Under the pieces are notes generated by a model. That model saw nothing but the letters and a program-made list of their open reading frames with translations. It ran no database searches and had not been told where the DNA came from. Of a stretch of DNA of 64,000 bases, positions 1 to 64,000 are shown one piece after another. The position numbers and the translations under genes were made by a program. The stretch is from Psammoneis japonica (taxonomy: Eukaryota), in contig QPGO01000115.1 in NCBI GenBank assembly GCA_008632985.1, positions 62,001-126,000 on the forward strand, in the 5' to 3' direction. Within the stretch, counting starts at the first letter, position 1, and every line of letters starts with the position of its first letter.

Positions 1-1450
1 TTGCTTTGGAAGGAGGACAATGGATGACAGCGGACCAGGAAACCCTCGCCACGGCCTGCTGATGGACGAGTGTTGGTGTTGTGGCACTTGTGCTTTCTGT
101 GTTTGTTCATGGTTTTCCTCTTTGTCAGCTCTTGATTGTAGTCTGATCTTTAGAATGTGCAGACATGTGTGATGCAGCTCTCTGTAAATTAGAAACCTGA
201 CAAGATTCTGATGGCAGGCATGCTTTCGCAGTTTTTTAGTTGGACAGGTTGGCGAGCCAGTCTTTGTTTGCAGGCGACTTGGCAAGGTTTCAAGTGAGTG
301 GTGCATGTGACTTGGACACTGCTCCATTTGCCAGGACCAGGTCATCATCTGCAATTCCATAAGACGCCACTCTGCCATTTGAAATCTGCACATGATGTGC
401 AACACACTGTTTTTGTAAGTTGCTAAAAAAGAGGCTGGCAGCAACTTGCTTTTGGCAAATGCTCGCTGTGTTTGTCACTGTTGGACCTTCTGAACCAGTG
501 CCACATTGATGGCCATGCTGCTGCTTTGCATGCCGGCACCTTCTCTGCCAGCATTCCAATGGCTGCGTCCACCTTCATGTTGCTGCGGTTCATCTTGACA
601 CCTGTTGTTGGCTCCGATTGGTTCCGCTGGGCTGTGGGTGAGTCTCAATCACCTCCAGATGGAGGAGCTTCTTCTTGGGAATCATCCTGAGAAATGCCAT
701 TGCCACACCTCCTAGATGCTCCTCTGCCATGCCCATGCCCATGCAAGGAGCATCGACCAGTCCATTGGTGCTCGTTGATCCCATGCCTTCGTTGTCCCAA
801 CCAGCATCGCCTCTGCCGCCTCCAGGCCCGCTTGCATCCACAGCAGTCGGAGCACGAGCAGGATTGTTTCTTGTTGTTGTTTTGTTGTGCTGGATTGTAG
901 TGCTCAATGACAAATGGCAGCAATGTCGTCCACCGTCAATTTTGGATCTGGTGAAAATGGGCCCAAACTTCAGGATCGCAAATCTGCTGTGTTTGGGTTG
1001 TGACAGCAGGTGCAACGGTGCCGGCCAACACAGGAGGGACCATCGCATCAGATGTGGCAGGCGTGGATACGTCAGGTGGTGCAGGGGACGAAGAACGGGA
1101 GGTCATCATGGTCGAGTCGTCAAAACGCGCGATGTTTTGGTGTGTGCGCAGTCTTCCAAAAAGTGCGTTTCCGCACCCTCGGAGTTTGGAGGTCAGAGTT
1201 TCAGGGGAGCTGTGGAATGAGGATTTTCACTTGTGGAACACACACATTCATGTGGACATTAACATTGAAACTCAACGGACGGCGAAGCCGTGCGCACACA
1301 ACCACGAACACACGCACAGCTCCCCTGCCACAGGGGTGGGCTGGAACGCGTCTGTGGAAGCCACTGCCAGCTTTTTGTTTGACGTTTGACCCCCTGGGCT
1401 GCCCTGCAGCCCCCAGCCCAGCAAAAGTGTGATCCAGCTGAAAGCCACAT
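1..1450. other. Degenerate TpA/CpG-poor, TG/CA-rich repeat-like sequence of unassigned family
   Basis: Composition resembles the TE-derived blocks downstream; no coherent protein in any frame; normal composition resumes near 1450. Confidence 0.4.
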
Positions 1451-1813
1451 GGCAGGGGTGTCTATCTATGATGGCACTTGACTGTTAGTCATTCTGCAGG
1501 CAGACATTCTTTTTCTCTTTCACTGGTCCCATTGGAAGGTGTGTGACAACATTCTGTTCGCGCAAGTCGCGCAGTAATCCCGCGTGTGACAACCTGCTTC
1601 TTGTTTCCTTGGTGAAACGCGACCAATGCATACGAGAATGAAGAAACTACAGTCGTACCCGTGACTGAAGTGCGAACTCCAACCGCTTTTTGGTGTCAAA
1701 CAGCTGCCGCGATGTGATGGCAATCTTCTCTGCGTTGCGGTCTTTGTTTCATTGTGACTACACTACACTACATTCGAATCGAAAAGAACACTGAAACACT
1801 TCTGAACCGCACC

Positions 1814-2328
1814 ATGATGAAGACCTTTCTTCTATTTGCTCTTGCTAGCACTGTGGCTGCCTTTGGAACAGCTCCGGCTTTCACGACGAAGAGGACGTCG
1901 TTGACGGTTCTCAACTACTACCCGGACTCCAAGTTTGCACGAGCTGTCAAGTGTGCCGAGAAATATGGTCAATGCGACCTGAGTGAGCTTGAGGAACTAG
2001 CAAATGGTAGGGGATACATCTCTATTGTGTTGCTTACGTGAAAAAAGTTTTGTACAACAGTCGTTTACTGAGCTTTCCTTCTTTTTCTTTAATTCCAGAT
2101 CTCGAGGAATACCATTCGTGTTTCTTTGAAGACGACCCGGAACTCTGCGAAAAGGAAATTTCGGACCGTAAGGACTTGGCGGAATGTCTCCGGCTCCAGG
2201 AAGAATTGAGGCTTCGCGTGGATTACTTGGAACACGCCAATCTCTTTGTGGATGACGTCGTTAGCGATCAGCACGAAAAAGAGCGCGACGCCTATGTAGA
2301 TTACTTGCAGGCCTACCAGTCATGGTAA
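1814..2328 (+). CDS. Small plastid-targeted hypothetical protein, 2 exons (intron 2007-2098)
   Basis: MMKTFLLFALASTVAAF is a signal peptide with a diatom ASAFAP-type cleavage motif; a GT..AG intron joins ORFs 1754..2041 and 2038..2328 in frame (LAN-D-LEEYH); two Cys pairs in an acidic helical domain. Confidence 0.8.
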
Positions 2329-2552
2329 TCTCTTGAGAGTCGGAAAGGGAGAGAAGCTAATCGTTGCGAAAATGCTTGTTATTTGTATAAATCGATGCGG
2401 GGCAGGAAGACTTAAAGCAAAGCAAAAACGACACCAAATCACCTGTCAGAATTGATAACGTGGACAATTGCTACTTCGGCAGGTGCAATGTAGCTATAGT
2501 ATAAGATGAGTCGAAACAAGTCGCTCGTCTCCGCTTATTTGTACATATTTTC

Positions 2553-4768
2553 TTATTCGGGATCACGTTCGTCTTGAGAGGTTTGCTCAAGAACAGTTCT
2601 TAGCGCCTCCTTCAAACGTTCTGGATGGGCATTACCCCTGCTTGCCTTCATTGCCTGGCCAATGAAGAACTTCTCCATTTTCGTTACATGCTTGCCACCT
2701 TTACGGTACTGCGAAAGCTGGGATTCATGGTCCTGGCTCAGAATCACATCCTTGCACAGTTGACGGAGTTCTTCTGGATCTGAAATGACTTTCCAGCCAC
2801 GAGCATCTGCAACCTGTCGCGGGTCGGTGTTTGCAGGTTCATCGTGATAGAGGATCGACAAGATCTTTTTCGCCATGGTTGTAGACACTGTCCCATCCAC
2901 AATCATGGCAATCAGCAAACCGAGCTGGTTGCCATTGACGGTAGAGTACTCTACGGATACTGGATGATTCAGCTCGGTGTGTCCTTCCTCGTCTATGGTG
3001 ACGTTTGATGTTGCACTATCTCTCACCAACGCAAACAAATCATTGGTGAGCCAATTTGCAGTCATCACTGGAATATTGTGATGTTGTTCATGAGCAAGCT
3101 TATCAGCAAGTTCGTTGATTTTGGACTTTGCCGTTTTAACAGCTTCCTCATACATGCTAATAGCGGGTTTGTCGCTGGTGATAACCAGAGCTACATCCTC
3201 GGCAATGCCAAACTGTTTCATTAGACGTGAAGTGGCCTCCTCAGGGAGCTCTGGTAATGACTCTTCCAAGAAACCATCAAGAGTCTTCCCGTCAAATGCC
3301 TGTAACAGAACAGCAACAAGTTCAGAATTGAGAACACATGTCCTTAGCGTGATGCGGCTAGCCTCACCTCCTCATTCAAAACAATCGGAGGCAAATCAGG
3401 CTCGGGCATGAATCGGTAGTCAACCGCTCCTTCCTTGGATCGTATTGTTACCGTCTCGCCTGTTTGGACATTGAATGTTCGGGTTTCTCTTTCAGTTGGC
3501 GATCCTGATACGGATGCCTTTGCCTGTCGAAGGACCTCATACTCCGCGGCGGCCGCAACTGAACAAAAAACAGGATTTTATTTAGGGTACTGTTCACGCA
3601 TTGAATATAATTCATTTTTGCCATACCTTGTCTAATGGAATTGAGGTTCTTCACTTCAACCCGGTGTCCCGTTCCCGGCGGCAGAAAATCTTGAAAAGGA
3701 TTGTCATCGTCAAGGTTGTGATTGGTTTCACAATCAATCGGTGCGATTGACAGGTTCAAGTCGCAGCGGAGAGATCCTTCTTCCATTTTTCCATCACAAG
3801 TACCCACAAATCTTAGCAAATCTCGAAGTGTCGAGACTACGGATGCCGCTTCGCTAGCCGATCGCATGTCTGGACAAAAGACAATCTCCACAAGCGCACA
3901 ACCGGCCCTGTTGAAATCTACCAACGATTCAGTTACCGTGACTTCATTTCCATTATTGTTGACCTATTCAAATGGATAGATAGACAATGGGGTACGTTGA
4001 TGAAAGATACTGTTGGGCCTAATTGAAAACAATGACAAGCCATCTCCAGCTTACCTCTTTTCGCGTTGCCGTAGTCGTTTTGCCAGTATCTTGTTCCAGT
4101 TGTATACGATCTATTCCTACGGTAAAATATTTGCTTTGTTCATGTATTGTCTCGCTCTCTTCATGGTTTTTCTGAACTGGTTGTTGCTCGTTTTCCTTTG
4201 CCCGCTGTCCTCGTCTTCGTTTGCCACCTTTTCTGCGCGGTTCATTCTTTTGGACCGATTCCACTCTTTTTCTTCGACATGTCAACTTGCCGTTGGTCGC
4301 CAATGGCCATCGCTGTTGCGTGACTTGATATCCCAGTGGTAAATCTGCATAGGTATAATGTTTTCGCTCAAAGCGAGATACTGGTGGAATGTGACATGAG
4401 CACGATGCGGCTGTAATCACGGCCGCGTGGATTGCATCCCGAGAAACGCGAGGTAGCACTCCAGGCACTGCAACATCAAGAGGCCATATTGCCGAGTTTG
4501 GAGCAGAATCAAACTTTTCATTATGTGAAGTAGGGGCCGATGAAAAGAGTTTTGTTGGAATGGATAGCTGAGCATGGATTTCCATTCCAATCACGCTCTG
4601 AAAAAGTGGTGTCGCAGAACCCCCCTCATCTTTTCGAGAAACAATACCAGTGTCGGAATGATAAACCCATTCAGATGCTTTTTCAGCCGGCGCTGAATAG
4701 TTTGCCACGCGATTAGATGCTTTTAATGGCCATCTCAAATGAAGCCGACCACTTAGAGCACGCAGCAT
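2553..4768 (-). CDS. gatB: Glu-tRNA(Gln) amidotransferase subunit B, organellar (likely mitochondrial); introns 3964-4054, 3559-3626, 3300-3367
   Basis: Motifs IGMEIHAQL, RFERKHYTYADLPLGYQVTQ, IQLEQDTGK, VDFNRAGCALVEIV, GKMEEGSLRCDLNLS, VEVKNLNS and C-terminal FFIGQAMKASRGNAHP; GT-AG introns join the fragments. Confidence 0.95.
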
Positions 4769-5055
4769 CCTTTACCTTTTACAAGCGGTCGCCATTGGCA
4801 TTTCCTCTTTCTGCGGTGCTTATTTTTGGCGGGTTGGCTGTTGGCGGATGGTAATCGGATGACGGACGGATCCAGATGGAATGAACGCATCTTGATAGTG
4901 TCAGCAAATCGAACTCCAAATAGGCATCTTTCACCCTCTACAGTAGAGTAGCTTGAAACTCTAGAGCCCTACTTCTATCTCATGAAATATGTGTATAGTA
5001 CATACAAACTTTAGTCTATTGAACAAAGGTACATAGGACTACTCCTCATACATTG

Positions 5056-8000
5056 TTAAGCGTAGTAGTGAGGAGAACTGACAACGTCGTCGAGAGCCTC
5101 CAATTGTTCCTGCGTGAACTGCCTCCTATGAATCTCCCAGTTGTCCGACATGTGCGTTCGTTTAAATTCCGCGCAGCATTTCTTAACGGCATCGCGGACA
5201 ACCAAAGGAGCACTTCTTTCGAAAGAATGCTTTGAAATCGCGGCGAGCGCCTCAGGCACGTATTTCGGGGTATCATACGGTCGAGAAAGCACAGCCGCGC
5301 ACAGGAAGAACACGGATGTCTGCTGGTTGCGAGCCCTTTTCATTTCTTTTTCTCGCCTTTTTCTCTCCTCCGCCTCACTCAAAGCAGCTTCAACTGACCC
5401 GGTTGGCTTTGCTTTCTTTCGCTTAATCTTGGAACGATTCGCAATACCTACATACTTCTTGACGAGACTGTCCACCGTTGTCATTGGAGTCGCCGCGAGA
5501 ATGCCAGTTAGGGCCGCAATAGCGCCAGAGGAGACCTCTCTGCGCTCATCGGCTAAGAGTGCCGCAACCGTGTTTGTTGTGATTAAAGTGTGTTCCTTGT
5601 GATAAAGAAATTTGTGGTAGCCTTGAAAGCATCGCAGAAAATGGGTCGCCGCGTGCCTCACTTGCCAGTATTCGTGTTCTGCGGCCTTTCTTACAACATC
5701 AAGAACTCTCGTAATATCTTCGTCCTTGCCGTAATAAATGACAGATGAACTACTCACTTCCGCTATTGAGTATCTGAATCCTTTCACAACTTCAGCTTCC
5801 AGCGCACGTTTTGCTGCATCCATTTTGGTATCGTCTTCAGCGCCATTCGCCTTGTCGTCGACAATAATGGTCAAAGATTCAAACGCAAGCGGAAGTAGAG
5901 GGATAACGAAATCCGAATACTCATGTTTCGAGTCCCCAACGTGGAGACAATATGAGATGAACTTCCTTGCCGTTATCAGAGAATTGTACCTTTCCTTGAA
6001 GGAAGTCTCAGCGGAAGGCACGATGCTGGAGAGTCTAGGGACGACGATATTACAGGGATCGTTGGAGATGGACTTGTATTCTGTTCTGCTCGGCTTGTTA
6101 CGCGCTTTGCGTGACGCGCGTGACGCTCTTTCCATTTTACGGTGGCAGTAACAAATCCTGAACAAGCAACCAGATATGTGGTCTCGGCAGCTTTCGTAAG
6201 GATGCCCCAGGGCATCCAACAAACGAGGCAAAAGCCTCTCGCACACAAGCGTCCAGGAAAGCCCCAAATCATCAGCGGGAGCATCATACGAGACTGTGTT
6301 ACTTGCGGTACTTGATTCGCTTTTGCCCAACAGACTGTCAGAATACCATGGTAGTCGACAGACACAACCGACATCTGTTTCCTCGTCTAGCTCAACAAGA
6401 ATTGCATTAGCAAGATAAAGCCATTTCGATTGAAGCGTAAAACCATCAGTGCCAACAGAGCCACCACTCGTCGCATCACCTCCAGTAAGCTCTGCAACTT
6501 GAACTCCTTCAGATGAATTGATCTGTTGCCATAATGATGACTCAATTTTTAATATGACCCATTCTGTCAACTCGAAGAAGTAACTTGGCGGAAAGAAGTG
6601 AATACCATAGCGGAATGCGTCGAAGAAAGCACCTGACAGGGAAATAGGTATCTTCGGTATAACATCCTCTAAGAACGGTATAAGGAGAGACTTCCAGCAG
6701 TCTGTACGCTCATCTGGGTTGGCGGCAAGTTGTAGCATCGCACGACACACCCCAGCGAACAACTCTGCCGACGAGCATTGCTGATTGCGCTGGTCTTCGC
6801 TTGGAGGCGCGTTCGCCATTTCCTTCGCAAACACTAACAGAAATCTCGCTGGATTCTGTGCTTTCTCGGCTCCCAGTAGAAGGAGAAGAGATTCGACGAA
6901 CTGAGCATGTTGCACCTTGAACGTTGATGAACTCCGACTGGTACGCTGAAACGGGAAAAGTGTCCGAGATGCAACATTCGAAGCTGCATCCCGCAAAATC
7001 TCTTCCACACCGGCTGACCACTGAGCGCGATGACCGCCACCGACGCTTGTATCCTCTTTGTGGTCAAAAACAATTGCCTTCCCGAGCACTTGGCAAAACG
7101 ATTCGTCTTGCATTTTACTACAGAGATCAGAAACGTCCACTGTTGTCTTCTTATGAGAGACTGTCTTTTCACAACGGTCATCGATGTTACAAGCATGAAG
7201 TCGAGCTTCGATTGGAAGAGCATAGGAAACCAGCCGTCCAAACAAACCAACTGCGACTCGTTGGATGGGCTGTCCCATCTCATTTTCGAGAAGCTGGAAA
7301 CAAGTGTTCCATAAGCGCAAGGGTATCGCCTTGTTATCGATTGAAAGATCGCCTTCATTCACGGAACATATTAGAAACCAGCCAACGAGCAAACGATTTC
7401 TCCAGTGAACCGCACTTGCTGGAGTAGAGTCTTCATCATTAGAGCCATCCACCGGCTGTACCGGGTTGACGCCTCCATGAACATCGATATCCTGCAATAT
7501 GTCCATAAGGAAGGTTAGGCATGCTTCATGCTGAGATTGCTCTTTCTCAGTAACGCACGGAAGAGAGTAGAGCTTGGATCGGTAAGGAGAAAATATCCCA
7601 TGCAGATAGTATATCATCTTCTGCATTTCCTCCGAAGGTAGAAGAGACATGAGTTTTTCCGTCCCGCATAAAGTCCGGACTAATTCAAACCTGGATGACT
7701 CATGTTCTTGTATTGACTTGATTGCCCTTGGAAGCGCCAGAATGGAACAGACTCCTTTTGTTACTTCGGCTAAGCGCTTGCGTTTCCCTTGTGAATCAAC
7801 GTGATTAGTAAGTTGCGCGCAAGAAGGAATTCCAAACGTCACGGCATGCTGTTCATCACCAAGCTGCAAGGACAGCAACAGATGGGACACTCGTGGCTGG
7901 ACCACCCATCCAAAGCGGGTGACGACATAGTCAATGACCCCGAAACCAGAAGATCGAACTTCGCTGTTTGTGTGGCATGAAAGGGCGAATAGCCCATCCA

Positions 8001-11000
8001 CTAGTCCTTCATACCCGTCAATTGCCTCAAAATGCTCGTACTTTGGACTCAACGATAGCTTTTTCATTTCTTGCGCTAAACCTGTTTTCGCACAGAATAA
8101 CTGTTTTCGCTGCGATTTATTCGCACGAGCCCGACGACGAAGACGGCGAGGGATCTCAAAGCTGGCGTTTCGCTGCAGAGATTCATAAAATAGCTGCACC
8201 CGCGTACCAACCAAACGACGCGGTATACCTTTACCCCCGTCTTCTCCATCCTTGTACAGAACAAACTCATTAGCCTCGTACATGGATGCTCTGTAAAGTG
8301 CTGCAGCAATGGAATCAGAAACTGACGCAAGGACGTAGTCAGTCAACAATTGCTTCTGAGCCTTCCAAACAGACTTTGCCTCTTGGCATCGAAATGATGC
8401 ACCTCTTCTCGTTAAGAGAAGAAGGGCGAGGTCGGAGACTTCCTTGCACACCTTGGAGTCTGAGGACAGAAGCTGCGCACTACCCATGTCTCTCCGATGA
8501 CCGCTACTATCTTGTTCGACCTTTCGGTCCGATACATCGGAAGAAGATGAACCGTTCAACAGTGTATGCCCCTTGGAATCCGCCTCGGCCATTTCAGAAG
8601 CAATAGTGGAGCAGAGGCCGACAACAAACTCACAGATCGTTGCTCGCAATGACAACAATGACTTTTTCGTATCAGCAGTGGTCTGAGAGAGAAGAGCTAA
8701 AACCGCAGCTTCATGAGGAGATGCAGAGAAGTCTTGTTTCGTTATCGCGCATGCGCTTGCTTGGAGTTCTTTGGCCTCCTCGCTCTCAACGTCCAACAAG
8801 ATTCCTGACCCTCCTCTCAAAGCGTACCGGATGATGCGCAACGTACGTCGCCACTGCTGCATGTCTTCGCTGCTAAGCTGCTTCTCCTTATTGTCGACAC
8901 CAACACTTTGAGCGAGTTTGCATACGTCGCGAATGCTGCTCAAGACATGAGCACTTAGCAATGAAAACGAAAAGTCTATCTCGGCGCCATCCGGGACGAA
9001 CCAAGCAACAGGATCTAGTTTCAAATGAGCCGACTTCCCCAGACACAGCGCGTCTTTTGCAACAGCTGACGACTCGTTCCGCGGTTTCCCATCTGAAGGT
9101 ATTATATATGATTCGCACTGTGATGCAAGAGTATGACGAAGCAATTTGCACCCGGTCTTAAAAACGTGCCTATCCTGGCTGGCCAGCGCAAACTTCAACG
9201 CCTTATTGATTTCATCACGTTGTTCGTACACGCCATGTGCAGCACGACGAACAGCACCAGCGAGACATCTCAGACGGTATATTACTGTTTTGTCGGAGTG
9301 ATTATCCAGCTCATCCAAAAGGATTGGTACGAGAGCAGCCAAGCCCGGGCTTTTCACTTCACCACCGTTGATACAACGTGCACCTGCCGCAGCTTGGCAA
9401 AGACTCGAAGCGTCCTTGGCTGCTAAGGGAAGGGTTTCTTCTGTCAAAAATTGCGCTACGGAACGGACGGCAGATTTGTGCGTCTCTTCGTCCATGGCGG
9501 CAAACAATTGCACAAGGCATTCTTTCAAAACTCTAGAAAAATTGCGTGACTGTTGCACATCGGCGGACGAATGGCGAGAAGCAACACCTGTTGAGGTTTT
9601 CCCAGTTTTCTCACGTTCTCCACTAGTGCGAAGTAGCTCATAAATGCGGTCAAGAAAAGCCAATGACCAATCACTCAGTGCAAGGCTAGCCTCTTCCATC
9701 AGTAAGGCAACGTCAGGCTCCATCGAATCTTGTTGATGCAGAAGCGAGGTTTCTGGCAACTTTCGCAGAGCGTCAATGTACTCTGAAGACTCAGTCACCT
9801 TCGACAAATACTGAACCAGGTTCGTTCCAAGTTGAACGGTGCCATCAGAATCATCACTTGCACCCCCTGGTTCGCATCTGGCCCATTCCTCTGGACGCCC
9901 CCCAACCGGAATCCACGAAGCAAGGTTCCGGTACAAAATTAACGTTCGAATCGTCTTGTTTTGATCATTGCTATCGATCCCTGCCAAACTTAGTCTCAGA
10001 ATCTCAGGCAGTCTCGACAAAAGCACAGACGGATCTCTGCGCAACGCTGGCTGAACGATTCGAGTCATTGCTGACAGTGCGACCGGAGCCTGGTGAGCAA
10101 GATTCACCGCCGAGTAATCGAGAGCACTAGTCGCGAAATCAAGAAACGGGGGAGCAATGTGCACGGGATCGATCTGCGCTAGATACACCATGGCAGCTTC
10201 TCCCGCTCGACTCACATTCCCATTCTTACTGTACAGGGACTGCTGGCACAAGGGCAAGAGCGCATCCATCAGGGCAACGATTTCACGCGGAGGGATAGCG
10301 GAGTATGCCCTGCTGGGCTCCACTTGGCAAAGAGCAGCTGCAAGTGTTGGGTGGTCATTTTGAAGGGCATCAAAACTTGCTGCCATTCCAACTCGATGAC
10401 AAAATTCGTAGGTAAAATAGTGAAGAAACGCACCCAGAGTGAACGTCCAAGCCCCGATATTGGACGGATTAAAGTACGGAGCCACAAACGACAAGAAACG
10501 CAAAATGTCTTCAGTTCCACGTGATATTGACAAGGCGTCCTCCGTTGCTTCGTCGGAGTTCGGTTCAGAATCGTCTATTCCGATACTCGCAACAAGGAGT
10601 TTGGCGACCTTGGCAATGAAATCAATCCCTTCCTCATAAGATGATGAGATACCCACAAACGCCTTGAGACGTGCCGGGCATGATCTAGTTCTTGGACTAG
10701 AGGCATTGGGAAACGACTTGTCCCCTGAGCGACCCCCAACTGGAAGTTGAAGCCTGAAGAGTCAGCAAGCAAAAACCGCGGAAATGAGAATATGCAGACA
10801 CATGATGGAGCGAGACGTAACAGCTGCAATCTCAAGCAACCTTACCAGTATTGGCAATGCGTCAACAATCGCCGACGAAGTCGTCCCCAGTCATATTGAC
10901 TGGGGGTCACGTGCTTCCGTGCCCTACAAAACATGACGAGCCACAAGAAATCAAATTCTGGGCATCGATCAATACTGTTCCAACTTTCGACCCAATCTGG

Positions 11001-12117
11001 CATGACTTCCAAGTAAAACTCTGCGGAGCATCTTGTTGGTTGAAACAGATACAACAAAATACAGGCCCGATAACAGGAATGGGTGTGAGTATGGTATAGT
11101 AGATCGGATTGGACCATTTCCCAAACATCTCGTGCCGACGCATCAAGGCGAACATCGGTTGTAAAGGGCGGCGGACGAATCCCCTGATCGAAAAAGTGAC
11201 GAGCGTTTCGAATCAGATGCACGGACCGCCTTTGAATCGTGCCCTGTCTTGAATTCGAAGCCGTCGGTGGATTTCCAACCTTATGCTCATCCAAGTAAGG
11301 GGCTGTCCTCAGCAGCATTCGCAGCAGCACCTTCCAATGCAAAATAAGCAGCATTCTCTCGGACGCATCTTCTTCTGGATAGAGAGCTGCATTCGACACG
11401 GAAGAGAGTGGGCCCTTTTTCGTCATGAGCATAATCAAGACTGACAGCAAGGATTCTCTCGCTGGTGTTGGCAAGGCAAAATCCCTAGCGAGTTCGGCTT
11501 CGAGCTGCTGTGCGTCTTTGGGGCTCTCGTACGACTCTTCTTTGCCCGACCCATCCTCGTTGAAAAGGTACCCAACATTTTCAAAGAAAAGAGACACTTT
11601 TCGAGACTTTCCATCTGTCTCAATTGTAACTGTCGCAGTCACTAGACGTAACAGGTGTAAGATGAGGTTGCAGACTTCAACCTGAGTTAACCCACTGTGT
11701 TTTAAGTTTGCAATCGTTGTCAACTGCGACTGCAACCGGGCGCATTTCTTCATCACGGAAACCTAACGGCAAAAAAAAAAGCGAGTAATTAAAAAAAAAC
11801 ATAACAAGGCAATAAATCTTGATCTCCGAAAGAAAAGAATTAAAACTAACCATGGTAAGAGTCTCGTCCTCATCATCGGATTCCTCATCCTGCGACTCAG
11901 CACGTTCGTTCTCTCCCTCGTCGATAAAGAGGCTTTCTGTAAGTTCAATCGAGTGGGCGAGCTCGAGCGCTTGGCGAGCCTTCTTTTGAGCAAACTTGGT
12001 AATGTGAGGGACGCCATCACTATCCATATGGTGTGGAGGAAGATTTAAATGGTAGGCATGAGGCTTGAGAATCCACGTGGCAGCAGCAGCCTCATCGGTG
12101 GGTTTTTCAGCGCTCAT
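5056..12117 (-). CDS. PSME4: Proteasome activator PA200/Blm10; introns 11763-11850 and 10754-10845
   Basis: Large helical-repeat protein with YFNPSNIGAW, LAGIDSNDQNKT, PYDTPKYVP, EFKRTHMSDNW and a C-terminal HbYX motif (SPHYYA); splicing gives WLQLPVGG. Confidence 0.92.
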
Positions 12118-12563
12118 CTTGGTGAAGAGCTACGAGAAAGAAGCACGTTGAAAGCAAAGCCAGTTTCTCCTCTGTCTCAACAAACGTGGTTCGTGTCGAA
12201 TATAGCTATTAACGTGATCTTACTGTGCTGCAATGCTGTCGTCAGTTTTCACCTCTCTCGATTGAACGACGGAACGAAAAACGCGTTCTCGTCTTTGTGA
12301 GAAGAGCGAAGATGCTGGAAGAACGAAAATCGAAGCCTGCTCAGGATGGAAAGACAGACCGAAGCACGATCTCATAATACTGAATACTTCAGATCTGAAT
12401 ATGATCAAATAGCTCGCTCGCGCTCAGCAGGAATCGTCCTTCCGTCAGTCGTTTCCGCCTCGTACACAGTACGGTAGGGCTCTTTTTTTTAGTCTTCGTA
12501 CCATAAGGCACTCTAACCTCGAAACAACAAGGAGCAAAACATCAACTTAATCCTGCTGTTTAC

Positions 12564-14882
12564 CTAAATGACAATACCATGTTCCACATCATCGCCCTCC
12601 TCGTTTTTGCCAAGGGAAAGCCGGTGCAATCCAGGCTCCTCCACTAGCTTATTAGCAATCGAAAAAGAAAGACTTTTCGCTTCGCCTAAATCCAACCATA
12701 TCTTGTCAAAGCCAATTAGAGATTGAATAGGATTTCCGTTTATGCCTGCACTGGGACCCGAATGGAAGAGAAGAATCGAATGAGCCCCGCTCATGGGACC
12801 AATGTTGCAAACGTGGACATTGACAAGTGTAGCATTGCCAATCCTGGTCGAAGTTATGGTCCGTTCAAACGTAGAGTAGCTCATCCCATAGCCAAATGGA
12901 TACACCACTCTCCCATTGTAGTATCTATGAGTCCTTCCTGGAAATACACCCGATGGGCGCATTCTCATGTCTCGAATGTCAACTTGCTCTGCAAACTCCG
13001 CTGGATACACGGTTGTCGTTAGACGGCCAGAGGGATTGAACTTGCCAAAGACGGCGTCGCCAATGGCGGTTCCACCAGACTGGCCGGGATAACCAACAAA
13101 CATGATCGCATCGATGTTCTTATCTTCCTTGTAAGGGCCAAGGTCGATTGGGCCGCCAGACATTACGATCAACAGGACTGGCTTGTCTGCTTCTTGTTTC
13201 GCACAAGAGCTCGCTAGGCGAATGAGCCGATCCTGTCCTGTCCCTGGCAGAGTAAGCGATGGTCTATCCTTGTCTTCGCTCTCAATACTCTGGTCTAGTC
13301 CCATGACAAGAATTGTAGCATCCATTGTGGCTGCCGCACGGCAAATCTCTTTTTCATTTATGATAGTAGTGGCGGTAATATTGCAGCCCTTGATATACTC
13401 AAGATCGACGCCCATGTCTTCCAATCCCCGCTTTGGGGAGACGAGAAACGGAGCCTCTCCATAGTAATTCCCTTGCATGGTGGATGTTGCATCGGCGTTG
13501 GGACCAAAGAGGGCAACAGTTCTATGTTTTTCTTGGGAAAATGGGAGTGGCCGTTGGTTTGTCTTGCCAGCAATCATATTATGTCCATTCTTCAACAACA
13601 CAATACCCTGTCGTGACGCTTCTAGCGCTAAATCATTATGCATGTGAATTTGATTTTCAAGGCGACGCCAGAATCCGTCATATTCCTGCTCTGGCAACGG
13701 ATCGTAGTATCCAAGACGAAACTGAGTTCGAAACAAGCTCTTTAGCGCTCGATCAATGTCGTTCATAGAAATATGGCCGGTGTTGAGAGAAGCCATGCCA
13801 TGAGCTTGAACATCACCACCGCAATCAGAATCGACCCCTGATTTGAGCGCAGCAGCAATGCCTTCTTCCATCGAATCTGTGTAATTGTGCCTTGAAAAAA
13901 TATTGCCAACTGCACCACAGTCACCTGTCACGTACCCGTCGAATCCCCACTCCTCCCTCAGTGTCTTGGTCAATAGGTCACCATCTGCACAACTAGGTAC
14001 TCCATTCACTGCGTTATATGAACACATGAAGCCCAGAACGCCGCTTATCACGCATTTTTTGAACATGGGCAGGTATGACTCATTCATGTCGCGGTCATCG
14101 ACTCGGGAGTCAAAGCTGAGCCTACCTGTTTCAATCGAGTATGCAGCAAAGTGCTTGCATGCTGCTGAGATGCGGGGAAGTCCATCCCCACGACCCTTTC
14201 CGTCTCTGCCATATTGTAGAGCGGGGATAAGACTAGCTGCGTACTCTCCATTCAAATACGGATCCTCCCCCGGCACTTCCTGTCCTCGTCCCCATCGGGG
14301 ATCCCGAAAAAGATTAACATTAGGAGTCCAATAGGTTAACCCAGGAACGTCACCAAGCGTCCAAAAGTGCGCCATCGCCTCGGCGCCAATTGCATCTCCG
14401 ATTGCCGAAAACAGTGATCTATTGAAAGATGCGCCGGTACTGCAGACTTGTGGGAACGAGGTTGATTTGAACTTGACCTCAGGACAGCAGGAATAAGCTA
14501 CACCATGTAAGCCTTCGGTCCACCAATTATAAGGCGGTAGAGATAATCGAGGGAGGGCAGGAACGTTGTTGCCAAGGAGCGATATCTTTTCGCCTGGCGT
14601 CAAATTGGTAACGAGCCAAGATATGCGATCCGCGTCGGATAAAGATGCGTCACAGTATGGCCATTTCTTCGCCTCTGCAGTCGAACAAGGCCTCTCATAC
14701 TTCCTCCCGGTGGAAACAAGGGAACCGCCTTTGCCGTCTGCAGTCGACGGATTGATGTCTTGTGGTCGAGCTGCTCTTAAGGATCTAGTAGTCACGCGTG
14801 ACATCTGCAACAATCCGAACCAGCAAAAGGATACGAGCAGCCAAGCAAGGATGGGACGGAAAAACATAATGACTGGATTCAT
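12564..14882 (-). CDS. Glycoside hydrolase family 3 beta-xylosidase-like protein with N-terminal signal/anchor
   Basis: WWTEGLHG, TPNVNLFRDPRWGRGQEVPGEDP, KHF, MCSYN, nucleophile YVTGDCGAV, YPGQSGG, YPFGYGMSYS. Confidence 0.93.
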   Translation of the reverse strand: MNPVIMFFRPILAWLLVSFCWFGLLQMSRVTTRSLRAARPQDINPSTADGKGGSLVSTGRKYERPCSTAEAKKWPYCDASLSDADRISWLVTNLTPGEKISLLGNNVPALPRLSLPPYNWWTEGLHGVAYSCCPEVKFKSTSFPQVCSTGASFNRSLFSAIGDAIGAEAMAHFWTLGDVPGLTYWTPNVNLFRDPRWGRGQEVPGEDPYLNGEYAASLIPALQYGRDGKGRGDGLPRISAACKHFAAYSIETGRLSFDSRVDDRDMNESYLPMFKKCVISGVLGFMCSYNAVNGVPSCADGDLLTKTLREEWGFDGYVTGDCGAVGNIFSRHNYTDSMEEGIAAALKSGVDSDCGGDVQAHGMASLNTGHISMNDIDRALKSLFRTQFRLGYYDPLPEQEYDGFWRRLENQIHMHNDLALEASRQGIVLLKNGHNMIAGKTNQRPLPFSQEKHRTVALFGPNADATSTMQGNYYGEAPFLVSPKRGLEDMGVDLEYIKGCNITATTIINEKEICRAAATMDATILVMGLDQSIESEDKDRPSLTLPGTGQDRLIRLASSCAKQEADKPVLLIVMSGGPIDLGPYKEDKNIDAIMFVGYPGQSGGTAIGDAVFGKFNPSGRLTTTVYPAEFAEQVDIRDMRMRPSGVFPGRTHRYYNGRVVYPFGYGMSYSTFERTITSTRIGNATLVNVHVCNIGPMSGAHSILLFHSGPSAGINGNPIQSLIGFDKIWLDLGEAKSLSFSIANKLVEEPGLHRLSLGKNEEGDDVEHGIVI

Positions 14883-16499
14883 GACAGGATACTTATTCTG
14901 AAGTACAGTATGGTTTCGGATGTGTCGGAGTCAGTTGCGTTGTTTCTGACAGCTGCTGAAAAACGCCATTTTGTGGGTTAGATAAGTGAGAGAGATAGAT
15001 AATAAGATAGATCGATGTTGGAACCTGAAAAGGCCAGGAGCCTAAAAGACATCGACGAGACCAGAACATCGCCCACGCGCATGTAGACTAATGTGCTGCA
15101 CCGGCAGCCAACCTCAAATAAACCGCTTCAATTATGAACAGGATTGACAGCAAACGGCAACGAGAAAAACTAGAACGAAGCCGAGAAAGAGCATGGAAAT
15201 GAGAGTAAGGATGAGAACAAGGATGCCAACAATGTGAAAGGCCGTGGTGTCGGCAGCGGCATTGGTGAAAATGCATCAGGAACAAGAAGGAAAACACTGT
15301 GGGGTGAAGCAGCACAACAAGAAGTGGGGGGCAGTGGGAGAGAAAAGGTTGCTCTCCACAAAGCATGAAAGTTGACCCCCCACAGAGTGCAGCCCAGACA
15401 CACAGCTGCTTCTAGAGAGGGGGTCTCTGTGGTTTTGTGAACCACACCCCCAACAAACTGTGTGTGCCTGTTGTCCCCCAACCTTTTTGTTTTGTTGGAA
15501 ACAGCTGTGGAAGAAGAGCCTGGTGGCAGCGGTGTGCACATGCTGCCAGCGGGGCACAGACAGCATCATGAATCTGGGCACTGCACAAAACAGCTGTTGA
15601 GAAAGTGACAAAGGGAAGCAACCCCAAAGTCCAAACAAGAAACACAGAGGCTCCCCAAGCTTCCACTCAAGATGATGCCAAAATTCACAATGGGACAAGA
15701 GGCATGGCCGCATGGTGCACATGACAAGATGGAGAGCAAGCAGCAGCCAGCAAGCACCAACTGCGCAGCTTTCACCAAGACAACACAAGAGACAACGGAT
15801 TTTGTTTGGGACACGCTTGACAGCAGTGGCCACACAAAAGGGGCGGCCGGTGGAGCCACTTGCTGCTGAACATGATCTTTTGCCATGCTGAGAAGCCAAA
15901 AACTCAAAAGAAGGGGAAAAGCAGGAGGAGACAAATGGCCAGGCCACCAGGACAAAGAAGCTGCACCAACAAAATGCAAAAGAAGCACACAACATTGTCT
16001 GGGAACAGCACGGCAATGCAGCGAGATCTGGGATCAAAACAAACAAGGAGTGGAAAGCTGTGGCCACAGAGCTTTTGTGGGGCCATGGTCTGCCCAAGAT
16101 CATCAGATTGGTGTGTTGTTTTTCACAATTTCCAAACAATGAAGAAAATCACATTGCCAGAATTGTGCTGGCTGCACCATGAGAAACAGAGCAAAACAAA
16201 AGATGAGCAAAGTGCTGAAATGAAAATTGTGACCAGCTTGGGTGCCAAGCAACTGAGATGCTCTGCAGTGTGGTCCAAGAACTCCTCTCATTTTGCCAAT
16301 CAGCCAGAACTTCCCAGGTTGCATGAAAAACATGCTTGCAGCCAAGTGTTCTGTGCAAAATGTTCTCAGTGCTTTTTGTCTGTGTCTTGCAATGTGCTCC
16401 AGTGCTCACAATCTCCAAGTCTGCAGCTCTCAGAGAATTGTCTCCTGTGGCACATTTTGGCACTTGCACCAATGCCTTCACATGTGCAATTGTCAGAGC

Positions 16500-19400
16500 T
16501 TGCTGAAGGTGTGTCTCTGACAAACACTGCTTTTTTTCTGCCAAATGTCAGCAAGTGTCACTCCACAAAGCCGGGCTTGTCTTTGACTGTGGTGCAGAGC
16601 TCTCAGCATGGTGCTGCTGTGCTCGTCCCCTCCATGATTTGGGCACAGCCAGGGCCATTGATGACTCCCTCTTTGAGCAGTTTGAGCCATGTCACATGTT
16701 TGCTGTGTCCAACTTGCTGCCTCTTTTGATTTGCATTGCAGCATTGCCAAATGCTTTTGGCAATGGCATTTGGGCCATTGTGCAATCCTTTAATGCCAAA
16801 GTGGTGCTTTGTTGTTTTTGTCATGTCCCATGTTTCTTCACTCTTTTCTCACTCTCTCCTTTTTGTCAGCATGCTTTGGTTTTTGATTGGCAACATGCTT
16901 GCAATTGAGTGTCATGTGCTGCACCTGAAAAGTGTGCTGGACAGAAGAATGTGGATGAGGAGAGCATGGAACGACAATGGTGCAGTGGTGCATGAATGAA
17001 AAGGAGATCATGAAAGGCAAAAATTGCACTGCATTTTGTGTTTTGTTGGAAACCACAATTCTGGTCTTGGACCAAAGGAGTGGCTTTTGGGCTGGTCTGT
17101 TTGCAACCACAACTGTGACCAAGCAATGTGCACATTGACAATTGTGGCACAGTTGTTTTGCATTTGTGGGTGTTTTTCAATCCCAGCACCTGATTTGCCA
17201 ATTGAGAGAATGATGGCAGAATTTGTTTTTTGGTCTTGATGCAAAGTTGTCATGAGACACTGTCTGTTTGCAACTCACCAAAGTTGGCTTTTTGAGCTGC
17301 ATGGTTTGTGTGCAACACATCTTCAGTGTGTCAACAACTTGCTGCTCTGTGTCTGTTCAATGCACGCTTCCTCTTGTTGCAATCACCTGTGCATGCTGCA
17401 GAGAGTGTCTCACATCTCTGCCAAAGACTGGAGCTGGGTGCAGCCATGGATGCCACTCTTCTAAAAAGACCTTTTGGATCCATGCATGTGTCTTCAACTT
17501 CACAGCTCCTGACCACATTGCTTGTGACTTGGTGGGTGTGCTCAGTTTTTGCTGTAGAGCATCTGACAGCTGTGGTAAATTTGCACCTGACAAACTCACA
17601 TTTTCAGCCACATGCACCCCCTTTCATCATTGTGCTCAACAATTTTTTGCAGTCCAGTGGCAGGGGTGCTCATGACAACAGCTTGAACCTTCAAAGGCTT
17701 CCTGCTGCTCTTTCACCTTGCATGTGGGCCAGTTGGGTCCACACAGTGTCTTTTTCAAGGCTTGGCTTCTGCCTGTTCAAGAGGCAAATCATGTCTGTGC
17801 TTCTCATGTGTTTTTTCATGGATCTCACACACTGGACATTTGATGCCATGACTTGGGTGTCTTGTCTTCTCTCACATTCAGCCAGGGCAAGTGCCATTGT
17901 TGAGTGAATGCTTCTGCCCTGCTTGTGTCTGGATGCAACAGGCAGGTGCCACACAATGTTTCAACATGGTCTTGCAGTGCTTGCAGGATGTCAAAATTTT
18001 TCCTTTGTACATTGCTGGTGCTGTGGATTGTTTGCCTCCAGAAAAAACATCAGCACAGCAACTTCTGGGTTGCACTGGTTTGGAGTGACATTGTCTTGGC
18101 ATTGAGCCTTGTCAATGGCACCACACTTGCAGTGGAAGTGTGACTTTTGACAATCCTTGGTGTCTTGGTGCTCAGCACATTCAATGGCTGTGTTAATTTT
18201 TTCAACTGTTTTGTCAACATCTGGGGCCAGCTGAGAGTGCTGGGAACGACAAGGTTTGAGGAGCCCTTGACACACCACACATGTGGGCTGACTCTTCCAT
18301 TGCAAGACATGTTCTTGTGACATGCTCATCATTGATTTCTTTGTGAGCAAGTCAAGATTTTTGTGGTCAGTGTGCACACAGTTGTTGTTTGTGATGACCA
18401 GACAGAATGCTTTCAAATTCTTTGGGTGTTGCTGTGGTCAATGGCAGGTTGCTCTCTCTCTGCTGTCACACACCTGCTGTGCCTTGTTCTTGTGACATGC
18501 TCAGCATTGATTTCTTTGCAAGCATGTCAAGATTTTGTGGTCAGTGCATGCACAGTTGTTGTTTGTGATGACCAGACAGGTTGTTGTCATGGTTGACAGC
18601 AAGTTGCTCTCTCTCTCTCTCTCTCTCTTCTCTGCTGTCACACACCTGCTGTGCCTTGTGCAACTTGCAGCTGTGGAAAGCAATTTGACAATTTTCTTAA
18701 CTTGTGACAGCACCAAGCTGTGCTTGATCTCCATCTGCAGACAACAAGAAATGGCTCATTGAAGTTGGGGCAGACATGACAAAACACATCTTTGGTGAGC
18801 AAACATTGCCCTGCATTTGTCCACTTAACATGTGCAGGCCTGCTGCTCAAAGGTGCTGGAATTTGAGAATGTCTTGGCCACATGTCTCTGCAGCAGCTCA
18901 CTCTGCAGCAAGAAGAACAAATGTCTTGTTTCTTTCTGCATCGTTGGTGGTTTGAAAGCATGGGTTGCCCCCCACTTTTTGAAGCAGCAGTGGTTTTAAA
19001 CTCAGCAGAAAGCAGCTTTCTGCATTGATTCTCAAACTTGCTTGTTTGTCTCATTGGAAGATCTTTTGAAGTTTTTCAGATGACCACAAAAACCACCTTT
19101 TGCAGCAGCCAGCACACCTTTGAGATGGAGCAATCCATTGAACTCTCCACCAAAGCAAGAAGCTCAGATGCATGTTCCTGAAACACATCCTCCTGGGCTG
19201 TTGCAGGCTCCCGCCATTGGCAGTTGGAGAACTGAAATTGCACTTTCTCCCTGTGGACTCACACAATGATGTGTGCAGCATCAGTTGAACAAGGCAGCAC
19301 CCCAAATTTGCACCCAACAATGTCATGCAAGCAAACCCTTTGAGTTGATGAAACAAAAAGTCTTGCATTTTTGGCAGGGGGGGGGGGGGAGGTTTCCTTT

Positions 19401-19900
19401 TTATTCTTTTGTTGAGTCCCCAAAGCATGACACTGGAGCCTTGTGTTTCTTTTTTCAATCTTAAGCTCTTTGCACAAGAAGCTGCTGTGAGAATGGCTGC
19501 ACTCATTCTGCTGCCCAGCAAGATGTGAGCAGGGTTCAGTTTTCTCTTTTCTGGACTTGGAGTTTTTCGTCCCGAAACTGTGGGTGTTTGATGCCCCCAA
19601 GTTGACATCTTTTTCTTGTTTGGAATGGAAAAAGCCCACCTGATTTTTTGCTGGATGAACTTGAGCTGTGTGTGCATTTAAAGTCAGACTTTGCTGAGGG
19701 CAAGTTTTGAAAATTGTTCACTCTGCTTGCCATCAAAGTCGCTGTCTTTAGCAGCTGCCCTGGCTTGCTCATGTGCATGAGTTTTTGAAAATTTTAACCC
19801 AGTGGTGCCCAGCTGGCACCTTCATCATCTTTTGAAGCTGAGCCCAACCGTGACTTTGCAGCTCATTTCATGATGTCCAGTGCATTGAGCATTGGCACAC
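16500..19900 (-). mobile_element. Heavily mutated Ty3/Gypsy pol remnant (RNase H-integrase); boundaries approximate
   Basis: VHTDHKNL and ACTDHK (VYTDHKNL) followed by QEHVLQW (QRVLRW-like), and the integrase C-terminal PVFGRDV (LVFGRDM-like), in RNaseH->INT order on the minus strand. Confidence 0.65.
18311..18660. repeat. About 175-bp tandem duplication inside the Gypsy remnant, with a (CT)n expansion near 18607-18628
   Basis: gttcttgtgacatgctca...gtgatgaccagacag and tctgctgtcacacacctgctgtgccttgt each occur twice. Confidence 0.85.
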
Positions 19901-20399
19901 AGAACAACATCTGCTTTTTTTGTTTGTGTTGGCTTCAACCAGTTGTGTGCTGCCACTCTCAGCAGTCTTTGCAGACAGCTCAGTGCCAGCAGCACATGAG
20001 CTCTGCCACTCCAGCCCAGCAGAATTGGGCTTTGTCTTGTTGGATTTTTCCCTTCTGCTGGAATGCTGTTTGTCAAATGTTTTTCCAGAAGCTCCAGACA
20101 TTGCATCAGAGTGCACGAAATGTTAAAAATGTGTGGATTTGCATGATGACAATTTGTTAAAATGTTGCAAAACATTGTTGTCAAATGATGACAGGCCAAC
20201 CTCTGGTTGCAAGTTTGGTGTGCCAACATTGCAACAACTCATTGAGAATCATGTGTGCCATTTTTCACTGTGCCCACATCACCATTTCTGCCTCCACCTT
20301 GTTGCCACACGCCAATGCGTGATTGCATTGCCACACAAACCTTGGTTTGTCAATTTTGGTGAACATTGTTTTAAACAAGAAAAACATTTCATCGGTTGA

Positions 20400-23300
20400 G
20401 TCAATTCCTTGTTGCGTCTGCAGTGCAATGACCGAGTGCCATGTTAACTGTGCACATGTTTTCTTGCCACAACTCTCTTAAACTGAGCCAACAATCATCA
20501 TCGGACTCGTCTTCATTGGACTCATCTTCATCGGACTCATCTCCTCCGTTGCTTGTTTTGCCTTTTGCACCTTCCTCCTGCTCATCGTCATCACTGTTGT
20601 CACCCCTGCTGCTCTCCACCATTGGGCTGTTCATTGCCTTCACCTTCTCCGCATCACCGGTCGGTGCTGTCTTCTTCTTCTTTTTTGCTTCTCCGGACTT
20701 CTCGCACTCGCTTTTCTTGATCTCCGCATGCCACTTTTCAAACTCCTTGCCCTCCTTGGAGTCTCTGTCTTTCGTCACCTCTTTGCACAAATGTTGAACC
20801 GAATGATTCCATTGTCTCCCCAAGACACTCGTTGTTTCTTTGGCTTCGTGTGCCAAGGGGCAGGCCTTGTTTCTTCGGGCTCCATTTCCTCACCCAATTC
20901 TTCCACCGCCTCCTCCTTGTTCCTGCATGCCCACACCTGCCAACAATTCTCCATGGCCAATGGTGCCAAAGCTTCGTCACCTGCCGCAAACAACTGTGAG
21001 ACCTGTGCATTCCCAGTTTTGACGGTGCTGCTCCATGCCTGCTTTTGCTTGGTTTGAGGTAGGATGTGATCACAGAACCACTTGCGTGCCTGCTTGTTCC
21101 TTCGTTTGCCGCCGGTGACAGTGTCTGGGCCAAACAGATCCCATGTTGGCACAAACGGGATGTCATTCTCTTCATTCTTGTCACGGCTTGACTTTTTCCT
21201 GGTTTGCTTTTTCCTCCTGACTGCCGCCTTGAGTTTCTTTTCTTTTTCCTTTCCCTCTTCCTCAGTGACAATGCCTGTGTAGACAAAGCATCACCGTCAT
21301 CTTCTTGTGAGACACACGCAACTCTCGAATCACACACATTGGTCACTCAACTTACGGGCCATTGCCTCCGCCCCAACAGCCGAACACACCGTGTTTCTGC
21401 GATTGTCATTTGCCTTTTTACCGCCTTTTTTGCCCATTCCTCCCAAGTTCCTGACCAATTTGAAGTGTCCATGTTGCCACCAGCAATCTGTTTCTTCACA
21501 AACATTGAGGCGCTCCCATTGCTTGCCAACTCTGACGGACTGAGAAACTTCACCTGTGGAAAGAGATTATTTCCAGCCACCTTCTCTGCTTCTGATTTCA
21601 ATGCACCATGTGCTGCCTGCGCACCTGTTCTCTTCAACACTGCCTGAAGTCTCAGGCTCATTGGCTCAATGGTCTCATTTTTCTTTCTCTTCTTTGCCGG
21701 TGGTGCTGGAGACGACATCTTGATCTTTGCATGGCAACAATGAGAGCAGTGTCACTGTTTGACAGTGCAACCGTCATCTGGGTCGTGTTGAGACAGCCAG
21801 CCACTCTGTTTTTCTCTGTGACATTGCACAAATTGTTGTCAGCAACATTGAAATTTGAAAATGTGTTTGTGCAACAATGAACAGTCCAACTTGCTTTTTG
21901 ATGTGGCTGTCATTGCGTTTCAACGGAGACAATGTCCTTCATTTTGACAGCAAATAAAAAAGAACAATGTTCACTGTAAATGCCAGATAAAAAATCAAAA
22001 TGCAGACACGTCACACCCACAAGAATCATCCAAATCTGGAAGACAATGTAATGTTTGCCATTTTCCCGCCATTTTTTGCGTGTTGTTCTTCTTTTCCCTT
22101 CTCATCCACAAGACAAGGACGACAAGTGTGAGTCTTGATGAAGGCCCTGTCAACATTGACCAGAGAACTGTGAGGCAACGGCATCAGCGTGCAGACTTGG
22201 TCAGTCGCTGGCAGCTTGATCACAAATAAACAACTGGCTTTCAATGCCTGAGAAGACTCAGCACTCACCTGAGTTGCGGGTTGTCCCTGTCAAAGCAATT
22301 GGGGACAATGTTTTGGTTTATGAAGAATGTCCAGGAGCAGCAGAAGCACAAGAAAAGGCCCTGTTTGTTTGGGCCACACAGGACAGAAGGAAGTGTTGGT
22401 CAGATTTGTTTCTAAAATGGGACACGCGCATCAATCCATCATTCACTCACAGTGATTTCCCAACTCTTTCTTGCAAACATGATGAATTTGATCCTTTCAG
22501 AATCAGCAAAGTCATTGCGGTGCACGTGAAGCAGTGCGGCATGAGCACCTTCCGTTGCTTTTGTTCTGATGTCTTCTTCGGAAACTCCAAGACAAGCTTC
22601 TTCCTGATCGGAAGGCTTTCCCAACCACCATTCTTGTTGTTCTTGGGTTGCAAGGTTGCTTGCAAAGAACAAACTCGCACGGCTCTTTGCAGCATCATTG
22701 TCCATTGTGCATGTGTCGAACACAGCCGATGATTTCTTCCATTGTTTGACAACCTGGAAGAAGGTTGCAAGAGCAAAGGGAATCACTGTGTCCCCCCCTT
22801 CTTCGTTTTTGGAGAGCAAGGCCCGAAGATCAAATAGATTCTGGAAAAATTGAGTCGTCCCAAAACGACTGTCGCACCACTCTCCATCTGGCATCCAGCA
22901 GCAGTCCAACATGATTTGGTCGAACCCATGATTGTCAAAATCAACAAGTTTCTCAAACTGCTGCTTGACTCTCTTGACGAAATCTCTTGCTTTCACATTG
23001 CAATTTAAGTGCAGATCAGGATGGCCGTCTTGGAGAGAAACTGTTGGAACAACGTTTGTGATTGTTTTGTCAGATTCCTCAAATGCCATTGCGCGGGCCT
23101 CGTCTCGCCTGTGTTGGTCGGACGACACTAAGGCCACCCCCTTCTCAGAGCACAACTCTTGAGAAGATAGTTGCCTTGCATTGAGCGGACGGGTCATCCC
23201 AACCACAGCACATTGTGTGTTTCCCCGTTGGTTTCGTCACTTGCGAAACTGTCTCCCAAGTTGCTGTGGTCCTCTTCACCCTCGGAGCAATGTGCAACTT

Positions 23301-26300
23301 GGTTGTGCTCATCATCAACAGGCTCTTCGCTTTTGTCCTCTTCACCCATGCAAGCAGTTGGAAGTTCGCTTGTTTTCTCGTCAATTGACTCCTCCTTGCA
23401 ATCGTCACTTTTGTTCATTGCGAATGACAACAAATCACTGGCGGCCTTCTTCCTGTTAGAACGAGAAATCAATGTGATGATGTCAGCACAATCAGACAAA
23501 AAACAAATGTGATTGCCATGAAAAAGTGACCTCTCTTTGCCGTTCCAGTTTGGCTCGAACTTCATCAATCGACACGAATGGGACTGGCTCCCATTTGCAC
23601 CTTCCAAGCCGCTTGATCGTTGATTGCCCATCAGAGAACAAGAGCAACAGATGCTGTCCGCAACAAAAGACATCGCAGATTCCCATCTTTTCACGAGCTG
23701 CACTCAGGTCACATGGTGAAGACTTGGGGCCATTCTTTCCACAGTCTTCCAAATCAAAATCACCCTCCATCCGTTCCAAGAGTAAATCGCGCTCCACCAC
23801 CGGGACCTTCATTTCCTCCATTTGCTTCGCCACTCCCAACTTGGCTGCCGGGTGGACAAGATTACGAAGGTCAGGGTGAGGATGGATCCCTGTGCCACAC
23901 AGCATCAATGTCGTGTGTGGAGTTCATGCATCTGAACTCTCCACAATCAGCACCTGCATGATCCCATGTTTGGACCACGGCTTTGAACATGTCCTCGATC
24001 GCCTTGTGGTCAAACGTTGGCTTGCCAACATTGTCATTGATCCAGTCGATGACAACAACCAGTCCGCCAACAAGCAAATCCATCAAACCATTGAGTTTTG
24101 TCCCGCACTCTGCCACATGAACCTCCTCGAAATCGAGTCCCGGGCTCTGCATGCGTCGGTTGTTGCGATCCCCCGCAATGCTGCCGAATGGCCTCGCAGC
24201 TTCTCTGAAGCAATGAAGGACACAATCGCCAGCCATGAAAGGACGCTTCACAGCATCTGTGTTGCACAACAAGCAGTGAAAATGGGAGAATCCGGTTTGA
24301 CACCCAGCCACAACGGCGCAACAAAAGCAATCGTGTGCACCAACCTCATCGAGGTTGTCGATGATTGCCGAACAACCGCACGAGAAATTAAAGTCCTTCA
24401 CGATGGCAAACGGAAGACGTTTCCTCGGCATGACAACAACGGGACACTTGACTGCGTCGGACGGAAGATTTGGCTTGCCAATTTCCTCTTCCACCCACAC
24501 AGAGTGAGGGTCAAGGAAAAAATCTTTGATGTTTCTGTGGGTTGGCTTGCCCGACGGAGGACGACAAGGGCCACGGCATCTCATCATTTCTGCAGCATGT
24601 GACAGATCAAGTTTTGCAAAATGACCATGCACACGCGATCGGAACTCAGCACACCCATGCACCAAACTGACACAGTTTCCAGCATTGCCTTTGGATGCAG
24701 TGACAACCTTCAATGACCAAGAGCGACCAACAGCGTCTCGCAGTGACGAGCAAAGAGCACCAGTCTTGGTGTGCCCATCCATGTCACAATCCTCTTTGTC
24801 AATGTGCAGCTCGGTTTTCGAATTGACGGATTTTTTGCCGGACGACGAGATGCACTTAACTTGAATTTCCACGCCTTCCCTTCTACATGCTTGGCTCCAA
24901 CCATCTTACGGAGCTCAGCCGCGAAAAGACTGTCACGGTGCAGGTCATGGAAGGAGCGCATTTCTTTCAATGCAACAAGATTGATTTCGTCCTCGCAGAG
25001 TTGCGTGGTGTCCAAGATTGAGGGCGTCATTGCCTGCACATCCTTTGGAAGCTTCTCCCACTTGTCCCTGCCAAAGACAGCACCAGGCTTGTGAGCAGGT
25101 CCCACTTCAGCTGACTCGCCGTCTGCGACTTTGTAATTCTGGCCACAACAACCAAAACAGATCCAACAGCGCAACTTGCATTCTGGTCCATCCCTTTTTT
25201 TGTTTGGCTCGCCATGTTCCAACACTGCACGGAGCATCAACGACACACTGATCGCAATCCAAAAAAGCATTTCTGACACATCTTGTCCGTGTGTCGCAAA
25301 TGAGTGACCACGTTGGAAAAATGAGAGGTTGACTGGGTCGGGTGAGCAATCGCAACCATCGATTCTTGCGTCGGATCATTGGGAGCTGTGCCGTTTTCAA
25401 ATCCATGCATGAACTTGCGGAGGTGATTCACCAAGCAGAAATCGGAGATGCTGTGGAACAACTGGTGCTTGACACAGTTCCCCTTGAAGGAACCGGAAAT
25501 GGGTGTTTCCTCAAAGATGACAAGGTGAGAATGTTGTGACTTCACCTCACCCGGAATCGCAAACGGAGATGGTTCAGGAAACACTTTCACAAGCTCTTCT
25601 TTTGTGAAATTGTCTGGCGGAGGAGGAGGCGACTGATGAGTTGCACCGAGGGTCGGCCACTTTGTTCGGGAATGTTCAAATTGTTCCTCGAGAGTCGGCA
25701 CATCTTGGAGAATCAGCGATTCGTTCTGAGAAACATCAGAAGGTTCACCATCTTGGGGTTTTTTGAGACTGGGGCTTGAGGAGCAAAGGGAGGCGGCCAA
25801 AGAGGTGGCAAGAAGAATGGAAGCATTGGAGACAAGTAGAGGAGCATGAACAATCAATCAAACAATGTGATGGATTCACACCATTTGGGTTTTTTTGTTT
25901 CCGAGCATTTTTCGCAACGGATGGAATTGCATTGCCGATTTCTTTCTTCTTGCACTGAGTGGCAAAGTCACGAAGCCTGGCTTTCCACACAGCCTCAAAA
26001 CAATCCCTTGCAGCCTTGCTTTTGCCGGAATCGTCAGCGGCAGAAACCACACGATCAATTTTCACACATCTTAAAAGAGTCTCATCGACATGTGTTGCAC
26101 GCATTTGTTCTCGCTCGACATCGAGCATTGCCAGTCGCATGGGCTTTTCCCAAGAATTTTTGTGTTGGTGGAACAACAACTTTACGAATTCAGGGAAGGA
26201 CATGGGGCATTCGTCTTTGGTTGTCTCACAGCAACCAAGAGCCAGGAAATTCTCCAAAAAGTTGATGCAAGTTGACGTCTCATCACATTCGCCGAACAGG

Positions 26301-27830
26301 GAGTGCAGCCAATGACTGCAATCGCCATTCCTTTCAGGTGCGTGCGGCAGAATCTTGTCACGAAGAATCAAAAAACCAATGTGAAGGCATTGTGCGTAAC
26401 GCAAAACCTTCCCTTCAAAACTTCTCAGCTCAATGTGCTTGACAAGTGGCTCTCCCTTTGGGTCGCACAATCCGGGATCATGGAGAAGCTTGCCAACATG
26501 GAAATCTTTGCCATCATGTTGGTTGCAATGTCTGTTGATTTTGCCTTGTCGCCGACGACTTTCACATCCTCTGCTTTGGGAGCACGGTGACACTCCAATG
26601 CATGAGGATGTTTGGCGCCTTGACTGGAATGACTCCATCCTTTTGTGGAAAGAAAGTGCAGCAAGCTCTTGCACCCAAGTTCCTTTGCAACAATGCGGTT
26701 CACAGCCATCAGTTCTGCAAAAAAATGAGGTCTGCCCTTCGACTTTTGCCACACATGGGCAAGGCGATCCAATTCGGAGAGGGTCACAAGTGGAATCGCG
26801 GTGAAACTGAACCTTGGATTTCACCGTCTCGATTGTCGCTTTGACACGGCTCCGCTCGTTGCTGTCGATCACTCCAAAACCGTTGGCAAAGAGAGACTCA
26901 AATGCGGCCTCCTCGAGGTGGGAATCATTGTTGTCTTGCAACAGAGAGGTGACCGACAGGTCACGCGGCGCCATGGTTGCTGTTCCAACACCAAAAAATC
27001 TGGTTTCTGTAGAAACACACCAGAGTGGTGTGTGGGAGAAGTCACATGCGCGCCTGGTGCGATTTGGAGTTTTAAACACAAAAACCTGCCAGACGCGTGT
27101 GCAACTTCTCCCAGGGAAATCCTGCATGAGATTGTGCCGGGAAAGGGCAATGCGGAGTGTAGAATTGATGGAAGAAAATGTTGTGCGGAAAAGCATCAGG
27201 AGAAAGGGTGCATGCACTGGAAAACAACATGGATTTCTACATGCGCGTTAAGGTGCGTGAAAAACACGTGGGTGCCTTCAAGTGACGCGTGCGAACAATC
27301 ACAAAGAAACATTCAGAAATGGAGACAGCACAGAGAGAAGTCAGAAACATGGATCCAAAACAAAGTGACACAACAGAAAAAAAAAACAACAACAACAAGA
27401 GATGAAGGCGACGGCGACGGGATCGATGAAAAAGAAGGATTCGGATGGAAAGATGCCAGAGACGGTGAAAACAGGCGGCGCCAAGACGAGGAAGGAAGAG
27501 AAAAATGGGACGGGCAAAATGAAGAAAGACAAAAAGAAGCCGACGACACGACATCAAGAGGGGAGCAGCGACACGATTCAGCATTTCGAGGGACCTCTTC
27601 CTCTTGATGATGTTCACCCAAATGCAAGAAATGCAGTGTGGCTTTTTTGGAACGGTGACGAGGAAACATCCAACGCGGCAGCGGCACATTTGAAATTCTT
27701 GCAAGAGAGCGGACAAGACATGTGGAATGAAGAGGATGATGTGGACGACTGGGCAAATTGGAGCACAGTTGTCAATTGAACAATCAGTGCACACTTTGCA
27801 TGATGAAAATTTCATTGCATGCAATTGCAA
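20400..27830 (-). mobile_element. Degenerate multi-ORF element (possible Plavaka/CACTA-like transposon or viral-type insert) with cargo ORFs
   Basis: Chain of long, nearly Tyr-free minus-strand ORFs (25745-27217, 25237-25857, 24710-25279, 23871-24872, 22439-23206, 21347-21718); LFPQVKFL and plus-strand LRVVPVKAI...WSDLF recall Plavaka-associated proteins (my recollection, unverified). Confidence 0.4.
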
Positions 27831-28099
27831 TGTTTGGCTTGTCGTTAAAGATCGTCAGTTGTTGTGAAAAAGGCAGAGCACAAAAATTAAAAAACATCTG
27901 TGTTCAAACATGAAGAACAGCAGGAGATTGACAATTGGCCAAATGACAAAAACCGTCATGTGCAGACAAGTAGATTTTATAATGTGGCAATGTGTTTTTA
28001 TCATGTGTGCAGATGTTATGATGTCGTGCACTCTGATGCTTCACAGATGTTCACAAAACCAACCAAGGAACATCTCACAATGTCAAAGCTCTGAGGAAA

Positions 28100-30030
28100 A
28101 ACTCAGCACTGCAAAATGTTGGGACACACAGCCTCTGCCATGACAGGGGTGCAACAGCGGCCACAAACTTCCAGACAGTCAGTTCCTGCAGCTTTCAGAA
28201 GCACCATTGGAGAAAACACTTCTGCTCACATGGTGCATGACAAGGAAAGCATCAGAAACAGACCTTGCAAGATCTTGCACAGCTGTGTCAAAGTGGTTGT
28301 TGGTCTTGTTTTCATCAGCATCAGCAGCTGCATTGAGTGCAAATGGAGCACTGCTCTCTGACAGAGAGCACATGATCATGTGCTCAGAGAAGGGCGCCTG
28401 CATGCACCAGCTTTGTCCAGCATCTTCAAAAAAGCAACACATTTGGAGACTTTGCCCCATCTTTAAAGGTCTACATGTGCAGGGCAATGGTTTCCAACAA
28501 GTTCAAGTTGTTGAGATTTTTGCCCAAATGCCCCCCTTGACTGCATTTTTTAATTTCTTGTCTTTTGACATTTTGGGAGGAACCAAGGGGGAAGCTGGGA
28601 GAGCAAGAGAGGTTGGTTGCTGGCTTTGCAAAGATGTCAGCAGGGGGCACCATGGTTGGAGACTGTCATCACTCATGTGTCTTGGAGCTGCTCAGAATGG
28701 CACAGCAGTTGGCTGGCAACTCAGTGGGCTTCTCATTGGGGCATGTTTGCAGAAGACTGAGGGACATGGTGAGCTGACACTTTCAGAGTTTGGAGAGTGC
28801 CAGAGGCATCAACCAGAGGTGCCAACAAAAGACTGGGCAATGTGGTCCACACATCCCTTCCACCTTGTTCTCAGCTCATCCTCTGGGCCCTGCATGGCCT
28901 GTGCCAAAGACTCTTCTCCCTGTTGACAAGATCCATGTAAGATGGCTGTCACTGAGTGCCATTTTGCATTGCCCACCACACTGTTGTTGCAGAGTTGCCA
29001 TTGTGTTCAAAATTGAAAATTCTCCATCAGCCATTTGGCATTTGGGTGCAGGGTTTTGACAGCTTTTGTGCTGCTGGTGGTGGAGGCTTGTGTGGGGAGC
29101 ACACACCCACTTCAAGTTTGGGCTCCTGAGCAATGCTCTTGTCACTGCAATTGCTGTGCCAGTGCTGTGAGTCTTGGTCTGGGGGACCATTTTCTCCAGT
29201 GGGTCACATGTCTCTCCCACTCATCTGGATGGCTTTTCTCTTGCTGATGTTGGTCAGCTCAGAGCTGGAGTGCAGATTTCCAAGAGCCACCTTCAGTTCA
29301 CTCACAACATTTTCATGCTGCACACACTGCATTGTCTTCCTGCTGTTGGCATTTTTTTTCACAGTGGGGCATTTGTGACTCCCATTCTGTGGTGGGCTTG
29401 CCACTTGCTCCAGGGCTTCTTTCTACCCCTTCCAAACATCTTGCACAATGGGCTTCATTGTTGTTCAGACCAGTCAAAAAGCTCTCTTGACAGGGATCAT
29501 GAGTCAGTTGGGGGCTTGCCTGCCCCAGCAGTTTCACAAAACTTTTCTTCCATTTCCTGCTGCCATGTCTGAGACCAAGTTGACTTGCCAACACAGTTGG
29601 CACAGATTTGGTCCAGCAAGACACACTTGCCTTTCATGCCCACCTGTCAGAACACCTCTGCACCTGAAAACTTTTGTTGTTGACTCTGTGCAGCAGCGAG
29701 GGGATGGAGGGTGATTTCAATTTGGAAGCTGTTCTGCCGCACCAAGAATTTCCAAATGTCCTTTATCCAGGAGGTGTGATGTGATGATCCAACAATCAAC
29801 TCTTCTGGGAGCAGAAGGCAGACAAGCCAGATCAGAGTGCCCAACAAAATGAGCATGGGGAGTGCAACTTGAAGGGCTCGCACTGCTGGCATCAGGGCTG
29901 GAGGCAGTTGCTCTGGTCTGGGCGTCTCCAAACCAAAGCGTAAAATGAGCCAGGTCAATTCAATTGGGCAAACAAAGGAAGAAGTCGAAGATTCATGACC
30001 AGGTCCACAGAACGCAATTGTAGATAGCAC
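28100..30030 (-). mobile_element. Possible degenerate non-LTR retroelement fragment
   Basis: SWIKDIWKFL...IEI and ALSDS (SDGS-like) fragments; TpA/CpG-depleted. Confidence 0.3.
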
Positions 30031-30151
30031 GGTAACTAGCTAGCAACTAAATGCTGAATAGTGAAGAGGATTCGTTCCCCCAGTGGTTTCACAGTAACAA
30101 ACTACACTATGCGTTACAATCAGCGACATTTCCAACCGTCTGGCTCAGACG

Positions 30152-31465
30152 CTAGTCCAACGGGATGCCAATCTTTTTCATCAATGCAACTCCGATAATT
30201 GCACCAGTGAGATAGTAGCCGAAGGTAGCTTCAGGGGATAAGACAGGATTCTCCGCATCTCCCAGTATTGAGTTGTAGGAAGAAAGGGTGACCTCATCGA
30301 AGAAATAGTCTTCATCTTGCAAGGCCAGGTCAGTCTCACTCTTTGTCACCTTCACAGACGGAGATTTCTTGCGACAAAACCCAATGGTGCGGTTACACAC
30401 GCCGGGCAATTGCTCACCGAGTTCGCTCTCGCTGAGTAGTAATTCTCGCTGCCGAGCCGCCAATAAGAACCCTTGCTGTTTCGTCGCCAAGAGATCAGAA
30501 ATGTGCGTTGAAGTGCCTTGCTTCAGACTAGGGAGGCCCTCGAGAATGTCTTCCCGTTCATCCAATACCTTGATGAAGCGGCCCTGGTAGAAAAAGCCGA
30601 CACTCACGTAGCAAAGAAACAAGGAAGCCAAGGAGGCAAACTCCTTGAGTCCCTTACGCTTTCGGAACACGGCCATTTCGATAAACTCTTGGCATTCTCC
30701 TTCTTCCTCCATATCCTCGACTTGGTCTTCTTTTTCTTCAGATATCCAGCCGAATACGCCTCCCGACAATCGAGCCAGAATTAGGCTGAAAATCAATACT
30801 ATTAGGTTCACGGTCTCGTCCATTCCGAGGTCCTTGGTTGGCTCGACAACGATGAGAGAAAATAATTCAAAGCACGCAACGTGTGTGAAGCAAAAGACTA
30901 GAAGTCCGAACGCCCCAGGGATGGCGTATTTCATTTCAAACTTAGCTTGGCGCCGGAGCCTTTCGCAGAATGGGATTGACGTCGAAGTTCCAGAGACGGT
31001 GGATGACTCTTCATTCTTCTTCTTCTTTGCCGGTGTAATGGTCTCCTTGCTCTTGGTGACAGAAGGTTTGGTTGTGTTAGCTTCACTCTCCTTCTCGTCC
31101 ACTCTGTCATCACTACAGCTCGTAGTCTCCTTCTCGTCCACTTTGTTGTCACTATAGCTAGTAGAGAGCTGAAGCATGTACTTGCGAAAAGATTCTTCGT
31201 AGTCATTCAAAAGCTTCATCTCCTCTTTGCTAGTGGTATTCTCGAGCAGTCTCAACATTCCTTGTCGCACCTTGAGATGCTGCTCGATGGTGTCTTTATT
31301 AGCAAGTTCCACCGTCGATTCTTTGCTGTGGAAGTTCGTCTTTTCGGGTTCAGGGCCGTCTTGGCGTTCTTTCTGACTTGTGCTCTCAGACAACGTTGAT
31401 TTCTGGCTCGTTTCGTCCTCGTCCGAACCATGAACCGGGGTTAGAAGTTTTTGTAAGGGAGCCAT
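30152..31465 (-). CDS. Unknown multi-pass membrane protein, copy A (437 aa)
   Basis: Intact ORF with a charged N-terminus and about 4 hydrophobic segments; near-identical paralog at 40466-41755. Confidence 0.8.
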   Translation of the reverse strand: MAPLQKLLTPVHGSDEDETSQKSTLSESTSQKERQDGPEPEKTNFHSKESTVELANKDTIEQHLKVRQGMLRLLENTTSKEEMKLLNDYEESFRKYMLQLSTSYSDNKVDEKETTSCSDDRVDEKESEANTTKPSVTKSKETITPAKKKKNEESSTVSGTSTSIPFCERLRRQAKFEMKYAIPGAFGLLVFCFTHVACFELFSLIVVEPTKDLGMDETVNLIVLIFSLILARLSGGVFGWISEEKEDQVEDMEEEGECQEFIEMAVFRKRKGLKEFASLASLFLCYVSVGFFYQGRFIKVLDEREDILEGLPSLKQGTSTHISDLLATKQQGFLLAARQRELLLSESELGEQLPGVCNRTIGFCRKKSPSVKVTKSETDLALQDEDYFFDEVTLSSYNSILGDAENPVLSPEATFGYYLTGAIIGVALMKKIGIPLD

Positions 31466-32530
31466 ATCTTCGACGACTTATCAAGTGGTGACAGGTATTT
31501 CACGGTGCTGTTATTTTTGATTGGTTGGTAAACAGGTTCAATTGCAAGTCATAGGTACCGGTAAGGGACTGAGGAGCAAATTTTTGTGTTCTGTCTTGTG
31601 TGGCATGTCCTTCAGGTGTCGTGTCGATGATGGTGAATATTTGAATGATTGTGAGCGCGTGCGTTGAAGGTTGGGCACGGGCGGTGGGGTTCGCAAAAAG
31701 AGGCGGGAAAACTCTCTCTTTTTTGATACTGTGTAGAAAATATACACGACCTCATTATCCATCCGCGACCAAGCAAACCTGATAGTACCTCCATACGATC
31801 TAAGTGGTGATTCCCGTAGAGAATCAGGCGTACCAACGGGACTCGAAGGCAATTTATGTTTACCTCTATAAGATAATTATTACTTTCGATATACATCATC
31901 CATGCTGGAGAACACAAACAAACAGAGCGACGACCCAACGGCACAATACTCCTAATACTTCATAACTGCTTTCCGTTGGCTCCATTATTTGCTTTCCGTT
32001 CAATTTTGAATAACTTTCGTATGTGCCGGTAGTGTGGAAGTTTCAAGCACTTTTGGTTTTGAGGTAGTCGACGTGCGCACTTGCGACCGGTCCGACTGGC
32101 GCAGTTCGTTTTTGGTCATGTCTCTGTGCTGCACCTGCTGCACCGTGCTTCACCATGAATGACCAAATGGTGGATGGAAGACAATTTTGTCACTTCATCC
32201 ACACCAGAACAAGACCCAACACAAACAAACAACACAGCAGCTGCAGACTGAGGGCACTTTACCATCTTGTGTTGCAGCAGTCAAAGCAGCTTGGATTTTT
32301 TGCTTTCACAGAAAATGTGTGCTCAGTGGCGGCGCAAAAGAGACTGAGCTCCCAAAGAGCAAAGCTGTGCTGCACAAGCTCATCACAGCCAGGTGATGCC
32401 TTGGAAACACACACCTCAGGTTGCGCACAGCAAATCAACAAACAGACCAGTGTTTTGGCACATGAGTGATCCAAAACATGTGCTGTTGGTGACTCTTTGG
32501 GAAAGAAAGCAAAGAATCCTTGCTCAGCCA

Positions 32531-32762
32531 AGTCGAAAGACAGTTCTGTCGTGTGACAGGAAGAGAGAAGCTTGCGCAGGTTGTTTGCAATGCAAACAGC
32601 ACCAAGGCATGCAGACATTGTTGTTGTTGCTGTGCTGTTGTTCAAAGGATTGTGGCAAAATTTTGTTGCAATTTTAACAGCTGTTTGAGTGGTCAGCTGA
32701 ACAAATCAATGGGTCTGGGTTGCAGTCATGTTCTGCAACCAGAATGATGTTCAGTTGTGACT
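32531..32762 (-). repeat. 3' LTR of the Copia element (232 bp)
   Basis: Aligns with 39449-39677 (shared gtctgggttgcagtcatgttctgcaaccagaatgatg); adjacent to the PPT. Confidence 0.85.
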
Positions 32763-35700
32763 CTCCTTCTCAACCAAAAGAGCTTGTTCACCAGCCCATC
32801 AGAGCCTTTCTGGCCATGCGGAACACATCTGTCCACAGTCCCTTCATGAACTGATCAGCCAGTTGCTCTAGAGTGCTGACAGGTTGGATGTCAAACTGCA
32901 ATTGTTCGACCTTTGTCCCAAACCAATGATGCAGGACACCAATGTGCTTAGTTCACAGAGACAACTTGGGCACATGTGCAAACTTGAGGGCACGCAGTGT
33001 TGTCTTTGCACACAACGGACGCAGGCAGGATGTTCTGCTTGATGGGCAAGTCATTGGTGCCTTTTTTGGTGAGCTCAAAAGCCTTGGAGAGTGAGTCATG
33101 ATGGGGTTGCGGTGGTCAGACTTTCCAAATGCACAATGGTGGAGCTCCTTCAGAACTTCACAAATGGGGATGAGATTGCACACAGCCTGCAACAGCATGA
33201 CATGCTCCACTTCCACAGTGGACAATGCCACAAGAAGAGTCCGCAGCATGGACACCTGGACAAGTGGACAGCCGGCACAGTGGACAAGGCATCCAGTCCT
33301 GAACTTGACTGAAACTGGGTCTTGCCCATCTTCAACACCAAACAAGCCTGTGAAGTCAGAATTGACATGACAACCAACTCGATGATCTTGCGCAGGCTTG
33401 AGCATGAGACTGTCAGTGGCAGCAGCCTTGAGGCATCAGAGCATCCGCTGCTTCACTGCAGCAGCATGGGATGCTCGAGGTGCAAACAAAAAACATGCAA
33501 CTTGATGTGTTGCATGTGCAACATCTGGCCGGCTGTTTGCAGCCAAGTGCATCACCATTCCAACAACTGAACAACAATTGCAGGGTCAACCGAAAGTCAG
33601 GCCATCCTCCGTGTCTGTGCCAACATGTGCAGGAACAGCTGGAGTGGCAGCTCTGTTGCAATCTTCCATTTGGGCAGCGCGCAGGACCTTGTCAATGAGA
33701 CCAGGTTGAGTGAGCAGAAATTGACCATTGGAGAGCTTTTTGATCTTGATGCCAAGAAAGTCACTGACTCCTCCTTCATCTGCAAGTTCAAACACATGGC
33801 GATGCTCATTGTCAGAGACTCCTCCTGGCTTGCAAATTTCCTCCTCCAGAGCTTCTGCTGACACACCAGTGAACACCATGTTGTCAATGTGCATGACACA
33901 CATCATGCCTTCCTTGAAGTGTGGGCATGGGTCTGTGGCTGAAGGTGCCCATCCGTGCTTGATCAAACCATCTCACAGTTTCTCACAAAAACACTTTGGA
34001 GACTGCTTGAGGCCACACAGTCCTTTCAGTGGCTTGAGGACCACATTGAGTCCCAACCTTGGCACAAAACCCTTGGGTGGTGATGGCGGACTTCTTTGGC
34101 AATGTCCGCTTGGCAAAAGGCTGTGGTGTGGTCTGCTTGACATGCAGTCCATCTCTCTTTCAATGCAGCAGTGAGCATGAGTCAAATGCTGGACCATTGC
34201 ACTGCTGGCACGCATGTCTCAAAACAATCTGTGCCCTCTTTCTGCAGATCACCATGGGTGCAGTGCTGGGACTCATGCTTCAAAGGCATTCCATCTGGTG
34301 GCCTCTTAAGTTTGAAAGCCCATGTGCCAGGGAGTGCACACATCTTCAGTGGTGCATTTCACTGCTTTCCAGGCTTGATGGTGGATGAGCACATTCACTT
34401 TAATCTTCATTGCCTTGATCCACTCTTTTGCATCCGGGCCCATCAGAGCATTGTGTGGCAAAGGCACACTGGGGTTCTTGGTCTTCTCACTTGCTGCATG
34501 AGCCCTGGGAATGCCAACATTGCATGCACACCAGCATCCAAAATGGTCTCAAGAGCAGCCAGACAAGCCAGCTGAGCTTGGCATCTCATTGGCACCTCTT
34601 CTTCCTTGACGGAGCTAAGAAAAACTTTGTCCATGAACTTGGCAGAATGGAGCTGTCCCTTGGTTCACCTGGAAGACCTTTGAAGAAGTCCCAACTCTCC
34701 CTCTGAATTCACCATTGGAGATGCTTTGACTGGAGCAGGTGCTGTTGGTTCAGAAGGTGCTTCAGGTGGCGGAAGTTTGTCACTTTCCTGAGGTGGAGGT
34801 GGCTGAATTGGCACAGGCTCTGCAGAGTTTGCAGTGTCTTGAGTTGCAGGTGGGGCTGGGGGCTGAGTTGGAGTTGGTGCTGGAGTCATGGGCACAACTT
34901 GATTTGATGCATCATTGAGAGGAACAGCTGGATCCTGCACAGATGTCGATGGAGTTGGTTGGAAATTGCCTCAAACACAAGTCTCTCTGACCAGTTCTTC
35001 TTGCTCCTTGCATTGGTGTTCAAGAGGAGTGAGCCACTCATTGTGAAGATGGATTGTCTGGTCTTTCTCCAGAGGGATGATGAAAATCAACTGCTTGTGA
35101 CAAAGTTGCTTCCAGTGGTCAGATGGATCCATCTCCCTCTTGATCAATGGTGCAGCAGTGAACAGACAATCAAAAACCACACAATGCTGAGGAGCAATGC
35201 TTCCAGTTTGAAGATTGAGTGCAAGGGGTGCCTTGCTTGAATGGATTGTTCTCAAACCAACAAAAAGAGCATGGTGAGCACGTGGTTGCCATTGAGGCAG
35301 TTTCTTCCCAGAAGCAAGTGCCGGGTCAAGAATGCACGCTGGACAACCCCATGTGTGAATGTCTTGCAAGTGATGCCAAGGCACCATGGAACCGGTGAAA
35401 ATGTCTGCTGGGCAATGCCCTTGTGCATTTGGGGTGATGTTGCAGATGTGCGTGGCACAAGATGCAGCTGTGGGTCACAGTGAACTGTTGGCCCCTCCCT
35501 TCCAATGAATTGATGCATGTGGGAGCATCGCTCTTGCCATGTTGGAGACAGAACAAATGCTGCACTCAGCAACCCTGCTCTGGTGATGGGCATTTGCACC
35601 ACAGATTCAAAGACATTGCTTGTGCTCCCTCACATGCTGGACAAAAGAGTTGGCCTTAAAGTGCCGCTGTCAGCAAGAAATTCTTGAATGATGACCCCAT

Positions 35701-37600
35701 GGTGGAGAGCATCATGTTTCTCAAATGCTTGTTTTGCTGGAATCATCTCTGCAGCAGAGAAACCCAGTTGATGTTCAACATGGAGGCAGCCTGAGGCATG
35801 GTCCATGAAGATGCAGACTCCCTTGAATTGTTTGGACATGGCTTCACTGCATGAGTCACAGGTTTGGCCTGGGAGGTGTGACTCAAAATGATCAATGCTT
35901 GTAGCCTGACCCAGTCACAAATGGTCAGGTTTCAGGGCCTGTCGTGCTCAGGGACTGCTGTCTTGTGGCAGAGCCCAGAGATTGTTTGTGACCTTTGGCA
36001 TGCTTTGCATCTTTGGTGGTCACACTTGGCCACCAACTTGAACCAATTTGACAAGAAAGAAACTGAACGGAGAAGGGCTTGGACGCGACCAAAGTTCAAA
36101 TGACCAAAACAGGAGTGCATCTCTGACAAAAGCTTCTGACCCACCATCAGATTCTGGTTTTCTTTGTTGAGAGCAAGCAGGTTCATTTGGGGAGCTTCAG
36201 AAACCCCCTTGGTCATTGACACAATGGGCAAGTGGCTTGAGGCATGACATGGCACTTCCAACTTCCCTGAGCCGTCAACACAAAGTCTGAAACTGTGCTG
36301 GTTGCCTTTGCACTTCCCACAGACACCCTTTGCTTTGTTGAAGAGATGCTGTGGTGACAGCAGACCTTGTTGGGCCCCAGGGACACAGTGCACCATGGCA
36401 TTCAGTTGGATGGTGGCACCGCTAGTGTTGTGAAGATCCGCGTGTCTTCATCATGAGAGACAGCCAATGTGGCACCAGTGTCTGTGATGACAGCCAGACT
36501 CCAGACTCTTGTCCAATGGACCGATGAGTGCCTGTGGATTGGTTGCCAACAGCTCGGCTGGGATGTGCCAGTGAGGAACTGGATGGTGGATGCATTGCAG
36601 ACAACTGGCCCAACACATGCTTCTTTCAACAGAGGCAACAGGATCTTGAAAATGAGCAGCATCAACAATGTGATGAGGGACACAGAGCTTGTCAAATTGG
36701 AAGGAATCAGAGCTGAAGTCCTCAAGCATGTCAAAGAAGCACTTCTGCTCATTGAGAGGCTCCAATTCCTCATGGGTGTTGAAGAAGGTTGATTCGTCAA
36801 TCAAGTCTGACCATTCAACTGCTTCTTGGGTCTTCCAGTGGCTTTGCAGACACTTGCTCAGTGCTCGATGGGTGGCACATGACAAACTTGGTGAGCACCT
36901 GCATGCCCTTGATCTTGTTGCATTCAAACAGAGATCCAGCATCTGACACAAAACCCAGTCATCTAACTCCTCCACAATGTTGCAGACCTGAGAGCTGGCT
37001 GTCGAAATTGGCTTGGCACATTCATGAATGGGCACTCAGGCTGTTGACTGACACAAACTGCAGATCATGCCATGACTGTGATGGACAGGACCATCCAAGA
37101 GGCTGGAAACCTGCACAAGGTGGGGAGTTTGTGTTGGCAATGCAGAGCTCAAGGGACACTTGGGATCAGAGCAAAGCAGACATGTGGTGCCGTTTCCCAA
37201 AACACAGCAGCAAGCCAGAATGCAAAGAGTTTGGCTTGTCCCAAAATTGATCGACACAAAGAGAGGTCTCTTCTTTGTCACACTCATGACAATCATCCAC
37301 ATCAAGGTTCTCTGGATCATAAAAATCAAAGCCATGGTGTGCAACACTTGATGGCAAGTCATTGCACGCATCTTCAAAGTGCAACTCATGTTCAAGAATG
37401 AGGTCCAGCTTGGCGGTGTCTGACAGCATGTCTGCAAGGTTGGCAGGTGCATCACAGAACTCATCTGAGTGCTTGATGGAATGCAGCTTTGAGGCTGGAA
37501 ACAACTCAATGGCCAGTGGTTTGTTTTCAATTGCAGACAGAGCATTGGAGCATTCACAAAAGTCATTGGCATCTTTGGGAGTGACGGTCTCAACCACAAT

Positions 37601-37662
37601 TGGAGACATGACTGGAGACATGACTGGATCCACAACTGGATCCACGACTGGATCCATGACTG
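37601..37662. repeat. 12-bp tandem repeat (about 5 units) in the gag-pol linker
   Basis: tggagacatgac tggagacatgac tggatccacaac tggatccacgac tggatccatgac; encodes PVMDPVVDPVVDPVMSPVMS. Confidence 0.85.
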
Positions 37663-39448
37663 GGCAAGTGTTTCGTGAGCTCAATTTGATGCAGTTCTCC
37701 TTGAAACTGACTTCCTTGTTGTTCTCCCACTTGGCTGAAGGGGCTGGAGCAACTGTTGCTGTCACAGCAACAGAGGTGGCAAGAAAACTTGGGTCATCAA
37801 TGGCATCCGTAGCCGCACACCACACACCCGTGTGCACCAACTCGTTGGGGTCAGATTCCTCCCCATCAGGCTCCTTGACAGTGTGAGCTGGTGGCCCCAC
37901 AGGCACACCGCTGTCAGGATTGGAGACTTGGGATGGGTTGCCCACTGGTGTTTCCTTGGGAGATCTCTTGAAGTTGTCCTTGTGCTCTGTGGCAGAGTGG
38001 TGTTGGTGGAGGCCAAGCTTTTCAGCTCCTTTTGCCACACACTTGGCACACCACTTCCATTCCTTCCCATTCTTGTTGGCTGTTGTGTCCCCATCACATT
38101 TCACACACCATGCCTGAACCCTTTTCTTCTTCTTCTTCTTCCCACCAGGGTCATCAGCAGGCATTGGATCCAGATTGGTGTCCTTTGGAGGGGGCTTCAG
38201 GTTGCACTTTGGACAGTTGTGCTGCAAAACACTTCTTGGCACTGGCTGGATTGTCAGACATGGAGAGGCTCCCTTTGGGAAGTTTTGCCACCAAAGCTGG
38301 CCATTCTCTGTCCTTGATGAGTTCAGAGTGCTCCTCCTGAATCCATGCAATGATTCCGACCAGTCTGAGAATGGCGCAGTCAGTGTCCAACTTGACAGCA
38401 GCAGGGCCCTTGAGGCAATGCTTGCGTTCCATCTTCTTAACATCATCAATCTTGTCATGCACTGAATGATTGAAGTGCTTGGAGGATGCATTTGAAACTT
38501 TGTGCAAGATCTTGGACCCAACATTGACCGGAACCGCACAGTCAGTCTGCATGATCTTGAGGATGTGGAGAGCTTTGGCAGCAAAGTTGGTCCAGTCTTC
38601 ACTGGGATGGGTGGCTAGAGCAAGCTCATCTGGGTCCTTCTTTGCACTCTCAATGTCAGCTGGAGCACTGGTGTTGCATGCATCCAGAGCCATCATGAAC
38701 AGCACTGAGCCTGGACAGTTCTTGCAGTCCTTCAAGTGGTTGAACTTGGTCTCCATTTTCTCGTGGAAGGTGTTCGTGATTCTTGATGGAACCAGCAGCT
38801 GGGACAGCCAGATGTTGTCAAGCTTGATGTCATTGTTGGCTGAGCCATCCAAGGCTGTGGAGCAAGAGGAGCGTTCTGCATGAAGGTCCACTGTGGAGAA
38901 CTTGTGGAGGTCATCAAAAATGCACACGGCAGCTCCATCCAATTTCTTGACATGGCAGAACATCTCTTGTCCATGAGCCTCAACTGGATCTTGGATGGTC
39001 TTCATGAAGGCATCCGTTGAACTTGGAAGTCATTGTGGAAGCTTGTTGATCTTAGAAAGAGCGCTTGATTGAATCAAGAGCTTTGGGGTGACAACACTGG
39101 GATGCGAAACAGGCAGGTCACAAGTGTTGTTTGGCTGGCATGGATCCGCTGACACAAACTCTGTGAGTCTGATGAAATCCACTGCAAATTGGTTGGGTTG
39201 GTTGTGGTTGGTTCTGGAGTTGCATTCCGGAGAAGATTGTTGTGAGTTGCTGCATCAACACAGCATCTGGAGCAGCACCAGTGGTTGAGGATGCAGTGGG
39301 AGGTGCAGGAGATGCCATGGTTGGATGTGAAGGCAGAAAGAGCAATTCAAATCAGGAGCTGCTTTTCCAGGTTTGCTTCAAAATCATGTCTGTGACAACA
39401 AACTCAGCCAGGAGCTTGGCACCAATGCACAAATTAGTCTCTGTGACC

Positions 39449-39677
39449 AGTTGAGAGACAGTCCTGTCCTGTGATGGGGAGAGAAAAGCTCTCGCAGGTT
39501 GTTTGCAATGCAAACAGCACTGAGGCAAACAGACGTTGTCATTGTTGTCTCGTTCCAAAGATCATGGCAAAAGTTTGCTGTGATTTTGAACAGCAATTTA
39601 AAAGCAGTTGGCTGAACAAATCAATGAGTCTGGGTTGCAGTCATGTTCTGCAACCAGAATGATGTTTGGTCGTGACT
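39449..39677 (-). repeat. 5' LTR of the Copia element (229 bp)
   Basis: Aligns with 32531-32762; lies just upstream of the gag ATG. Confidence 0.85.
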
Positions 39678-40465
39678 GGCAACAAGAGCAACTTTGCAAA
39701 ACTCCAGAGAGGTCTTTCACTGTGCTTGGCTGTGCTCTTTGACATGATCACTGCCAGTGCAATTTTGGCTTTGTTGTTTTGCACTTTTGATGGCATTCTT
39801 TGCTCCACAACAGGGCAAAAACAATGCTTTGTTGGCACAGATGAGCTCTGGGAAAGACATTTGTGCAGCAGGGGCAAGGCTTTGCAAGGGCAACACCAAG
39901 AAGATGTGCTGTGTGCCCCCAATGTTTTGCTGCAGAGTGGTGACCACATGGGATTCAGAGGAGTGTCACTCCCACTGAACATGAAGAAGGGGGTGGGGGT
40001 GGGGCAGAGGGCTGGCGAAATTTGGCAGCATGTGAGATTGTGGAGCAGGCAGAGGGCAATGTGAGAACAGCCAAATTCCTGGTGCCGAGAAAGTCAGAGC
40101 AGCCGTGCTGCGGGGTGGGACAACAAGAGCAGCTGTGCAAGGGTGGGACAACATCATGGCTGGATGCACATTTCTTGCAAGCGACAACAAGCGAAGTGGA
40201 AAAGTGGCAAAAGGATCGCAATGATTTGGCCCTCAGACAAACTCTAGACTGCAAGGGTCAACACCCCCCCCCTGTTATCGTTGTGCTGCAGACAACAAAA
40301 AAGCGATAGATGAGCAGGAACGCAAGTACACACCGTGCTATCACCCATAGCTAGCAAAGTAGATGCTGTAGAGTGAATGGGATTCATTCCCCGTGTGGTT
40401 TCACAGTAACAAACTCTATATTATGCATTGCAATCGGCAACATTTCCAACCGTCTGGGTCAAACG

Positions 40466-41755
40466 CTAGTCCAACGGGATGCCAAACTTTTTCATCAATG
40501 CAACCCCGATAATCGCACCAGTGAGATAGTAGCCGAACGTAACTTCAGGGGATAACACAGGATTCTCAGCATCTCCCAGTATTGAGTTGTAGGAAGAAAG
40601 GGTGACCTCATCGAAGAAATAGTCTTCATCTTGCAAGGCCAGGTCAGTCTCACTCTTTGTCGCCACGGATAGAGCTTTTGTATGACAAAACCCAAAGGTG
40701 CTGTTGCACACATCGGGTATTCTTTCACCGAGTCCGCTCTCGCTGAGTAGTAATTCTCGTTGCTGAGCTGCCAGTAGGAACCCTTGCTGTTTCGTCGCCA
40801 AGAGATCAGAAATGTGCGTTGAAGTGCCTTGCTTCAGACTAGGGAGGCCCTCGAGAATGTCTTCCCGTTCATCCAATACCTTGATGAAGCGGCCCTGGTA
40901 GAAAAAGCCGACACTCACGTAGCAAAGATAGAAGCAAGCAATGGTGGCAAACTCCTTGAGTCCCTTACGCTTTCGGAACACAGCCATTTCGATAAACTCT
41001 TTGCATTCTCCTTCTTCCTCCATGTCCTCGACTTGGTCTTCTTTTTCTTCAGGTATCCAGCCAAATACGCTTCCCGACAATCGAGCCAGAATTAGGCTCA
41101 ATATCAAGACTATCAGGTTCACGGTCTCGTCCATTTCGAGTTCCTTGGTTGGTTCGACGATGATGAGAGAAAATAGTTCAAAGCACGCAACGTGTGTGAA
41201 GCAATGGACGAAAAGTCCAAACATCCCAGGGATGGCGTATTCCATTTCAAACTTAGCTTGGCGCCGGAGACTTTCGCAGAATGGGATTGATGTTGGAGTT
41301 CCTGAGGCGGCGGATGACGACTCTTCGTTCTTCTTCTTCTTCTTATCCTGTGTAATCGTCTCCTTGGTCTTGGTGACTGCAGGTTTGGTTGTCTTGGCTT
41401 CATTCTCCTCCTCGTCCACTTTGTCGTCATTATAGCTAGCAGAGAGCTGAAGCATGTTCTTGCGAAACGATTCTTCGTAGTCAATCAAAAGCTTCATCTC
41501 CTCGTTGCTAGTGGTATTCTTGAGGAGGCTTAACATTTCTTGTCGAACCTTGAGATGCTGCTTGATGGTGACTTCATCAACAAGTTCAACAATCGTTTCT
41601 TTGCTGCGGAAGTTCGTTTTTTCGGCTTCAGGGCCGACTTTTCGTTCTTTCTGTCTTGTTCTCTCTGACAAAGCTGATTTCTGGCTCGTTTCGTCCTCGT
41701 CCGAACCATGAACGGGGGAGGGGGAGATGAGTTGTTGTTGTTGTAGGGGAGCCAT
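40466..41755 (-). CDS. Unknown multi-pass membrane protein, copy B (429 aa)
   Basis: Intact ORF with long stretches identical to copy A (VSVGFFYQGRFIKVLDEREDILEGLPSLKQGTSTHISDLLATKQQGFLLAA); flanks are also homologous. Confidence 0.8.
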   Translation of the reverse strand: MAPLQQQQLISPSPVHGSDEDETSQKSALSERTRQKERKVGPEAEKTNFRSKETIVELVDEVTIKQHLKVRQEMLSLLKNTTSNEEMKLLIDYEESFRKNMLQLSASYNDDKVDEEENEAKTTKPAVTKTKETITQDKKKKKNEESSSAASGTPTSIPFCESLRRQAKFEMEYAIPGMFGLFVHCFTHVACFELFSLIIVEPTKELEMDETVNLIVLILSLILARLSGSVFGWIPEEKEDQVEDMEEEGECKEFIEMAVFRKRKGLKEFATIACFYLCYVSVGFFYQGRFIKVLDEREDILEGLPSLKQGTSTHISDLLATKQQGFLLAAQQRELLLSESGLGERIPDVCNSTFGFCHTKALSVATKSETDLALQDEDYFFDEVTLSSYNSILGDAENPVLSPEVTFGYYLTGAIIGVALMKKFGIPLD

Positions 41756-42551
41756 ATCTGCGACGATGAATCAAGTGGTGATGGCTAAGTCACGGTGCTA
41801 TGTTTTTGATTGGTAAACAGGTTCGATCGCAAGTCATACGTAAATGGCTGAGGCGCAAATAATTTGGTTGTCTTCTCCACCTGTGAGTACTACTCGTGTT
41901 CGGTGTCACGCTTGCTTTTTTATGTTCGGTCCACTTGATTGATTGGGGAGGGGTCGATGGGATTTTAGCGGTGAGCGATGATGGGTTCGCATAATGGTTT
42001 TTGCGAAGGTGCAAGGAGCGCTTTTAAAATGCGCTTTCAGTCTTTCATATGTGTTATTGCCTCATAAAAAGTTCCTACTTAGAGGACACCGCGCGAATGT
42101 TGTTTTCTATTCATAAAGGGCACGTGTGAAACGCCAGTCTTCTGAGATATTCTTTCTTCCAATATGAATAATAAGATGAAAAATTGAAAATTTTGAAATT
42201 TAAGAAGTTGTAAAACGCTAATCATTGTCACAACATAATAAAATGGATGACCGTGCCGGCTGTCGGGTTCTGTGCGATAAGCTCGCTTGGCTGGATCTGT
42301 GTGAAAGCCCAGTGACCCACTGAGATGTTTATGTTTTTTGTTTTGTCTGTGTCAGGCCGGTTCCAGGTTGATGATCCTGTTTCCTCATGACCGACATAAC
42401 GACATGACCGAGACCGAGAGAGTGTTTTTACGACGAGGGAATGACGCCTTGTCTAATGGTGTAGAGTATAAGCAAAGCAAGGGAGGGCTCTGACAATTGC
42501 ATTGTTGTAACAAATTTAGAGCTGCTGCAATCGCTACCAGAATAAAAAATT

Positions 42552-44267
42552 ATGCCTTCGCAACTGGGTGCGGTTCCTCAGCGACGTCGGCATGACAGTG
42601 CCGACGGACATTCTTCAACACGAGTTGATAAAGAAGACAAGGACGAGACGAGTCAATTAGAAGAACCGAGATCTAAATCGAAAATGCACCGAATGTGTGT
42701 TCAGCAACAGCTCGCATGGCAACGGCGAATACCCTGCCTCAGTCCCGTGTTTGCTTGCTACCAGCGGTTGCCACCGCGAGTTCGAATGGCGTTTATAATG
42801 TCCTGGATATTATGGAAGATCTTTTTTACTCTGGTACTTTTGAGAATTGTACTTGTGGCAAGAATGTCAAAAGGAGGTGGACTGATAAATCCGCCGGACC
42901 AGCTTATCCATGTTCCTAAAACAAGAACAAGACTGCTATATGTTGTTACAGGATTATCAGAGTTTAACACCGGACAGCGAAATACCAAGGCTGGGCAAGA
43001 TCGTCTAGGAGAGGTGGTGTTGCCTATTCTGGTGGATAGTGTGGAAAGCATGGTCTCTCCACCGTTTAACTATCACGTTGATGTGTATTTGGTGTTGGGA
43101 TACACCTTGCGAGAGGAACGCAGGCGAGAGATTGCGAATCGCTTGCCCAAAGGCGTTGGATTGGAGGTTTGGGATGACGCTCTGCCCATGGGATATAGCA
43201 AAGAACATGGAAGAGAAAAAGTCAAGGCGAGTACTCGGACCCTTGCAAGACAACATCGATTTGTGATCAAGGACAAATTGCAGTACTACGATATCTTTGC
43301 GGCCTTTGAAGACGATATGCGAATCACGGGAGCTCATGTCGACCACTTTATGACAATGTCTGCCGAATTAGAAAGACTAAAGAACGAGGCACCAAAGGAG
43401 TTGAAAGGCCTTGTGCCCGAGAACATGGACCCGTACAAAATGAGATTTCATGGCCCCATGACACAGCGGCAGATGAAACGGTTGATACCTGGTTTTGTCA
43501 GGGTTGAAGTTCTACTCGATGAAAAGAAGAACGGAGCGCAGACAAAGCTTGCGCCCATCCCTGTTGATTTCGATTTCCCTGTGGAACGCAGCGAAAATTC
43601 GCAAGTGACATTAGAGGAACAGCACATTGATCCGGTTATTTGCTGTCACGTGCCCAACATGAAGCCCAACATTGGCACTCCAAAAGAGCCATATGCAAGC
43701 GACGTGGTCATATGGGAAACAGCCATCAAGGCTTTGAGTGTAAGACACTTTGCAAACTCATCCTTGTTTGACTGGACCGTAATGTTACCTGGTCCTGGTA
43801 AGAGATTGAAAGCTGAGGACCACATGGGTGGATATTGGTCTGGCAGAAACGGAGCGTTTGGTGATGAAAAGAAGCCTACTCCCGGCATGCCGGACCTCAT
43901 TGCCCAGCAAGGTGGGTGGATGGCGACCCGGGAGCAAATCATTCAATTAAATGAGGAATGCATGGGTAGCTTTTTGCCGCCTTTTGACCAACCGATATAC
44001 AATGAAGATGGGCATCAGTCCATGAACGTAGAGTTCTGGTCCGGTGGATATCAATTCTTCACTGGCGTTCGAGGTGGCTGCAATATGCAGCGTCTCGTTA
44101 GTTTAAAGCCAGAGCATTTTTCAAAACACTTGATTTACCACGTTGCTAACAACAAGCAACGGCAGCTGAGTCGCGAGCGGATGGTGAAGGCAGAAAATTT
44201 GTTTGGCCAGTTGAATGCGGTGAAGAAGGTCGCAGAAAAAGCTATGCGCAGCGAAGAAAGCCAGTGA
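42552..44267 (+). CDS. Type II membrane protein, glycosyltransferase-like hypothetical (571 aa)
   Basis: Intact single-exon ORF with one TM segment near residues 80-102 and FEDDM (DxD-like) after a beta strand; the GT assignment is inference. Confidence 0.75.
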   Translation: MPSQLGAVPQRRRHDSADGHSSTRVDKEDKDETSQLEEPRSKSKMHRMCVQQQLAWQRRIPCLSPVFACYQRLPPRVRMAFIMSWILWKIFFTLVLLRIVLVARMSKGGGLINPPDQLIHVPKTRTRLLYVVTGLSEFNTGQRNTKAGQDRLGEVVLPILVDSVESMVSPPFNYHVDVYLVLGYTLREERRREIANRLPKGVGLEVWDDALPMGYSKEHGREKVKASTRTLARQHRFVIKDKLQYYDIFAAFEDDMRITGAHVDHFMTMSAELERLKNEAPKELKGLVPENMDPYKMRFHGPMTQRQMKRLIPGFVRVEVLLDEKKNGAQTKLAPIPVDFDFPVERSENSQVTLEEQHIDPVICCHVPNMKPNIGTPKEPYASDVVIWETAIKALSVRHFANSSLFDWTVMLPGPGKRLKAEDHMGGYWSGRNGAFGDEKKPTPGMPDLIAQQGGWMATREQIIQLNEECMGSFLPPFDQPIYNEDGHQSMNVEFWSGGYQFFTGVRGGCNMQRLVSLKPEHFSKHLIYHVANNKQRQLSRERMVKAENLFGQLNAVKKVAEKAMRSEESQ

Positions 44268-44302
44268 TTCTCTGCGAACTACAGGAGAGAGTTACGATAC
44301 CC

Positions 44303-45999
44303 CTACTGTATGCTTCGTGTCTGGAGGGAGATTTCGTAACCGGCAGTTCGCAGGACTGTCTTCGACAAATCCCATCCAGACATGCTCAATCCCTTTTCAA
44401 ATGCAGTCCATGCAACCTCGAGTTCGGCTGCTACAGCCTTTTCTATTTGTTCCGTTGCTTGGTCCTGCGGGCTGACTTTTCCTAGCTGCCGATTGAGGAG
44501 GAGCGCATGGAAATAGGCTTTGGCTTCGTCTCTTGGCGTCGCTTCTGACGACAAGGAAACGACTGTAGCGTATCCTCGTCTCCGACACGGTCGTCGGACG
44601 GCAATTAAATAGTTGTCATTGCTGCTGGTCATCGTCGACACCGCATATTTCTCTAGTTCCGGTATTGCCATTTGCGAGCGTCTTGAAAATTCGTCAAAGG
44701 CGACACCAAAATAGATCGGGGACTGAGTCACAATGCTAGTCCTCTTTGTCGTTGGAAAAAAGAATAGGGGTTCCTTTTTTGCTATTTCTTCAGGAGAAGA
44801 AAGTGGTACTCGTTCCCCTTTGTAGGCAGCAACTATGCCGTCACCACCGCCCAACGTTCTTTGTGACCCCTTTTCAGATTGATTGGTATCCCACCACTTA
44901 AAGAACTCTGCAGCAACAAGGTTCATCCGTGCTGTATTGAGCGAGTCAAAAGCCACAAGTCTCATGCACTGCATGTTTGCGAAAATGTGAAGAGCCGTTA
45001 GGATTGAATAGAGTATCCACAGGTTCTTCTCCTTTACGGTTGAAACTGATCGAGCGAATAGCGCGGCAAAGACCAGTCCAAGACTGCCAGTGACGGTCAT
45101 TTGTGCTCCAAACTTGGCGTTAATGTCAGATATATCGGATCCTCTCGCCCAATGTAGATTGATAGCTCCACCGCAAGCGCCAGCTGCCACTCCGCAAACT
45201 GCCTTGCACATGTTGCCGACAGCTAGGTTGATTAGTTTGTAAAAGAGAAAATATGAGAAAGACAGAGGCCAAAGAGTCGCTTCGAGGTTGGAGTAACACA
45301 CAGTACAGTGGATTGGACAACACGAGTAAAATACTAAATGACCAGAAAAACTCACAAATCATTGGTAAAAACAGCGGCGACGGAACTGCCGTCGCTGCTA
45401 CCTCGAGCGTTATCCCGAGATCAACCATCAAGTCTGCAAAAGGCGCCATCGTTTGACATCGGATTTGAAACGTGAAGAAGCAACAGAAGTGAAAAGCAAT
45501 GAAGCTCCCATCCCACAACCATCACGGACAAGATAATTCATGAGAGCACTGAGAGCCGTAGCTCCCTCTCTGCCAACCCCAACTCCCTCCAACACGCGCT
45601 GTGTCGCGAGAACCGACCTAAGTTGTGTGGACAAGTCTTGAATCCAAGACCATACTGAAAACGACAGATATCCTGATGGCGTCTTATATGGAAAGCCAGA
45701 GGGCAGAAATGTAGATCGGAAACCTGAATGAAGTCGTCGGAGGATCGCCTCGTGTTTCTTGCGTGATCGAGACGCGAAGACAGGCTAGTTTTTGAACTTT
45801 GTTTCTCAGCCATTTCATCAAATAAAAAAGTCTTGGAAACCCCTGAATCAGTCTTTGTTGAAACTATTCCTCTCACTGACGAGGAAGGTTCGCTCACCGC
45901 CAAGCACGAAGCGTCACGTGTTGTTAAGAGAAGTACCAAAAAGCGAACGCATGAGGATGGAATTGATCTGCATCCTCGAGAATAATTTTTTGGGGACAT
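44303..45999 (-). CDS. RUS1/DUF647 family protein; intron 45223-45355; two apparent frameshifts (~45440, ~45750)
   Basis: FLPSGFP..GYL, VLATQRVLEGVGVG, VRDGCGM, DVKRWRL(F)ADL, NMCKAVCGVAAGA, ISDINAK, SLNTARM. Confidence 0.85.
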
Positions 46000-46339
46000 T
46001 TCGATTACAGCTTTTTGTTTCAACAGGGCTTTCCGCGTGTTGCTGGTATTTGAACATCCATCGTGAGTGAATGAATCCATCGGCAAGCATCGCTAATTAA
46101 TCGCCATAGCCGACATGCGACATGCCCAACCATCAACAATCCAACCAGCCAACACCAACCAGCCGTCGGAGTGATTCGTTCGGGATCTGTGACGCCGACG
46201 GATGCGGACAAGCATGCATACTTGTGCATGGATGGCGCGCACTCCATCTTGAAATTTTGAAATTTTTGGACCGTCCGTTGATCCCAATCCATTGACCCCC
46301 AGATCCAAGAAGAGAAACACTTGCAACTTCCATGCCGCT

Positions 46340-47771
46340 AGTGACATGCCATTGAGACTGAAATCACAGCAACAACCTTGTGCGAGGCAGAATGACATCA
46401 CATCAGAAAAGATGAAGAAGTGCCGTGCCACTCACCACCAGGTGTTTCTCCACCCTGCAGCACTTGCGTGGCATCATGCCATGACAGCAAGTGGCAAGCA
46501 TGGCTTTGGTTTGGCAGCCCATCATTGCATCAAAAGGGGCAAGCCAGTGTTTGATGATTCACTCGAGCGCACCTTTTTGGACGTGGTTGATGTGCTCTTT
46601 TGCACCTGTGGCGTGCCTTGCTTGCTTGTTGATGGCACACCACCAGCCAGACACAAAAGACTGAAGAGACTGGAAATGCCGTCACTTGGCACCAAAAGTG
46701 CCGGGCATGTTGATGGGGTTGTTCTTGTGACCCCAATGTGTGGGTGCATTTTCAAGGTCCTTGGACAAGGCCGAGGACAAGACGGTTTGTCACATTGACC
46801 CCAGAAGAGGAGCTTGCAGTCAACTGCATGATCACCATGTTGCAATGCTGCACCAAAGGGTCATTGTTTGAAGAACACCACTGTGGTGTGCCAACATCTG
46901 TCGGGATGAAATGATGGGCTTCAAGGCATTGAGTGACGAGGAGAAGGAGTGGCTGTTGCCCTTTGCAAGTGAGGATTGAGGCCACCTGTGAAGAAAGAGC
47001 AAACCCCATTTCCTCGTTTTTCTTCTGAAGAGTCAGGTAAAAGGCTCATTTTTCCAGGCCCGAACAACGCCCTTGCTGATGTCATTGTGAAATGCCACCA
47101 CAAGGACAGATCATTCGGTTTGCATGCCCTCAATGACTTTGAATTTGGTGACAAAGTGTGCGAGTTTTGGGTTCAAGAGTGGCCACTGGGAGGCAAGAAG
47201 CCAGATGACATGGTGTTTGCAGAGCCTTGACTGAAGGTGATCCAGTGGAGGGAACTGTTGTTCATGTTGACCAGAAAAAGTGCGCCTTTAAAAAACGTGA
47301 TGGTCAGCATGAATTCTCGGGTTGGGACATGCTAACTTCTCACTCTTACGGTACGATCCTAATCTGGCTTACACGGATTATCACGGAGAAGATCACAAAG
47401 ATGACTGGCGCGGTGTTTATGCGACGAGGAACATCCAGGCTGGGGAACCGTTGACTGTGGATTACACATGCTGTGGGATCGCAGTGAGTGCGACGAGAGC
47501 GTCAATACTTGCAACTGTGGCGCAACCAAGTGCGTCGGGACTCAACGAGGATTCAATTTCTTTTTGAGCGAGGAAAAGCGCGAGAGAGGGTTGATGTCAT
47601 TCAAACGCGTTCCTCTCCTCATGAAGGGGAAAAGTACGATAAGATCATCCCTGGCGAGGCGCTGTCCCCTTATGTGAGAAAGCAGTAGAGAACGCAAAAG
47701 ATGAAGCCCCAGACGCAGACTCCAGCAGCATTGAGTCGTCGAGTTCCGAGTCAGAATCCGATTCGGAGTAG
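46340..47771 (+). pseudogene. Tandem SET/post-SET domain gene, frameshifted, with a hypermutated 5' portion
   Basis: Domain 1: GKHGFGL, CSCDPNV, EELAVNC. Domain 2: FGLHAL, HSYDPNL, YATRNIQAGEPLTVDY and post-SET CNCGATKCVG. Confidence 0.75.
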
Positions 47772-47919
47772 GTTCTCTTTGACGACAACATCATCAGTTG
47801 CAATCTCTAGCAAGAAGTGCCAAATAGTTCATGAGCCTTTCTCGAACCGACTTTACCAGTAGTTTGCTTGACGCTCGACAACTACTAACGTTGACATTAA
47901 TGTGTGTCACCGGCAACAA

Positions 47920-50186
47920 TTAGAATCTCGTGTAATTCCGTTTTGCTGCATCCGCATTCTTTCTCGCCTCGCTTCTATAGCCGAGATTTCCGTCAAAGAC
48001 ATTAATCCATGAAGCTCTTAGCGTATCCTCGATCCCCGCCTCTTTGCAAACAGAGAGAAGTTCATTCCCATCTTGGCTGAAAGAAACCAGACCAAGATCC
48101 TCCAGATCATCAAATGCTGCATTCACGTCAATGTCCACATTGCGATCACACTGTATGAGTTGGTTTGTCTTCTCACGTCCCTCCTTCACCAGATGATACC
48201 GCGACGGTTTCTCACGCTTCATAGCGGCCGTGGATGATGTCGCATCATTTCGTTTGACTAGCCAAGAGTAAACGAGCGAAGCTCTTGCCCCGCGCTGTGA
48301 TCCTGCCTCTGTCGCAATGTATTTGAGAGCCCCAGGTCCTCGATGTGAAATTTTTGAGGTCAAAAACTTGTTTACCAATAGGTCATAGCGGGCTATCTTG
48401 TTGCTATACCGAAAGAATGTCCGAACGACCCAAAACGAAACAGACACAATTGCCAGCAGATCTAGTTTTGGGTTGTCAAATCTCAGAGTACCGAAGACTG
48501 CAGCAAGACTGAAAAAGCTCACCAGATCAAAGACAAAAGCGTCCGCGGGACGAAAAACCAGCTTTGTCTTGGGCAGGACAGCCGGTAAGTTTGCCATGGG
48601 TACATCGTCAAATGCTCTAATTTCAAGGGGAGGAGTCGCTAGTTCCGGTTCAGGTTCCGGCTTCTCGGGCAAGCGATCTTCTACCGCGAATATTTCAGCG
48701 ACATCATACACTACCTTTGGAGGGACTCGCTTGGGCTTTGGCTTCTTGGGAAGATTGCGCCATACCACTACAACTTCCTCATACGTAGGTTCAACGAGTT
48801 GCGACTTCTCAAAGAATCTCTCGACGAGTTGGCTCCTACCCATCTTCGAAAATAGGTCAACCACATTACTGATGCTTATCCGTTTCAACAGCTGCACCGC
48901 TGGCCTTTCAGTCAGTTTCTGTTCAGCGTCGTACTGGCATGAAAAGACTCCTTGATTGAGCTTTTCGTAAATGTCATGATCTGCGTTCTTTTCCTTGATG
49001 GGTTCCTCGTCATTCACTTCACAAATAACAAAAGGCATGAGCGCGTCCGACGGGTTCGGTGAGCCCACAAAACGAGTCTTGGACCCCCCGTAGCGACTCA
49101 GCTTGAACACTTTGCTTTCGCCTTCTTGATCGACAGAATTTTGGTTCGTTATGGAATCGTTGCCTGTGCCTTGGTCCTCCAAGCCCCATTTTTGCCCGAG
49201 ATATTTTGACACTCGACGAGACGGACAGTCAGAATGATTCTGGTCTGCAGGGGACGTATTATGTCTCGCTGCACCTGTCTGGCGATAACGAGTAAATTAG
49301 ACCAGATTTTCCGCTCGATCTTTCCTATTCGAGTGGTCACGAAAGCTGCTGCGCCCTGAACTAAGCGAGCTTGCAAGTAGTCGAGCTTGGGCAACAGTAA
49401 CCGTCCGACGGTCTCCTCGGAAGAGAAACCTCGTCTATATACAAGTACTCGACTATCAAAGAGAAATTCCTCATTGCTGCATAATGTCCCGTTAGGAAAG
49501 AAGCGTTCCGGATAGAACTCTCTGCAGATATCCGGATCTAGATTGGACACATCTGGCAGTATTGAGAGACGCAGCAAATAGTCTGCATTCAGGGCTTCGC
49601 ATAAGTCCAAGTCACGCTTCGTCAAAAGCTCAAAGCCCGCGTCCTCCAGTGAACTCCGAAGAACCGACACGAGCTTAGCTTCTTCTTCTTTGTCAATGGG
49701 TTCAATTCCGTTGCGTTGGTTGGTATTTTCTTCCTTCTTTTCTGGGCGACGCTCTGTGTATTTGAGCTTGGAAGTTTCAGCATGGGCTACTGCATGGAAT
49801 ATTGAGTCCAGCTTGGACAGCATGCACGGTGGACGAAACAAGTGTGGCGGCAAGATTGATTTTGAGGAGGGTATCTTTCCGTCGGACCACGCAACTATCC
49901 GGCACACAGCATTCCCAACTCTGTTTTCGTCGGCCTCGTCAGTGACGTTGTTGCCGCCGTTTACTCTCTCGTCTTCCACAGCTTTGCCGTCATTCAGTGC
50001 TTTTGTTATTATGCCGTTGCGTCGGACTCTTCTTCTTGTCCGTATCGTCCTGGATATTGCAAAATCGAGGCAGTAAGGCAATCTGGCTTTCACTGGCAGA
50101 CGAGAAGTTGTCGGCACTAATGCAGTCGCGAAATGGGTCGATTGGACGTAACTCGCAATCACTATCAAGACAATCCACCTCCGCAT
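47920..50186 (-). CDS. DUF3754-family protein with signal peptide; apparent frameshift near 49210
   Basis: ALNADYLLRLSI, RVLVYRRG, EPTYEEVVVVWR, AFDDVPMANLPAVLPKTKLVFRPADAF; joins ORFs 49149..50303 and 47920..49212. Confidence 0.75.
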
Positions 50187-50625
50187 TGCTTTGTTCTGTG
50201 GCACCAGAGCCATGGTTTCTAGTTGCTCAGTTGAAGAAGGAAACATCTGCCACCGCAACATGACCGTAGGGTAACTCTCATGCTCGTCGCCCAAACACAG
50301 CAAGCTCGTCGGAGGTCGGAGGGAAGTGCTCCCATTCTTTCACGTAGGTCCTCATACATTTTCTACGCAATTTCGAAATCTCGTCACGCATAAAAAAACA
50401 GACGAAACACTACCGTACCATACACAAGCCATCTCCTCTCTCTATTAGCTCTAGCTAGCTAAGAGTAGAGAGTACTTGTACGGTATCTAGCTACTAGTAG
50501 AGGCTATCTACCGTATCAACATCATGATGCTCGCAACAAATTTGAGCTTAATGTTGATCACCGAAGCTTAGGCGCTCTCGATGTGCTGAAGGGAACACTG
50601 CCCGAGAAACGGTTTGCCGGTAGTC

Positions 50626-51741
50626 CTAGTTTTTCATTGACTGGTCGAAGTAGTGTTGAATATTCATCCACGTTTTCTCTGATGCGAGCCTTTTCAATGC
50701 TTGATAAACCGCTTGCCTTTCCCTTTTAAAAAATATTCCGAGTAGGCCTTTCCTGTTTTGAACTCCACGAGTTCATCTTTTGCTCTAGATGAAGAAATCC
50801 CAACAACTTGCGTACCGTTTGTTCATAGCTTGCACCATAATCCTCGTAGTGAAGAATGAGAGTAGGGAAACCGAGATTATGAGTGGTGATGAAGGCTAAA
50901 TTGTGCCATTGTACGTAGCGAATAAAGTCAGCGCGACACGGAACATCCTGCAAGATCTCCAACACGGATGAATCCAAGAGCTTACTTTCTTGCTCTTCTT
51001 CCGCATAGGCATCATCCACGCTTTTGCAAAAGGCTCGAAAGCCCTTTGGAGTTGCGTCAAAGCTTTCGTATTCACGGGTAACGTTGGGTCGCTCGCGATG
51101 TTGATAATGGTGAAAACGTGACACAACATTGTCGAACGGGTTCCGAATCAGGTGAACCGCTCTTTTAACAATTCGAGGATCATAAACACCTGGCTCGCGG
51201 ATGATGCTTCCGTTTTCGTCTGGGTAGGTCCGTTTCCCCAAGAACATTCCCTCAAGAATGTGAAGGGAGTTTCAATGTATCGCGAAGGGCCGCAAAGATT
51301 ACAGCGTCCTCCACAATGAGTCTTTGTTAGTACAAACGAAGTAGGGCGTTTATACTCGATGTCAAAGGATTCAATGTCTTTCCAGAAAGGTCCATTTGGG
51401 GAAGTAGTGTGGACTGGGTTGGAATACCCGGTGCTGTTTTGTGCCTCTTTTCCATAGTTTGAGGCAACTGTTGTTCTGGAGACACGATGAACCATATCCA
51501 GAGTGAAGGAAGTACCCGAGTTGGGGAACGACATGAGCCAGGCTACAGCTGGGGTCGCGTCTTTAGAAAATTCTTCCAAATTCTCTGTTGGGACGTCCTG
51601 CGGTGCCGATGGCATCCACATGCCCGTCACTTGCATCCCAAGCACGACTCCCAAAAACAACACAACAAACAGAAGCGATCTGAAACGCCAGAGATGTAAA
51701 CGACGAATCAGGGCGTTTCTTTTAGGGCTCCTGACTCTCAT
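50626..51741 (-). CDS. Membrane-anchored (Golgi-type) sulfotransferase; three apparent 1-bp homopolymer deletions (~51238, ~50779, ~50722)
   Basis: TM anchor; 5'-PSB WLMSFPNSGTS; KTHC; 3'-PB IRNPFDNVVSR; HYED. Confidence 0.8.
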
Positions 51742-52469
51742 CGCGGCAGAGGATCGAGTAAACGATACAAACATACATACAGTTTGGTCATCGCCGTCGG
51801 CACGTTGTGATGCGGCGAGCAACGATCGCTCCAGGCGAATTCAAAATTGCATGAAAAGAATACCGCTCTGAGGAACATATGAAACACTTTTAAAAAATAA
51901 CTACATACTCGTGGATGATAAACTAAGAAGGGTGAAAGTGAGTCGAGTGAATCATACATATCATGAGGGCGGATATTTATTACGGACCCATAATTTTTTG
52001 GGATAATAACCGGATGCACCGCACTAAATGCACGTGCGCTCGGCAAATGAAATTCTAGCGATAGGTCTAACTTTGTCAGTTCCTAAGACATCATAGAATG
52101 CATAAACGATGGTTGTGACCATGTGCGATCTTTAGCTTATCGACTGTAGATATGTCTATAGCCAATCAAACGCCAATTATCGGCATTTCCTGGAAAGTTG
52201 TGGCTCATCTACCATAAGCAGAGCGATTTTGGCGAAAATTAGCGGTAATTTCAACCTAGCAACAGGGCATAGGCCGTTAAGTGGCGTTTGAAGCTTCGAA
52301 CATGCAGCTCATATAGCGGTCTAACAGCCCTGATAAGGGTTTGTCGAACACATAAGTGTTTGGGGGTGTTCGGAGACGGGTCCAAATAACACGGCGAAGT
52401 GCGGGAAAATCGGCACCCATAACCCATTCGCCTCACCCCCGTGGATGTATCCTTAACTTGGACATTGCT

Positions 52470-52745
52470 TTGTACTCTATGTAGTAGCCCTCTCTACTCT
52501 ACCGGTAGCTAGAGTAGTAGTAGACCTGAGTCTAGCTAGCCCTACTTTCTCTCTACTATCTAGTAGAGAGGGTAGAGTAGTAGCTAGTAGCTACTCTCTA
52601 GAGAGTACGGTAGCTCTAGTAATAGCTACTCTGCCAGTAGTAGAGAGGGCCCTACTAACAAGCATTGTGGGCCACGGAAGGAATATTCTGATGCTCTACC
52701 TGCTAGAGAGTAGTTGCTCTCTCTACTAGAGAGACTACTCTCCTT
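52470..52745. repeat. Low-complexity TAG/CTA/GAG-rich intergenic tract
   Basis: e.g. ctctactctaccggtagctagagtagtagtag and tagtagagagggtagagtagtagctagtagctactctctag. Confidence 0.8.
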
Positions 52746-52948
52746 CCATAACAAGTAGACGTACAGTACCATGCAATCCAGAGAGTGAGGAGCCGAGCTT
52801 GTGATCGAGCGCCCCTCTCCCATGAAACAGAGTTTGAGTTGTTGGGATGAGCAGTCAAGTGCTACCTAACCATTGACAAAGAACATACTATCATACTACT
52901 TTATGACGCCTCCGCTCTAACAATTTAAGAAGCGTGAATGTTGTTCCT

Positions 52949-54311
52949 TCACTTGAGCCACACAATAGCAACGCAGACATTGTCAAAGGAGCCTCGCCTT
53001 ACCGCCTCTTTTGCCACGATATTGGAAAGACCACGTCTCCTTTCGGCACTCGTCTCACCCACGGCGGACTCCATCTTTTTATGAACAAACTTGACAGCCT
53101 CCTCGTTCGAAAAAACATCCCATAGACCGTCACTGGCCAAAATTATAAATTCATCACCAGCATCGGCAACGGGTAGCTGCATAATCTCGGGTTCGGGGTT
53201 TACAATGGGTTTGTGCTCGCGGTCTCCAATCGATCTAGACACACCCAAAAAACCATTCACACGATAAATTTCTCCGACATCATCATAGACCACCTGACCA
53301 CCCATGGATGCGATTCGCTCTTGTTCCAACGGATCTCCGGGCTTGTGGTCACGGGTAAGTGGAATCGCGCTTCCCATCCGACTCAGCACGGCCCGGCTGT
53401 CTCCCACATTGGCCGAAATGAGTGTTCTCTCGCCATCATCGCTTTCATGCAACAAGACCGCAACAGCGGTACTGCCCTGATCCTTCAAAGCATTCACCGC
53501 CAACACCTCGCGCTCCACCTCTGCAAAAGCCTTCTTTAACGCATTCACTCGGGCAGTGAGTGAAGGCTTCCAACCCTCCTTGCTGAGGTAGCTGCTAAAG
53601 GAATGGTACAGGTGTGCTCTGAGAAATGCAGAGACTCCGGCACCTCCGTGTCCATCAAACACAGCCGCAAATCGACCACCATCTCGTAGCAAATAATTAT
53701 CCTCCATGTACAAGCGATGTCCCTGAACAGCGCCGACTGAAGCCTGCGTGTCGATAAAACAGACGAGAACAGTCATCAGCAACCGAGTCAGAAACAACCC
53801 GCACACACAGCGCATGCTGTCTCTAGCTAGGCCATACAACACTTACATCATAAACATCAGGATATGGTGATGGTCCCACTACAAGTCCTCTCGTAGGAAG
53901 ACGAGCTCTCCATGGCTTCCCGTCTAATACTTCACTAGGTGCTTCCAATGGCTGTCCCGAAATGACAAGCTGAGCACCGGCAGCAAACGACGCTGTTGCT
54001 CCTACCGCAAGCATAGCTGCCATACACCGTTCGACATTGGTAAGTCCGTTCTGATGATGTTGTTGTGAATGAGTTGTCGTCGTCCTATTGGTTGCTGTGG
54101 AAAAGGCAGCTTCCGACAGAGTCGCATTGGCACGTTTCGTGTATCCCGCCACTCGTGCTGGCCTCATGAGCGACGATGATACGACTCCCGCGCACGCTCT
54201 CTTACTTAGCTCGCGTTTCATCGGTTCTGCTGATAATCGGACAGCTGCATTGACAAACATACTTGTTCCGTGACTGTAAGAGAGTCTGGGAAGGGCAGAA
54301 GAAGGACCCAT
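52949..54311 (-). CDS. PP2C (PPM) protein phosphatase, paralog 1; intron 53744-53846
   Basis: QGHRLYMED, VFDGHGG, GSTA, ANVGDSRAV, DHKP, SRSIGD, LASDGLWD, DNVCV. Confidence 0.92.
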
Positions 54312-55159
54312 GGTGGTGTGTTTTTGCAGCGGCAGGGACGATTGGCAGGTGTTGCGGATGTTGTGTTGTGACTGATGGCACTGTTCTCTCTGCTTCCGTT
54401 CTCCGTTGAGAGGGATGTTGAAGCAAACGGCGGTGTGGTGGCTGGGTGATGGCTGTCGGACGTTTTACGTACGTCTTACGTAGAATCATACCATGTGACG
54501 CACGGGTTTGAATCAGTCCAAAACGGCTTTGGGGAGTGCAGGGAACATAACGGCACGTCACAACATTTATTGAAAAATCAACGATGCGTTACATTGCTTA
54601 TGGAAGATAACGGTTATCGCCACTCCGCGAGTTCGGCTGCGCGTGGATGAATGAATCATGCATGATGTTTGGTGTGGCAAGGCAGCGCAGCAGGCGCAAA
54701 GCAACAGTAACGAAATTTCAAAAAAAGGACACCGCAGCGCAGCCAACAACAGCACAGAACACCGACCGTGCCTTTGACCGTGCGAAGTTGTGTGGGAACC
54801 ACGAACGACAAGAGTGAAGAGCGAGTGCATGCAGCGCATGAGATTGAACAACTGGGGGCTCATTTCCCTGTTTCAAAGACACGCTCAGAGTTTGCACGAA
54901 GTTGGGTGCTGCAAACCACTTTTGAGGAAAATCGTGCTGGCAAGAGAGCAAAAAAGTGTCGAGCATCGCGCACGAGGCTAGGCAGCTGAGCTCTTCTGCT
55001 CTCCTGTTTCAAAAGGACGAAATTGGTTTTCAGATGTGCCAGCAAGCACCACTCATGTGCAGCCGAGTTTTTTGTTTTGTGTGAAAATTCAAGAGATTGT
55101 GCCTTCCCATCAGCCCATGACACATGTGCTCCGGAAAGCAGCTTGCTCTTGTGGGGCAT

Positions 55160-55190
<31 letters not shown>

Positions 55191-55269
55191 CACTGAACAA
55201 GCAACTTCTCCATTTTTCCTGGCTCTGCTGGCACCTCTCTTCTTCTTTTTGTTGGCTGTTTCCCCCACC

Positions 55270-56010
55270 CTTTTTTTTGCCAAACGTCCATTTTTTTTGC
55301 TGGCGGCAAGCCCAGTGTTTGCACATGGACATGAGCATGTGTCATGCATTGCAGTCAATGCCAGTGCATTGTCCATGCACATCATCATTGTGCATCAAAA
55401 ATGCAAATGCTCTGCGAATGCAGCAATCTTCAATGTGCAAAACCTGCAAGCAAAAATGCACCTCCATGCACGAATGTTTGAGGTTTCAAAATTTTTCACG
55501 ACTTGTCGAAACGCGACGACAATGGCGACCGCGAACGCAATGTGCTCCACCAATGGCCACAATCTTGCCATGACACTGACACATGTCAACAGCACATAAC
55601 TCATTTCACATGTGTGTGCCTTGCTGTGCTTTGACATTGATTGGTCATGGCAAAAACAGCTGAAATGTCAAATTTTTTTGCCCATCGCTTTTTGACCGCA
55701 TGAGCCAACAATGAGCCCGCTGCACTCTCATGTGTCAATGACACTGCACATGAGTTGACAATGCATTGTGCACTGTTGATTGTTGTGGCTCTTTAAGACA
55801 ACGCCATTGAGAAAACGGTGACCGCCGAGTCGCCATGGTGTGGTGGTTTCTTCCGGGGTTTCCAGCCATGGTGCACCAACGGCGAATTGGCAGTGCCAAA
55901 ACTGAGTCATGTTTGTCGAGCTAGTGTGGCTGCCACTTTGTGCATCATGTGCCAACCATTCTCAGTGGTGGGGCCACCAGCAAAAAAAATGGATGTTTGG
56001 CAGAAAAAAA
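55270..56010. mobile_element. MITE-like element, about 740 bp, with about 35-bp terminal inverted repeats
   Basis: tttttttgccaaacgtccattttttttgctggcggc (~55271-55307) is the near reverse complement of gccaccagcaaaaaaaatggatgtttggcagaaaaaaa (~55973-56010); ggctgtttccccc lies near both sides. Confidence 0.5.
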
Positions 56011-56020
56011 CAATGACTCA

Positions 56021-57110
56021 GGCTGTTTCCCCCCCAATGGCCGCCAGGATTTTTCACACATCAGACAACTCTCTCTGAATGGAAACTTTCAGTGTCTTCA
56101 GGGAAGCTTTGCCCAAAGCTCTTGGACAACACAAGCAACTCACACCAATCCAAAAAATGACACTGGGGGACAAAAAATGTGCACAAAACACACCATCTGG
56201 TCAACAGTCCAGTCGGTTGCACCGCGCAACAGAGATCGTTGTGATTGCGTCCGATGCCACGCAACACGGATGCAAAGGGCAAAACTCAACTGTTTTTCCT
56301 GCTTTTGTTCTTGTGTTTGGAGTTCCAAGTTTCTTGTTTTTCCTTGTTTCTTCTGTCCTGTTGTTGGCGACCACGATGATTGCGAGAATGGCGAGGCATC
56401 GCGCGTCGCGCGTGGAGTGTTCTTTCGATGTGGCTGTCTTTCGACTTCTCCCATGTCACCCCCATGCCTTTCAAGAGTGGTCCTAAGAAGATGCCAACGA
56501 CCCCCACTCCCAAAGAAGGGAGGGGGCACACTGCTGAACAAGCCATTCCCCACTTCTCTTGGCTCTGCTGGCAGCACCCTCGGTGCCTGCTCTGCGCCAA
56601 GCTCTCCTCTTCTTTTTGTTGGCTGTTTCTCCTTTCTCCCCCAATGGCCACCACCAGGATTTCACACATCAGACACCTCTCTCTGAATGGAAACTTCAGG
56701 GAAGCTTTGCCTTGAAGCTCTTGGATGACACAATCAACTCACACCAATCCAAAAAACGACGCTGCTGGGCGACAAAAAATCAAACACACCGTCTGGTCGA
56801 CAGTCCGGTCGGGCGGTTGCCATGCCAGCCATGCGATAGAGATCGTCATGATTACGTCGACATTTTCTGATGCCACGTAATACGGATGCGAAGGGCGAAA
56901 TTCAACTGGGTTATCGTCCCCTGTTTTTTTGTGTTTGAAGTTCCAACTTTCTCGTTTCTCCTTGCTCCTCCTCCCGTTGTTAGCGACCATGACGATTACG
57001 AGAATAGCATCGCGTGGGGTGTTCTCCATGGTTGTCTTTCGACTTCCCATATCGCCTTCATGCCTTTCGAGAGTGGTCCTAAGAAGAAAGCAACACCCAC
57101 TCCTAAAGCA
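56021..57110 (+). repeat. About 600-bp tandem duplication of the promoter and 5' CDS of PP2C paralog 2; the upstream copy is hypermutated
   Basis: 56021-56515 aligns with 56621-57110; 55191-55266 aligns with 56528-56630. Confidence 0.85.
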
Positions 57111-58451
57111 CGGTCAATTTTCATTCAGCACCTTGTCGAGCGAGGTCCGCCAACAAACACAACTGGCTGCGACGCGCCGTGAAAAGTACTCTGGATTCGT
57201 GTCGTCCTTGCGAGCCCAAGAAACGAATGCCCTACAGCAGATTAGGTCAAATAGAATTGCTAATGCATCCGCATTTTCGACAAGCGCGAGAAAGAGGGTT
57301 GAACAAGAAAGCTCGTCATACTCATTCTGGTCTCCTCAACAGAGCATGTTTGGTGTTCTCGCTGTTGGTGCCATTGGGTCCTTTGCTGCAGGAGCATCAT
57401 TTGTACTGACCAGACCGAATGCGACGTGTGATCCGCCACCGACTGACATATTGGATGATAAGCCGTGGAGAACTCGCTTACCGACGAGGCGCATGCGCCC
57501 CGTTGGTCCGTCGCGTTATCCTGATGTCTATGATGTAAGTGGCAGGTCGAACCGACGTGGCAAGCTTCGTAATCTTATGAAGATTACTTTCCTTGGCACT
57601 AATCTTTCTCACCTATTTATACGAAACTATACTTTATAAAGGCTTCTGTCGGGGCTGCCCAGGGACCACGCTCGTACATGGAAGATAACTATTTGCTACG
57701 CGACGGTGGTAGATTTGCTTGCGTATTCGATGGGCACGGAGGAGCCGGTGTGTCTGGATTCCTTCGCGAGCACCTATACAAAAGTTTTATCATGTACGTC
57801 AACAAAGAAGAGGCAAAGCGAAATTGGGAGCCAACACCTTCCCTAGAATCACGAGTAGTTGCCCTACGATCAGCCTTTCGAGACGCCGAGCGCGAGGTAG
57901 TGAAATTGAATGCATTAAAAGATCAGGGTAGTACAGCTGTCGCTGTTGTTTTGCATGAGGATGATGATGGAGAGCGGACACTGATATCTGCAAACATTGG
58001 GGATAGTCGTGCTGTCCTGAGTCGAGCGGGTAAAGCTATTCCGCTGACGCGAGATCACAAACCCGGCGATCCGACAGAACAAAAGAGAATCTCGTCCATG
58101 GGTGGTCGAGTAGAGTACGATGAATACGGAGATTTATATCGAGTGAGAGGTTTGGGAGTATCACGATCTATTGGAGACCGCGGACTGAAACCAATTGTTT
58201 ATTCTGAACCTGAGATCACGCAGCTCCCCGTAGAGAATGAAAGCGATGAATTCATAATATTGGCAAGCGATGGTTTGTGGGATGTGTTTACTAACAAGGA
58301 GGCTGTGAGATATGTTCACAAGAAAATGCGGGCTGCCGAGGGTTCCACGAATGCTGAGAGGAGACGTGGTCTCTCAAATATTGTTGCTAATGAGGCAGTC
58401 CGAAGGGGCTCGTCTGACAATGTTATCGTCGCCATTGTGTGGCTCAAATGA
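56989..58451 (+). CDS. PP2C phosphatase, paralog 2; intron 57535-57641; start codon tentative
   Basis: QGPRSYMED, VFDGHGG, ANIGDSRAV, DHKP, SRSIGD, ASDGLWD, SDNV; exon 1 shares KPWRTRLPTR..GPSRYPDVYD with paralog 1. Confidence 0.92.
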
Positions 58452-59001
58452 ATGGTCCATTCTGTCACTTTTGTGTATGCATGGGAATACGCTACTGCTC
58501 TGCTCAACAAGGAATCAATACAAAAACGCTTTGTGCTGCTATAGGTTCATTGCTACAATAGAGAGCCCGACCAAAAATATGTTTTTCAATTGTCGGTCAT
58601 CTATGCATTCTCAAATCTTCGTGTACTACTTTTATGCTTATGGGTTGCCACTCGCCACTTTTATTTACACTCTAGGCTCTCTGCCGCACCTACGAATTGC
58701 TCTCTAGAGTACCGGTAGCTAGAGCTCTACTGTATTCATAGATTCATAGACTACTTGAGAAGCAGTGAGACACGGAGATTGTGCAAGCTGTTGCTACTGT
58801 ACAAGTTAGGCTTTCCGGGTCCCCAGCCATATCAACCTCATTGACGTCATTGTGACGGCATCGTACTAGAATGTGTAGAATTATACATGGATCAACAACG
58901 CGAACGTTTTTCTGCTCTCTTTTTTTTTTTCAGAAAAGCAGATGGCAATGATGCAGTATGTTTATGGGAAGAAGTTGAAGTAAACGTTAGTTTGAGAAGC
59001 A

Positions 59002-60592
59002 ATGGCGTCATCCAACTTCCAACTGCCATTTTCGAAACGAACACCGTTGCCCAACAACATGATGGCTCGGTTGATGGCTGCTCGCCATGGTCAAATACTT
59101 GTTCTTTCTTCTCCGTCCTCTTCTCACTCTTCTATGTTGATGAATTGTACTCGGTCTCGGTGTTTCTCGATAGCATCAGCGCGAACGATCCAACGTCGTG
59201 CGATTCACCAGAAACGGAATTCCTATAGTAGAGGCCTCATGCAGAGAAGAACGTCGGCATCGTCGGTACGACACAGCAGCGTTCAATCATCTGGAGCTGG
59301 CGCTGACTCCTCTAGGTGGACCGTGAACGAGCTTGTAATGGCAGGGCTACTAGCCTTAGGAAGTACAGTTGCTTTTGTAGCCGGAGCTGAGCTTGCTGTC
59401 GTGAAATCCAAAAAGGAAGATGAATCGTCATCAATCATGAGACCGCCGCAGGCAAAGCCAATGGAAAAGGAAAAGATGAATGGTTTAGCTCTCGAGACGA
59501 TAGATGCCATTGGTGAAAGCTCTGAAGGGAACATCAGTACGATCACAGGAAATGTAACTGCTGTAGGACGATCCAACGAGCATACGTTACCAAGTATTTC
59601 AAGTATTCCATACGAGGTAATTGAAGCGAGAATCACCTTTCTAGATTGCAGTTGAGCTCCAGAATGAATCTTTACACTCACTTTCTCAATTTTTAATGTT
59701 GCTCGCTCTTCTTTATTTGCTTGAATGTAAGTCTTCGGTATGTGCACTCCAAGGGCATCGACCGCACATGGAAGACACCTGCTTTGTTGGTGAGGGGGGT
59801 AGATTCGTAGCCGTTTTTGATGGTCACACGGGGGCTGGAGTATCTAGCTTTCTTCGCGACCGCCTGTACAATACCTTTGCAAGACATTTAAAGAGAGAAA
59901 TTGGCAGCACCAACAGTGACAATGCCGCATCTCGTGCCAATGCCCTTCGTGCCGCGATTCGTGACATGGACAAGGCTGTCCTGCAACAAGATCGACTCTG
60001 CAATCAGGGGAGTACAGCGGTTGCTGTATCTCTGCACGAACAGGAAACTGGATACAAGACACTCGTGTCTGCCAATGTAGGAGACAGTCGGGCCATTTTA
60101 AGCAGGGCGGGGCATGCTGTTGATTTAACTAGGGATCATAAACCAGGTGATGCGCATGAGAGAGCACGGATTGAAGCAATGGGAGAACGTGTGGTTTGCG
60201 ACCGCCGATATGGAAAAGTGTGTCGCGTACGTCAATTGGCAGTGTCCAGAGCCATTGGTGACGCGTTTGCAAAGCCTGTCGTGAGCGGTGAAGCTGACAT
60301 TCAACAAGTGCCGTTATCCAACGTAGACGACGAGTTTATACTGCTTGCGAGCGATGGCCTCTGGGATGTCATGTCTAGTCAAGAAGCGATATCATTTGTT
60401 CACGACAACATTGAAGCAGTGCAAGAAGACCATGCCTCTCATGCAGACTTTGATTTAGATGAGGCAGAGACTTCCTTGCGTAAACACATGTCAAGTTTCG
60501 TCGCCAACGAAGCTATAAGACGAGGGTCTGTTGATAACGTTTGCGTTGTTATTGTATGGCTCAAGGATAGGCTACATAATGCTGGTGAATAG
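59002..60592 (+). CDS. PP2C phosphatase, paralog 3; intron 59617-59731
   Basis: QGHRPHMED, VFDGHTG, ANVGDSRA, DHKP, SRAIGD, ASDGLWD, DNVCV. Confidence 0.92.
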
Positions 60593-61149
60593 TTGCGTTC
60601 CAGAGAGAGAATGTTCAGCTATTGGTAGCTACTTGATAGCTAATAGAAATAAAGAATGGTCCCAGTTTCTATTATAAGGTGTTTACTTGGAACATGATAA
60701 ACTAAGGTGCAGTGATTAACCTAACTTTAAGCTATGACACTCTTGTCGCCGCGCTACTCGCACTTACAGTGCCATGCATGGTGGTCAGGAACGCCTCAGT
60801 TCGAGACAAAGCAGAAGCAAGTAGGCAAAGAGACAGTTCAGAAACAGTGCTCATCACAGAGGCTTGAGGGGCATTAGCGACAAAGCTTGTGTTGGCACAT
60901 GACACTCGGTTGCAGCGGAAAGACTCAAGCCATTCGCTTTGGGAACGGCAGCGGAAGGCATTCAAACAAAAACAATGCGTTGCCGATAGCAACAGACGAC
61001 GTTAGGAGCTGCCCCAACACCTTTTGGTGGTGTTGCCGCACTGATCGATTTCAGAAAAGAATCCGAAACAGATCCCGCCAGTCACAAGAATCCGAAGGAT
61101 AGATCCCGTCAGTCGTCACATCCTCACGTCCAACCTTCTGACAATGGAG

Positions 61150-62730
61150 AGAATGCGCGGTTTAGCCTTTTTGTTGATCTGGTGGATCTTCTGAGAAGAC
61201 AGAGATGGCCAATGAAACCAAGAAATGAATGAAGAAGCAAAAACCAACATGAGCACAAGGGCAAAGAAGAGTTGGGTGAGAGAGCTTCCGCATTGTGACA
61301 GCCTTCATCATGGAGATGAAAAAGCAGCACCAATGGCACCAGTCACACACATGCAGGATTGCTCCAAAATGGTTGTCAGCCAAATTGAGATGAGCAACCA
61401 ATTGTCCATTGCATTTGATTTTGTGTTGGCATTCTTCATTTCTAACTGCGTTCTTCTCATCCTTCATGTTCGGTGTTCTCCTCAATCTGCTTTGAAGCAC
61501 TGCCAAAGTGCAAACTTGAAAATCTGACCCGTTGTGTGTCAACCCAGATTCATTTGCCATGCCATGAAAAATGCTTTGAGATTGATTGGCCACTCTTGTT
61601 GTTTGATTTTCTTCTGTCAAAACCCCTGATTTTTGGCTGTCACAGCCAAACTCACAGAGCCGAAACAATCAAAATGGGCAAACGCAAGTTTTGATGTGCA
61701 GCAGTGGCTGTCATTGTTCTGTGTGAAGATTGCTTTTTCCTGTTCATGCACAAGCTAAACAACAAAGTTGGGGCAGCAGGAAGGTGGGCCCGGGCAAGCT
61801 GAGAGAAGCGGCAGCTGCTGTTGTGCCAAGCAAGCTCTGCACCTTGTTGGTGTCTGGCTGCACCAGTTGAGCGAGGCTCCTGGTGCTGTTTTCAACCAGG
61901 GGCCAGAGGCACAGATTCCACAGGAGATGCCAGAGATGTGGAGAGGCAAGGCATTGCCATGGCATGTGGTGCAGACAGGAGCTGCAACAAAGAGAAGAAA
62001 GAGAGACAGAGACAGAGAGATCAGAGAGTGAGGGGGGGTGAAGCGAAGTGATGCACTTGAAAAGTGAGCATCAGCTGTGAGATCTTGGGGGAGAGAGAGA
62101 AAAAGAGAGAGGCCAACAAGGTGGAGGGGGCAAGTCTCTCTTGGAGCATTGGGAGCGGCAACAGCAGGAGGGATGGCAGCTTCTTGCAGGCACTGGTGCA
62201 GGGGTGTTTTGGTCATGAGTGCACAACAGAGGTGGTCATCAGAGCAGCGGCATTGGCAGTCAGAGCAACAGCCACAACAGCCAGTGTGAGAGGTGTGTTC
62301 CCACTGTTGAGCCCTGTTGGTGGGGTTGGGGCTGGCTGTGTTGGGGGGGATGACTGTTCCTCTGACTGGCAGCAGCAGCGCTGACGTTGGAGTGACCCGG
62401 GCAGTCGTGGCACCACTTCTTGTGGGAGGTGGAACAGAGCATGGCAGTCAGGGCAAAGTCAGGTGGGGCAGTTTCATCAACCTGTGTTTAGCACACACTT
62501 TGGGCAATGTCATGAGAGCTGCTGCTGCATGACAAGCGCAGAGCAAAAAACAGTGGCACAAGAACAAAAAAAGTGGGCGGTGTGACAAGTGCCAGGAGGA
62601 GCATTGTTGCAATGGTCCTGACAGCGGGTCAGAGGGGGGGGGGGGCTTGGGGACAAGGACATGCTGTCATGCAGCCATTGGGCCTGAGCCATGTCATGTT
62701 AGTTGTTCTCTTGCGGCTTTTATTGTGTGC
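61150..62730. other. Degenerate TpA/CpG-depleted insert between PP2C paralogs 3 and 4, unassigned
   Basis: Very few TA or CG, abundant TG/CA, no recognisable protein. Confidence 0.5.
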
Positions 62731-63126
62731 AGTTCCTCGAACGGATGGAATGCACTGTCATGGTTACCTCCAACTTTACAGTGTACTTTGTTGGTCAGTC
62801 TTGCTTTTCTTCCCTTCATTAAATAGTCATGACGTGTACACATCAACCATTTCTTAACTTATTTAGCTCCGGACATCTGTACCAGTCGTATGTCCTGTAG
62901 ATTTCTACACAATATCCGCCACGTGAGCACGCGCGAATGCAAAAGATCGCGGAGGCACATCAAAATCCGGAGCAAACATCACGGAACTTGTTCTGTTCAA
63001 CTTGCATGGCCATCAAACTCCGGTACAAAAAGATCCTGGGCAACGGCTCGCTGTATTGTTTGAATTCCGACGTTTGAATCCAAGTGCGGCACAATTGCGT
63101 TCTGTTTGTCATAAAGTCAAGACACC

Positions 63127-64000
63127 ATGGCTACTTGTAGGTTAGCATCCGCAGGAATCGTAGGCGCTCGTCGGGGTCGAAAGGCAATTCGGGGTGGCTC
63201 ATGCGTGAGCAACGCCAACAATGCGCGAGTCAATGCTTCATCTGCAGCACGAGGCGGCCAGAGACGTCACTCCTTTGCAGCTCCAACTGGATCCTCTCAA
63301 AGTGATAATTTCAATGACGCTACCAACTGGACGGCTCGTGAAATGTCCATGGCGATGGCTGTTGGATTGGGTGCCAGCGCGTGGCTGACGTTGGATGTCA
63401 TGGAGAAGAATTCTCCAAACAACCTTACAAGCACGATAACGAGAAAAGTCACGGAAAGTCTTCAGGATAAGAAGCATTCTCTCTTGGCAACCACTTCTGC
63501 AGCAACTGTACCGAGCGATCAGGGATGGTGTGCAGCTCTGCAACAGGTTCTTATGGAGCATACGAGTGGCTTTCGCAAGCCTGAACCTAAGCCTTTGATT
63601 CGAGAACAACGATATGACGTAAGTGACGGAACTTGTGTCTCGTTTGTTATACCATGGATAATACCGGTAGTTGTTTCTCACTGAGTCACTTGATCAATGT
63701 TTATGCATATTTACAGGCCTCGATTGGAGCTCTCCAGGGCGATCGCCCCTACATGGAAGATACTTGCTACGTTGGCGACCAAGGCCGGTTTGTTGCTGTC
63801 TTTGACGGTCATGGTGGATCGAGGGTGTCGTCTTTACTGCGAGAACGCCTGTACAAATCCTATGCCGGACACCTAGACAAGAAGCGAGCACCATCGCTTT
63901 TACAGCGACAAAAGTCCATTCGTGCCGCCTTTGATCAAGTCAACAGGGAGGTTCTCAAGCTCGACGAGCTTGAGTTTGAAGGAAGCACAGCAGTCGCCGT
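63127..64000 (+). CDS. PP2C phosphatase, paralog 4, truncated by the window end; intron 63619-63716
   Basis: After the intron: ASIGALQGDRPYMEDTCYVGDQGRFVAVFDGHGG...EGSTAVA. Confidence 0.88.

What the first reader, a model, noticed from the sequence alone, without database searches (positions are those of the whole stretch)
15300..40310. Repeat-targeted TpA->TpG/CpA hypermutation: candidate adenine-directed RIP-like genome-defence system
Seen: TE-derived domains are almost free of TA. I count about 15 TA in 15300-19900 by eye (about 290 expected at uniform base use) and none across ~15414-16789, while the neighbouring genes have ordinary TA. Conserved Tyr codons become Cys or His: Copia RT YVDD reads cac att gac aac (HIDN, 33880-33891), LYGLKQ reads LCGLKQ (~34015), and RNase H CYVD and AEY read CHVN and VEH. 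Established: 5mC deamination explains CG->TG/CA, and fungal RIP is C->T and creates TpA; neither removes TpA. Inference: a second process converts A->G 3' of T on either strand in silenced or repeated DNA. Candidates are a TadA/ADAT-like DNA adenine deaminase, a modified adenine or thymine, or Pol eta-type error-prone repair (WA hotspot, as in somatic hypermutation). I know of no described diatom system like this, but I could not search the literature.
Basis: partly seen in the sequence, partly recalled or inferred. Interest (0 to 1): 0.95.

Follow-up and report, generated by a model that had tools for sequence, protein, structure and literature searches.

The report
TpA-erasing hypermutation of diatom transposons
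In this diatom genome, silenced transposon DNA has had almost every TA dinucleotide converted to TG or CA, a mutational genome-defence signature so far reported only once, in an unrelated alga.

Summary
Six sharply bounded blocks (28.6 kb of the 64 kb) have TA observed/expected of 0.06, against 0.60 in the rest. The loss of TA plus CG (71.6 per kb) equals the gain of TG plus CA (71.1 per kb). Contigs of a sequencing run hold the TA-free sequence at single-copy depth, so a basecalling artefact is unlikely.

The direction is shown four ways:
- All 6 conserved Tyr codons of the Copia pol are now Cys or His.
- A second repeat family shows the same change.
- The two LTRs differ by TG opposite CA.
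- In a tandem duplicate cut by a block edge, 8 of 10 TA in the unaffected copy are TG or CA in the affected copy.

The process acts after integration, on both strands. It is independent of the degree of CpG decay and is set by position, not by duplication. New detail: TTAA is spared (P = 1.6e-19), which gives a target T-A-(not A). AA is untouched, which argues against polymerase eta.

The host is a diatom. The same kind of TpA hypermutation was reported in 2026 for integrated viruses of Bigelowiella natans, so this is a new member of a very recently described kind. The enzyme is unknown; a DNA adenine deaminase is the leading guess.

The parts
15206..29941 (.). Largest TA-poor block, composite. 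15206-20000 and 28001-29941 are also CpG-dead (CG O/E 0.09 and 0.07). 20001-28000 keeps CpG (O/E 0.50-0.77) but has TA O/E of 0.08-0.09.
   Evidence: no Pfam family found in 20-25 kb read-through frames or in ORFs of 130 aa or more
23874..27854 (-). Run of long minus-strand ORFs (344, 221, 206, 500, 205 aa) of an unknown repeat family. 25000-28334 is high-copy in run X1 (summed depth 5,000-14,700 against about 55 for single copy). The 500-aa ORF 25748-27247 has one relative, P0271, 47% identical.
32065..40245 (.). Second TA-poor block. It reaches 466 bp and 567 bp beyond the Copia element on either side.
32531..39678 (-). Degraded Ty1/Copia LTR retrotransposon.
   Evidence: tblastn with 67 full-length Copia polyproteins covers 32779-36444 on the minus strand; RVT_2 match; LTR pair
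32531..32763 (-). 3' LTR (as far as similarity is detectable).
   Evidence: 80% identical to 39449-39678; 8 of 14 adjacent double mismatches are TG opposite CA
39449..39678 (-). 5' LTR (as far as similarity is detectable).
32626..34203 (-). RT plus RNase H reading frame, read through with X at stops. 6 of 6 conserved Tyr codons are now TGY (3) or CAY (3).
33880..33891 (-). RT catalytic motif YVDD now reads HIDN (cac att gac aac on the minus strand).
424..1463 (.). Small TA-poor block (TA O/E 0.09, CG O/E 0.55).
46339..47289 (.). Small TA-poor block (TA O/E 0.03, CG O/E 0.32).
54708..56837 (.). TA-poor block whose right edge cuts through a tandem duplicate.
56026..56515 (+). Copy A of the tandem duplicate, inside the TA-poor block.
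56633..57108 (+). Copy B of the tandem duplicate. It is TA-poor up to 56837 and TA-normal beyond. 8 of its 10 TA beyond 56837 align to TG or CA in copy A.
61163..62700 (.). Small TA-poor block (TA O/E 0.04, CG O/E 0.20).
30010..31698 (-). TA-normal gene, paralogue of 40318-41994 (unaffected control).
40318..41994 (-). TA-normal gene, paralogue of 30010-31698 (unaffected control).

Best explanation
Shown. After insertion, transposon-derived chromosomal domains of this diatom undergo a DNA-level mutational process. It converts A:T to G:C specifically at TpA, on either strand, so each TA ends up as TG or CA. It runs to near saturation. It is sharply limited to positional domains that cover the transposons and a few hundred flanking bases. 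It is separate from the CpG-to-TpG/CpA decay that affects the same domains to very different degrees. It prefers T-A-Y, then T-A-G, and largely spares T-A-A, so TTAA survives. Because TA>TG/CA can never create a new in-frame stop, it destroys proteins by missense changes (every Tyr becomes Cys or His) while the reading frames stay open.

Inferred. This is the same kind of process as the TpA hypermutation of integrated viral DNA seen in mutation-accumulation lines of Bigelowiella natans. It serves as a genome defence that irreversibly inactivates mobile DNA. The agent is most likely a DNA adenine deaminase of the TadA/ADAT2 type, recruited to silent chromatin: adenine becomes hypoxanthine, which is read as G at the next replication.

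My odds are about 0.9 for the process as described and about 0.45 for the adenine-deaminase step.
For: Dinucleotide budget. TA loss of 36.9 plus CG loss of 34.7 per kb (71.6) equals TG gain of 37.7 plus CA gain of 33.4 per kb (71.1).

Real DNA. Contigs of run X1 cover the TA-poor blocks at single-copy depth (about 50-66). Seven listed pieces of 944-2,307 bp show 0-4 other letters each, for example 34636-35657 with 0.

Direction.
- Of 104 columns conserved among 150 Copia homologues, 6 of 6 Tyr columns are changed: 3 to Cys (TGY) and 3 to His (CAY). 72 of the other 98 columns are kept.
- Of the 32 changed columns, 11 are explained by one TA>TG/CA step, 11 by one CG>TG/CA step, 3 by another transition and 3 by a transversion; 4 need several steps.
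- In the second family, the 18 Tyr of P0271 that align to the window ORF read Cys 6, His 2, Phe 4, Tyr 1 and other 5.
- In the tandem duplicate, the 10 TA in the unaffected part of copy B read TG 5, CA 3, TT 1 and TA 1 in copy A. Of 17 CG there, 9 are kept.

After integration and on both strands. The LTR pair differs by 8 TG/CA double mismatches. There is no sense-strand asymmetry (P = 0.13 and 0.08).

Independent of the degree of CpG decay. TA O/E is 0.00-0.09 in all 12 sub-blocks, while CG O/E ranges from 0.07 to 0.77.

Context. 31 of the 103 surviving TA are TTAA, against 55 of 1,434 outside the blocks (P = 1.6e-19). Retention by the 3' neighbours of the two adenines is AA 0.70, AG 0.15, AC 0.12, AT 0.07, GG 0.12, CG 0.09, and CC, CT, GT and TT 0.00-0.014. 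A-TA-A sites gain CA (3.64 per kb), not TG (0.50 per kb).

Elsewhere.
- Three of the 150 database Copia proteins lack Tyr and carry Cys or His at conserved Tyr columns.
- 2 of 79 metagenomic Copia loci have TA O/E of 0.01 and 0.07. In the partly depleted L042, at least 30 of the 49 TA have TAA on one strand.

Precedent. bioRxiv 10.64898/2026.01.13.699255 (abstract, sections 11 and 12, and passages of 7-10 read).
Against: - No enzyme could be sought, because no whole genome is held.
- The context rule fits a thymine-directed agent (V-T-A) equally well, since it is the complement of T-A-B.
- The library type of run X1 is not on record, and X1 may come from the sample that was assembled, so technical independence is inferred from depth and contig length only.
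- The flanks beyond the LTRs could be older transposon fragments and not spreading.
- Simple additive 3'-neighbour rates under-predict the survival of CTAG and CTAC/GTAG (my arithmetic on the figures), so a further position may matter.
- In the second family, 4 of the 18 aligned Tyr are Phe and 5 are other residues.
- I could not show that the process is active now. The only hint is two TA/TG-CA polymorphisms between X1 and the window, at 29360 and 29425.
Confidence: 0.5

Rival explanations
1. Thymine-directed route. A JBP/TET-type dioxygenase oxidises T at TpA in silent chromatin to 5-hydroxymethyl- or 5-formyl-uracil. The oxidised base mispairs with G or is repaired wrongly, giving T>C, which reads as A>G on the other strand.
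For: - The context rule is symmetric: T-A-(not A) on one strand is (not T)-T-A on the other, so the data cannot tell which base is attacked.
- Both strands are hit equally.
- Recalled, not from a call: 5-formyluracil mispairs with G, and dinoflagellate 5hmU is enriched at TpA.
Against: - No evidence of such a base in this organism.
- Polymerase-read contigs show plain G/C at the sites, so these are fixed mutations and not a standing modification.
- The only experimental precedent proposes adenine deamination, also without proof.
Confidence: 0.2
2. TA was lost once, in a master element, by mutation or by selection to escape a TA-directed defence. TA-free elements then amplified, so most of the signature is inherited and was not inflicted on each copy.
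For: - The family at 25-28.3 kb is high-copy, and many X1 contigs match this TA-free copy (608 of 2,735 at 99% or more).
- Among the differences shown for it, the high-depth ones are CG-type and not TA-type.
- TA>TG/CA never creates a stop, so TA-free ORFs stay open: a 500-aa ORF here and the 2,061-aa Tyr-free P0123.
Against: - Catalytic Tyr residues are lost (YVDD reads HIDN), so the Copia copy cannot be a functional master.
- The two LTRs of one element chose TG against CA independently at 8 sites.
- Host-derived duplicate DNA is converted up to a positional edge.
- Unrelated families and non-coding flanks are all affected.
- Most laid contigs are only 90-95% alike (978 of 2,735), as independent TG/CA choices would give.
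- Only 40 of about 270 differences were shown, so this rival is not excluded for the high-copy family.
Confidence: 0.1
3. Error-prone repair synthesis by a Y-family polymerase (Pol eta, WA hotspot) in heterochromatin.
For: Recalled: Pol eta makes A>G errors at WA motifs, with TA favoured.
Against: - AA is not depleted and AG is not enriched in the blocks: AA/TT is 61.5-94.5 per kb against 77.1, and AG/CT is 49.7-73.5 against 63.5.
- Conversion is near-complete and strictly at TpA, with a 3'-neighbour rule.
Confidence: 0.05
4. Sequencing or assembly artefact. Modified bases at TpA and CpG in heterochromatin are systematically miscalled, and the DNA really has TA.
For: - One modification-swap idea would explain both TA and CG reading as TG/CA.
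- The library type of run X1 is not on record, and X1 may be from the same sample as the assembly.
Against: - X1 contigs at about 55x depth and up to 315 kb long hold the TA-free sequence with 0-4 differences per piece.
- The copies carry a frameshift in RT and substitutions of other kinds (10 of the 32 changed columns).
- The same signature is in separate metagenome assemblies and database proteins.
- The process was seen as de novo mutations in B. natans lines.
Confidence: 0.03
5. Editing before integration: ADAR-like A-to-I editing of retroelement RNA, or deamination of the cDNA, copied into the genome on retrotransposition.
For: Recalled: ADAR prefers a 5' U. The largest identifiable target here is a retrotransposon.
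Against: - Both strands are hit equally (Tyr to Cys 3 and Tyr to His 3; no sense-strand bias).
- The two LTRs, identical at integration, differ at TG/CA sites.
- Flanks outside the element and a host-derived duplicate are converted.
- Recalled: ADAR favours a 3' G, whereas TAG is less affected here than TAY.
Confidence: 0.03

Closest known systems
TpA hypermutation of integrated NCLDV and virophage DNA in Bigelowiella natans (Mettrop et al., bioRxiv 10.64898/2026.01.13.699255, 2026)
   Same: - Almost exclusively A>G and T>C changes, only at TpA, giving TpG and CpA.
- Directed at foreign or mobile DNA.
- A long-term footprint of TpA depletion with CpA+TpG enrichment in clustered 1-kb windows.
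- TpA-depleted coding sequences are enriched for reverse transcriptase and DDE endonuclease domains.
   Different: - Host: a diatom (Stramenopiles), not a chlorarachniophyte (Rhizaria).
- Targets here: an LTR retrotransposon and unknown repeats, not giant-virus inserts.
- Depletion here is near-complete (O/E 0.00-0.09), against Rho 0.45 for their NCLDV region.
- Here the rate was not measured, only the footprint.
- The 3'-neighbour rule (TTAA spared), the post-integration LTR evidence and the positional edges are not in their main text: a term search found no 'TTAA', 'trinucleotide' or 'flanking'.
Fungal repeat-induced point mutation (RIP)
   Same: Irreversible mutational inactivation of mobile DNA by transitions in a dinucleotide context, leaving a dinucleotide footprint confined to repeats.
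   Different: RIP is C>T, mainly at CpA. It creates TpA and stop codons, lowers G+C, and is triggered by duplication. Here the change is A>G at TpA. It removes TpA, cannot create stops, leaves G+C unchanged, and spares a 1.7-kb duplicated gene pair.
5-methylcytosine deamination at CpG in methylated transposons
   Same: It occurs in the same blocks and has the same products (TpG/CpA). It accounts for 11 of the 32 changed conserved columns.
   Different: It cannot remove TpA. Its extent varies tenfold between sub-blocks, while TpA loss is uniform. A neighbouring CpG does not protect TpA.
TadA/ADAT2-ADAT3 tRNA adenosine deaminases and the engineered adenine base editors derived from TadA
   Same: Recalled: the natural target A34 always follows U33, and TadA's own substrate is U-A-C. 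That matches T-A-Y here. The product is inosine, read as G.
   Different: Natural substrates are tRNA loops. Action on chromosomal DNA domains is not established for any natural enzyme outside the reports cited in the preprint. No such gene could be examined here.

Membership tests
TpA-targeted hypermutation of foreign DNA (B. natans type) | Changes are almost exclusively A:T>G:C transitions | tested here: met
   The TA loss is balanced by TG+CA gain. 8 of 10 TA in the unaffected duplicate copy read TG or CA in the affected copy. All 6 conserved Tyr codons read TGY or CAY.
TpA-targeted hypermutation of foreign DNA (B. natans type) | Confined to TpA, with both TpG and CpA as products | tested here: met
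   Only 2 of the 32 changed conserved columns are A>G or T>C outside TpA. AA/AG are unshifted. TG and CA gains are 37.7 and 33.4 per kb.
TpA-targeted hypermutation of foreign DNA (B. natans type) | Directed at integrated foreign or mobile DNA, not host genes | tested here: met
   The blocks hold a Copia element and a high-copy repeat. Host genes between them have TA O/E of about 0.5-0.7. What the CpG-dead parts and the four small blocks once were could not be identified.
TpA-targeted hypermutation of foreign DNA (B. natans type) | De novo rate raised about 1000-fold in the target regions, in some lines only | not testable with these tools
   This needs mutation-accumulation or pedigree sequencing. 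The only hint is two TA/TG-CA polymorphisms between run X1 and the window in single-copy TA-poor DNA.
TpA-targeted hypermutation of foreign DNA (B. natans type) | Same enzyme or common descent of the system | not testable with these tools
   No genome is held, and the enzyme is unknown in B. natans too.
Fungal RIP | C>T transitions that create TpA and lower G+C | tested here: not met
   TpA is removed and G+C is unchanged.
Fungal RIP | Triggered by sequence duplication | tested here: not met
   The paralogous genes at about 85% identity over 1.7 kb show 19 TA-type differences among 220 and have normal TA. A block edge cuts through a duplicate.
A-to-I editing of retroelement RNA before integration (ADAR-like) | Changes on the transcribed sense strand only, fixed at integration | tested here: not met
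   Both strands are affected. The two LTRs differ at TG/CA sites.
Pol eta-type WA-hotspot mutagenesis | A>G at AA as well as TA | tested here: not met
   AA and AG frequencies are not shifted.
Ty1/Copia LTR retrotransposon (for the element 32531-39678) | RVT_2 reverse transcriptase with integrase upstream and RNase H downstream, flanked by LTRs | tested here: met
   RVT_2 E = 1e-9 and 4.5e-7 in two frames. tblastn of Copia polyproteins covers 32779-36444. phmmer best hit E = 2.4e-93. LTR pair of 233 bp. The target-site duplication could not be confirmed.

The most novel reading that the evidence does not exclude
Diatoms and chlorarachniophytes, and by the metagenomic hits other marine protists too, share an ancient chromatin-targeted enzyme that deaminates adenine in double-stranded chromosomal DNA at T-A-(not A). 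If so, it is a natural DNA A-to-G editor used as a genome defence. It kills transposons and integrated viruses by missense saturation without ever creating stop codons, and it runs faster than CpG decay.
Probability: 0.3. Interest if true: 0.92.

Novelty: new member of a known kind. Interest (0 to 1): 0.75.

Why it matters
Mutational genome defence has been known in cellular eukaryotes essentially as cytosine deamination (fungal RIP, APOBEC, 5mC decay). An adenine- or thymine-directed counterpart was first reported in 2026, in one rhizarian alga.

Finding its saturated footprint in a diatom, on ordinary LTR retrotransposons, would show that the process is not a peculiarity of one species or of giant-virus inserts. 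It may instead be a widespread way for marine protists to neutralise mobile DNA.

The findings also have practical uses:
- The target rule found here (T-A-Y favoured, T-A-A spared) and the positional, chromatin-like edges give concrete handles for finding the enzyme.
- If that enzyme is a natural deaminase acting on duplex DNA adenine, it would also interest people who build base editors.
- For genome annotation, transposons in such genomes become invisible to profile searches and yield long false ORFs.
- TA-free tracts are a simple marker for silenced mobile DNA.

Tried and rejected
- Whole-genome analysis: none is held, so no genome-wide TA/CG map, no copy-to-consensus spectra and no search for deaminases or polymerases.
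- Pfam on 100 ORFs of 130 aa or more found nothing in the TA-poor blocks. A first read-through scan was too large to print. Read-through frames of 32.4-35.4 kb on the plus strand found nothing. Read-through frames of 20-25 kb found nothing on either strand. I did not scan 15-20 kb, 25-30 kb or the four small blocks in read-through frames.
- tblastn with 67 Copia polyproteins hit only 32779-36444, so the large block is not Copia.
- A single-protein scan of JGI metagenomes with the window's pol found no relative. The alignment-based scan then gave 79 loci.
- The sources of the Tyr-free database proteins carry no organism names.
- Earlier findings of this scan: nothing for this genome, its look-alikes or the key words.
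- Literature: searches found only the B. natans preprint for this signature. One search failed on term syntax and was not repeated. PMC9998398 (passages read) has no occurrence of TpA.
- Protection of TpA by a neighbouring CpG: not seen (P = 0.64).
- Sense-strand bias: not seen.
- Extension of the gene paralogues' homology into TA-poor DNA: not seen.
- Rfam found 0 families and tandem repeats gave 3 minor arrays. Neither bears on the finding.
- Run X2 covered only normal-gene bins and X3 laid nothing. I take this as no evidence either way.

Full report
1. THE OBSERVATION

There are exactly 15 TA in 15300-19900, and none between 15413 and 16791, a run of 1,378 bp. Per-kb TA observed/expected falls to 0.00-0.19 in blocks and is 0.40-0.79 in most other kb windows.

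From the TA gaps I delimited six TA-poor blocks, 28.6 kb in all:
- 424-1463
- 15206-29941
- 32065-40245
- 46339-47289
- 54708-56837
- 61163-62700

Pooled figures:
- TA is 3.6 per kb (O/E 0.06) in the blocks, against 40.5 per kb (O/E 0.60) outside.
- CG is 20.9 against 55.6 per kb.
- TG is 108.5 against 70.8 per kb, and CA is 104.8 against 71.4.
- The loss of TA plus CG (36.9 + 34.7 = 71.6 per kb) equals the gain of TG plus CA (37.7 + 33.4 = 71.1 per kb).
- G+C does not change.

Block edges are abrupt. TA spacing changes from tens of bp to gaps of 200-1,300 bp within under about 100 bp.

2. WHAT THE BLOCKS ARE

The host genes in the window are GatB, PSME4/Blm10, a GH3 glycosidase, a RUS/UVB-sensitive protein, DUF3754 and three PP2C genes. 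All named relatives of the PSME4 protein are diatoms, at 46-56% identity: Cylindrotheca, Bacillariaceae, Seminavis, Nitzschia, Attheya and Thalassiosira. The host is therefore a diatom with no close relative in the database.

Profile searches are nearly blind in the blocks. None of the ORFs of 130 aa or more there hit Pfam.

The Copia element:
- Read through with X at stops, the minus strand at about 33.6-34.35 kb matches RVT_2 in two frames, so it has one frameshift.
- Full-length Copia polyproteins cover 32779-36444 on the minus strand and nothing else in the window.
- A 233-bp repeat pair (32531-32763 and 39449-39678, 80% identical) flanks it as LTRs.
- The element therefore spans about 32531-39678. 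The TA-poor block reaches 466 and 567 bp further on either side.

The large block is composite:
- 15206-20000 and 28001-29941 are also CpG-dead (CG O/E 0.09 and 0.07).
- 20001-28000 keeps most of its CpG (O/E 0.50-0.77). It holds a run of long minus-strand ORFs of an unknown family.
- That family's only database relative is P0271, 47% identical, with no Pfam domain.
- In run X1 the stretch 25000-28334 has a summed depth of 5,000-14,700, against about 55 for single-copy DNA, so the family is high-copy.

3. IS IT REAL DNA?

Run X1 holds 88% of the sampled words of a query that was half normal gene and half TA-poor block.

When laid on 25000-44999, its contigs cover the TA-poor single-copy DNA at depth 50-66. 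Seven listed pieces of 944-2,307 bp show 0-4 other letters each; 34636-35657 has none. The neighbouring normal genes show a similar or higher density of differences: 14 other letters in the 3.3-kb piece 41684-44999.

There are caveats. The library type is not on record, and the run may come from the sample that was assembled. The technical independence is my inference, from the even 55-fold depth and contigs up to 315 kb.

Three further lines point the same way:
- The Copia copy has a frameshift, and 10 of its 32 changed conserved columns are not TA- or CG-type changes.
- Separate metagenome assemblies and database proteins show the same signature (section 6).
- The same changes arose de novo in cultured lines of another alga.

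I put an artefact at about 3%.

4. DIRECTION AND TIMING

(a) Copia pol against 150 homologues from a search of the representative-protein library. Of 104 conserved columns, all 6 Tyr columns are changed: 3 to Cys (TGT, TGT, TGC) and 3 to His (CAC, CAC, CAT). Of the other 98 columns, 72 are kept. Of the 32 changed columns:
- 11 are explained by a single TA>TG/CA step
- 11 by a single CG>TG/CA step (for example Arg to TGY or TGA)
- 2 by A>G or T>C in another context
- 1 by another G>A or C>T
- 3 by a transversion
- 4 need several steps

(b) The second family. P0271 has 21 Tyr in 407 residues, while the window ORF has 1 in 500. The 18 aligned Tyr read Cys 6, His 2, Phe 4, Tyr 1 and other 5.

(c) The LTR pair. 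The two LTRs were identical at integration. They now differ by 8 adjacent double mismatches of TG opposite CA, out of 14 adjacent double mismatches. Each copy therefore resolved the same ancestral Y-R steps independently, after insertion.

(d) A tandem duplicate. Copy A (56026-56515) lies inside a TA-poor block. The block edge at 56837 cuts through copy B (56633-57108).
- Beyond the edge, 10 TA in copy B align to TG 5, CA 3, TT 1 and TA 1 in copy A.
- Of 17 CG there, 9 are kept and 7 are TG or CA.
- Before the edge both copies are TA-poor, and they differ at TG/CA sites.

Other points on targeting:
- The two strands are hit about equally. Sense-strand TG against CA is 720:779 in Copia (P = 0.13) and 391:342 in the second family (P = 0.08).
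- Duplication as such is not the trigger. Two paralogous genes (30010-31698 and 40318-41994, about 85% identical) have normal TA. Their 220 differences are 101 transversions, 70 other transitions, 30 CG-type and 19 TA-type.
- TA loss is uniform (O/E 0.00-0.09 in all 12 sub-blocks), while CG O/E ranges from 0.07 to 0.77. The TA process therefore runs independently of CpG decay and, where CpG is kept, faster.

5. TARGET RULE

The survivors are not random. 31 of the 103 TA left in the blocks are TTAA, against 55 of 1,434 outside (binomial P = 1.6e-19).

Each TA offers two adenines, one on each strand. I classed sites by the 3' neighbours of the two adenines. Retention relative to normal DNA is:
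- AA 0.70
- AG 0.15
- AC 0.12
- GG 0.12
- CG 0.09
- AT 0.07
- CC 0.013
- GT 0.014
- CT 0.006
- TT 0.00

The products agree with this. A-TA-A sites, where only the bottom-strand adenine has a T as its 3' neighbour, gain CA (3.64 per kb) and hardly any TG (0.50 per kb).

The simplest reading is a strand-specific target T-A-Y, then T-A-G, and far behind T-A-A. By complement this is the same as a thymine target preceded by anything but T. Simple additive rates under-predict the survival of CTAG and CTAC/GTAG, so another position may matter.

Two further checks:
- A neighbouring CpG does not protect TA (TACG against TACH, P = 0.64).
- AA is not depleted and AG is not enriched, which argues against a polymerase-eta WA hotspot.

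A consequence that follows from the codon table: TA>TG/CA can never create a new in-frame stop, because TGA can arise only from TAA. Original frames therefore stay open, other frames lose TAA and TAG, and long misleading ORFs appear.

6. ELSEWHERE

Database proteins. Among the 150 Copia homologues, three are nearly or wholly Tyr-free and carry Cys or His at conserved Tyr columns:
- P0123 (2,061 aa, no Tyr): Cys 6, His 4, Phe 1, Trp 1
- P0043: Cys 7, His 2, Phe 1, Tyr 1
- P0144: Cys 4, Trp 2, Phe 2, Tyr 1
- Controls keep their Tyr: P0032 has Tyr 10 and Phe 3; P0008 has Tyr 7, Phe 4 and His 1.

Their sources give no organism.

Metagenome contigs. Of the 79 loci encoding Copia relatives:
- Two are fully depleted: L048 (TA O/E 0.01) and L034 (0.07), both with TG/CA O/E of 1.86.
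- In L034, 7 of the 8 remaining TA have TAA on one strand.
- In the partly depleted L042, at least 30 of the 49 TA do (TTAA 10, TTAG 8, CTAA 7, ATAA 5).
- This is the same context rule in other DNA.

The scan's patterns came from Tyr-free proteins, so 2 of 79 is not a prevalence.

7. WHAT IS KNOWN

The searches found one report of this signature: Mettrop et al., bioRxiv 10.64898/2026.01.13.699255. I read the abstract, sections 11 and 12, and passages of sections 7-10.

In mutation-accumulation lines of Bigelowiella natans:
- Two integrated viral regions mutate about 1000 times faster than the rest of the genome.
- In the NCLDV region 210 of 211 single-nucleotide mutations are A>G or T>C, and in the virophage region all 20 are. 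All the A>G and T>C changes fall on TpA.
- Hypermutation is seen in some lines only.
- TpA-depleted coding sequences are enriched for reverse transcriptase and DDE domains.
- 124 clusters of TpA-poor, CpA+TpG-rich windows exist.
- The authors propose an ADAT2-like adenine deaminase, without proof.

A term search of the main text found no 'TTAA', 'trinucleotide', 'flanking' or 'diatom'. A paper on diatom DNA methyltransferases (PMC9998398, passages read) has no occurrence of TpA.

8. VERDICT

It is not repeat-induced in the RIP sense, and polymerase eta does not fit.

It belongs to the kind just described in B. natans. Here it appears in a diatom, on ordinary retrotransposons and at saturation, with three additions:
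- a 3'-neighbour rule
- proof of action after integration
- positional domain edges that can cut through repeats and extend past element ends

Two things remain open: the enzyme, and whether the high-copy family lost TA before or after amplifying.

Noticed in passing
window 30010-31698 and 40318-41994: Two paralogous minus-strand genes (ORFs of 441 and 434 aa, no Pfam family) sit in the same relative position, each starting about 70 bp to the right of a TA-poor block edge. They are about 85% identical and have normal TA.
   Followed up: partly
window 25748-27247 (-) and protein P0271: The high-copy repeat family encodes a protein with no Pfam domain. Its only database relative (P0271, 47% identical) comes from a metagenome assembly. 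What kind of mobile element this is remains unknown.
   Followed up: partly
protein P0123 (and cluster member P0392): A 2,061-aa uninterrupted Copia polyprotein with no tyrosine at all exists in ENA metagenome assemblies. It is an example of how this mutation type leaves very long open but dead reading frames.
   Followed up: partly
window 52952-53842 (-), 57603-58448 (+), 59645-60589 (+): Three PP2C phosphatase genes cluster within 8 kb. Two of them are about 72% identical at the DNA level. TA-poor blocks lie between and beside them.
   Followed up: no
window 52001-53000: The only kb window with TA above expectation (88 TA, O/E 1.22), beside a PP2C gene. No tandem repeat was reported there.
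   Followed up: no
window 41684-44999: Run X1 differs from the window at 14 letters in 3.3 kb of normal genes, mostly transversions among those shown. The run is therefore another haplotype or strain, not an identical copy of the assembly.
   Followed up: no
window 33276-39549: X1 contigs show many internal skips of 87-1,254 bp within the Copia element, and one join from 39549 back to 32714. This suggests deleted copies of the family elsewhere in the genome and LTR-to-LTR collapse in the k-mer graph.
   Followed up: no
window 29360 and 29425: In single-copy TA-poor DNA, run X1 has TA where the window has CA (29360), and TG where the window has TA (29425). These are two TA/TG-CA polymorphisms among the few differences there, a hint that the process may have acted recently.
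   Followed up: partly

Follow-up and report, generated by a model that had tools for sequence, protein, structure and literature searches.

The window analyzed here, 64,000 nucleotides of Psammoneis japonica contig QPGO01000115.1 (positions 62,001 to 126,000), contains six tracts, totaling 28.2 kb, from which the dinucleotide TA has been largely lost (Table 1). The limits of the tracts were drawn by TA density, and all data come from this one 64-kb window. Observed/expected ratios in the tracts are 0.00 to 0.19 for TA and 1.3 to 2.25 for TG and CA, compared with 0.4 to 0.8 for TA in the genes. Borders between erased and normal DNA are sharp (15206/15413, 29941/30021, 32065/32260 and 40245). 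The edges of the largest tract are abrupt, with normal TA ending at 15206 and a normal run resuming at 30021. In this tract CG has been erased along with TA in 15.3-20.4k and 27.8-30k, and is retained at about 20.5-27.7k.

Table 1. Coordinates of the TA-erased tracts and associated elements in the window.
Feature	Position	Strand	Basis
TA-erased tract	251..1250	.	TA counts
TA-erased tract, largest	15207..30020	.	per-kb counts
Anonymous DNA, TA and CG both erased (region of the sequence-only reading)	15300..19900	.	counts per 250 bases
High-copy element, TA erased, CG mostly retained	19969..27972	.	word depth and TA/CG counts
409-codon ORF of high-copy element	25748..26974	-	Tyr codons rewritten to Cys/His
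Ty1/copia LTR retrotransposon, TA- and CG-erased	32066..40244	-	direct repeats and domain matches
TA-erased tract	46300..47200	.	TA counts
TA-erased tract holding mutated duplicate	54800..56700	.	TA counts
Mutated copy of 0.5-kb duplicate, 1 TA left	56026..56515	+	alignment to partner
Little-mutated partner copy, 11 TA, taken as the "before" state	56633..57108	+	alignment
TA-erased tract	61050..62700	.	TA counts

The anonymous region at the left of the largest tract matched no Pfam family in any frame, and its word depth (45-82) is close to that of adjacent unique DNA, so it is not repeated at a likeness of 80% or more. The high-copy element to its right has a word depth of 4,300-23,000 in run X1, against about 60 for unique DNA, and read mapping revealed 973 variable places, mostly transitions (A>G 200, T>C 205, C>T 176, G>A 182). 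A search of 5.8 billion proteins identified a single homologue of its ORF, P0001, with 47-49% identity; the ORF is referred to below as the P0001 ORF. P0001 keeps Tyr at six sites where the ORF has C and at two where it has H, and one Y is retained. Scans of metagenomes with a protein alignment of the ORF revealed no further copies, and those with a degenerate DNA pattern revealed no repeat copies. The copia element carries LTRs, found as direct repeats, at about 32506-32762 and 39424-39677. Its Pfam matches (RVT_2, SH3_retrovirus and integrase) are all weak, and tblastn with 40 homologues spans 32791-36444. Self-BLAST of the window identified 8 repeat pairs; merging the pyrimidine-purine steps into one symbol added none.

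The sequence of the erased tracts is real. Contigs of 5,114, 2,307, 1,345 and 944 bases from run X1 (depth about 60, strands pooled), which is possibly the assembly's own data so that this check is not fully independent, cross the tracts unbroken with 2-13 differences. The longest of these covers 15300-18339 with 13 differences.

Context of the surviving TA dinucleotides

A sequence-only reading of the region 15300-19900 had counted about 15 surviving TA, 8 of them in TTAA, and had read TTAA as spared. Exactly 15 TA are present, and the 8 within TTAA lie within one base of the positions given (16791, 18194, 18698, 18826, 18997, 19462, 19679 and 19795); the other seven are in CTAG, CTAA, GTAG, GTAA, GTAC, TTAT and TTAG. 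Of the 1267 TA in untouched parts of the window, 49 (3.9%) are in TTAA, and against this background the excess in the region is significant (binomial p = 2.5e-8). The excess is likewise significant when the expectation is the proportion of T..A flanks among the region's own pyrimidine-purine steps, 7.1% (p = 2.5e-6). The enrichment extends to the erased tracts outside this region, where 22 of 88 TA are in TTAA (p = 2e-12), and to all six tracts pooled (30/104, p = 3e-18).

Contexts were grouped into classes according to the number of strands that read TAA: 0, 1 or 2, the last being TTAA only. The three classes number 27, 47 and 30 in the tracts versus 780, 438 and 49 outside (chi2 = 128). Scaled to the pyrimidine-purine total of each class, estimated survival is 3.6% for class 0, 12.4% for class 1 and about 0.7 (74%) for TTAA. 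The four palindromes form a ladder in the numbers observed over those expected if untouched: ATAT 0/85, GTAC 1/76, CTAG 8/70 and TTAA 30/44. At 25837 the T of the window reads A in all 12 contigs present there; this is an example of how some apparent TA survivors may be new mutations.

All 16 NTAN contexts are fitted by an additive model in which each strand contributes a rate that depends on its own 3' base (observed versus fitted counts, chi2 about 12.5 with 12 degrees of freedom). The fitted rates by 3' neighbor are 2.47 for T, 1.78 for C, 1.19 for G and 0.24 for A. Four rates are strongly preferred over a single rate in a likelihood-ratio test (chi2(3) = 122, p = 2.5e-26), and a two-rate model of A versus B is worse than four rates (chi2(2) = 25.6). 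An A at +2 protects as well; A at +2 and at +3 is enriched 1.9-fold and 1.4-fold, respectively, among survivors. The flank rule is graded (T, C > G >> A), and the block by a 3' A is leaky: TTAA survival is about 0.7, and of the 12 direct sites (see below) 3 changed in the opposite direction. The sequence-only reading had proposed 5'-TAB-3' as the target, with the A of TA altered except before another A. The core of this proposal, when applied to each strand separately, is supported by the survivors, the products, the duplicate pair and the codons; the clean TAB motif is not. Single-protected survivors tend to be VTAA where TG locally exceeds CA and TTAB where CA exceeds TG (Mann-Whitney p = 0.016). 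Survival alone cannot separate an effect of A after the target from one of T before it, because the two rules are mirror images.

Direction of the changes

The products of the lost TA do separate these rules. Outside the tracts, V-YR-A steps are shared among TA, TG, CA and CG as.139,.260,.348 and.253; within them the shares are.017,.335,.562 and.086. The share of lost class-1 TA that became the product allowed by the 3' rule (VCAA or TTGB) is estimated at 1.07 (95% interval 0.91-1.24), on the assumption that the erased DNA began with the tetranucleotide composition found in the untouched, mostly genic parts of the window. None of 5000 bootstraps gave a share of 0.5 or less. Regression over 15 sub-tracts yielded dCA = 1.08 dTA + 0.49 dCG. 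By context, the product share is 1.17 for AYRA, 1.06 for CYRA and 0.93 for GYRA, compared with 0.56, 0.77 and 0.50 for the controls AYRC, AYRG and CYRC, which lack TAA. All of these values are near the predictions from the rates fitted to survivors. Loss of CG is split evenly between TG and CA (the 0.49 of the regression), and CG is retained in 20.5-27.7k despite the loss of TA there; the CG loss that accompanies TA loss in the older tracts is presumed to reflect the usual decay of methylated CpG.

Individual sites offer a direct view of the changes. The paralog pair cited in the sequence-only reading exists, although outside the region for which it was described, and shows the changes reported: gtaa>gcaa, ctaa>ccaa, ttag>ttgg and ttac>ttgc, the last of these twice. 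Among 10 aligned TA of the unmutated partner (56633-57108), 8 became TG or CA in the mutated copy (56026-56515), one became TT, and one, a CTAA, is retained as the only TA left in that copy. All five class-1 changes are in the predicted direction. In the copia element, we considered codons preceded by T and conserved in 50% or more of the homologues, of which there had to be 8 or more. Every one of the 10 T|AC and T|AT sites had undergone A>G, compared with 1 of the 3 T|AA sites (Fisher p = 0.038). When the copia and P0001 ORF codons preceded by T or C are pooled, top-strand editing is seen at 3 of 26 sites with A at +1 versus 14 of 29 with C or T (p = 0.004).

There are also exceptions. Direct sites taken from the pair, from Tyr codons and from allelic differences number 12, of which 9 changed as predicted and 3 in the opposite direction (p = 0.07 versus a coin toss). 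Of the five Tyr codons with a preceding T, two turned into His against the rule (the tCAT codon at 33369 and, in the P0001 ORF, codon 312), and an allelic difference at 29360 (TTAC versus TCAC) also goes against it. In the P0001 ORF, A>G is found at both T|AA codons, again against the rule; K/E and N/D differences also occur in this ORF, at 4 of 24 codons without a preceding T. Between the copia LTRs, 6 of 8 TG/CA discordances are in class-1 contexts. These are forbidden for TA ancestors under the rule and must therefore, if it holds, derive from CG ancestors; one LTR has retained CG at neighboring TCGT sites.

The LTR pair and a tandem duplicate at 18310-18659 were set aside, as they display only TG/CA discordances for which TA or CG ancestry is not assignable. 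A TTAA that seemed to be kept at the same site in both LTRs was dropped, since alignment placed the two at different sites. The duplicate 30037-31581/40348-41860, which lies outside the tracts and displays ordinary substitutions with many transversions, was also set aside; 3 of its TA differences, left uncounted, fit the rule and 2-3 do not.

Proposed editing and its alternatives

The explanation that we favor, with a probability of roughly 0.7, is a strand-wise editing of TA in silent DNA whose efficiency is set by the 3' base. Such editing would act at the DNA level on silent, mostly transposon-derived parts of the genome. Each strand would be attacked separately at 5'-TA-3', its A becoming G, and the duplex would then carry TG or CA. 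Efficiency would be best with T or C 3' of the A, about half as great with G and about a tenth with A, and would be reduced further by A at +2. VTAA would be hit from the bottom strand alone, to give VCAA, and TTAB from the top strand alone, to give TTGB; TTAA would largely survive because only there do both strands read TAA. The agent would be an enzyme, most simply an adenine deaminase reading one strand, the chemistry would presumably be A to inosine, and chromatin state or repeat status may select the target DNA. That each strand is read separately, by its own 3' neighbor, points to a base editor reading a single strand rather than to symmetric recognition of the duplex. As far as the sequence can tell, the target could equally be the A in TAB or the T in VTA on the opposite strand.

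Several rival explanations were considered. A property of the duplex itself, such as the shape or stiffness of A/T runs around TTAA, might slow attack on both strands alike, and the enrichment of A at +2 and +3, together with the location of several survivors within A runs around 21955-22049, would agree with this. It predicts 50:50 products in class 1, at odds with the lower bound of 0.91 on the product share and with the five of five changes in the pair, and the additive per-strand model already fits; we therefore consider it improbable. We regard as equally improbable an attack blind to context followed by a context-specific repair that restores the original pair best in TAA. Repair of this sort would leave the same survivors and product directions as a selective attack and has no direct support of its own; it requires two sequence-reading activities where one suffices, and we know of no such repair for a TAA motif. 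The mirror-image rule, in which editing is blocked by a T at -2 relative to the A (5'-TTA refractory) rather than by an A after it, gives identical survival in all 16 contexts and matches the three exceptional sites at 33369, codon 312 and 29360. It predicts that VTAA becomes VTGA and TTAB becomes TCAB. The share of changes that way is about 0 (1 minus 1.07), the pair has 0 of 5, and all 10 of the T|AC and T|AT codon sites carry top-strand edits, which makes this rule very unlikely.

An artefact is conceivable if TA in silent chromatin carried modified bases that sequencing misread, each strand as TG, so that the consensus chose TG or CA at random; this could mimic both the site-by-site choice and the dependence on a motif. 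Strand-discordant calls should then break the X1 contigs at every former TA, whereas the contigs are unbroken, and the coding frames carry matching Tyr>Cys/His changes. We find an artefact scarcely credible. Chance or composition, with TTAA being merely the commonest TA context, has virtually no prospect of explaining the data, as T..A flanks make up so small a part of the region's steps and the counts in the region, in the remaining tracts and in all tracts together refute it.

Relation to known systems

A process that erases TA has so far been described in a single preprint, from 2026, on an unrelated alga. According to its main text, integrated giant-virus and virophage DNA in Bigelowiella natans undergoes TpA hypermutation, which was scored from the new mutations of mutation-accumulation lines. 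On either strand, TpA is changed to TpG or CpA with hardly any other substitution. The changes are limited to certain non-host DNA, mutation elsewhere in the genome being normal, and a DNA adenine deaminase was proposed, with ADAT2 as model (Mettrop et al., bioRxiv 10.64898/2026.01.13.699255). The tracts described here resemble this case in the conversion of TpA to TpG or CpA, which befell 8 of 10 aligned TA in the pair, and in their confinement to silent DNA with sharp borders and spared neighboring genes. Unlike the viral inserts and new mutations of that chlorarachniophyte, they represent an accumulated record in the transposons and anonymous DNA of another alga. The main text of the preprint makes no mention of a 3'-neighbor rule, nor of TTAA, context, trinucleotides or flanking bases, and our literature search found no description of a TA-erasing process in diatoms or of a flank rule for one.

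Editing by ADAR is also comparable. ADAR hyper-edits double-stranded RNA derived from repeats, the resulting I being read as G, and prefers a 5' U/T and a 3' G. The A-to-G change, the preference for a 5' T and the targeting of repeats are shared with the tracts. Unlike ADAR, which acts on RNA and would alter one strand of a retro-copy, the process here hit both strands: TG about equals CA in all tracts (per-kb bias -0.20 to +0.18), and change on one strand only was found in no tract. In addition, a non-retro duplicate was hit, the two LTRs of the copia element differ, and T and C are the best 3' bases. Another local hypermutation is RIP, for which the order of dinucleotides is CpA > CpT > CpG > CpC. 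RIP of ascomycetes (RIPCAL paper, PMC2621366) resembles the process here in affecting repeated or silent DNA on both strands, with a favored dinucleotide, graded 3' dependence and sharp gene borders. RIP changes C to T and creates TpA, whereas TpA is removed here by A:T to G:C changes with a gain of CpA and TpG, and a 5' T is required, the 3' base only modulating the rate. The amphioxus enzyme BjADAT2 shows that a eukaryotic ADAT2 can cause A:T>G:C changes in DNA, with 5'-GAA-3' described as its favored context in E. coli (PMC10354150). That context has G before and A after the target, unlike the present one, in which T precedes and a 3' A lowers the rate about tenfold.

A novel DNA editor that marks silent DNA in this alga, reading single-strand 5'-T-A-(T,C>G>>A) with A disfavored at +2, has about even odds of being correct. 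It would be a new enzyme or have a new specificity, because its motif is unlike the adenine contexts compared, those of amphioxus ADAT2 and of ADAR.

The flank rule adds a fingerprint beyond the bare dinucleotide signature, and could be checked against the 231 new mutations that the B. natans preprint lists in its supplement. Candidate enzymes could be tested with four oligonucleotides, containing TAT, TAC, TAG and TAA. The ladder ATAT < GTAC < CTAG << TTAA in residual TA provides a simple genome screen that is independent of composition. If such an editor exists, TTAA would be a built-in blind spot, usable both to find the process in other genomes and to test enzymes. The rule is also relevant to the dating of transposon insertions, because rates of TA decay depend on context. 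Run X1 contains at least three allelic TA/TG/CA differences (19750, 29360 and 29425), a hint that the process may be recent.

TA-erased tracts of the window

Genes in the window are intron-poor and eukaryotic, among them PSME4/Blm10, a GH3 glycosidase, GatB and three PP2C genes. In the intergenic blocks the observed/expected ratio of TA is 0.00-0.19, with TG and CA raised to 1.3-2.25. Six tracts in which TA is rewritten to TG or CA, totaling 28,205 bases, were delimited on TA density alone; untouched DNA lying at least 400 bases from every tract (31,145 bases) served as control. Tract borders are sharp: left of 15300-29950 there is a TA each 10-40 bases until 15206 and afterwards only at 15413 and then 16791, and TA is dense again from 30021 on the right side of the same tract. 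CG is likewise erased at 15.3-20.4k, 27.8-30k and 32-40k, and is retained in approximately 20.5-27.7k. At the opposite extreme from the tracts is a TA-rich patch adjoining a PP2C gene (52501-52750; 37 TA and 3 CG per 250 bases).

Features of the window used in the analysis
Feature	Position	Strand	Basis or content
TA-erased tract	251-1250		TA density
TA-erased tract	15300-29950		TA density
TA-erased tract	32100-40200		TA density
TA-erased tract	46300-47200		TA density
TA-erased tract	54800-56700		TA density
TA-erased tract	61050-62700		TA density
High-copy element, ~8 kb	19969-27972		word depth in run X1
409-codon ORF of high-copy element	25748-26974	minus	
Decayed Ty1/copia LTR retrotransposon	32.1-40.2k tract	minus	
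Mutated duplicate	56026-56515		1 TA left
Partner duplicate	56633-57108		11 TA

The high-copy element is TA-erased with CG retained, and has a word depth of 4,300-23,000 in sequencing run X1, maximal at both ends, versus ~60 in unique DNA. We found in it no LTR, inverted terminal repeat or Pfam domain. A search of 5.8 billion proteins returned a single relative of its ORF, P0001 (47-49% identity), which retains tyrosines missing from the window copy. The region 15300-19900 contains no recognizable Pfam domain and, judged by word depth in X1, has no second copy at 80% likeness or more. It includes a tandem duplication of 175 bases (18310-18659), a (CT)n microsatellite (18598-18638) and a run of ~13 G (19376-19391). 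The copia element is flanked by a 1.5-kb duplicate (30037-31581 and 40348-41860; 86% identity) bearing an ORF of ~440 codons of no known family; both copies are unmutated despite adjoining erased tracts.

Survival of TA by sequence context

The sequence-only reading had reported that 8 of about 15 surviving TA in 15300-19900 lie in TTAA, and our count is the same (8 of 15, at the sites named). TTAA makes up 3.9% of TA in untouched DNA (49/1267; p = 2.5e-8), and T..A flanks account for 7.1% of the region's own pyrimidine-purine steps, so that the enrichment exceeds base composition (p = 2.5e-6). The remaining tracts, which that reading had not used, give 22 TTAA among 88 TA (p = 2e-12), and all tracts pooled give 30 of 104 (p = 3e-18). 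These 30 sites are dispersed and dissimilar in their wider flanks, and are therefore not copies of one motif. These counts confirm the TTAA observation and replicate it in further tracts of the window. All five TA remaining in 20001-20500 are also TTAA (20124, 20158, 20372, 20445 and 20479).

Changes of TA or CG to TG or CA do not alter the flank class of a site (whether T precedes it and whether A follows it), so the pyrimidine-purine step total of each class is conserved and provides an internal estimate of former TA. Survival is 3.6% where neither strand reads TAA (class 0; 27 of 746 estimated former TA), 12.4% where one strand does (class 1; 47 of 379) and 74% in TTAA (30 of 40.5). The four palindromic contexts, identical when read from either strand, can be ranked by observed count over the count expected without erasure: ATAT 0/85, GTAC 1/76, CTAG 8/70 and TTAA 30/44.

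An additive per-strand model, with one rate for each base 3' of the A, fits all 16 NTAN contexts tabulated in the window's tracts (A 0.24, C 1.78, G 1.19, T 2.47). It is better than a single rate (chi2(3) = 122, p = 2.5e-26) and than A-versus-not-A (chi2(2) = 25.6). Halving or doubling the former TA density shifts the values and leaves their order the same; we do not press the difference of T over C, because these bases can interconvert at +1 via neighboring TA or CG decay. The earlier proposal that the A of TA is changed unless A follows is right in substance; the dependence is graded by the 3' base and leaky rather than absolute. At +2, survivors carry A at 0.48 versus ~0.28, for +1 A, C or G alike, and T is depleted; the C-A part of this signal may be partly just the tract-wide increase in CA.

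Product direction and individual sites

Survival totals are the same whether an A after the edited A blocks or a T two places before it blocks, since each rule is the mirror image of the other, and only product direction separates them. We oriented every class-1 site as V-YR-A (V, not T; B, not A; Y, pyrimidine; R, purine). The shares of TA, TG, CA and CG are.139,.260,.348 and.253 outside the tracts and.017,.335,.562 and.086 inside. If erased DNA formerly equaled untouched DNA in tetranucleotide make-up, and CG decay gives TG and CA equally, the fraction of TA losses that ended as CA is 1.07 (bootstrap 95%, 0.91-1.24), in agreement with the predicted changes of VTAA to VCAA and TTAB to TTGB. 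None of 5000 resamples fell to 0.5 or below. Blocking by the T two places before is very improbable from product direction, its identical survival totals notwithstanding. By arithmetic, a share of 0.5 would require an ancestral VCAA:VTGA ratio of ~2.2 in every family.

Sub-tracts are unequal in CG loss, and regression over 15 of them can thus part the two processes: dCA = 1.08 dTA + 0.49 dCG. The CA/TG ratio is 1.36-2.05 in 8 of 8 tract pieces, above the 1.22 expected, by arithmetic from the shares, under context-blind erasure; in 3-kb blocks of untouched DNA it lies between 1.13 and 1.67. As an internal control, asymmetric contexts without TAA give CA-type shares of 0.56, 0.77 and 0.50, and those with TAA 1.17, 1.06 and 0.93, all six near the values predicted from survivor-fitted rates. 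VTAA survivors are located where TG locally exceeds CA, and TTAB survivors where CA exceeds TG (p = 0.016).

The duplicate pair aligns at 10 TA, and the paralog changes reported earlier are present there: at five class-1 sites the outcome is the predicted one (gtaa>gcaa, ctaa>ccaa, ttag>ttgg and, at two sites, ttac>ttgc). Three class-0 sites were altered in one direction or the other, one TTAT became TTTT, and the sole TA kept is CTAA. For copia codons with at least 50% agreement among at least 8 aligned homologues, a first-base A after T became G in 5/5 Thr (T|AC) and 5/5 Ile/Met (T|AT) codons, versus 1/3 Lys/Asn (T|AA) codons, the other two still being TA (Fisher p = 0.038). C precedes AAN codons unusually often (10, versus 5, 2 and 6 for other codon kinds), an excess that would follow from resolution of T|AA through a silent T>C on the opposite strand. 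Pooling copia with the P0001-related ORF, which is noisier, having a single homologue, top-strand edits in codons after T or C number 3/26 where the +1 base is A versus 14/29 where it is C or T (p = 0.004). In the latter ORF alone, A>G occurs in 2/2 T|AA codons, against a background of 4/24 such differences in codons without a preceding T. Five Tyr codons after T yielded three Cys, as predicted, and two His, contrary to it. Two class-1 allelic differences in X1 divide likewise (TTAG/TTGG at 19750 fits; TTAC/TCAC at 29360 does not). The direct class-1 tally of 9 for and 3 against is compatible with the ~10-17% leak predicted by the rates (p = 0.17) and departs only weakly from what a coin toss would give (p = 0.07). 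Between the LTRs, 6 of 8 TG/CA discordances are in class-1 contexts; under the rule, which forbids a TA origin, these would have to derive from CG, and this ancestry is plausible, though not proven, because one LTR still has CG at neighboring sites of the same kind.

Authenticity and possible activity

In principle, the misreading of modified bases in sequencing could make each strand appear as TG. The k-mer contigs assembled from X1 (depth ~60, both strands combined), however, cross the tracts without a break, each piece showing 2-13 differences, a check that is not fully independent as X1 is perhaps the assembly's own data, and matching Tyr>Cys/His changes are present in coding frames. Among 11 differences listed for 15300-18339, four are CG versus TG/CA (15465, 15858, 16871 and 18185), for which reason CG decay there looks still polymorphic; one other is TG versus CA over two adjacent positions (16935-16936).

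The additive per-strand fit, together with strand-specific products, points to an activity that would read one strand as T-A-N and change the A. The simplest chemistry would be deamination of A to inosine, read as G; a T-directed change on the opposite strand (T>C in V-T-A) would leave the same outcome in the sequence. Silent DNA would somehow be chosen as the target. If A is the edited base, the rate order T, C > G >> A, the reverse of the usual order of base-stacking strength, would fit a need to flip A out of the stack, which is speculation. ADAR has a 3' preference for G. Like RIP, the process is local, affects both strands and acts on a dinucleotide with a graded 3' neighbor, although its chemistry is reversed. 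The closest known system is that of Bigelowiella natans, in which viral inserts undergo TpA hypermutation, in a preprint whose main text gives no flank rule (bioRxiv 10.64898/2026.01.13.699255). Amphioxus ADAT2, the one eukaryotic enzyme known to act on DNA as an adenine deaminase, prefers GAA (PMC10354150), opposite to the window motif on both flanks. Literature searches brought up no account of such a process in diatoms. The graded flank rule is a usable enzyme fingerprint for a barely described process.

Now and then TA has become TT, as at 56295 in the duplicate pair (TTAT>TTTT). Phe (TTY) also stands at 4/19 positions aligned to Tyr of P0001 (25748-27247, minus strand) and at 2/13 positions where the copia element (32791-36444, minus strand) has a conserved Tyr in its alignment. 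These cases could be ordinary Tyr/Phe exchange, or could reflect A>T as a minor product, for instance through abasic-site bypass after excision of the edited base.

Follow-up and report, generated by a model that had tools for sequence, protein, structure and literature searches.

Reciprocal TG/CA doublets in a duplicated Gypsy fragment and the erasure of TA from transposons of the diatom Psammoneis japonica

The nuclear genome of the diatom Psammoneis japonica contains a dead Gypsy retrotransposon in which a local duplication has very likely captured a mutational process directed at transposons: TA dinucleotides that were intact when the duplication arose were afterwards mutated separately in the two copies, each to either TG or CA. 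The element lies in a stretch of 64,000 nucleotides (contig QPGO01000115.1 of assembly GCA_008632985.1, positions 62,001 to 126,000 of the forward strand), termed the window, and all coordinates given without another source are those of the window. The features on which the argument depends are as follows.

15210 to 29950, no strand: nested repeats forming a TA-erased block that is sharply bounded against genes
17635 to 19416, minus strand: decayed, frameshifted Gypsy pol (RT, RNase H, integrase) containing the duplication
18310 to 18487, minus strand: unit 1 of the duplication, from the RNase H region of the Gypsy pol, reading VHTDHKNL
18344 to 18345, no strand: TG, the third reciprocal doublet, facing CA at 18519–18520
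18373 to 18376, no strand: TGCA, two adjacent doublets, reciprocal to 18547–18550
18433 to 18443, no strand: three further reciprocal doublets (18433, 18439 and 18442 facing 18588, 18594 and 18597), overlooked in the first-pass annotation
18485 to 18659, minus strand: unit 2 of the duplication, reading ACTDHK
18547 to 18550, no strand: CATG, two adjacent doublets, reciprocal to 18373–18376
20100 to 21930, no strand: high-copy repeat in which TA is nearly saturated with change and CG is partly retained

The element that holds the duplication has the pol order of a Ty3/Gypsy LTR retrotransposon, RT followed by RNase H and integrase. Searches by tblastn with an in-genome Gypsy pol matched the minus strand at 19416–19009 (RT), 18889–18565 (RT/RNase H) and 17841–17635 (integrase); these matches, and the RVT_1, RT_RNaseH, Integrase_H2C2 and rve domains of the relative L070, support the Gypsy RNase H motif that had been proposed on this strand. 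An LTR pair was looked for around the decayed copy and not found; its relatives have LTRs and a target-site duplication. Only nine TA and three CG are left across 17400–19450. DNA and protein searches of the 91 Mb assembly returned the window copy itself, weak sister-family matches and the neighbouring repeat, and the nearest relatives compared share approximately 56–59% DNA identity with the window copy; the comparison took in 30 of 150 RNase H matches listed, and a closer family may exist. The wider block has the same character, with 0–11 TA per kb in repeat blocks (where CG ranges from 1 to 57) against approximately 30–60 in genes, and edges that are sharp to 100–200 bases. The high-copy repeat at 20100–21930 has at least 29 other loci at approximately 90% identity. 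A second TA-erased block is flanked by direct repeats at 32531–32762 and 39449–39677, probably the LTRs of another retroelement, which are 80% identical and have seven reciprocal TG/CA doublets among their 31 differences. For one neighbouring gene, the closest Atlas clusters are most frequent in Bacillariophyta, as expected of a diatom. Elsewhere in the window, three frames at 52949–60592 that retain TA resemble paralogues of what we take, from their motifs, to be a PP2C phosphatase.

The duplication has a period of 172–175 bases, and unit 2 differs from unit 1 by a deletion of approximately 18 bases and by the expansion of a CT run. The first-pass annotation had reported TGCA in one copy and CATG in the other within identical flanks, and these strings are exact. 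The two units can be aligned confidently over 159 columns, from which a 1-base indel, positions 18406–18423 (unit 1 only) and the CT-run expansion (unit 2) were excluded, and in which base 18579 was entered twice. Within these columns both units have a TG or CA doublet at 44 places, 38 of them identical and six reciprocal (18344, 18373, 18375, 18433, 18439 and 18442 in unit 1). Beyond the six, the units differ by only two transitions and three transversions, and when 14 transitions were placed at random, five or more reciprocal doublets arose in none of 200,000 trials. Tandem Repeats Finder did not report the duplication of approximately 174 bp. Contigs of the public run X1, which may be the source sample, span both sites, and no difference is listed at either.

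Reciprocity alone is no proof of a former TA, since CG has also been erased from the window copy and some reciprocal columns nearby were once CG. Compared with a relative, the window copy has changed TA to TG at 40 and to CA at 34 of 109 sites, and CG to CA at 24 and to TG at 23 of 84 sites (47/84); where 29 sequences of the neighbouring repeat are aligned, 56 columns are reciprocal and 17 of these clearly descend from CG. Some of the six reciprocal doublets may therefore have been CG. At the two named doublets, one transition per doublet gives TGCA and CATG from TATA, TACG, CGTA or CGCG, and the choice between these depends on relatives. Among 31 readable in-genome Gypsy loci (of 38), the first doublet is TA in 22, TT in three, TG in three and CA in three, and the second is TA in 17, TT in seven, CA in six and TG in one. 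The corresponding residues in 80 metagenome relatives are Val (67) or Ile (13), followed by Tyr (51), His (25), Phe (3) or Trp (1), and at the DNA level 14 of these relatives read TATA and seven read TGCA; these reference sets come from few families and are biased towards Tyr (top Pfam scores, and YTDH in one of six seed patterns). TATA is present in four of the top five DNA matches to unit 1. Decayed sister-family copies read VHTDH, TCTDH, THTDH and MHTDH, which are the kinds of product that the window also shows. The doublet at 18344–18345 aligns with a Tyr codon in relatives of family A.

From these comparisons we infer with high confidence that the site was TA-TA when the duplication arose. 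It had been proposed that this reading would fail if the family consensus lacked Tyr or TATA; in sister families of approximately 56–59% identity, TA is favoured at both doublets. The accompanying claim that TATA restores a canonical VYTDHKNL holds in part: TA is likely at both doublets, but VYTDH is not singled out, since 25 of the 80 outside relatives have a native His and seven have TGCA. The Val of the site may itself come from Ile, as in L091, whose family has Ile and whose Val arose by the same process. The TG and CA that flank the site may be further former TA steps.

The site could instead have arisen by 5-methylcytosine deamination alone, from CGCG or from one CG and one TA. The erasure of CG from the window copy, the former CG in the neighbouring repeat, the 27 matches to C5-methyltransferases in the genome and the CG methylation of diatom transposons by DNMT5 described in PMC9998398 all lend this some plausibility. 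We nevertheless consider it very improbable (the earlier note had objected that CGCG would not restore the motif): CG is found at neither doublet in the 31 in-genome loci (0/31) or the 80 outside relatives (0/80), where Arg and Ala are likewise absent from both places, and CpG decay does not remove TA, given that relatives with a CG observed/expected ratio of 0.01–0.15 hold TA at 0.62–0.75. Alternatively, unit 1 might be an unaltered native VHTDH (TGCA), or might have had one doublet converted beforehand, with unit 2 produced by ordinary transitions. TGCA and His are indeed native in some relatives, as noted above. This history would nonetheless require two to four adjacent ordinary transitions (four from a native TGCA), where the other 147 columns have two, and TG changes to CA at only 10 of 494 sites and CA to TG at 11 of 635 in younger copies, which makes it very unlikely. 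Under the preferred history of separate hits on TA, only six reciprocal doublets are seen where 9–13 would be expected with every former target intact (an estimated 18–26 targets; P = 0.12–0.005). Many targets had thus probably been converted already, and the duplication probably arose part-way through decay.

The process itself is best seen in younger Gypsy copies of the same genome, where the direction of change was scored from trios in which two observed copies rich in TA share a state and the third departs from it. A-to-G change occurs at 742 of 3895 comparisons for A preceded by T, against 47 of 6114 for A preceded by A and 25 of 4912 for A preceded by G, so that A:T-to-G:C change is nearly confined to TpA (742/3895 against 72/11026 for the other two contexts together) and TA is converted to TG or CA approximately 25-fold faster than other A-to-G changes occur. 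Transversions at TA are rare. Among 2018 TA comparisons, which are not independent since the copies share ancestry, 410 gave TG, 372 gave CA and only five gave CG, where independent hits predict 94; among 1862 CG comparisons, 92 gave TG or CA. In the same copies, then, approximately 39% of TA was changed against approximately 5% of CG. When each site and product is counted once, 504 TA sites yield TG 207 times, CA 184 times and CG five times, and reverse changes are rare (TG to TA at 8 of 494 sites, CA to TA at 14 of 635). The earlier proposal had been to count TG/CA reciprocal doublets by consensus: of 215 such columns, 179 have TA in the other copies, 10 have CG, seven have both and 19 neither, in agreement with its expectation of TA.

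Either hit removes the T that lies 5′ of the other A, and the product is thereby immune, so that change stops after one hit. The first-pass annotation had suggested both that each TA was hit once, on either strand and independently in the two copies, and that the immunity of the product pointed to a double-strand process. The TG and CA products in younger elements and in LTR pairs bear out the former; for the latter, second hits are nearly absent as proposed, but no double-stranded substrate is implied, the requirement for a 5′ T being sufficient. Mutation load ranges among copies from a few percent to more than 80%. Of 386 changes within pol frames, 264 are missense and 122 silent, none creates a stop and Tyr is the residue most often altered. 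Two comparisons serve as controls. A gene duplicate at 30037–31581 (minus strand), 85% identical to 40348–41860 over 1566 columns, has an ordinary spectrum of differences, the two copies retaining 61 and 54 TA. Among 22 pairs of metagenome relatives, the highest share of TA-related differences in any pair is 39 of 113, as against 161 of 193 in LTR pairs of the diatom itself; these relatives were chosen for intactness, and absence of the process from other hosts is not implied. One metagenome pair (L165/L180, 97% identical) has 30 TA-related, 43 CG-related and nine reciprocal differences, with 10 transversions among 113, and is a weak lead for the process in another host.

The sequence around the target influences both whether and where a change is made. 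A pyrimidine is preferred after the A on the altered strand: at sites where only one strand reads TAY, the majority outcome falls on that strand at 117 and on the other at 44, and change rates for two, one and no TAY strand are 0.52, 0.37 and 0.23. The palindromic RTAY class accordingly has the top rate (328/636), and both named doublets would sit in RTAY context. Of the 85 TA left in the repeat blocks of the window, 29 are in TTAA and one is in RTAY, compared with 273 RTAY among 959 in genes. Changes lie in tracts, with the concordance of adjacent sites above permutation in 13 of 14 elements, although the way in which family B was found, together with the inheritance of patches, accounts for part of this clustering. 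Two members of family B (L069 and L070) have a 5′ half (gag, RT) that is strongly depleted of TA and an integrase half that retains nearly all of it, a pattern possibly due to inherited patches or to recombination between copies. Runs of changes on one strand are absent: successive hits fall on the same strand in 406 of 770 cases against 392 expected, which rules out strand-coordinated (processive) editing.

Tracts of TA loss might also be left by an error-prone polymerase that resynthesised patches in methylated repeats and placed G opposite T, with the history of the duplication unchanged. Pol eta has WA hotspots, according to PMC8749460, and tracts occur in nearly all of the elements. The rest of the spectrum makes such a polymerase unlikely: AA-to-AG change is at background, transversions at TA are rare and strand runs are absent. 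Pol eta also mutates AA. A third version of the same history, slightly less unlikely in our estimation, has a base mark placed at palindromic TpA on repeats (methylated A or modified T), which then deaminates or miscodes. Its attraction is that the target is a palindromic dinucleotide restricted to repeats, as with CpG, and that the palindromic RTAY class changes most. The choice of strand nevertheless tracks the base after the altered A, which an enzyme acting on one strand explains equally well; we know of no base mark at TpA, and eukaryotic 6mA is located at ApT.

Differences within single insertions, along with an altered target-site duplication, place the changes after insertion. LTR pairs were compared in 16 of 20 fetched elements, three having no LTR pair and L071 being omitted for a large indel. 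Of their 193 differences, 101 set TA against TG or CA, 60 are reciprocal, 17 are CG-related, 10 are other transitions and five are transversions; none sets TA against CG. Among the 101, the changed LTR has TG in 55 cases and CA in 46. For 54 of the 60 reciprocal differences other LTRs contain TA but never CG, and for none do they contain CG only. In L079, the target-site duplication of 5 bases reads TA on one flank of the element and TG on the opposite flank. Among the elements L065–L084, the changed LTR is the 5′ LTR in 66 and the 3′ LTR in 35 of the cases where its partner retains TA, counts that tracts make non-independent. At 16935–16936 the window and the run X1 contig differ by a reciprocal TG/CA doublet, with one TA/TG and four CG-related differences nearby.

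Changes made on RNA or cDNA during retrotransposition, rather than on the chromosome, are hard to reconcile with this evidence. The copies in which the direction of change is known are retroelements, and there is a slight excess of TG on the sense strand (171 site majorities against 132). Yet both products occur among the differences between the paired LTRs of single elements, a host target-site duplication has been altered and the doublet at 16935–16936 is reciprocal between the window and the X1 contig; we judge an origin on RNA or cDNA highly improbable. No RNA run containing the stretch was found among the runs listed. Miscalling of modified bases in sequencing or assembly is still less credible. 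In its favour, the only run containing the stretch may be the source sample; against it, separately assembled contigs have the same bases, and a load that varies from a few percent to more than 80% among copies obeys rules of sequence context.

The probable route is adenine deamination of chromosomal DNA, in which a deaminase of the TadA/ADAT type would make inosine that is copied as G. A lesion on A and one on the paired T are indistinguishable from sequence. The enzyme would act on repeats in repeated low-dose rounds on local tracts, and targeting would be through the chromatin of silenced repeats rather than through duplication as such. An enzyme of this type is our favoured candidate, held tentatively and at a little under an even chance, since the context preference resembles the UACG of TadA editors and AA is not mutated. 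TadA-derived adenine editors are described in PMC8052359 as preferring UACG, and are thus alike in changing A to G after a 5′ T or U with C favoured next; natural TadA edits tRNA, the UACG preference there concerns RNA off-targets of an engineered enzyme, and the diatom enzyme is a candidate only. Searches of the genome with deaminase profiles gave nine dCMP_cyt_deam_1, five MafB19-deam and four A_deamin matches, including ADAT2-like (L098) and TadA-like (L095) genes; these have an ordinary housekeeping look, with none unusual and nothing linking any of them to the process. One frame (L097, 313–1785, minus strand) joins a deaminase domain to a 2OG-Fe(II) dioxygenase (DIOX_N, 2OG-FeII_Oxy), and probably belongs to purine metabolism.

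As far as our searches show, only one unrelated alga offers a published parallel to the signature; no report of a TA-to-TG/CA process in diatoms was found among the literature matches listed, subscription papers being mostly outside the search. In the chlorarachniophyte Bigelowiella natans, Mettrop et al. (bioRxiv 10.64898/2026.01.13.699255) describe TpA hypermutation of integrated NCLDV and virophage DNA, in which TpA changes to TpG or CpA on both strands, locally in foreign DNA, with TA depleted and TG and CA gained. Their preprint reports a de novo rate raised approximately 1000-fold and active in a subset of lines, an enrichment of RT and DDE domains among TA-poor genes, and an ADAT2-like deaminase as a proposed candidate. 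The diatom likewise has A:T-to-G:C change almost only at TpA, near-equal products (TG 410, CA 372) and restriction to mobile DNA, in this case transposon repeats. There are also differences. The Bigelowiella measurements were made de novo in viral inserts, whereas the diatom process is deduced from transposon copies, LTR pairs and a tandem duplication. The TA observed/expected ratio is 0.04–0.09 in diatom repeat blocks, which is saturating, against 0.45 in the Bigelowiella NCLDV region. The main text of the preprint includes neither diatoms nor a trinucleotide analysis; the TAY preference, the immunity count and the tracts are results of the present analysis.

Two better-known processes that inactivate repeats are also instructive. 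Repeat-induced point mutation (RIP) of ascomycetes is tied to the sexual cycle and to RID/DIM-2, and strikes long duplications above approximately 80% identity; in the one comparison made, a long gene pair of the window (85%, 1566 columns) was spared. In the account of PMC2621366, RIP resembles the diatom process in making repeat-restricted, dinucleotide-specific transitions that wreck transposon genes, yet it changes C to T mostly at CpA and so makes TpA, which the diatom process removes. Change in the RIP direction is rare in the diatom (CA to TA at 14/635 and TG to TA at 8/494, against 391 TA-to-TG/CA events at 504 sites), and strand runs are absent, unlike in RIP. The opposite direction and the spared gene duplicate rule out RIP as the cause. 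CpG decay of DNMT5-methylated diatom transposons (PMC9998398) is alike in its TG and CA products, its targets and its single hit per site. It starts from CG rather than TA and is slower here; it is thus rejected as the main process and acts alongside, where it would complete the erasure and leave old elements without either TA or CG. Among the 27 C5-methyltransferase matches in the genome, at least five are near full length and several others have internal stops.

The four bases at 18373–18376 are only a clean witness; the significance lies in a strong, targeted A:T-to-G:C mutator of nuclear DNA, which runs counter to RIP as well as to the mutation bias usually seen. Its changes are mostly missense and create no stop, so that elements are likely to be disabled while long frames remain open. 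In the TA-poor blocks, TAA and TAG are scarce and TGA is abundant (95 against 659 in 15400–30000, 32 against 404 in 32200–39900), which gives rise to spurious long ORFs with many Cys and His residues. Dating by LTR divergence and pseudogene calls based on stop codons mislead in this genome. An enzyme behind the process, if there is one, would represent a naturally occurring editor of adenine in DNA and a new form of defence against transposons. It is conceivable, though we rate it below an even chance and below the deaminase assignment itself, that a TadA/ADAT-type enzyme guided to silenced transposons rewrites T-A-pyrimidine in chromosomal DNA until TA is exhausted, as an A:T mirror of RIP that is shared with a rhizarian alga and possibly ancient in SAR.

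Follow-up and report, generated by a model that had tools for sequence, protein, structure and literature searches.

The closest described precedent for the mutation pattern analysed here comes from the chlorarachniophyte B. natans, for which a preprint reports 230 of 231 A>G/T>C mutations in mutation-accumulation lines, invariably at TpA and within two integrated regions of viral origin, as well as clusters that are depleted in TpA, enriched in CpA and TpG, and enriched in RT and DDE domains; its authors propose a TadA/ADAT2-like enzyme (Mettrop et al., bioRxiv 2026, 10.64898/2026.01.13.699255). In a search of literature full texts, which covered sources other than subscription journals, this preprint was the sole match for the process, with none on diatoms. 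Fungal RIP likewise introduces transitions region-wide into repeats after insertion, inactivates transposons and can leak into neighbouring DNA, but it makes TpA from CpA, which is the opposite polarity to the destruction of TpA described below. Clustered transitions are also left in retroelements by ADAR or APOBEC editing; ADAR prefers a 5' U, and A34, the natural target of TadA/ADAT2, follows the conserved U33 and thus sits in a TpA-like context. Among listed hotspots are UAG for ADAR and ACG for TadA/ADAT2. Finally, deamination of 5-methylcytosine converts CpG to TpG or CpA, and diatom transposons are described as CpG-methylated (PMC9998398, PMC2806351).

Here we analyse a window of 64,000 nucleotides from an organism that its homologues identify as a diatom and whose genes have few introns, a lineage distinct from the chlorarachniophyte B. 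natans. A first-pass annotation had pointed to a duplicated sequence in which TA appeared to have been lost from one copy only. The process at work is probably TpA hypermutation of the B. natans type, which has already been reported; new here are its spill-over into host DNA, a rule for the 3' neighbour, and an accompanying loss of CpG.

Results

Five TA-poor blocks with sharp edges, together 27,162 bp, were compared with the normal DNA of the window (34,838 bp). Per kb, the blocks contain 3.5 instead of 40.6 TA, 20.0 instead of 55.8 CG and 213.6 instead of 141.7 CA+TG, while the sum of TA, CG, CA and TG is conserved (237.0 in blocks, 238.1 in normal DNA). In the blocks, rho TA is 0.03–0.16 and rho CA+TG 1.5–2.0. 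Depletion is near saturation (rho TA 0.03–0.1), unlike in the NCLDV region of B. natans, for which the preprint gives 0.45; the confinement to discrete blocks and the coupling of TpA depletion to a gain in CpA+TpG are nevertheless those of the B. natans type. CG has been lost to TG/CA in the same blocks, as in CpG decay through 5-methylcytosine deamination, but such decay leaves the TA loss unexplained, and its extent is independent of TA loss between blocks: at 20–28 kb, rho CG is still 0.5–0.9 though TA is gone. A single enzyme or chromatin state may thus be insufficient to account for both. This second, separable component had been absent from the first-pass annotation, and CpG has 0 occurrences in the main text of the B. 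natans preprint. The DNA affected comprises a probable copia element and a high-copy TIR element, but also flanks that are unique and a fragment of a host gene. Pfam searches with block ORFs (11 + 75 ORFs) gave nothing above chance in the 15–30 kb, 46 kb, 55 kb and 61 kb blocks, and self-BLAST in purine/pyrimidine space added no repeat family to those already seen in the window. A 500-aa ORF within a block (25745–27247) has one homologue, which carries no name.

The 95 TA retained in the blocks are strongly biased in context (chi-square p 1e-23), as 30 of them lie in TTAA, an 8.5-fold excess, while retention is 0/98 in the ATAT class and 0/195 in the ATAC class. Conversion follows a 3'-neighbour rule, TAT > TAC > TAG >> TAA, under which TTAA survives and which is absent from the main text of the B. 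natans preprint. The two strands are affected equally (CA:TG ~1:1; runs z ~0), and strand-coordinated clusters of the kind produced by APOBEC-type processive editing were not seen in the blocks.

One TA-poor tract lies between two PP2C genes in divergent orientation (54709–56836; 5 TA in 2128 bp, or 2.3/kb; CG 37/kb, CA+TG 205/kb). To its right, gene B, an inferred model on the plus strand (56989–58451), consists of exon 1 (56989–57534), a GT..AG intron (57535–57641) and exon 2 (57642–58451), and its predicted product is a PP2C (PPM) phosphatase, with a PF00481 match at E 1.3e-49 that scores 169.6 bits (cut-off 20.3). To its left, transcription of paralogue A (52949–54311, minus strand) leads away from the tract, and TA is near normal in the sequence upstream of that gene (54311–54708; 27.6/kb). 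In run X2, which is not on record as RNA, coverage is restricted to the gene bodies (54000–54349 and 56960–58521), with none over 54501–56838.

The tract is centred on a non-autonomous TIR transposon (55271–56009), both the element and its central position being new relative to the first-pass annotation. Its 37-nt TIRs (55271–55307 and 55973–56009) are 92% complementary, and the insertion is bordered by the 13-nt, TSD-like direct repeat GGCTGTTTCCCCC (left copy 55254–55266, right copy 56021–56033, both plus strand). With these TIRs, the direct repeat, many copies (summed X1 contig depth 380–1700 versus ~53 in the flanks, in one sample) and no transposase (the ORFs of 55271–56009 gave no Pfam match), the element qualifies as a MITE-like TIR DNA transposon. 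It interrupts the first unit of a tandem duplication, the second unit of which carries GGCTGTTTCCCCC once and uninterrupted, as an intact site. The TA-poor tract reaches ~560 bp to the left and ~830 bp to the right of the element and ends ~150 bp 5' of the ATG of gene B. On the left, the flank at 54709–55168 is unique DNA (X1 depth 47–53; no match within the window) and has 1 TA versus 18.7 expected (P 1.5e-7); the right flank has 1 TA versus 33.6 expected. Mutation of host-derived unique DNA beside a transposon sets this locus apart from B. natans as presented in the preprint.

The duplicated sequence is the 5' region of a PP2C gene. The upstream, mutated copy (56026–56520, plus strand) has 1 TA in 495 bp, and the downstream copy (56633–57113, plus strand) forms the 5' region of gene B, which is intact. 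They contain ~356 bp of upstream sequence and 41 codons (125 bp of the ORF), with the ATG at 56989 in the downstream copy, which bears out, for the copy itself, the earlier description of the affected DNA as a host promoter and first exon rather than a transposable element. The left piece of unit 1 (55182–55265, plus strand) matches 56518–56632 (plus strand), the 5' piece of unit 2 and the spacer between both copies, with 76–84% identity; BLAST found no third copy of the repeat in the window. Contigs built separately, from 31-mers of the public run X1 at a depth of ~53, cover 56262–57901 with 10 differences and 55982–56230 with 0 differences, and since they reproduce both the tandem layout and the TA-poor sequence, neither is an artefact of this assembly, with the qualification that X1 possibly derives from the same sample as the window assembly.

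MAFFT aligns the two copies at a mean column identity of 84%, and a second alignment, of 457 aligned columns, gives 81%. Mismatches number 86, of which 63 are transitions and 23 transversions. All strings quoted in the first-pass annotation are present where it had placed them, and aligning both copies confirmed its count of about nine one-way TA changes: nine sites have TA in the downstream copy (56837, 56853, 56878, 56881, 56981, 56997, 57005, 57050 and 57104) and CA or TG in the upstream copy, none shows the reverse, and one TA, in cctaag (56484/57080), is common to both (binomial p 0.0039). A stricter column filter gives 8:0:1 (p 0.0078), which means that 8 of 9 TA were lost at a transversion divergence of ~4%. 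All nine TA differences are of the TA versus CA/TG type, as in B. natans, and at 7 of 8 informative sites the A predicted by the 3'-neighbour rule was converted. Single-base changes, counted from upstream to downstream, are symmetric (C>T 17, T>C 15, G>A 14, A>G 17); the asymmetry claimed at first pass is thus borne out at the level of dinucleotides only, where it is 9:0 at TA. CG was also lost more often in the upstream copy (14 sites versus 5, with 8 shared), which alone is not significant (binomial p 0.064). A duplicate in normal DNA that has diverged to a similar degree (30037–31597 versus 40348–41874; 85–89% identity) served as control: there, TA stands against CA/TG at 8 sites in one direction and 5 in the other, with 40 shared, and the proportions of kept and changed TA differ from those of the PP2C pair (Fisher p 4e-4), although the control is mostly coding and under selection, and hence not neutral.

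The nine sites all fall within the 3' ~280 bp of the copies, while the 5' ~200 bp is without TA in either copy. The downstream copy, described as intact at first pass, deserves that name in its 3' part (56837–57113, 277 bp), where 11 TA amount to a normal 39.7/kb against 3.5/kb in the upstream counterpart; its 5' part (56633–56836), with 0 TA, lies inside the TA-poor tract and is affected as well. The pseudo-exon of the upstream copy extends from an ATG at 56376 to a stop at 56484–56486, which contains the sole retained TA, and its reading frame has been moved by indels relative to gene B. The loss of TA raises GC in the upstream copy.

A change cannot be polarised from two sequences, and the direction therefore rests on evidence beyond the pair; as the closest PP2C homologue is only 58% identical, the nine sites are polarised indirectly. 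The upstream copy can be taken as the mutated one because the downstream 3' part has a normal TA density (39.7 versus 40.6/kb). Moreover, the copies differ by adjacent CA-versus-TG double mismatches, which need a TA or CG ancestor and so imply a change from TA/CG to CA/TG, made independently in each copy. There are 4 such doubles in the copy pair, of which 2 survive the strict filter, 6 in a 175-bp tandem repeat, and 8 in 251 bp of an LTR pair, where they constitute all 8 double transitions, against a single one in the 1506 bp of the control duplicate (Fisher p 1.2e-6).

The LTR pair belongs to a degenerate LTR retrotransposon, probably of the Ty1/copia type (32506–39677, minus strand), inside the TA-poor block 32260–40245, whose RT provides an outgroup test. 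Its Pfam matches occur in copia order (gag_pre-integrs, Integrase_H2C2, SH3_retrovirus, RVT_2) but are all weak, below curated cut-offs, while RT homologues were found with E down to 2e-37. Among 150 RT homologues, Tyr occupies one column in 93% (of 119) and another in 85% (of 150); at these columns the TAY codon is now TGT (Cys) and CAC (His), respectively; two conserved Leu are Pro (CCA), and Val has changed to Ile and Asp to Asn, each after a C. Tyr is found at 0 of 239 residues, against a homologue median of 2.8%, and His and Cys make up 10.5%, against a median of 4.8%. Just 1 of 150 homologues is also free of Tyr, a count that is no evidence either way on TA-free elements elsewhere. The change of conserved RT Tyr to Cys and His again gives the direction from TA/CG to CA/TG. 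Together with the TA densities, the mass balance of dinucleotides, the doubles and the B. natans precedent, this supports, at the level of sequence, the polarity proposed at first pass, in which TA was probably ancestral at the nine sites and became CA or TG in the upstream copy.

Discussion

In our view, the tract most probably records a region-limited, post-insertion conversion of TpA to CpA/TpG, along with CpG loss, in a domain around a transposon in the duplicated 5' end of a PP2C gene. The 5' end was duplicated in tandem, with a unit of ~600 bp, and the high-copy TIR transposon inserted later into the upstream unit. By sequence, element and flanks, ~560 bp on the left and ~830 bp on the right, make up one mutated domain, in which nearly all TpA have become CpA or TpG, by a change at the A:T pair of either strand, and many CpG have become CpA/TpG. 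Because the tract stops ~150 bp before the ATG, the downstream copy keeps the 'before' state in its 3' half, and the upstream copy represents the 'after' state. The same process has emptied the four other blocks of the window, the probable copia retrotransposon included, and acts after insertion or duplication, site by site, and on both strands alike. The TpA change may be an enzymatic A-to-I deamination of DNA, with inosine read as G, by a putative enzyme guided to silenced chromatin nucleated by the transposon, while CpG loss may reflect deamination of 5-methylcytosine within the same silenced domains.

Such A-to-I chemistry would be shared with tRNA adenosine deaminases of the TadA/ADAT2 type and with DNA adenine base editors, which descend from these enzymes, as is a preference for a following C; TAT is, however, at least as susceptible as TAC here, unlike in the TadA/ADAT2 listing, and the order T>C>G>A at the 3' neighbour does not fit the listed UAG hotspot of ADAR and fits the listed ACG of TadA/ADAT2 incompletely. 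ADAR-type RNA editing before integration disagrees with the CA:TG ratio near unity, the lack of strand runs and the divergence of the LTRs after insertion, and an RNA or cDNA route via ADAR or APOBEC disagrees with the mutation of a DNA transposon and host flanks, and 3' G is not preferred here.

The same tract and direction could result from chemistry on T, if a modified thymine at TpA within silenced DNA, of the 5-hydroxymethyluracil type, mispaired with G and led to T>C. As TpA is palindromic, an A>G change next to a particular 3' base looks the same as a T>C change next to the complementary base on the 5' side. In some SAR algae, moreover, 5hmU is a common base and occurs preferentially at TpA. 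We consider this route unlikely, while granting it some weight; the authors of the B. natans preprint prefer adenine deamination (10.64898/2026.01.13.699255).

It is improbable that homology was the trigger, as in a true analogue of RIP where the tandem duplication, and not the transposon or its chromatin, marks the DNA. The affected host DNA is indeed a duplicate, LTR pairs and the tandem repeat are mutated as well, and the transposon is multi-copy. Yet the left flank at 54709–55168 lost its TA while single-copy, the downstream 3' 277 bp stayed intact while duplicated, and the gene duplicate at 30037–31597 and 40348–41874 was spared, so that duplication does not predict mutation over the full length; the hypermutated viral region of B. 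natans is likewise described as single-copy (10.64898/2026.01.13.699255).

If the upstream CA/TG were ancestral, a RIP-like C-to-T change of CpA/TpG to TpA on the downstream copy would yield an identical two-sequence alignment, and diatom DNMT4 is described as related to fungal RID (PMC9998398). This direction is very unlikely, however, as TA in the downstream copy is normal and not raised, while the upstream copy is ten-fold depleted. It would need ~20% of CA/TG to have become TA, where the control shows ~6% for both lineages together; the RT outgroup gives Tyr to Cys/His and not the reverse, and the CA-versus-TG doubles require a TA or CG ancestor. Nor do the blocks at large carry the signature of fungal RIP, an excess of TpA with depleted CpA/TpG, but its inverse.

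Scarcely more tenable is a TA-poor composition intrinsic to the elements, or selected through avoidance of TA or of TAA/TAG, with no mutation process. The blocks do coincide with transposon-like DNA, but unique flanks and sequence from a host promoter and exon have lost TA as well, the mass balance is exact, LTRs that were identical when inserted now differ by CA/TG doubles, and coding capacity is ruined, as the Tyr-free, His- and Cys-rich RT illustrates. It is hardly credible that errors of sequencing or assembly, for instance wrong calls at modified bases in long reads, produced the pattern: although neither the assembly nor run X1 comes with a recorded sequencing technology, the X1 contigs, if not fully independent, repeat the TA-poor sequence, and the copies also differ by indels and 17–23 transversions.

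The process favoured here, conversion of TpA in a domain around a transposon, resembles B. natans as far as the preprint describes it: only TpA changes, to TpG or CpA, the effect is region-confined, TpA depletion goes with CpA+TpG enrichment, and there may be an association with sequences of RT and DDE type. TpA-specific hypermutation of invading DNA has been shown so far in one organism, and if its end state is seen in a diatom as well, it would be a broad genome defence among major marine algae and more than a curiosity. We see about an even chance that diatoms, beyond one chlorarachniophyte, possess an active, chromatin-domain-limited defence by putative DNA adenine editing, with the motif T-A-[T/C>G, not A], which would bring TpA to near zero in transposon domains, alongside CpG deamination, and reach several hundred bases into host promoters. 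It would then be a widespread SAR counterpart of RIP with opposite polarity, and its enzyme a natural DNA A-to-G editor. A natural DNA adenine editor, if true, would be of interest for base-editing research, and the 3'-neighbour rule, with TTAA spared and TAT/TAC mutated, offers a biochemical fingerprint for an enzyme search.

The before/after pair shows that mutation extends beyond foreign sequence, and it suggests that targeting follows position beside a transposon, in which case host regulatory DNA and gene duplicates can erode. There are also consequences for annotation, as TA-free DNA is without TAA and TAG stops and thus produces long false ORFs, and transposon proteins without tyrosine are missed. 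Comparison in purine/pyrimidine space restores the relatedness of such mutated sequences, as in the LTR pair of the copia element, whose identity rises from 77–80% to 93.6%.

A TA-depleted duplicate of a PP2C gene start

The 5' region of PP2C gene B (56989-58451, + strand) is preceded by a direct repeat of itself. Repeat search, MAFFT and BLAST agree on an upstream copy at 56026-56520 and a downstream copy at 56633-57113, and neither repeat search nor BLAST found a third copy within the 64-kb window. The strings quoted in the first-pass annotation are present at their positions, and the one-way loss of TA that it had claimed for the upstream copy was borne out: at nine sites a downstream TA faces an upstream CA (4) or TG (5), the reverse does not occur (binomial probability for 9:0, 0.0039), and a single TA, in cctaag, is common to both copies. 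Under the stricter column filter of a second alignment, eight one-way sites, no reverse site and one shared TA were counted. Identity is 84% (mean column identity, first MAFFT alignment) or 81% (457 aligned columns, second alignment), with 63 transitions and 23 transversions among the 86 mismatches of the first alignment. The annotation had also taken symmetric substitutions to speak against its reading; the single-base transitions are indeed symmetric (17, 15, 14, 17), since in the upstream copy a heavier loss of CG (14 sites against 5, 8 shared; second alignment) accompanied that of TA, but the changes at TA sites are nonetheless 9:0. A gene duplicate of similar divergence in normal DNA (30037-31597 and 40348-41874), which is mostly coding and hence a conservative rather than a neutral standard for retention, shows TA against CA/TG at 8 versus 5 sites and shares 40 TA (difference in TA retention, Fisher p = 4e-4). 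TA and CG are normal in both of these copies, which encode a protein of ~440 aa without a Pfam match.

The downstream copy leads into an open reading frame with its ATG at 56989 which, after a 107-nt GT..AG intron (57535-57641), reaches a PP2C phosphatase domain in the same frame (Pfam E = 1.3e-49). The duplicated segment thus comprises 41 codons from the start of the gene plus about 356 bp upstream of them, and 'promoter and first exon', as the segment had been called, is a fair label for the predicted gene model. In the upstream copy the frame is broken by indels and terminates at the sole retained TA. The duplication unit is larger than originally described, as 56518-56632 matches 55182-55265. 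The interval from 55265 to 56026 contains a 739-bp element whose terminal inverted repeats measure 37 nt; it is flanked on both sides by a 13-nt direct repeat that is single and uninterrupted in unit 2. On this element the summed depth of contigs from X1, a public sequencing run, reaches 380-1700, compared to ~53 on its flanks. Judged from this arrangement, the 5' end of the gene was probably duplicated in tandem first, and a high-copy non-autonomous DNA transposon would then have inserted into the upstream unit. Just left of unit 1, at 55150-55192, a (GT)n run is followed by about 23 G; X1 reads seem to be cut near it and repeats at 55149-55199 are skipped.

Four PP2C paralogues lie within 11 kb (52949-54311, -; 56989-58451, +; ~59000-60592, +; 63115-64000, +), each with an N-terminal exon containing a hydrophobic stretch, followed by the PP2C exon. 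The first two form an inverted duplication, 68% identical over 1.1 kb, and transcription of the first leads away from the region. Among homologues of the PP2C domain, the best ones with a name, at no more than 58% identity, all come from diatoms (Nitzschia, Fragilaria, Cylindrotheca and MMETSP diatom transcriptomes), and the genes of the window have long exons. The window's sole TA-rich kilobase, 52001-53000 (88 TA/kb, rho 1.22), is on the 3' side of the first paralogue.

TA-poor DNA around mobile elements

The upstream copy is part of a TA-poor tract (54709-56836) with 5 TA in 2128 bp, beyond whose edges a spacing of one TA per 10-30 bp resumes within tens of bases. The transposon forms its centre. 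The left part, 460 bp of single-copy DNA, has 1 TA where 18.7 are expected (P = 1.5e-7); the right part, 827 bp, has 1 where 33.6 are expected and contains the entire upstream copy together with ~200 bp at the start of the downstream copy, which have no TA. The nine informative sites are all found downstream of 56837; in its 5' part the pair thus compares 'after' with 'after', and in its 3' part 'after' with 'before'. At 54906-55104 the window and an X1 contig disagree at 8 positions in 200 bp, all transitions, among them CA to TG at 54964-5 and CGCG to CATG at 54967-70, with no differences in the preceding 900 bp; this suggests elevated diversity at the edge of the tract, stemming from a difference between haplotypes or strains.

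The tract is one of five blocks of like composition (15.2-29.8, 32.3-40.2, 46.3-47.3, 54.7-56.8 and 61.2-62.7 kb; 27,162 bp in total), which we compared with the 34,838 bp of normal DNA in the window. Per kb, the blocks have 3.5 TA (normal DNA 40.6), 20.0 CG (55.8) and 213.6 CA+TG (141.7), while the sum of the four is 237.0 against 238.1. The missing TA and CG are thus almost exactly matched by extra CA and TG, as transitions at TA and CG predict. Neither selection against TA nor a different intrinsic composition predicts such a near-constant sum. The two losses are separable: 20000-28000 is nearly devoid of TA (rho 0.03-0.16), yet its CpG is only mildly reduced (rho 0.5-0.9). Long open reading frames there (up to 500 aa) gave no Pfam match, the longest has one unnamed homologue, and they may be artefacts of TA loss, TAA and TAG being absent. 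Positions 1-2000, partly TA- and CG-poor (rho TA 0.17-0.32), are probably the edge of a further block extending past the window.

Direction of change

Three lines of evidence independent of the pair polarise the change. The first is provided by adjacent double mismatches that now separate copies which started out identical, since CA facing TG takes one step per lineage from TA or CG and two steps otherwise. The LTRs of a degenerate Ty1/copia-type retrotransposon (32506-39677, -), which lies in a TA-poor block bracketed by the control genes, have 8 such doubles in 251 bp, accounting for all their adjacent double transitions. In a 175-bp tandem repeat there are six, and in the control pair one in 1506 bp. 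These six are the main differences between the two repeat units (18310-18659), which lie in a block free of TA and CG and are 96% identical in purine/pyrimidine space. The PP2C pair itself has four, three of them in or bordering the part where both copies belong to the tract.

For the second, we translated the reverse-transcriptase region of the copia element, with TGA stops as X, and compared it to 150 phmmer representatives (E down to 2e-37). Two columns with Tyr in 93% and 85% of homologues are here Cys (TGT) and His (CAC), and two conserved leucines have become Pro (CCA). A conserved Val is replaced by Ile and a conserved Asp by Asn, in both cases immediately following a C, as would be expected of CpG to CpA. 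The fragment lacks Tyr throughout its 239 residues, and its His+Cys content is double the usual; its homologues have a normal tyrosine content.

The third is TA density, which in the 3' part of the downstream copy is 39.7/kb, compared to 3.5/kb in the matching upstream part. Being normal rather than raised, it excludes a RIP-like gain of TA in the downstream copy. Together these lines support a change from TA to CA/TG in the upstream copy.

Sequence context and mechanism

Conversions are equal on both strands (CA:TG near 1:1) and form no runs (runs-test z about 0); they look like many independent single-site events, not processive one-strand editing. TTAA makes up 30 of the 95 TA surviving in the blocks, an 8.5-fold excess distributed over all large blocks (for example at 16791, 18194, 20124, 27846, 34307 and 55794), and none of the 95 is of the ATAT or ATAC class. 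When sites are scored by the nucleotide that follows A on either strand, the ratio of shares in blocks to those in normal DNA is 2.48 for A, 0.95 for G, 0.57 for C and 0.28 for T (chi-square p = 1e-23), giving a susceptibility order TAT > TAC > TAG >> TAA. Of 8 informative sites in the pair, 7 were converted on the strand that this order predicts; the agreement is small but independent, and it is sensible only with TA as the starting state.

The locus is the end state of TpA-targeted hypermutation and CpG decay around a transposon in a duplicated gene start, which confirms the first-pass observation overall. TA and CG both changed to CA/TG, regionally, after insertion, on both strands and in a context-dependent manner, centred on mobile DNA and reaching into unique flanks. 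Adenine deamination in DNA to inosine, read as G, by an enzyme recruited to silenced chromatin, is inferred to account for the TA changes, and deamination of 5-methylcytosine for the loss of CpG; CpG methylation of diatom transposons has been described (PMC9998398, PMC2806351). The context order differs from the hotspot listed for ADARs (UAG) and is only partly like that for TadA/ADAT2 (ACG) (PMC10661471).

As TpA is palindromic, a modified-thymine route, with T>C instead of A>G, cannot be told apart from adenine deamination by sequence. A homology-triggered, RIP-like process is unlikely: unique flank is affected, half of one duplicated copy is spared, and the control genes, 85-89% identical, are untouched. 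A sequencing or assembly artefact is also unlikely, as contigs built independently from X1, a run that may share its sample with the assembly, yield the same sequence and span the two copies.

Full-text literature searches, which also took in RIP-like processes and A-to-G hypermutation of retroelements, gave no diatom report and a single directly relevant paper, a 2026 preprint. It describes a process of this kind in a different lineage of algae: of the 231 mutations that two integrated viral regions acquired in mutation-accumulation lines of Bigelowiella natans, 230 were A>G or T>C, all of them at TpA, at rates about 1000-fold over the rest of the genome, and an ADAT2-like DNA adenine deaminase was proposed (10.64898/2026.01.13.699255). 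The main text of that preprint mentions neither CpG, diatoms nor neighbouring-base context. New with respect to B. natans are the spill-over into host DNA, the 3'-neighbour rule and the near-saturation of the change.
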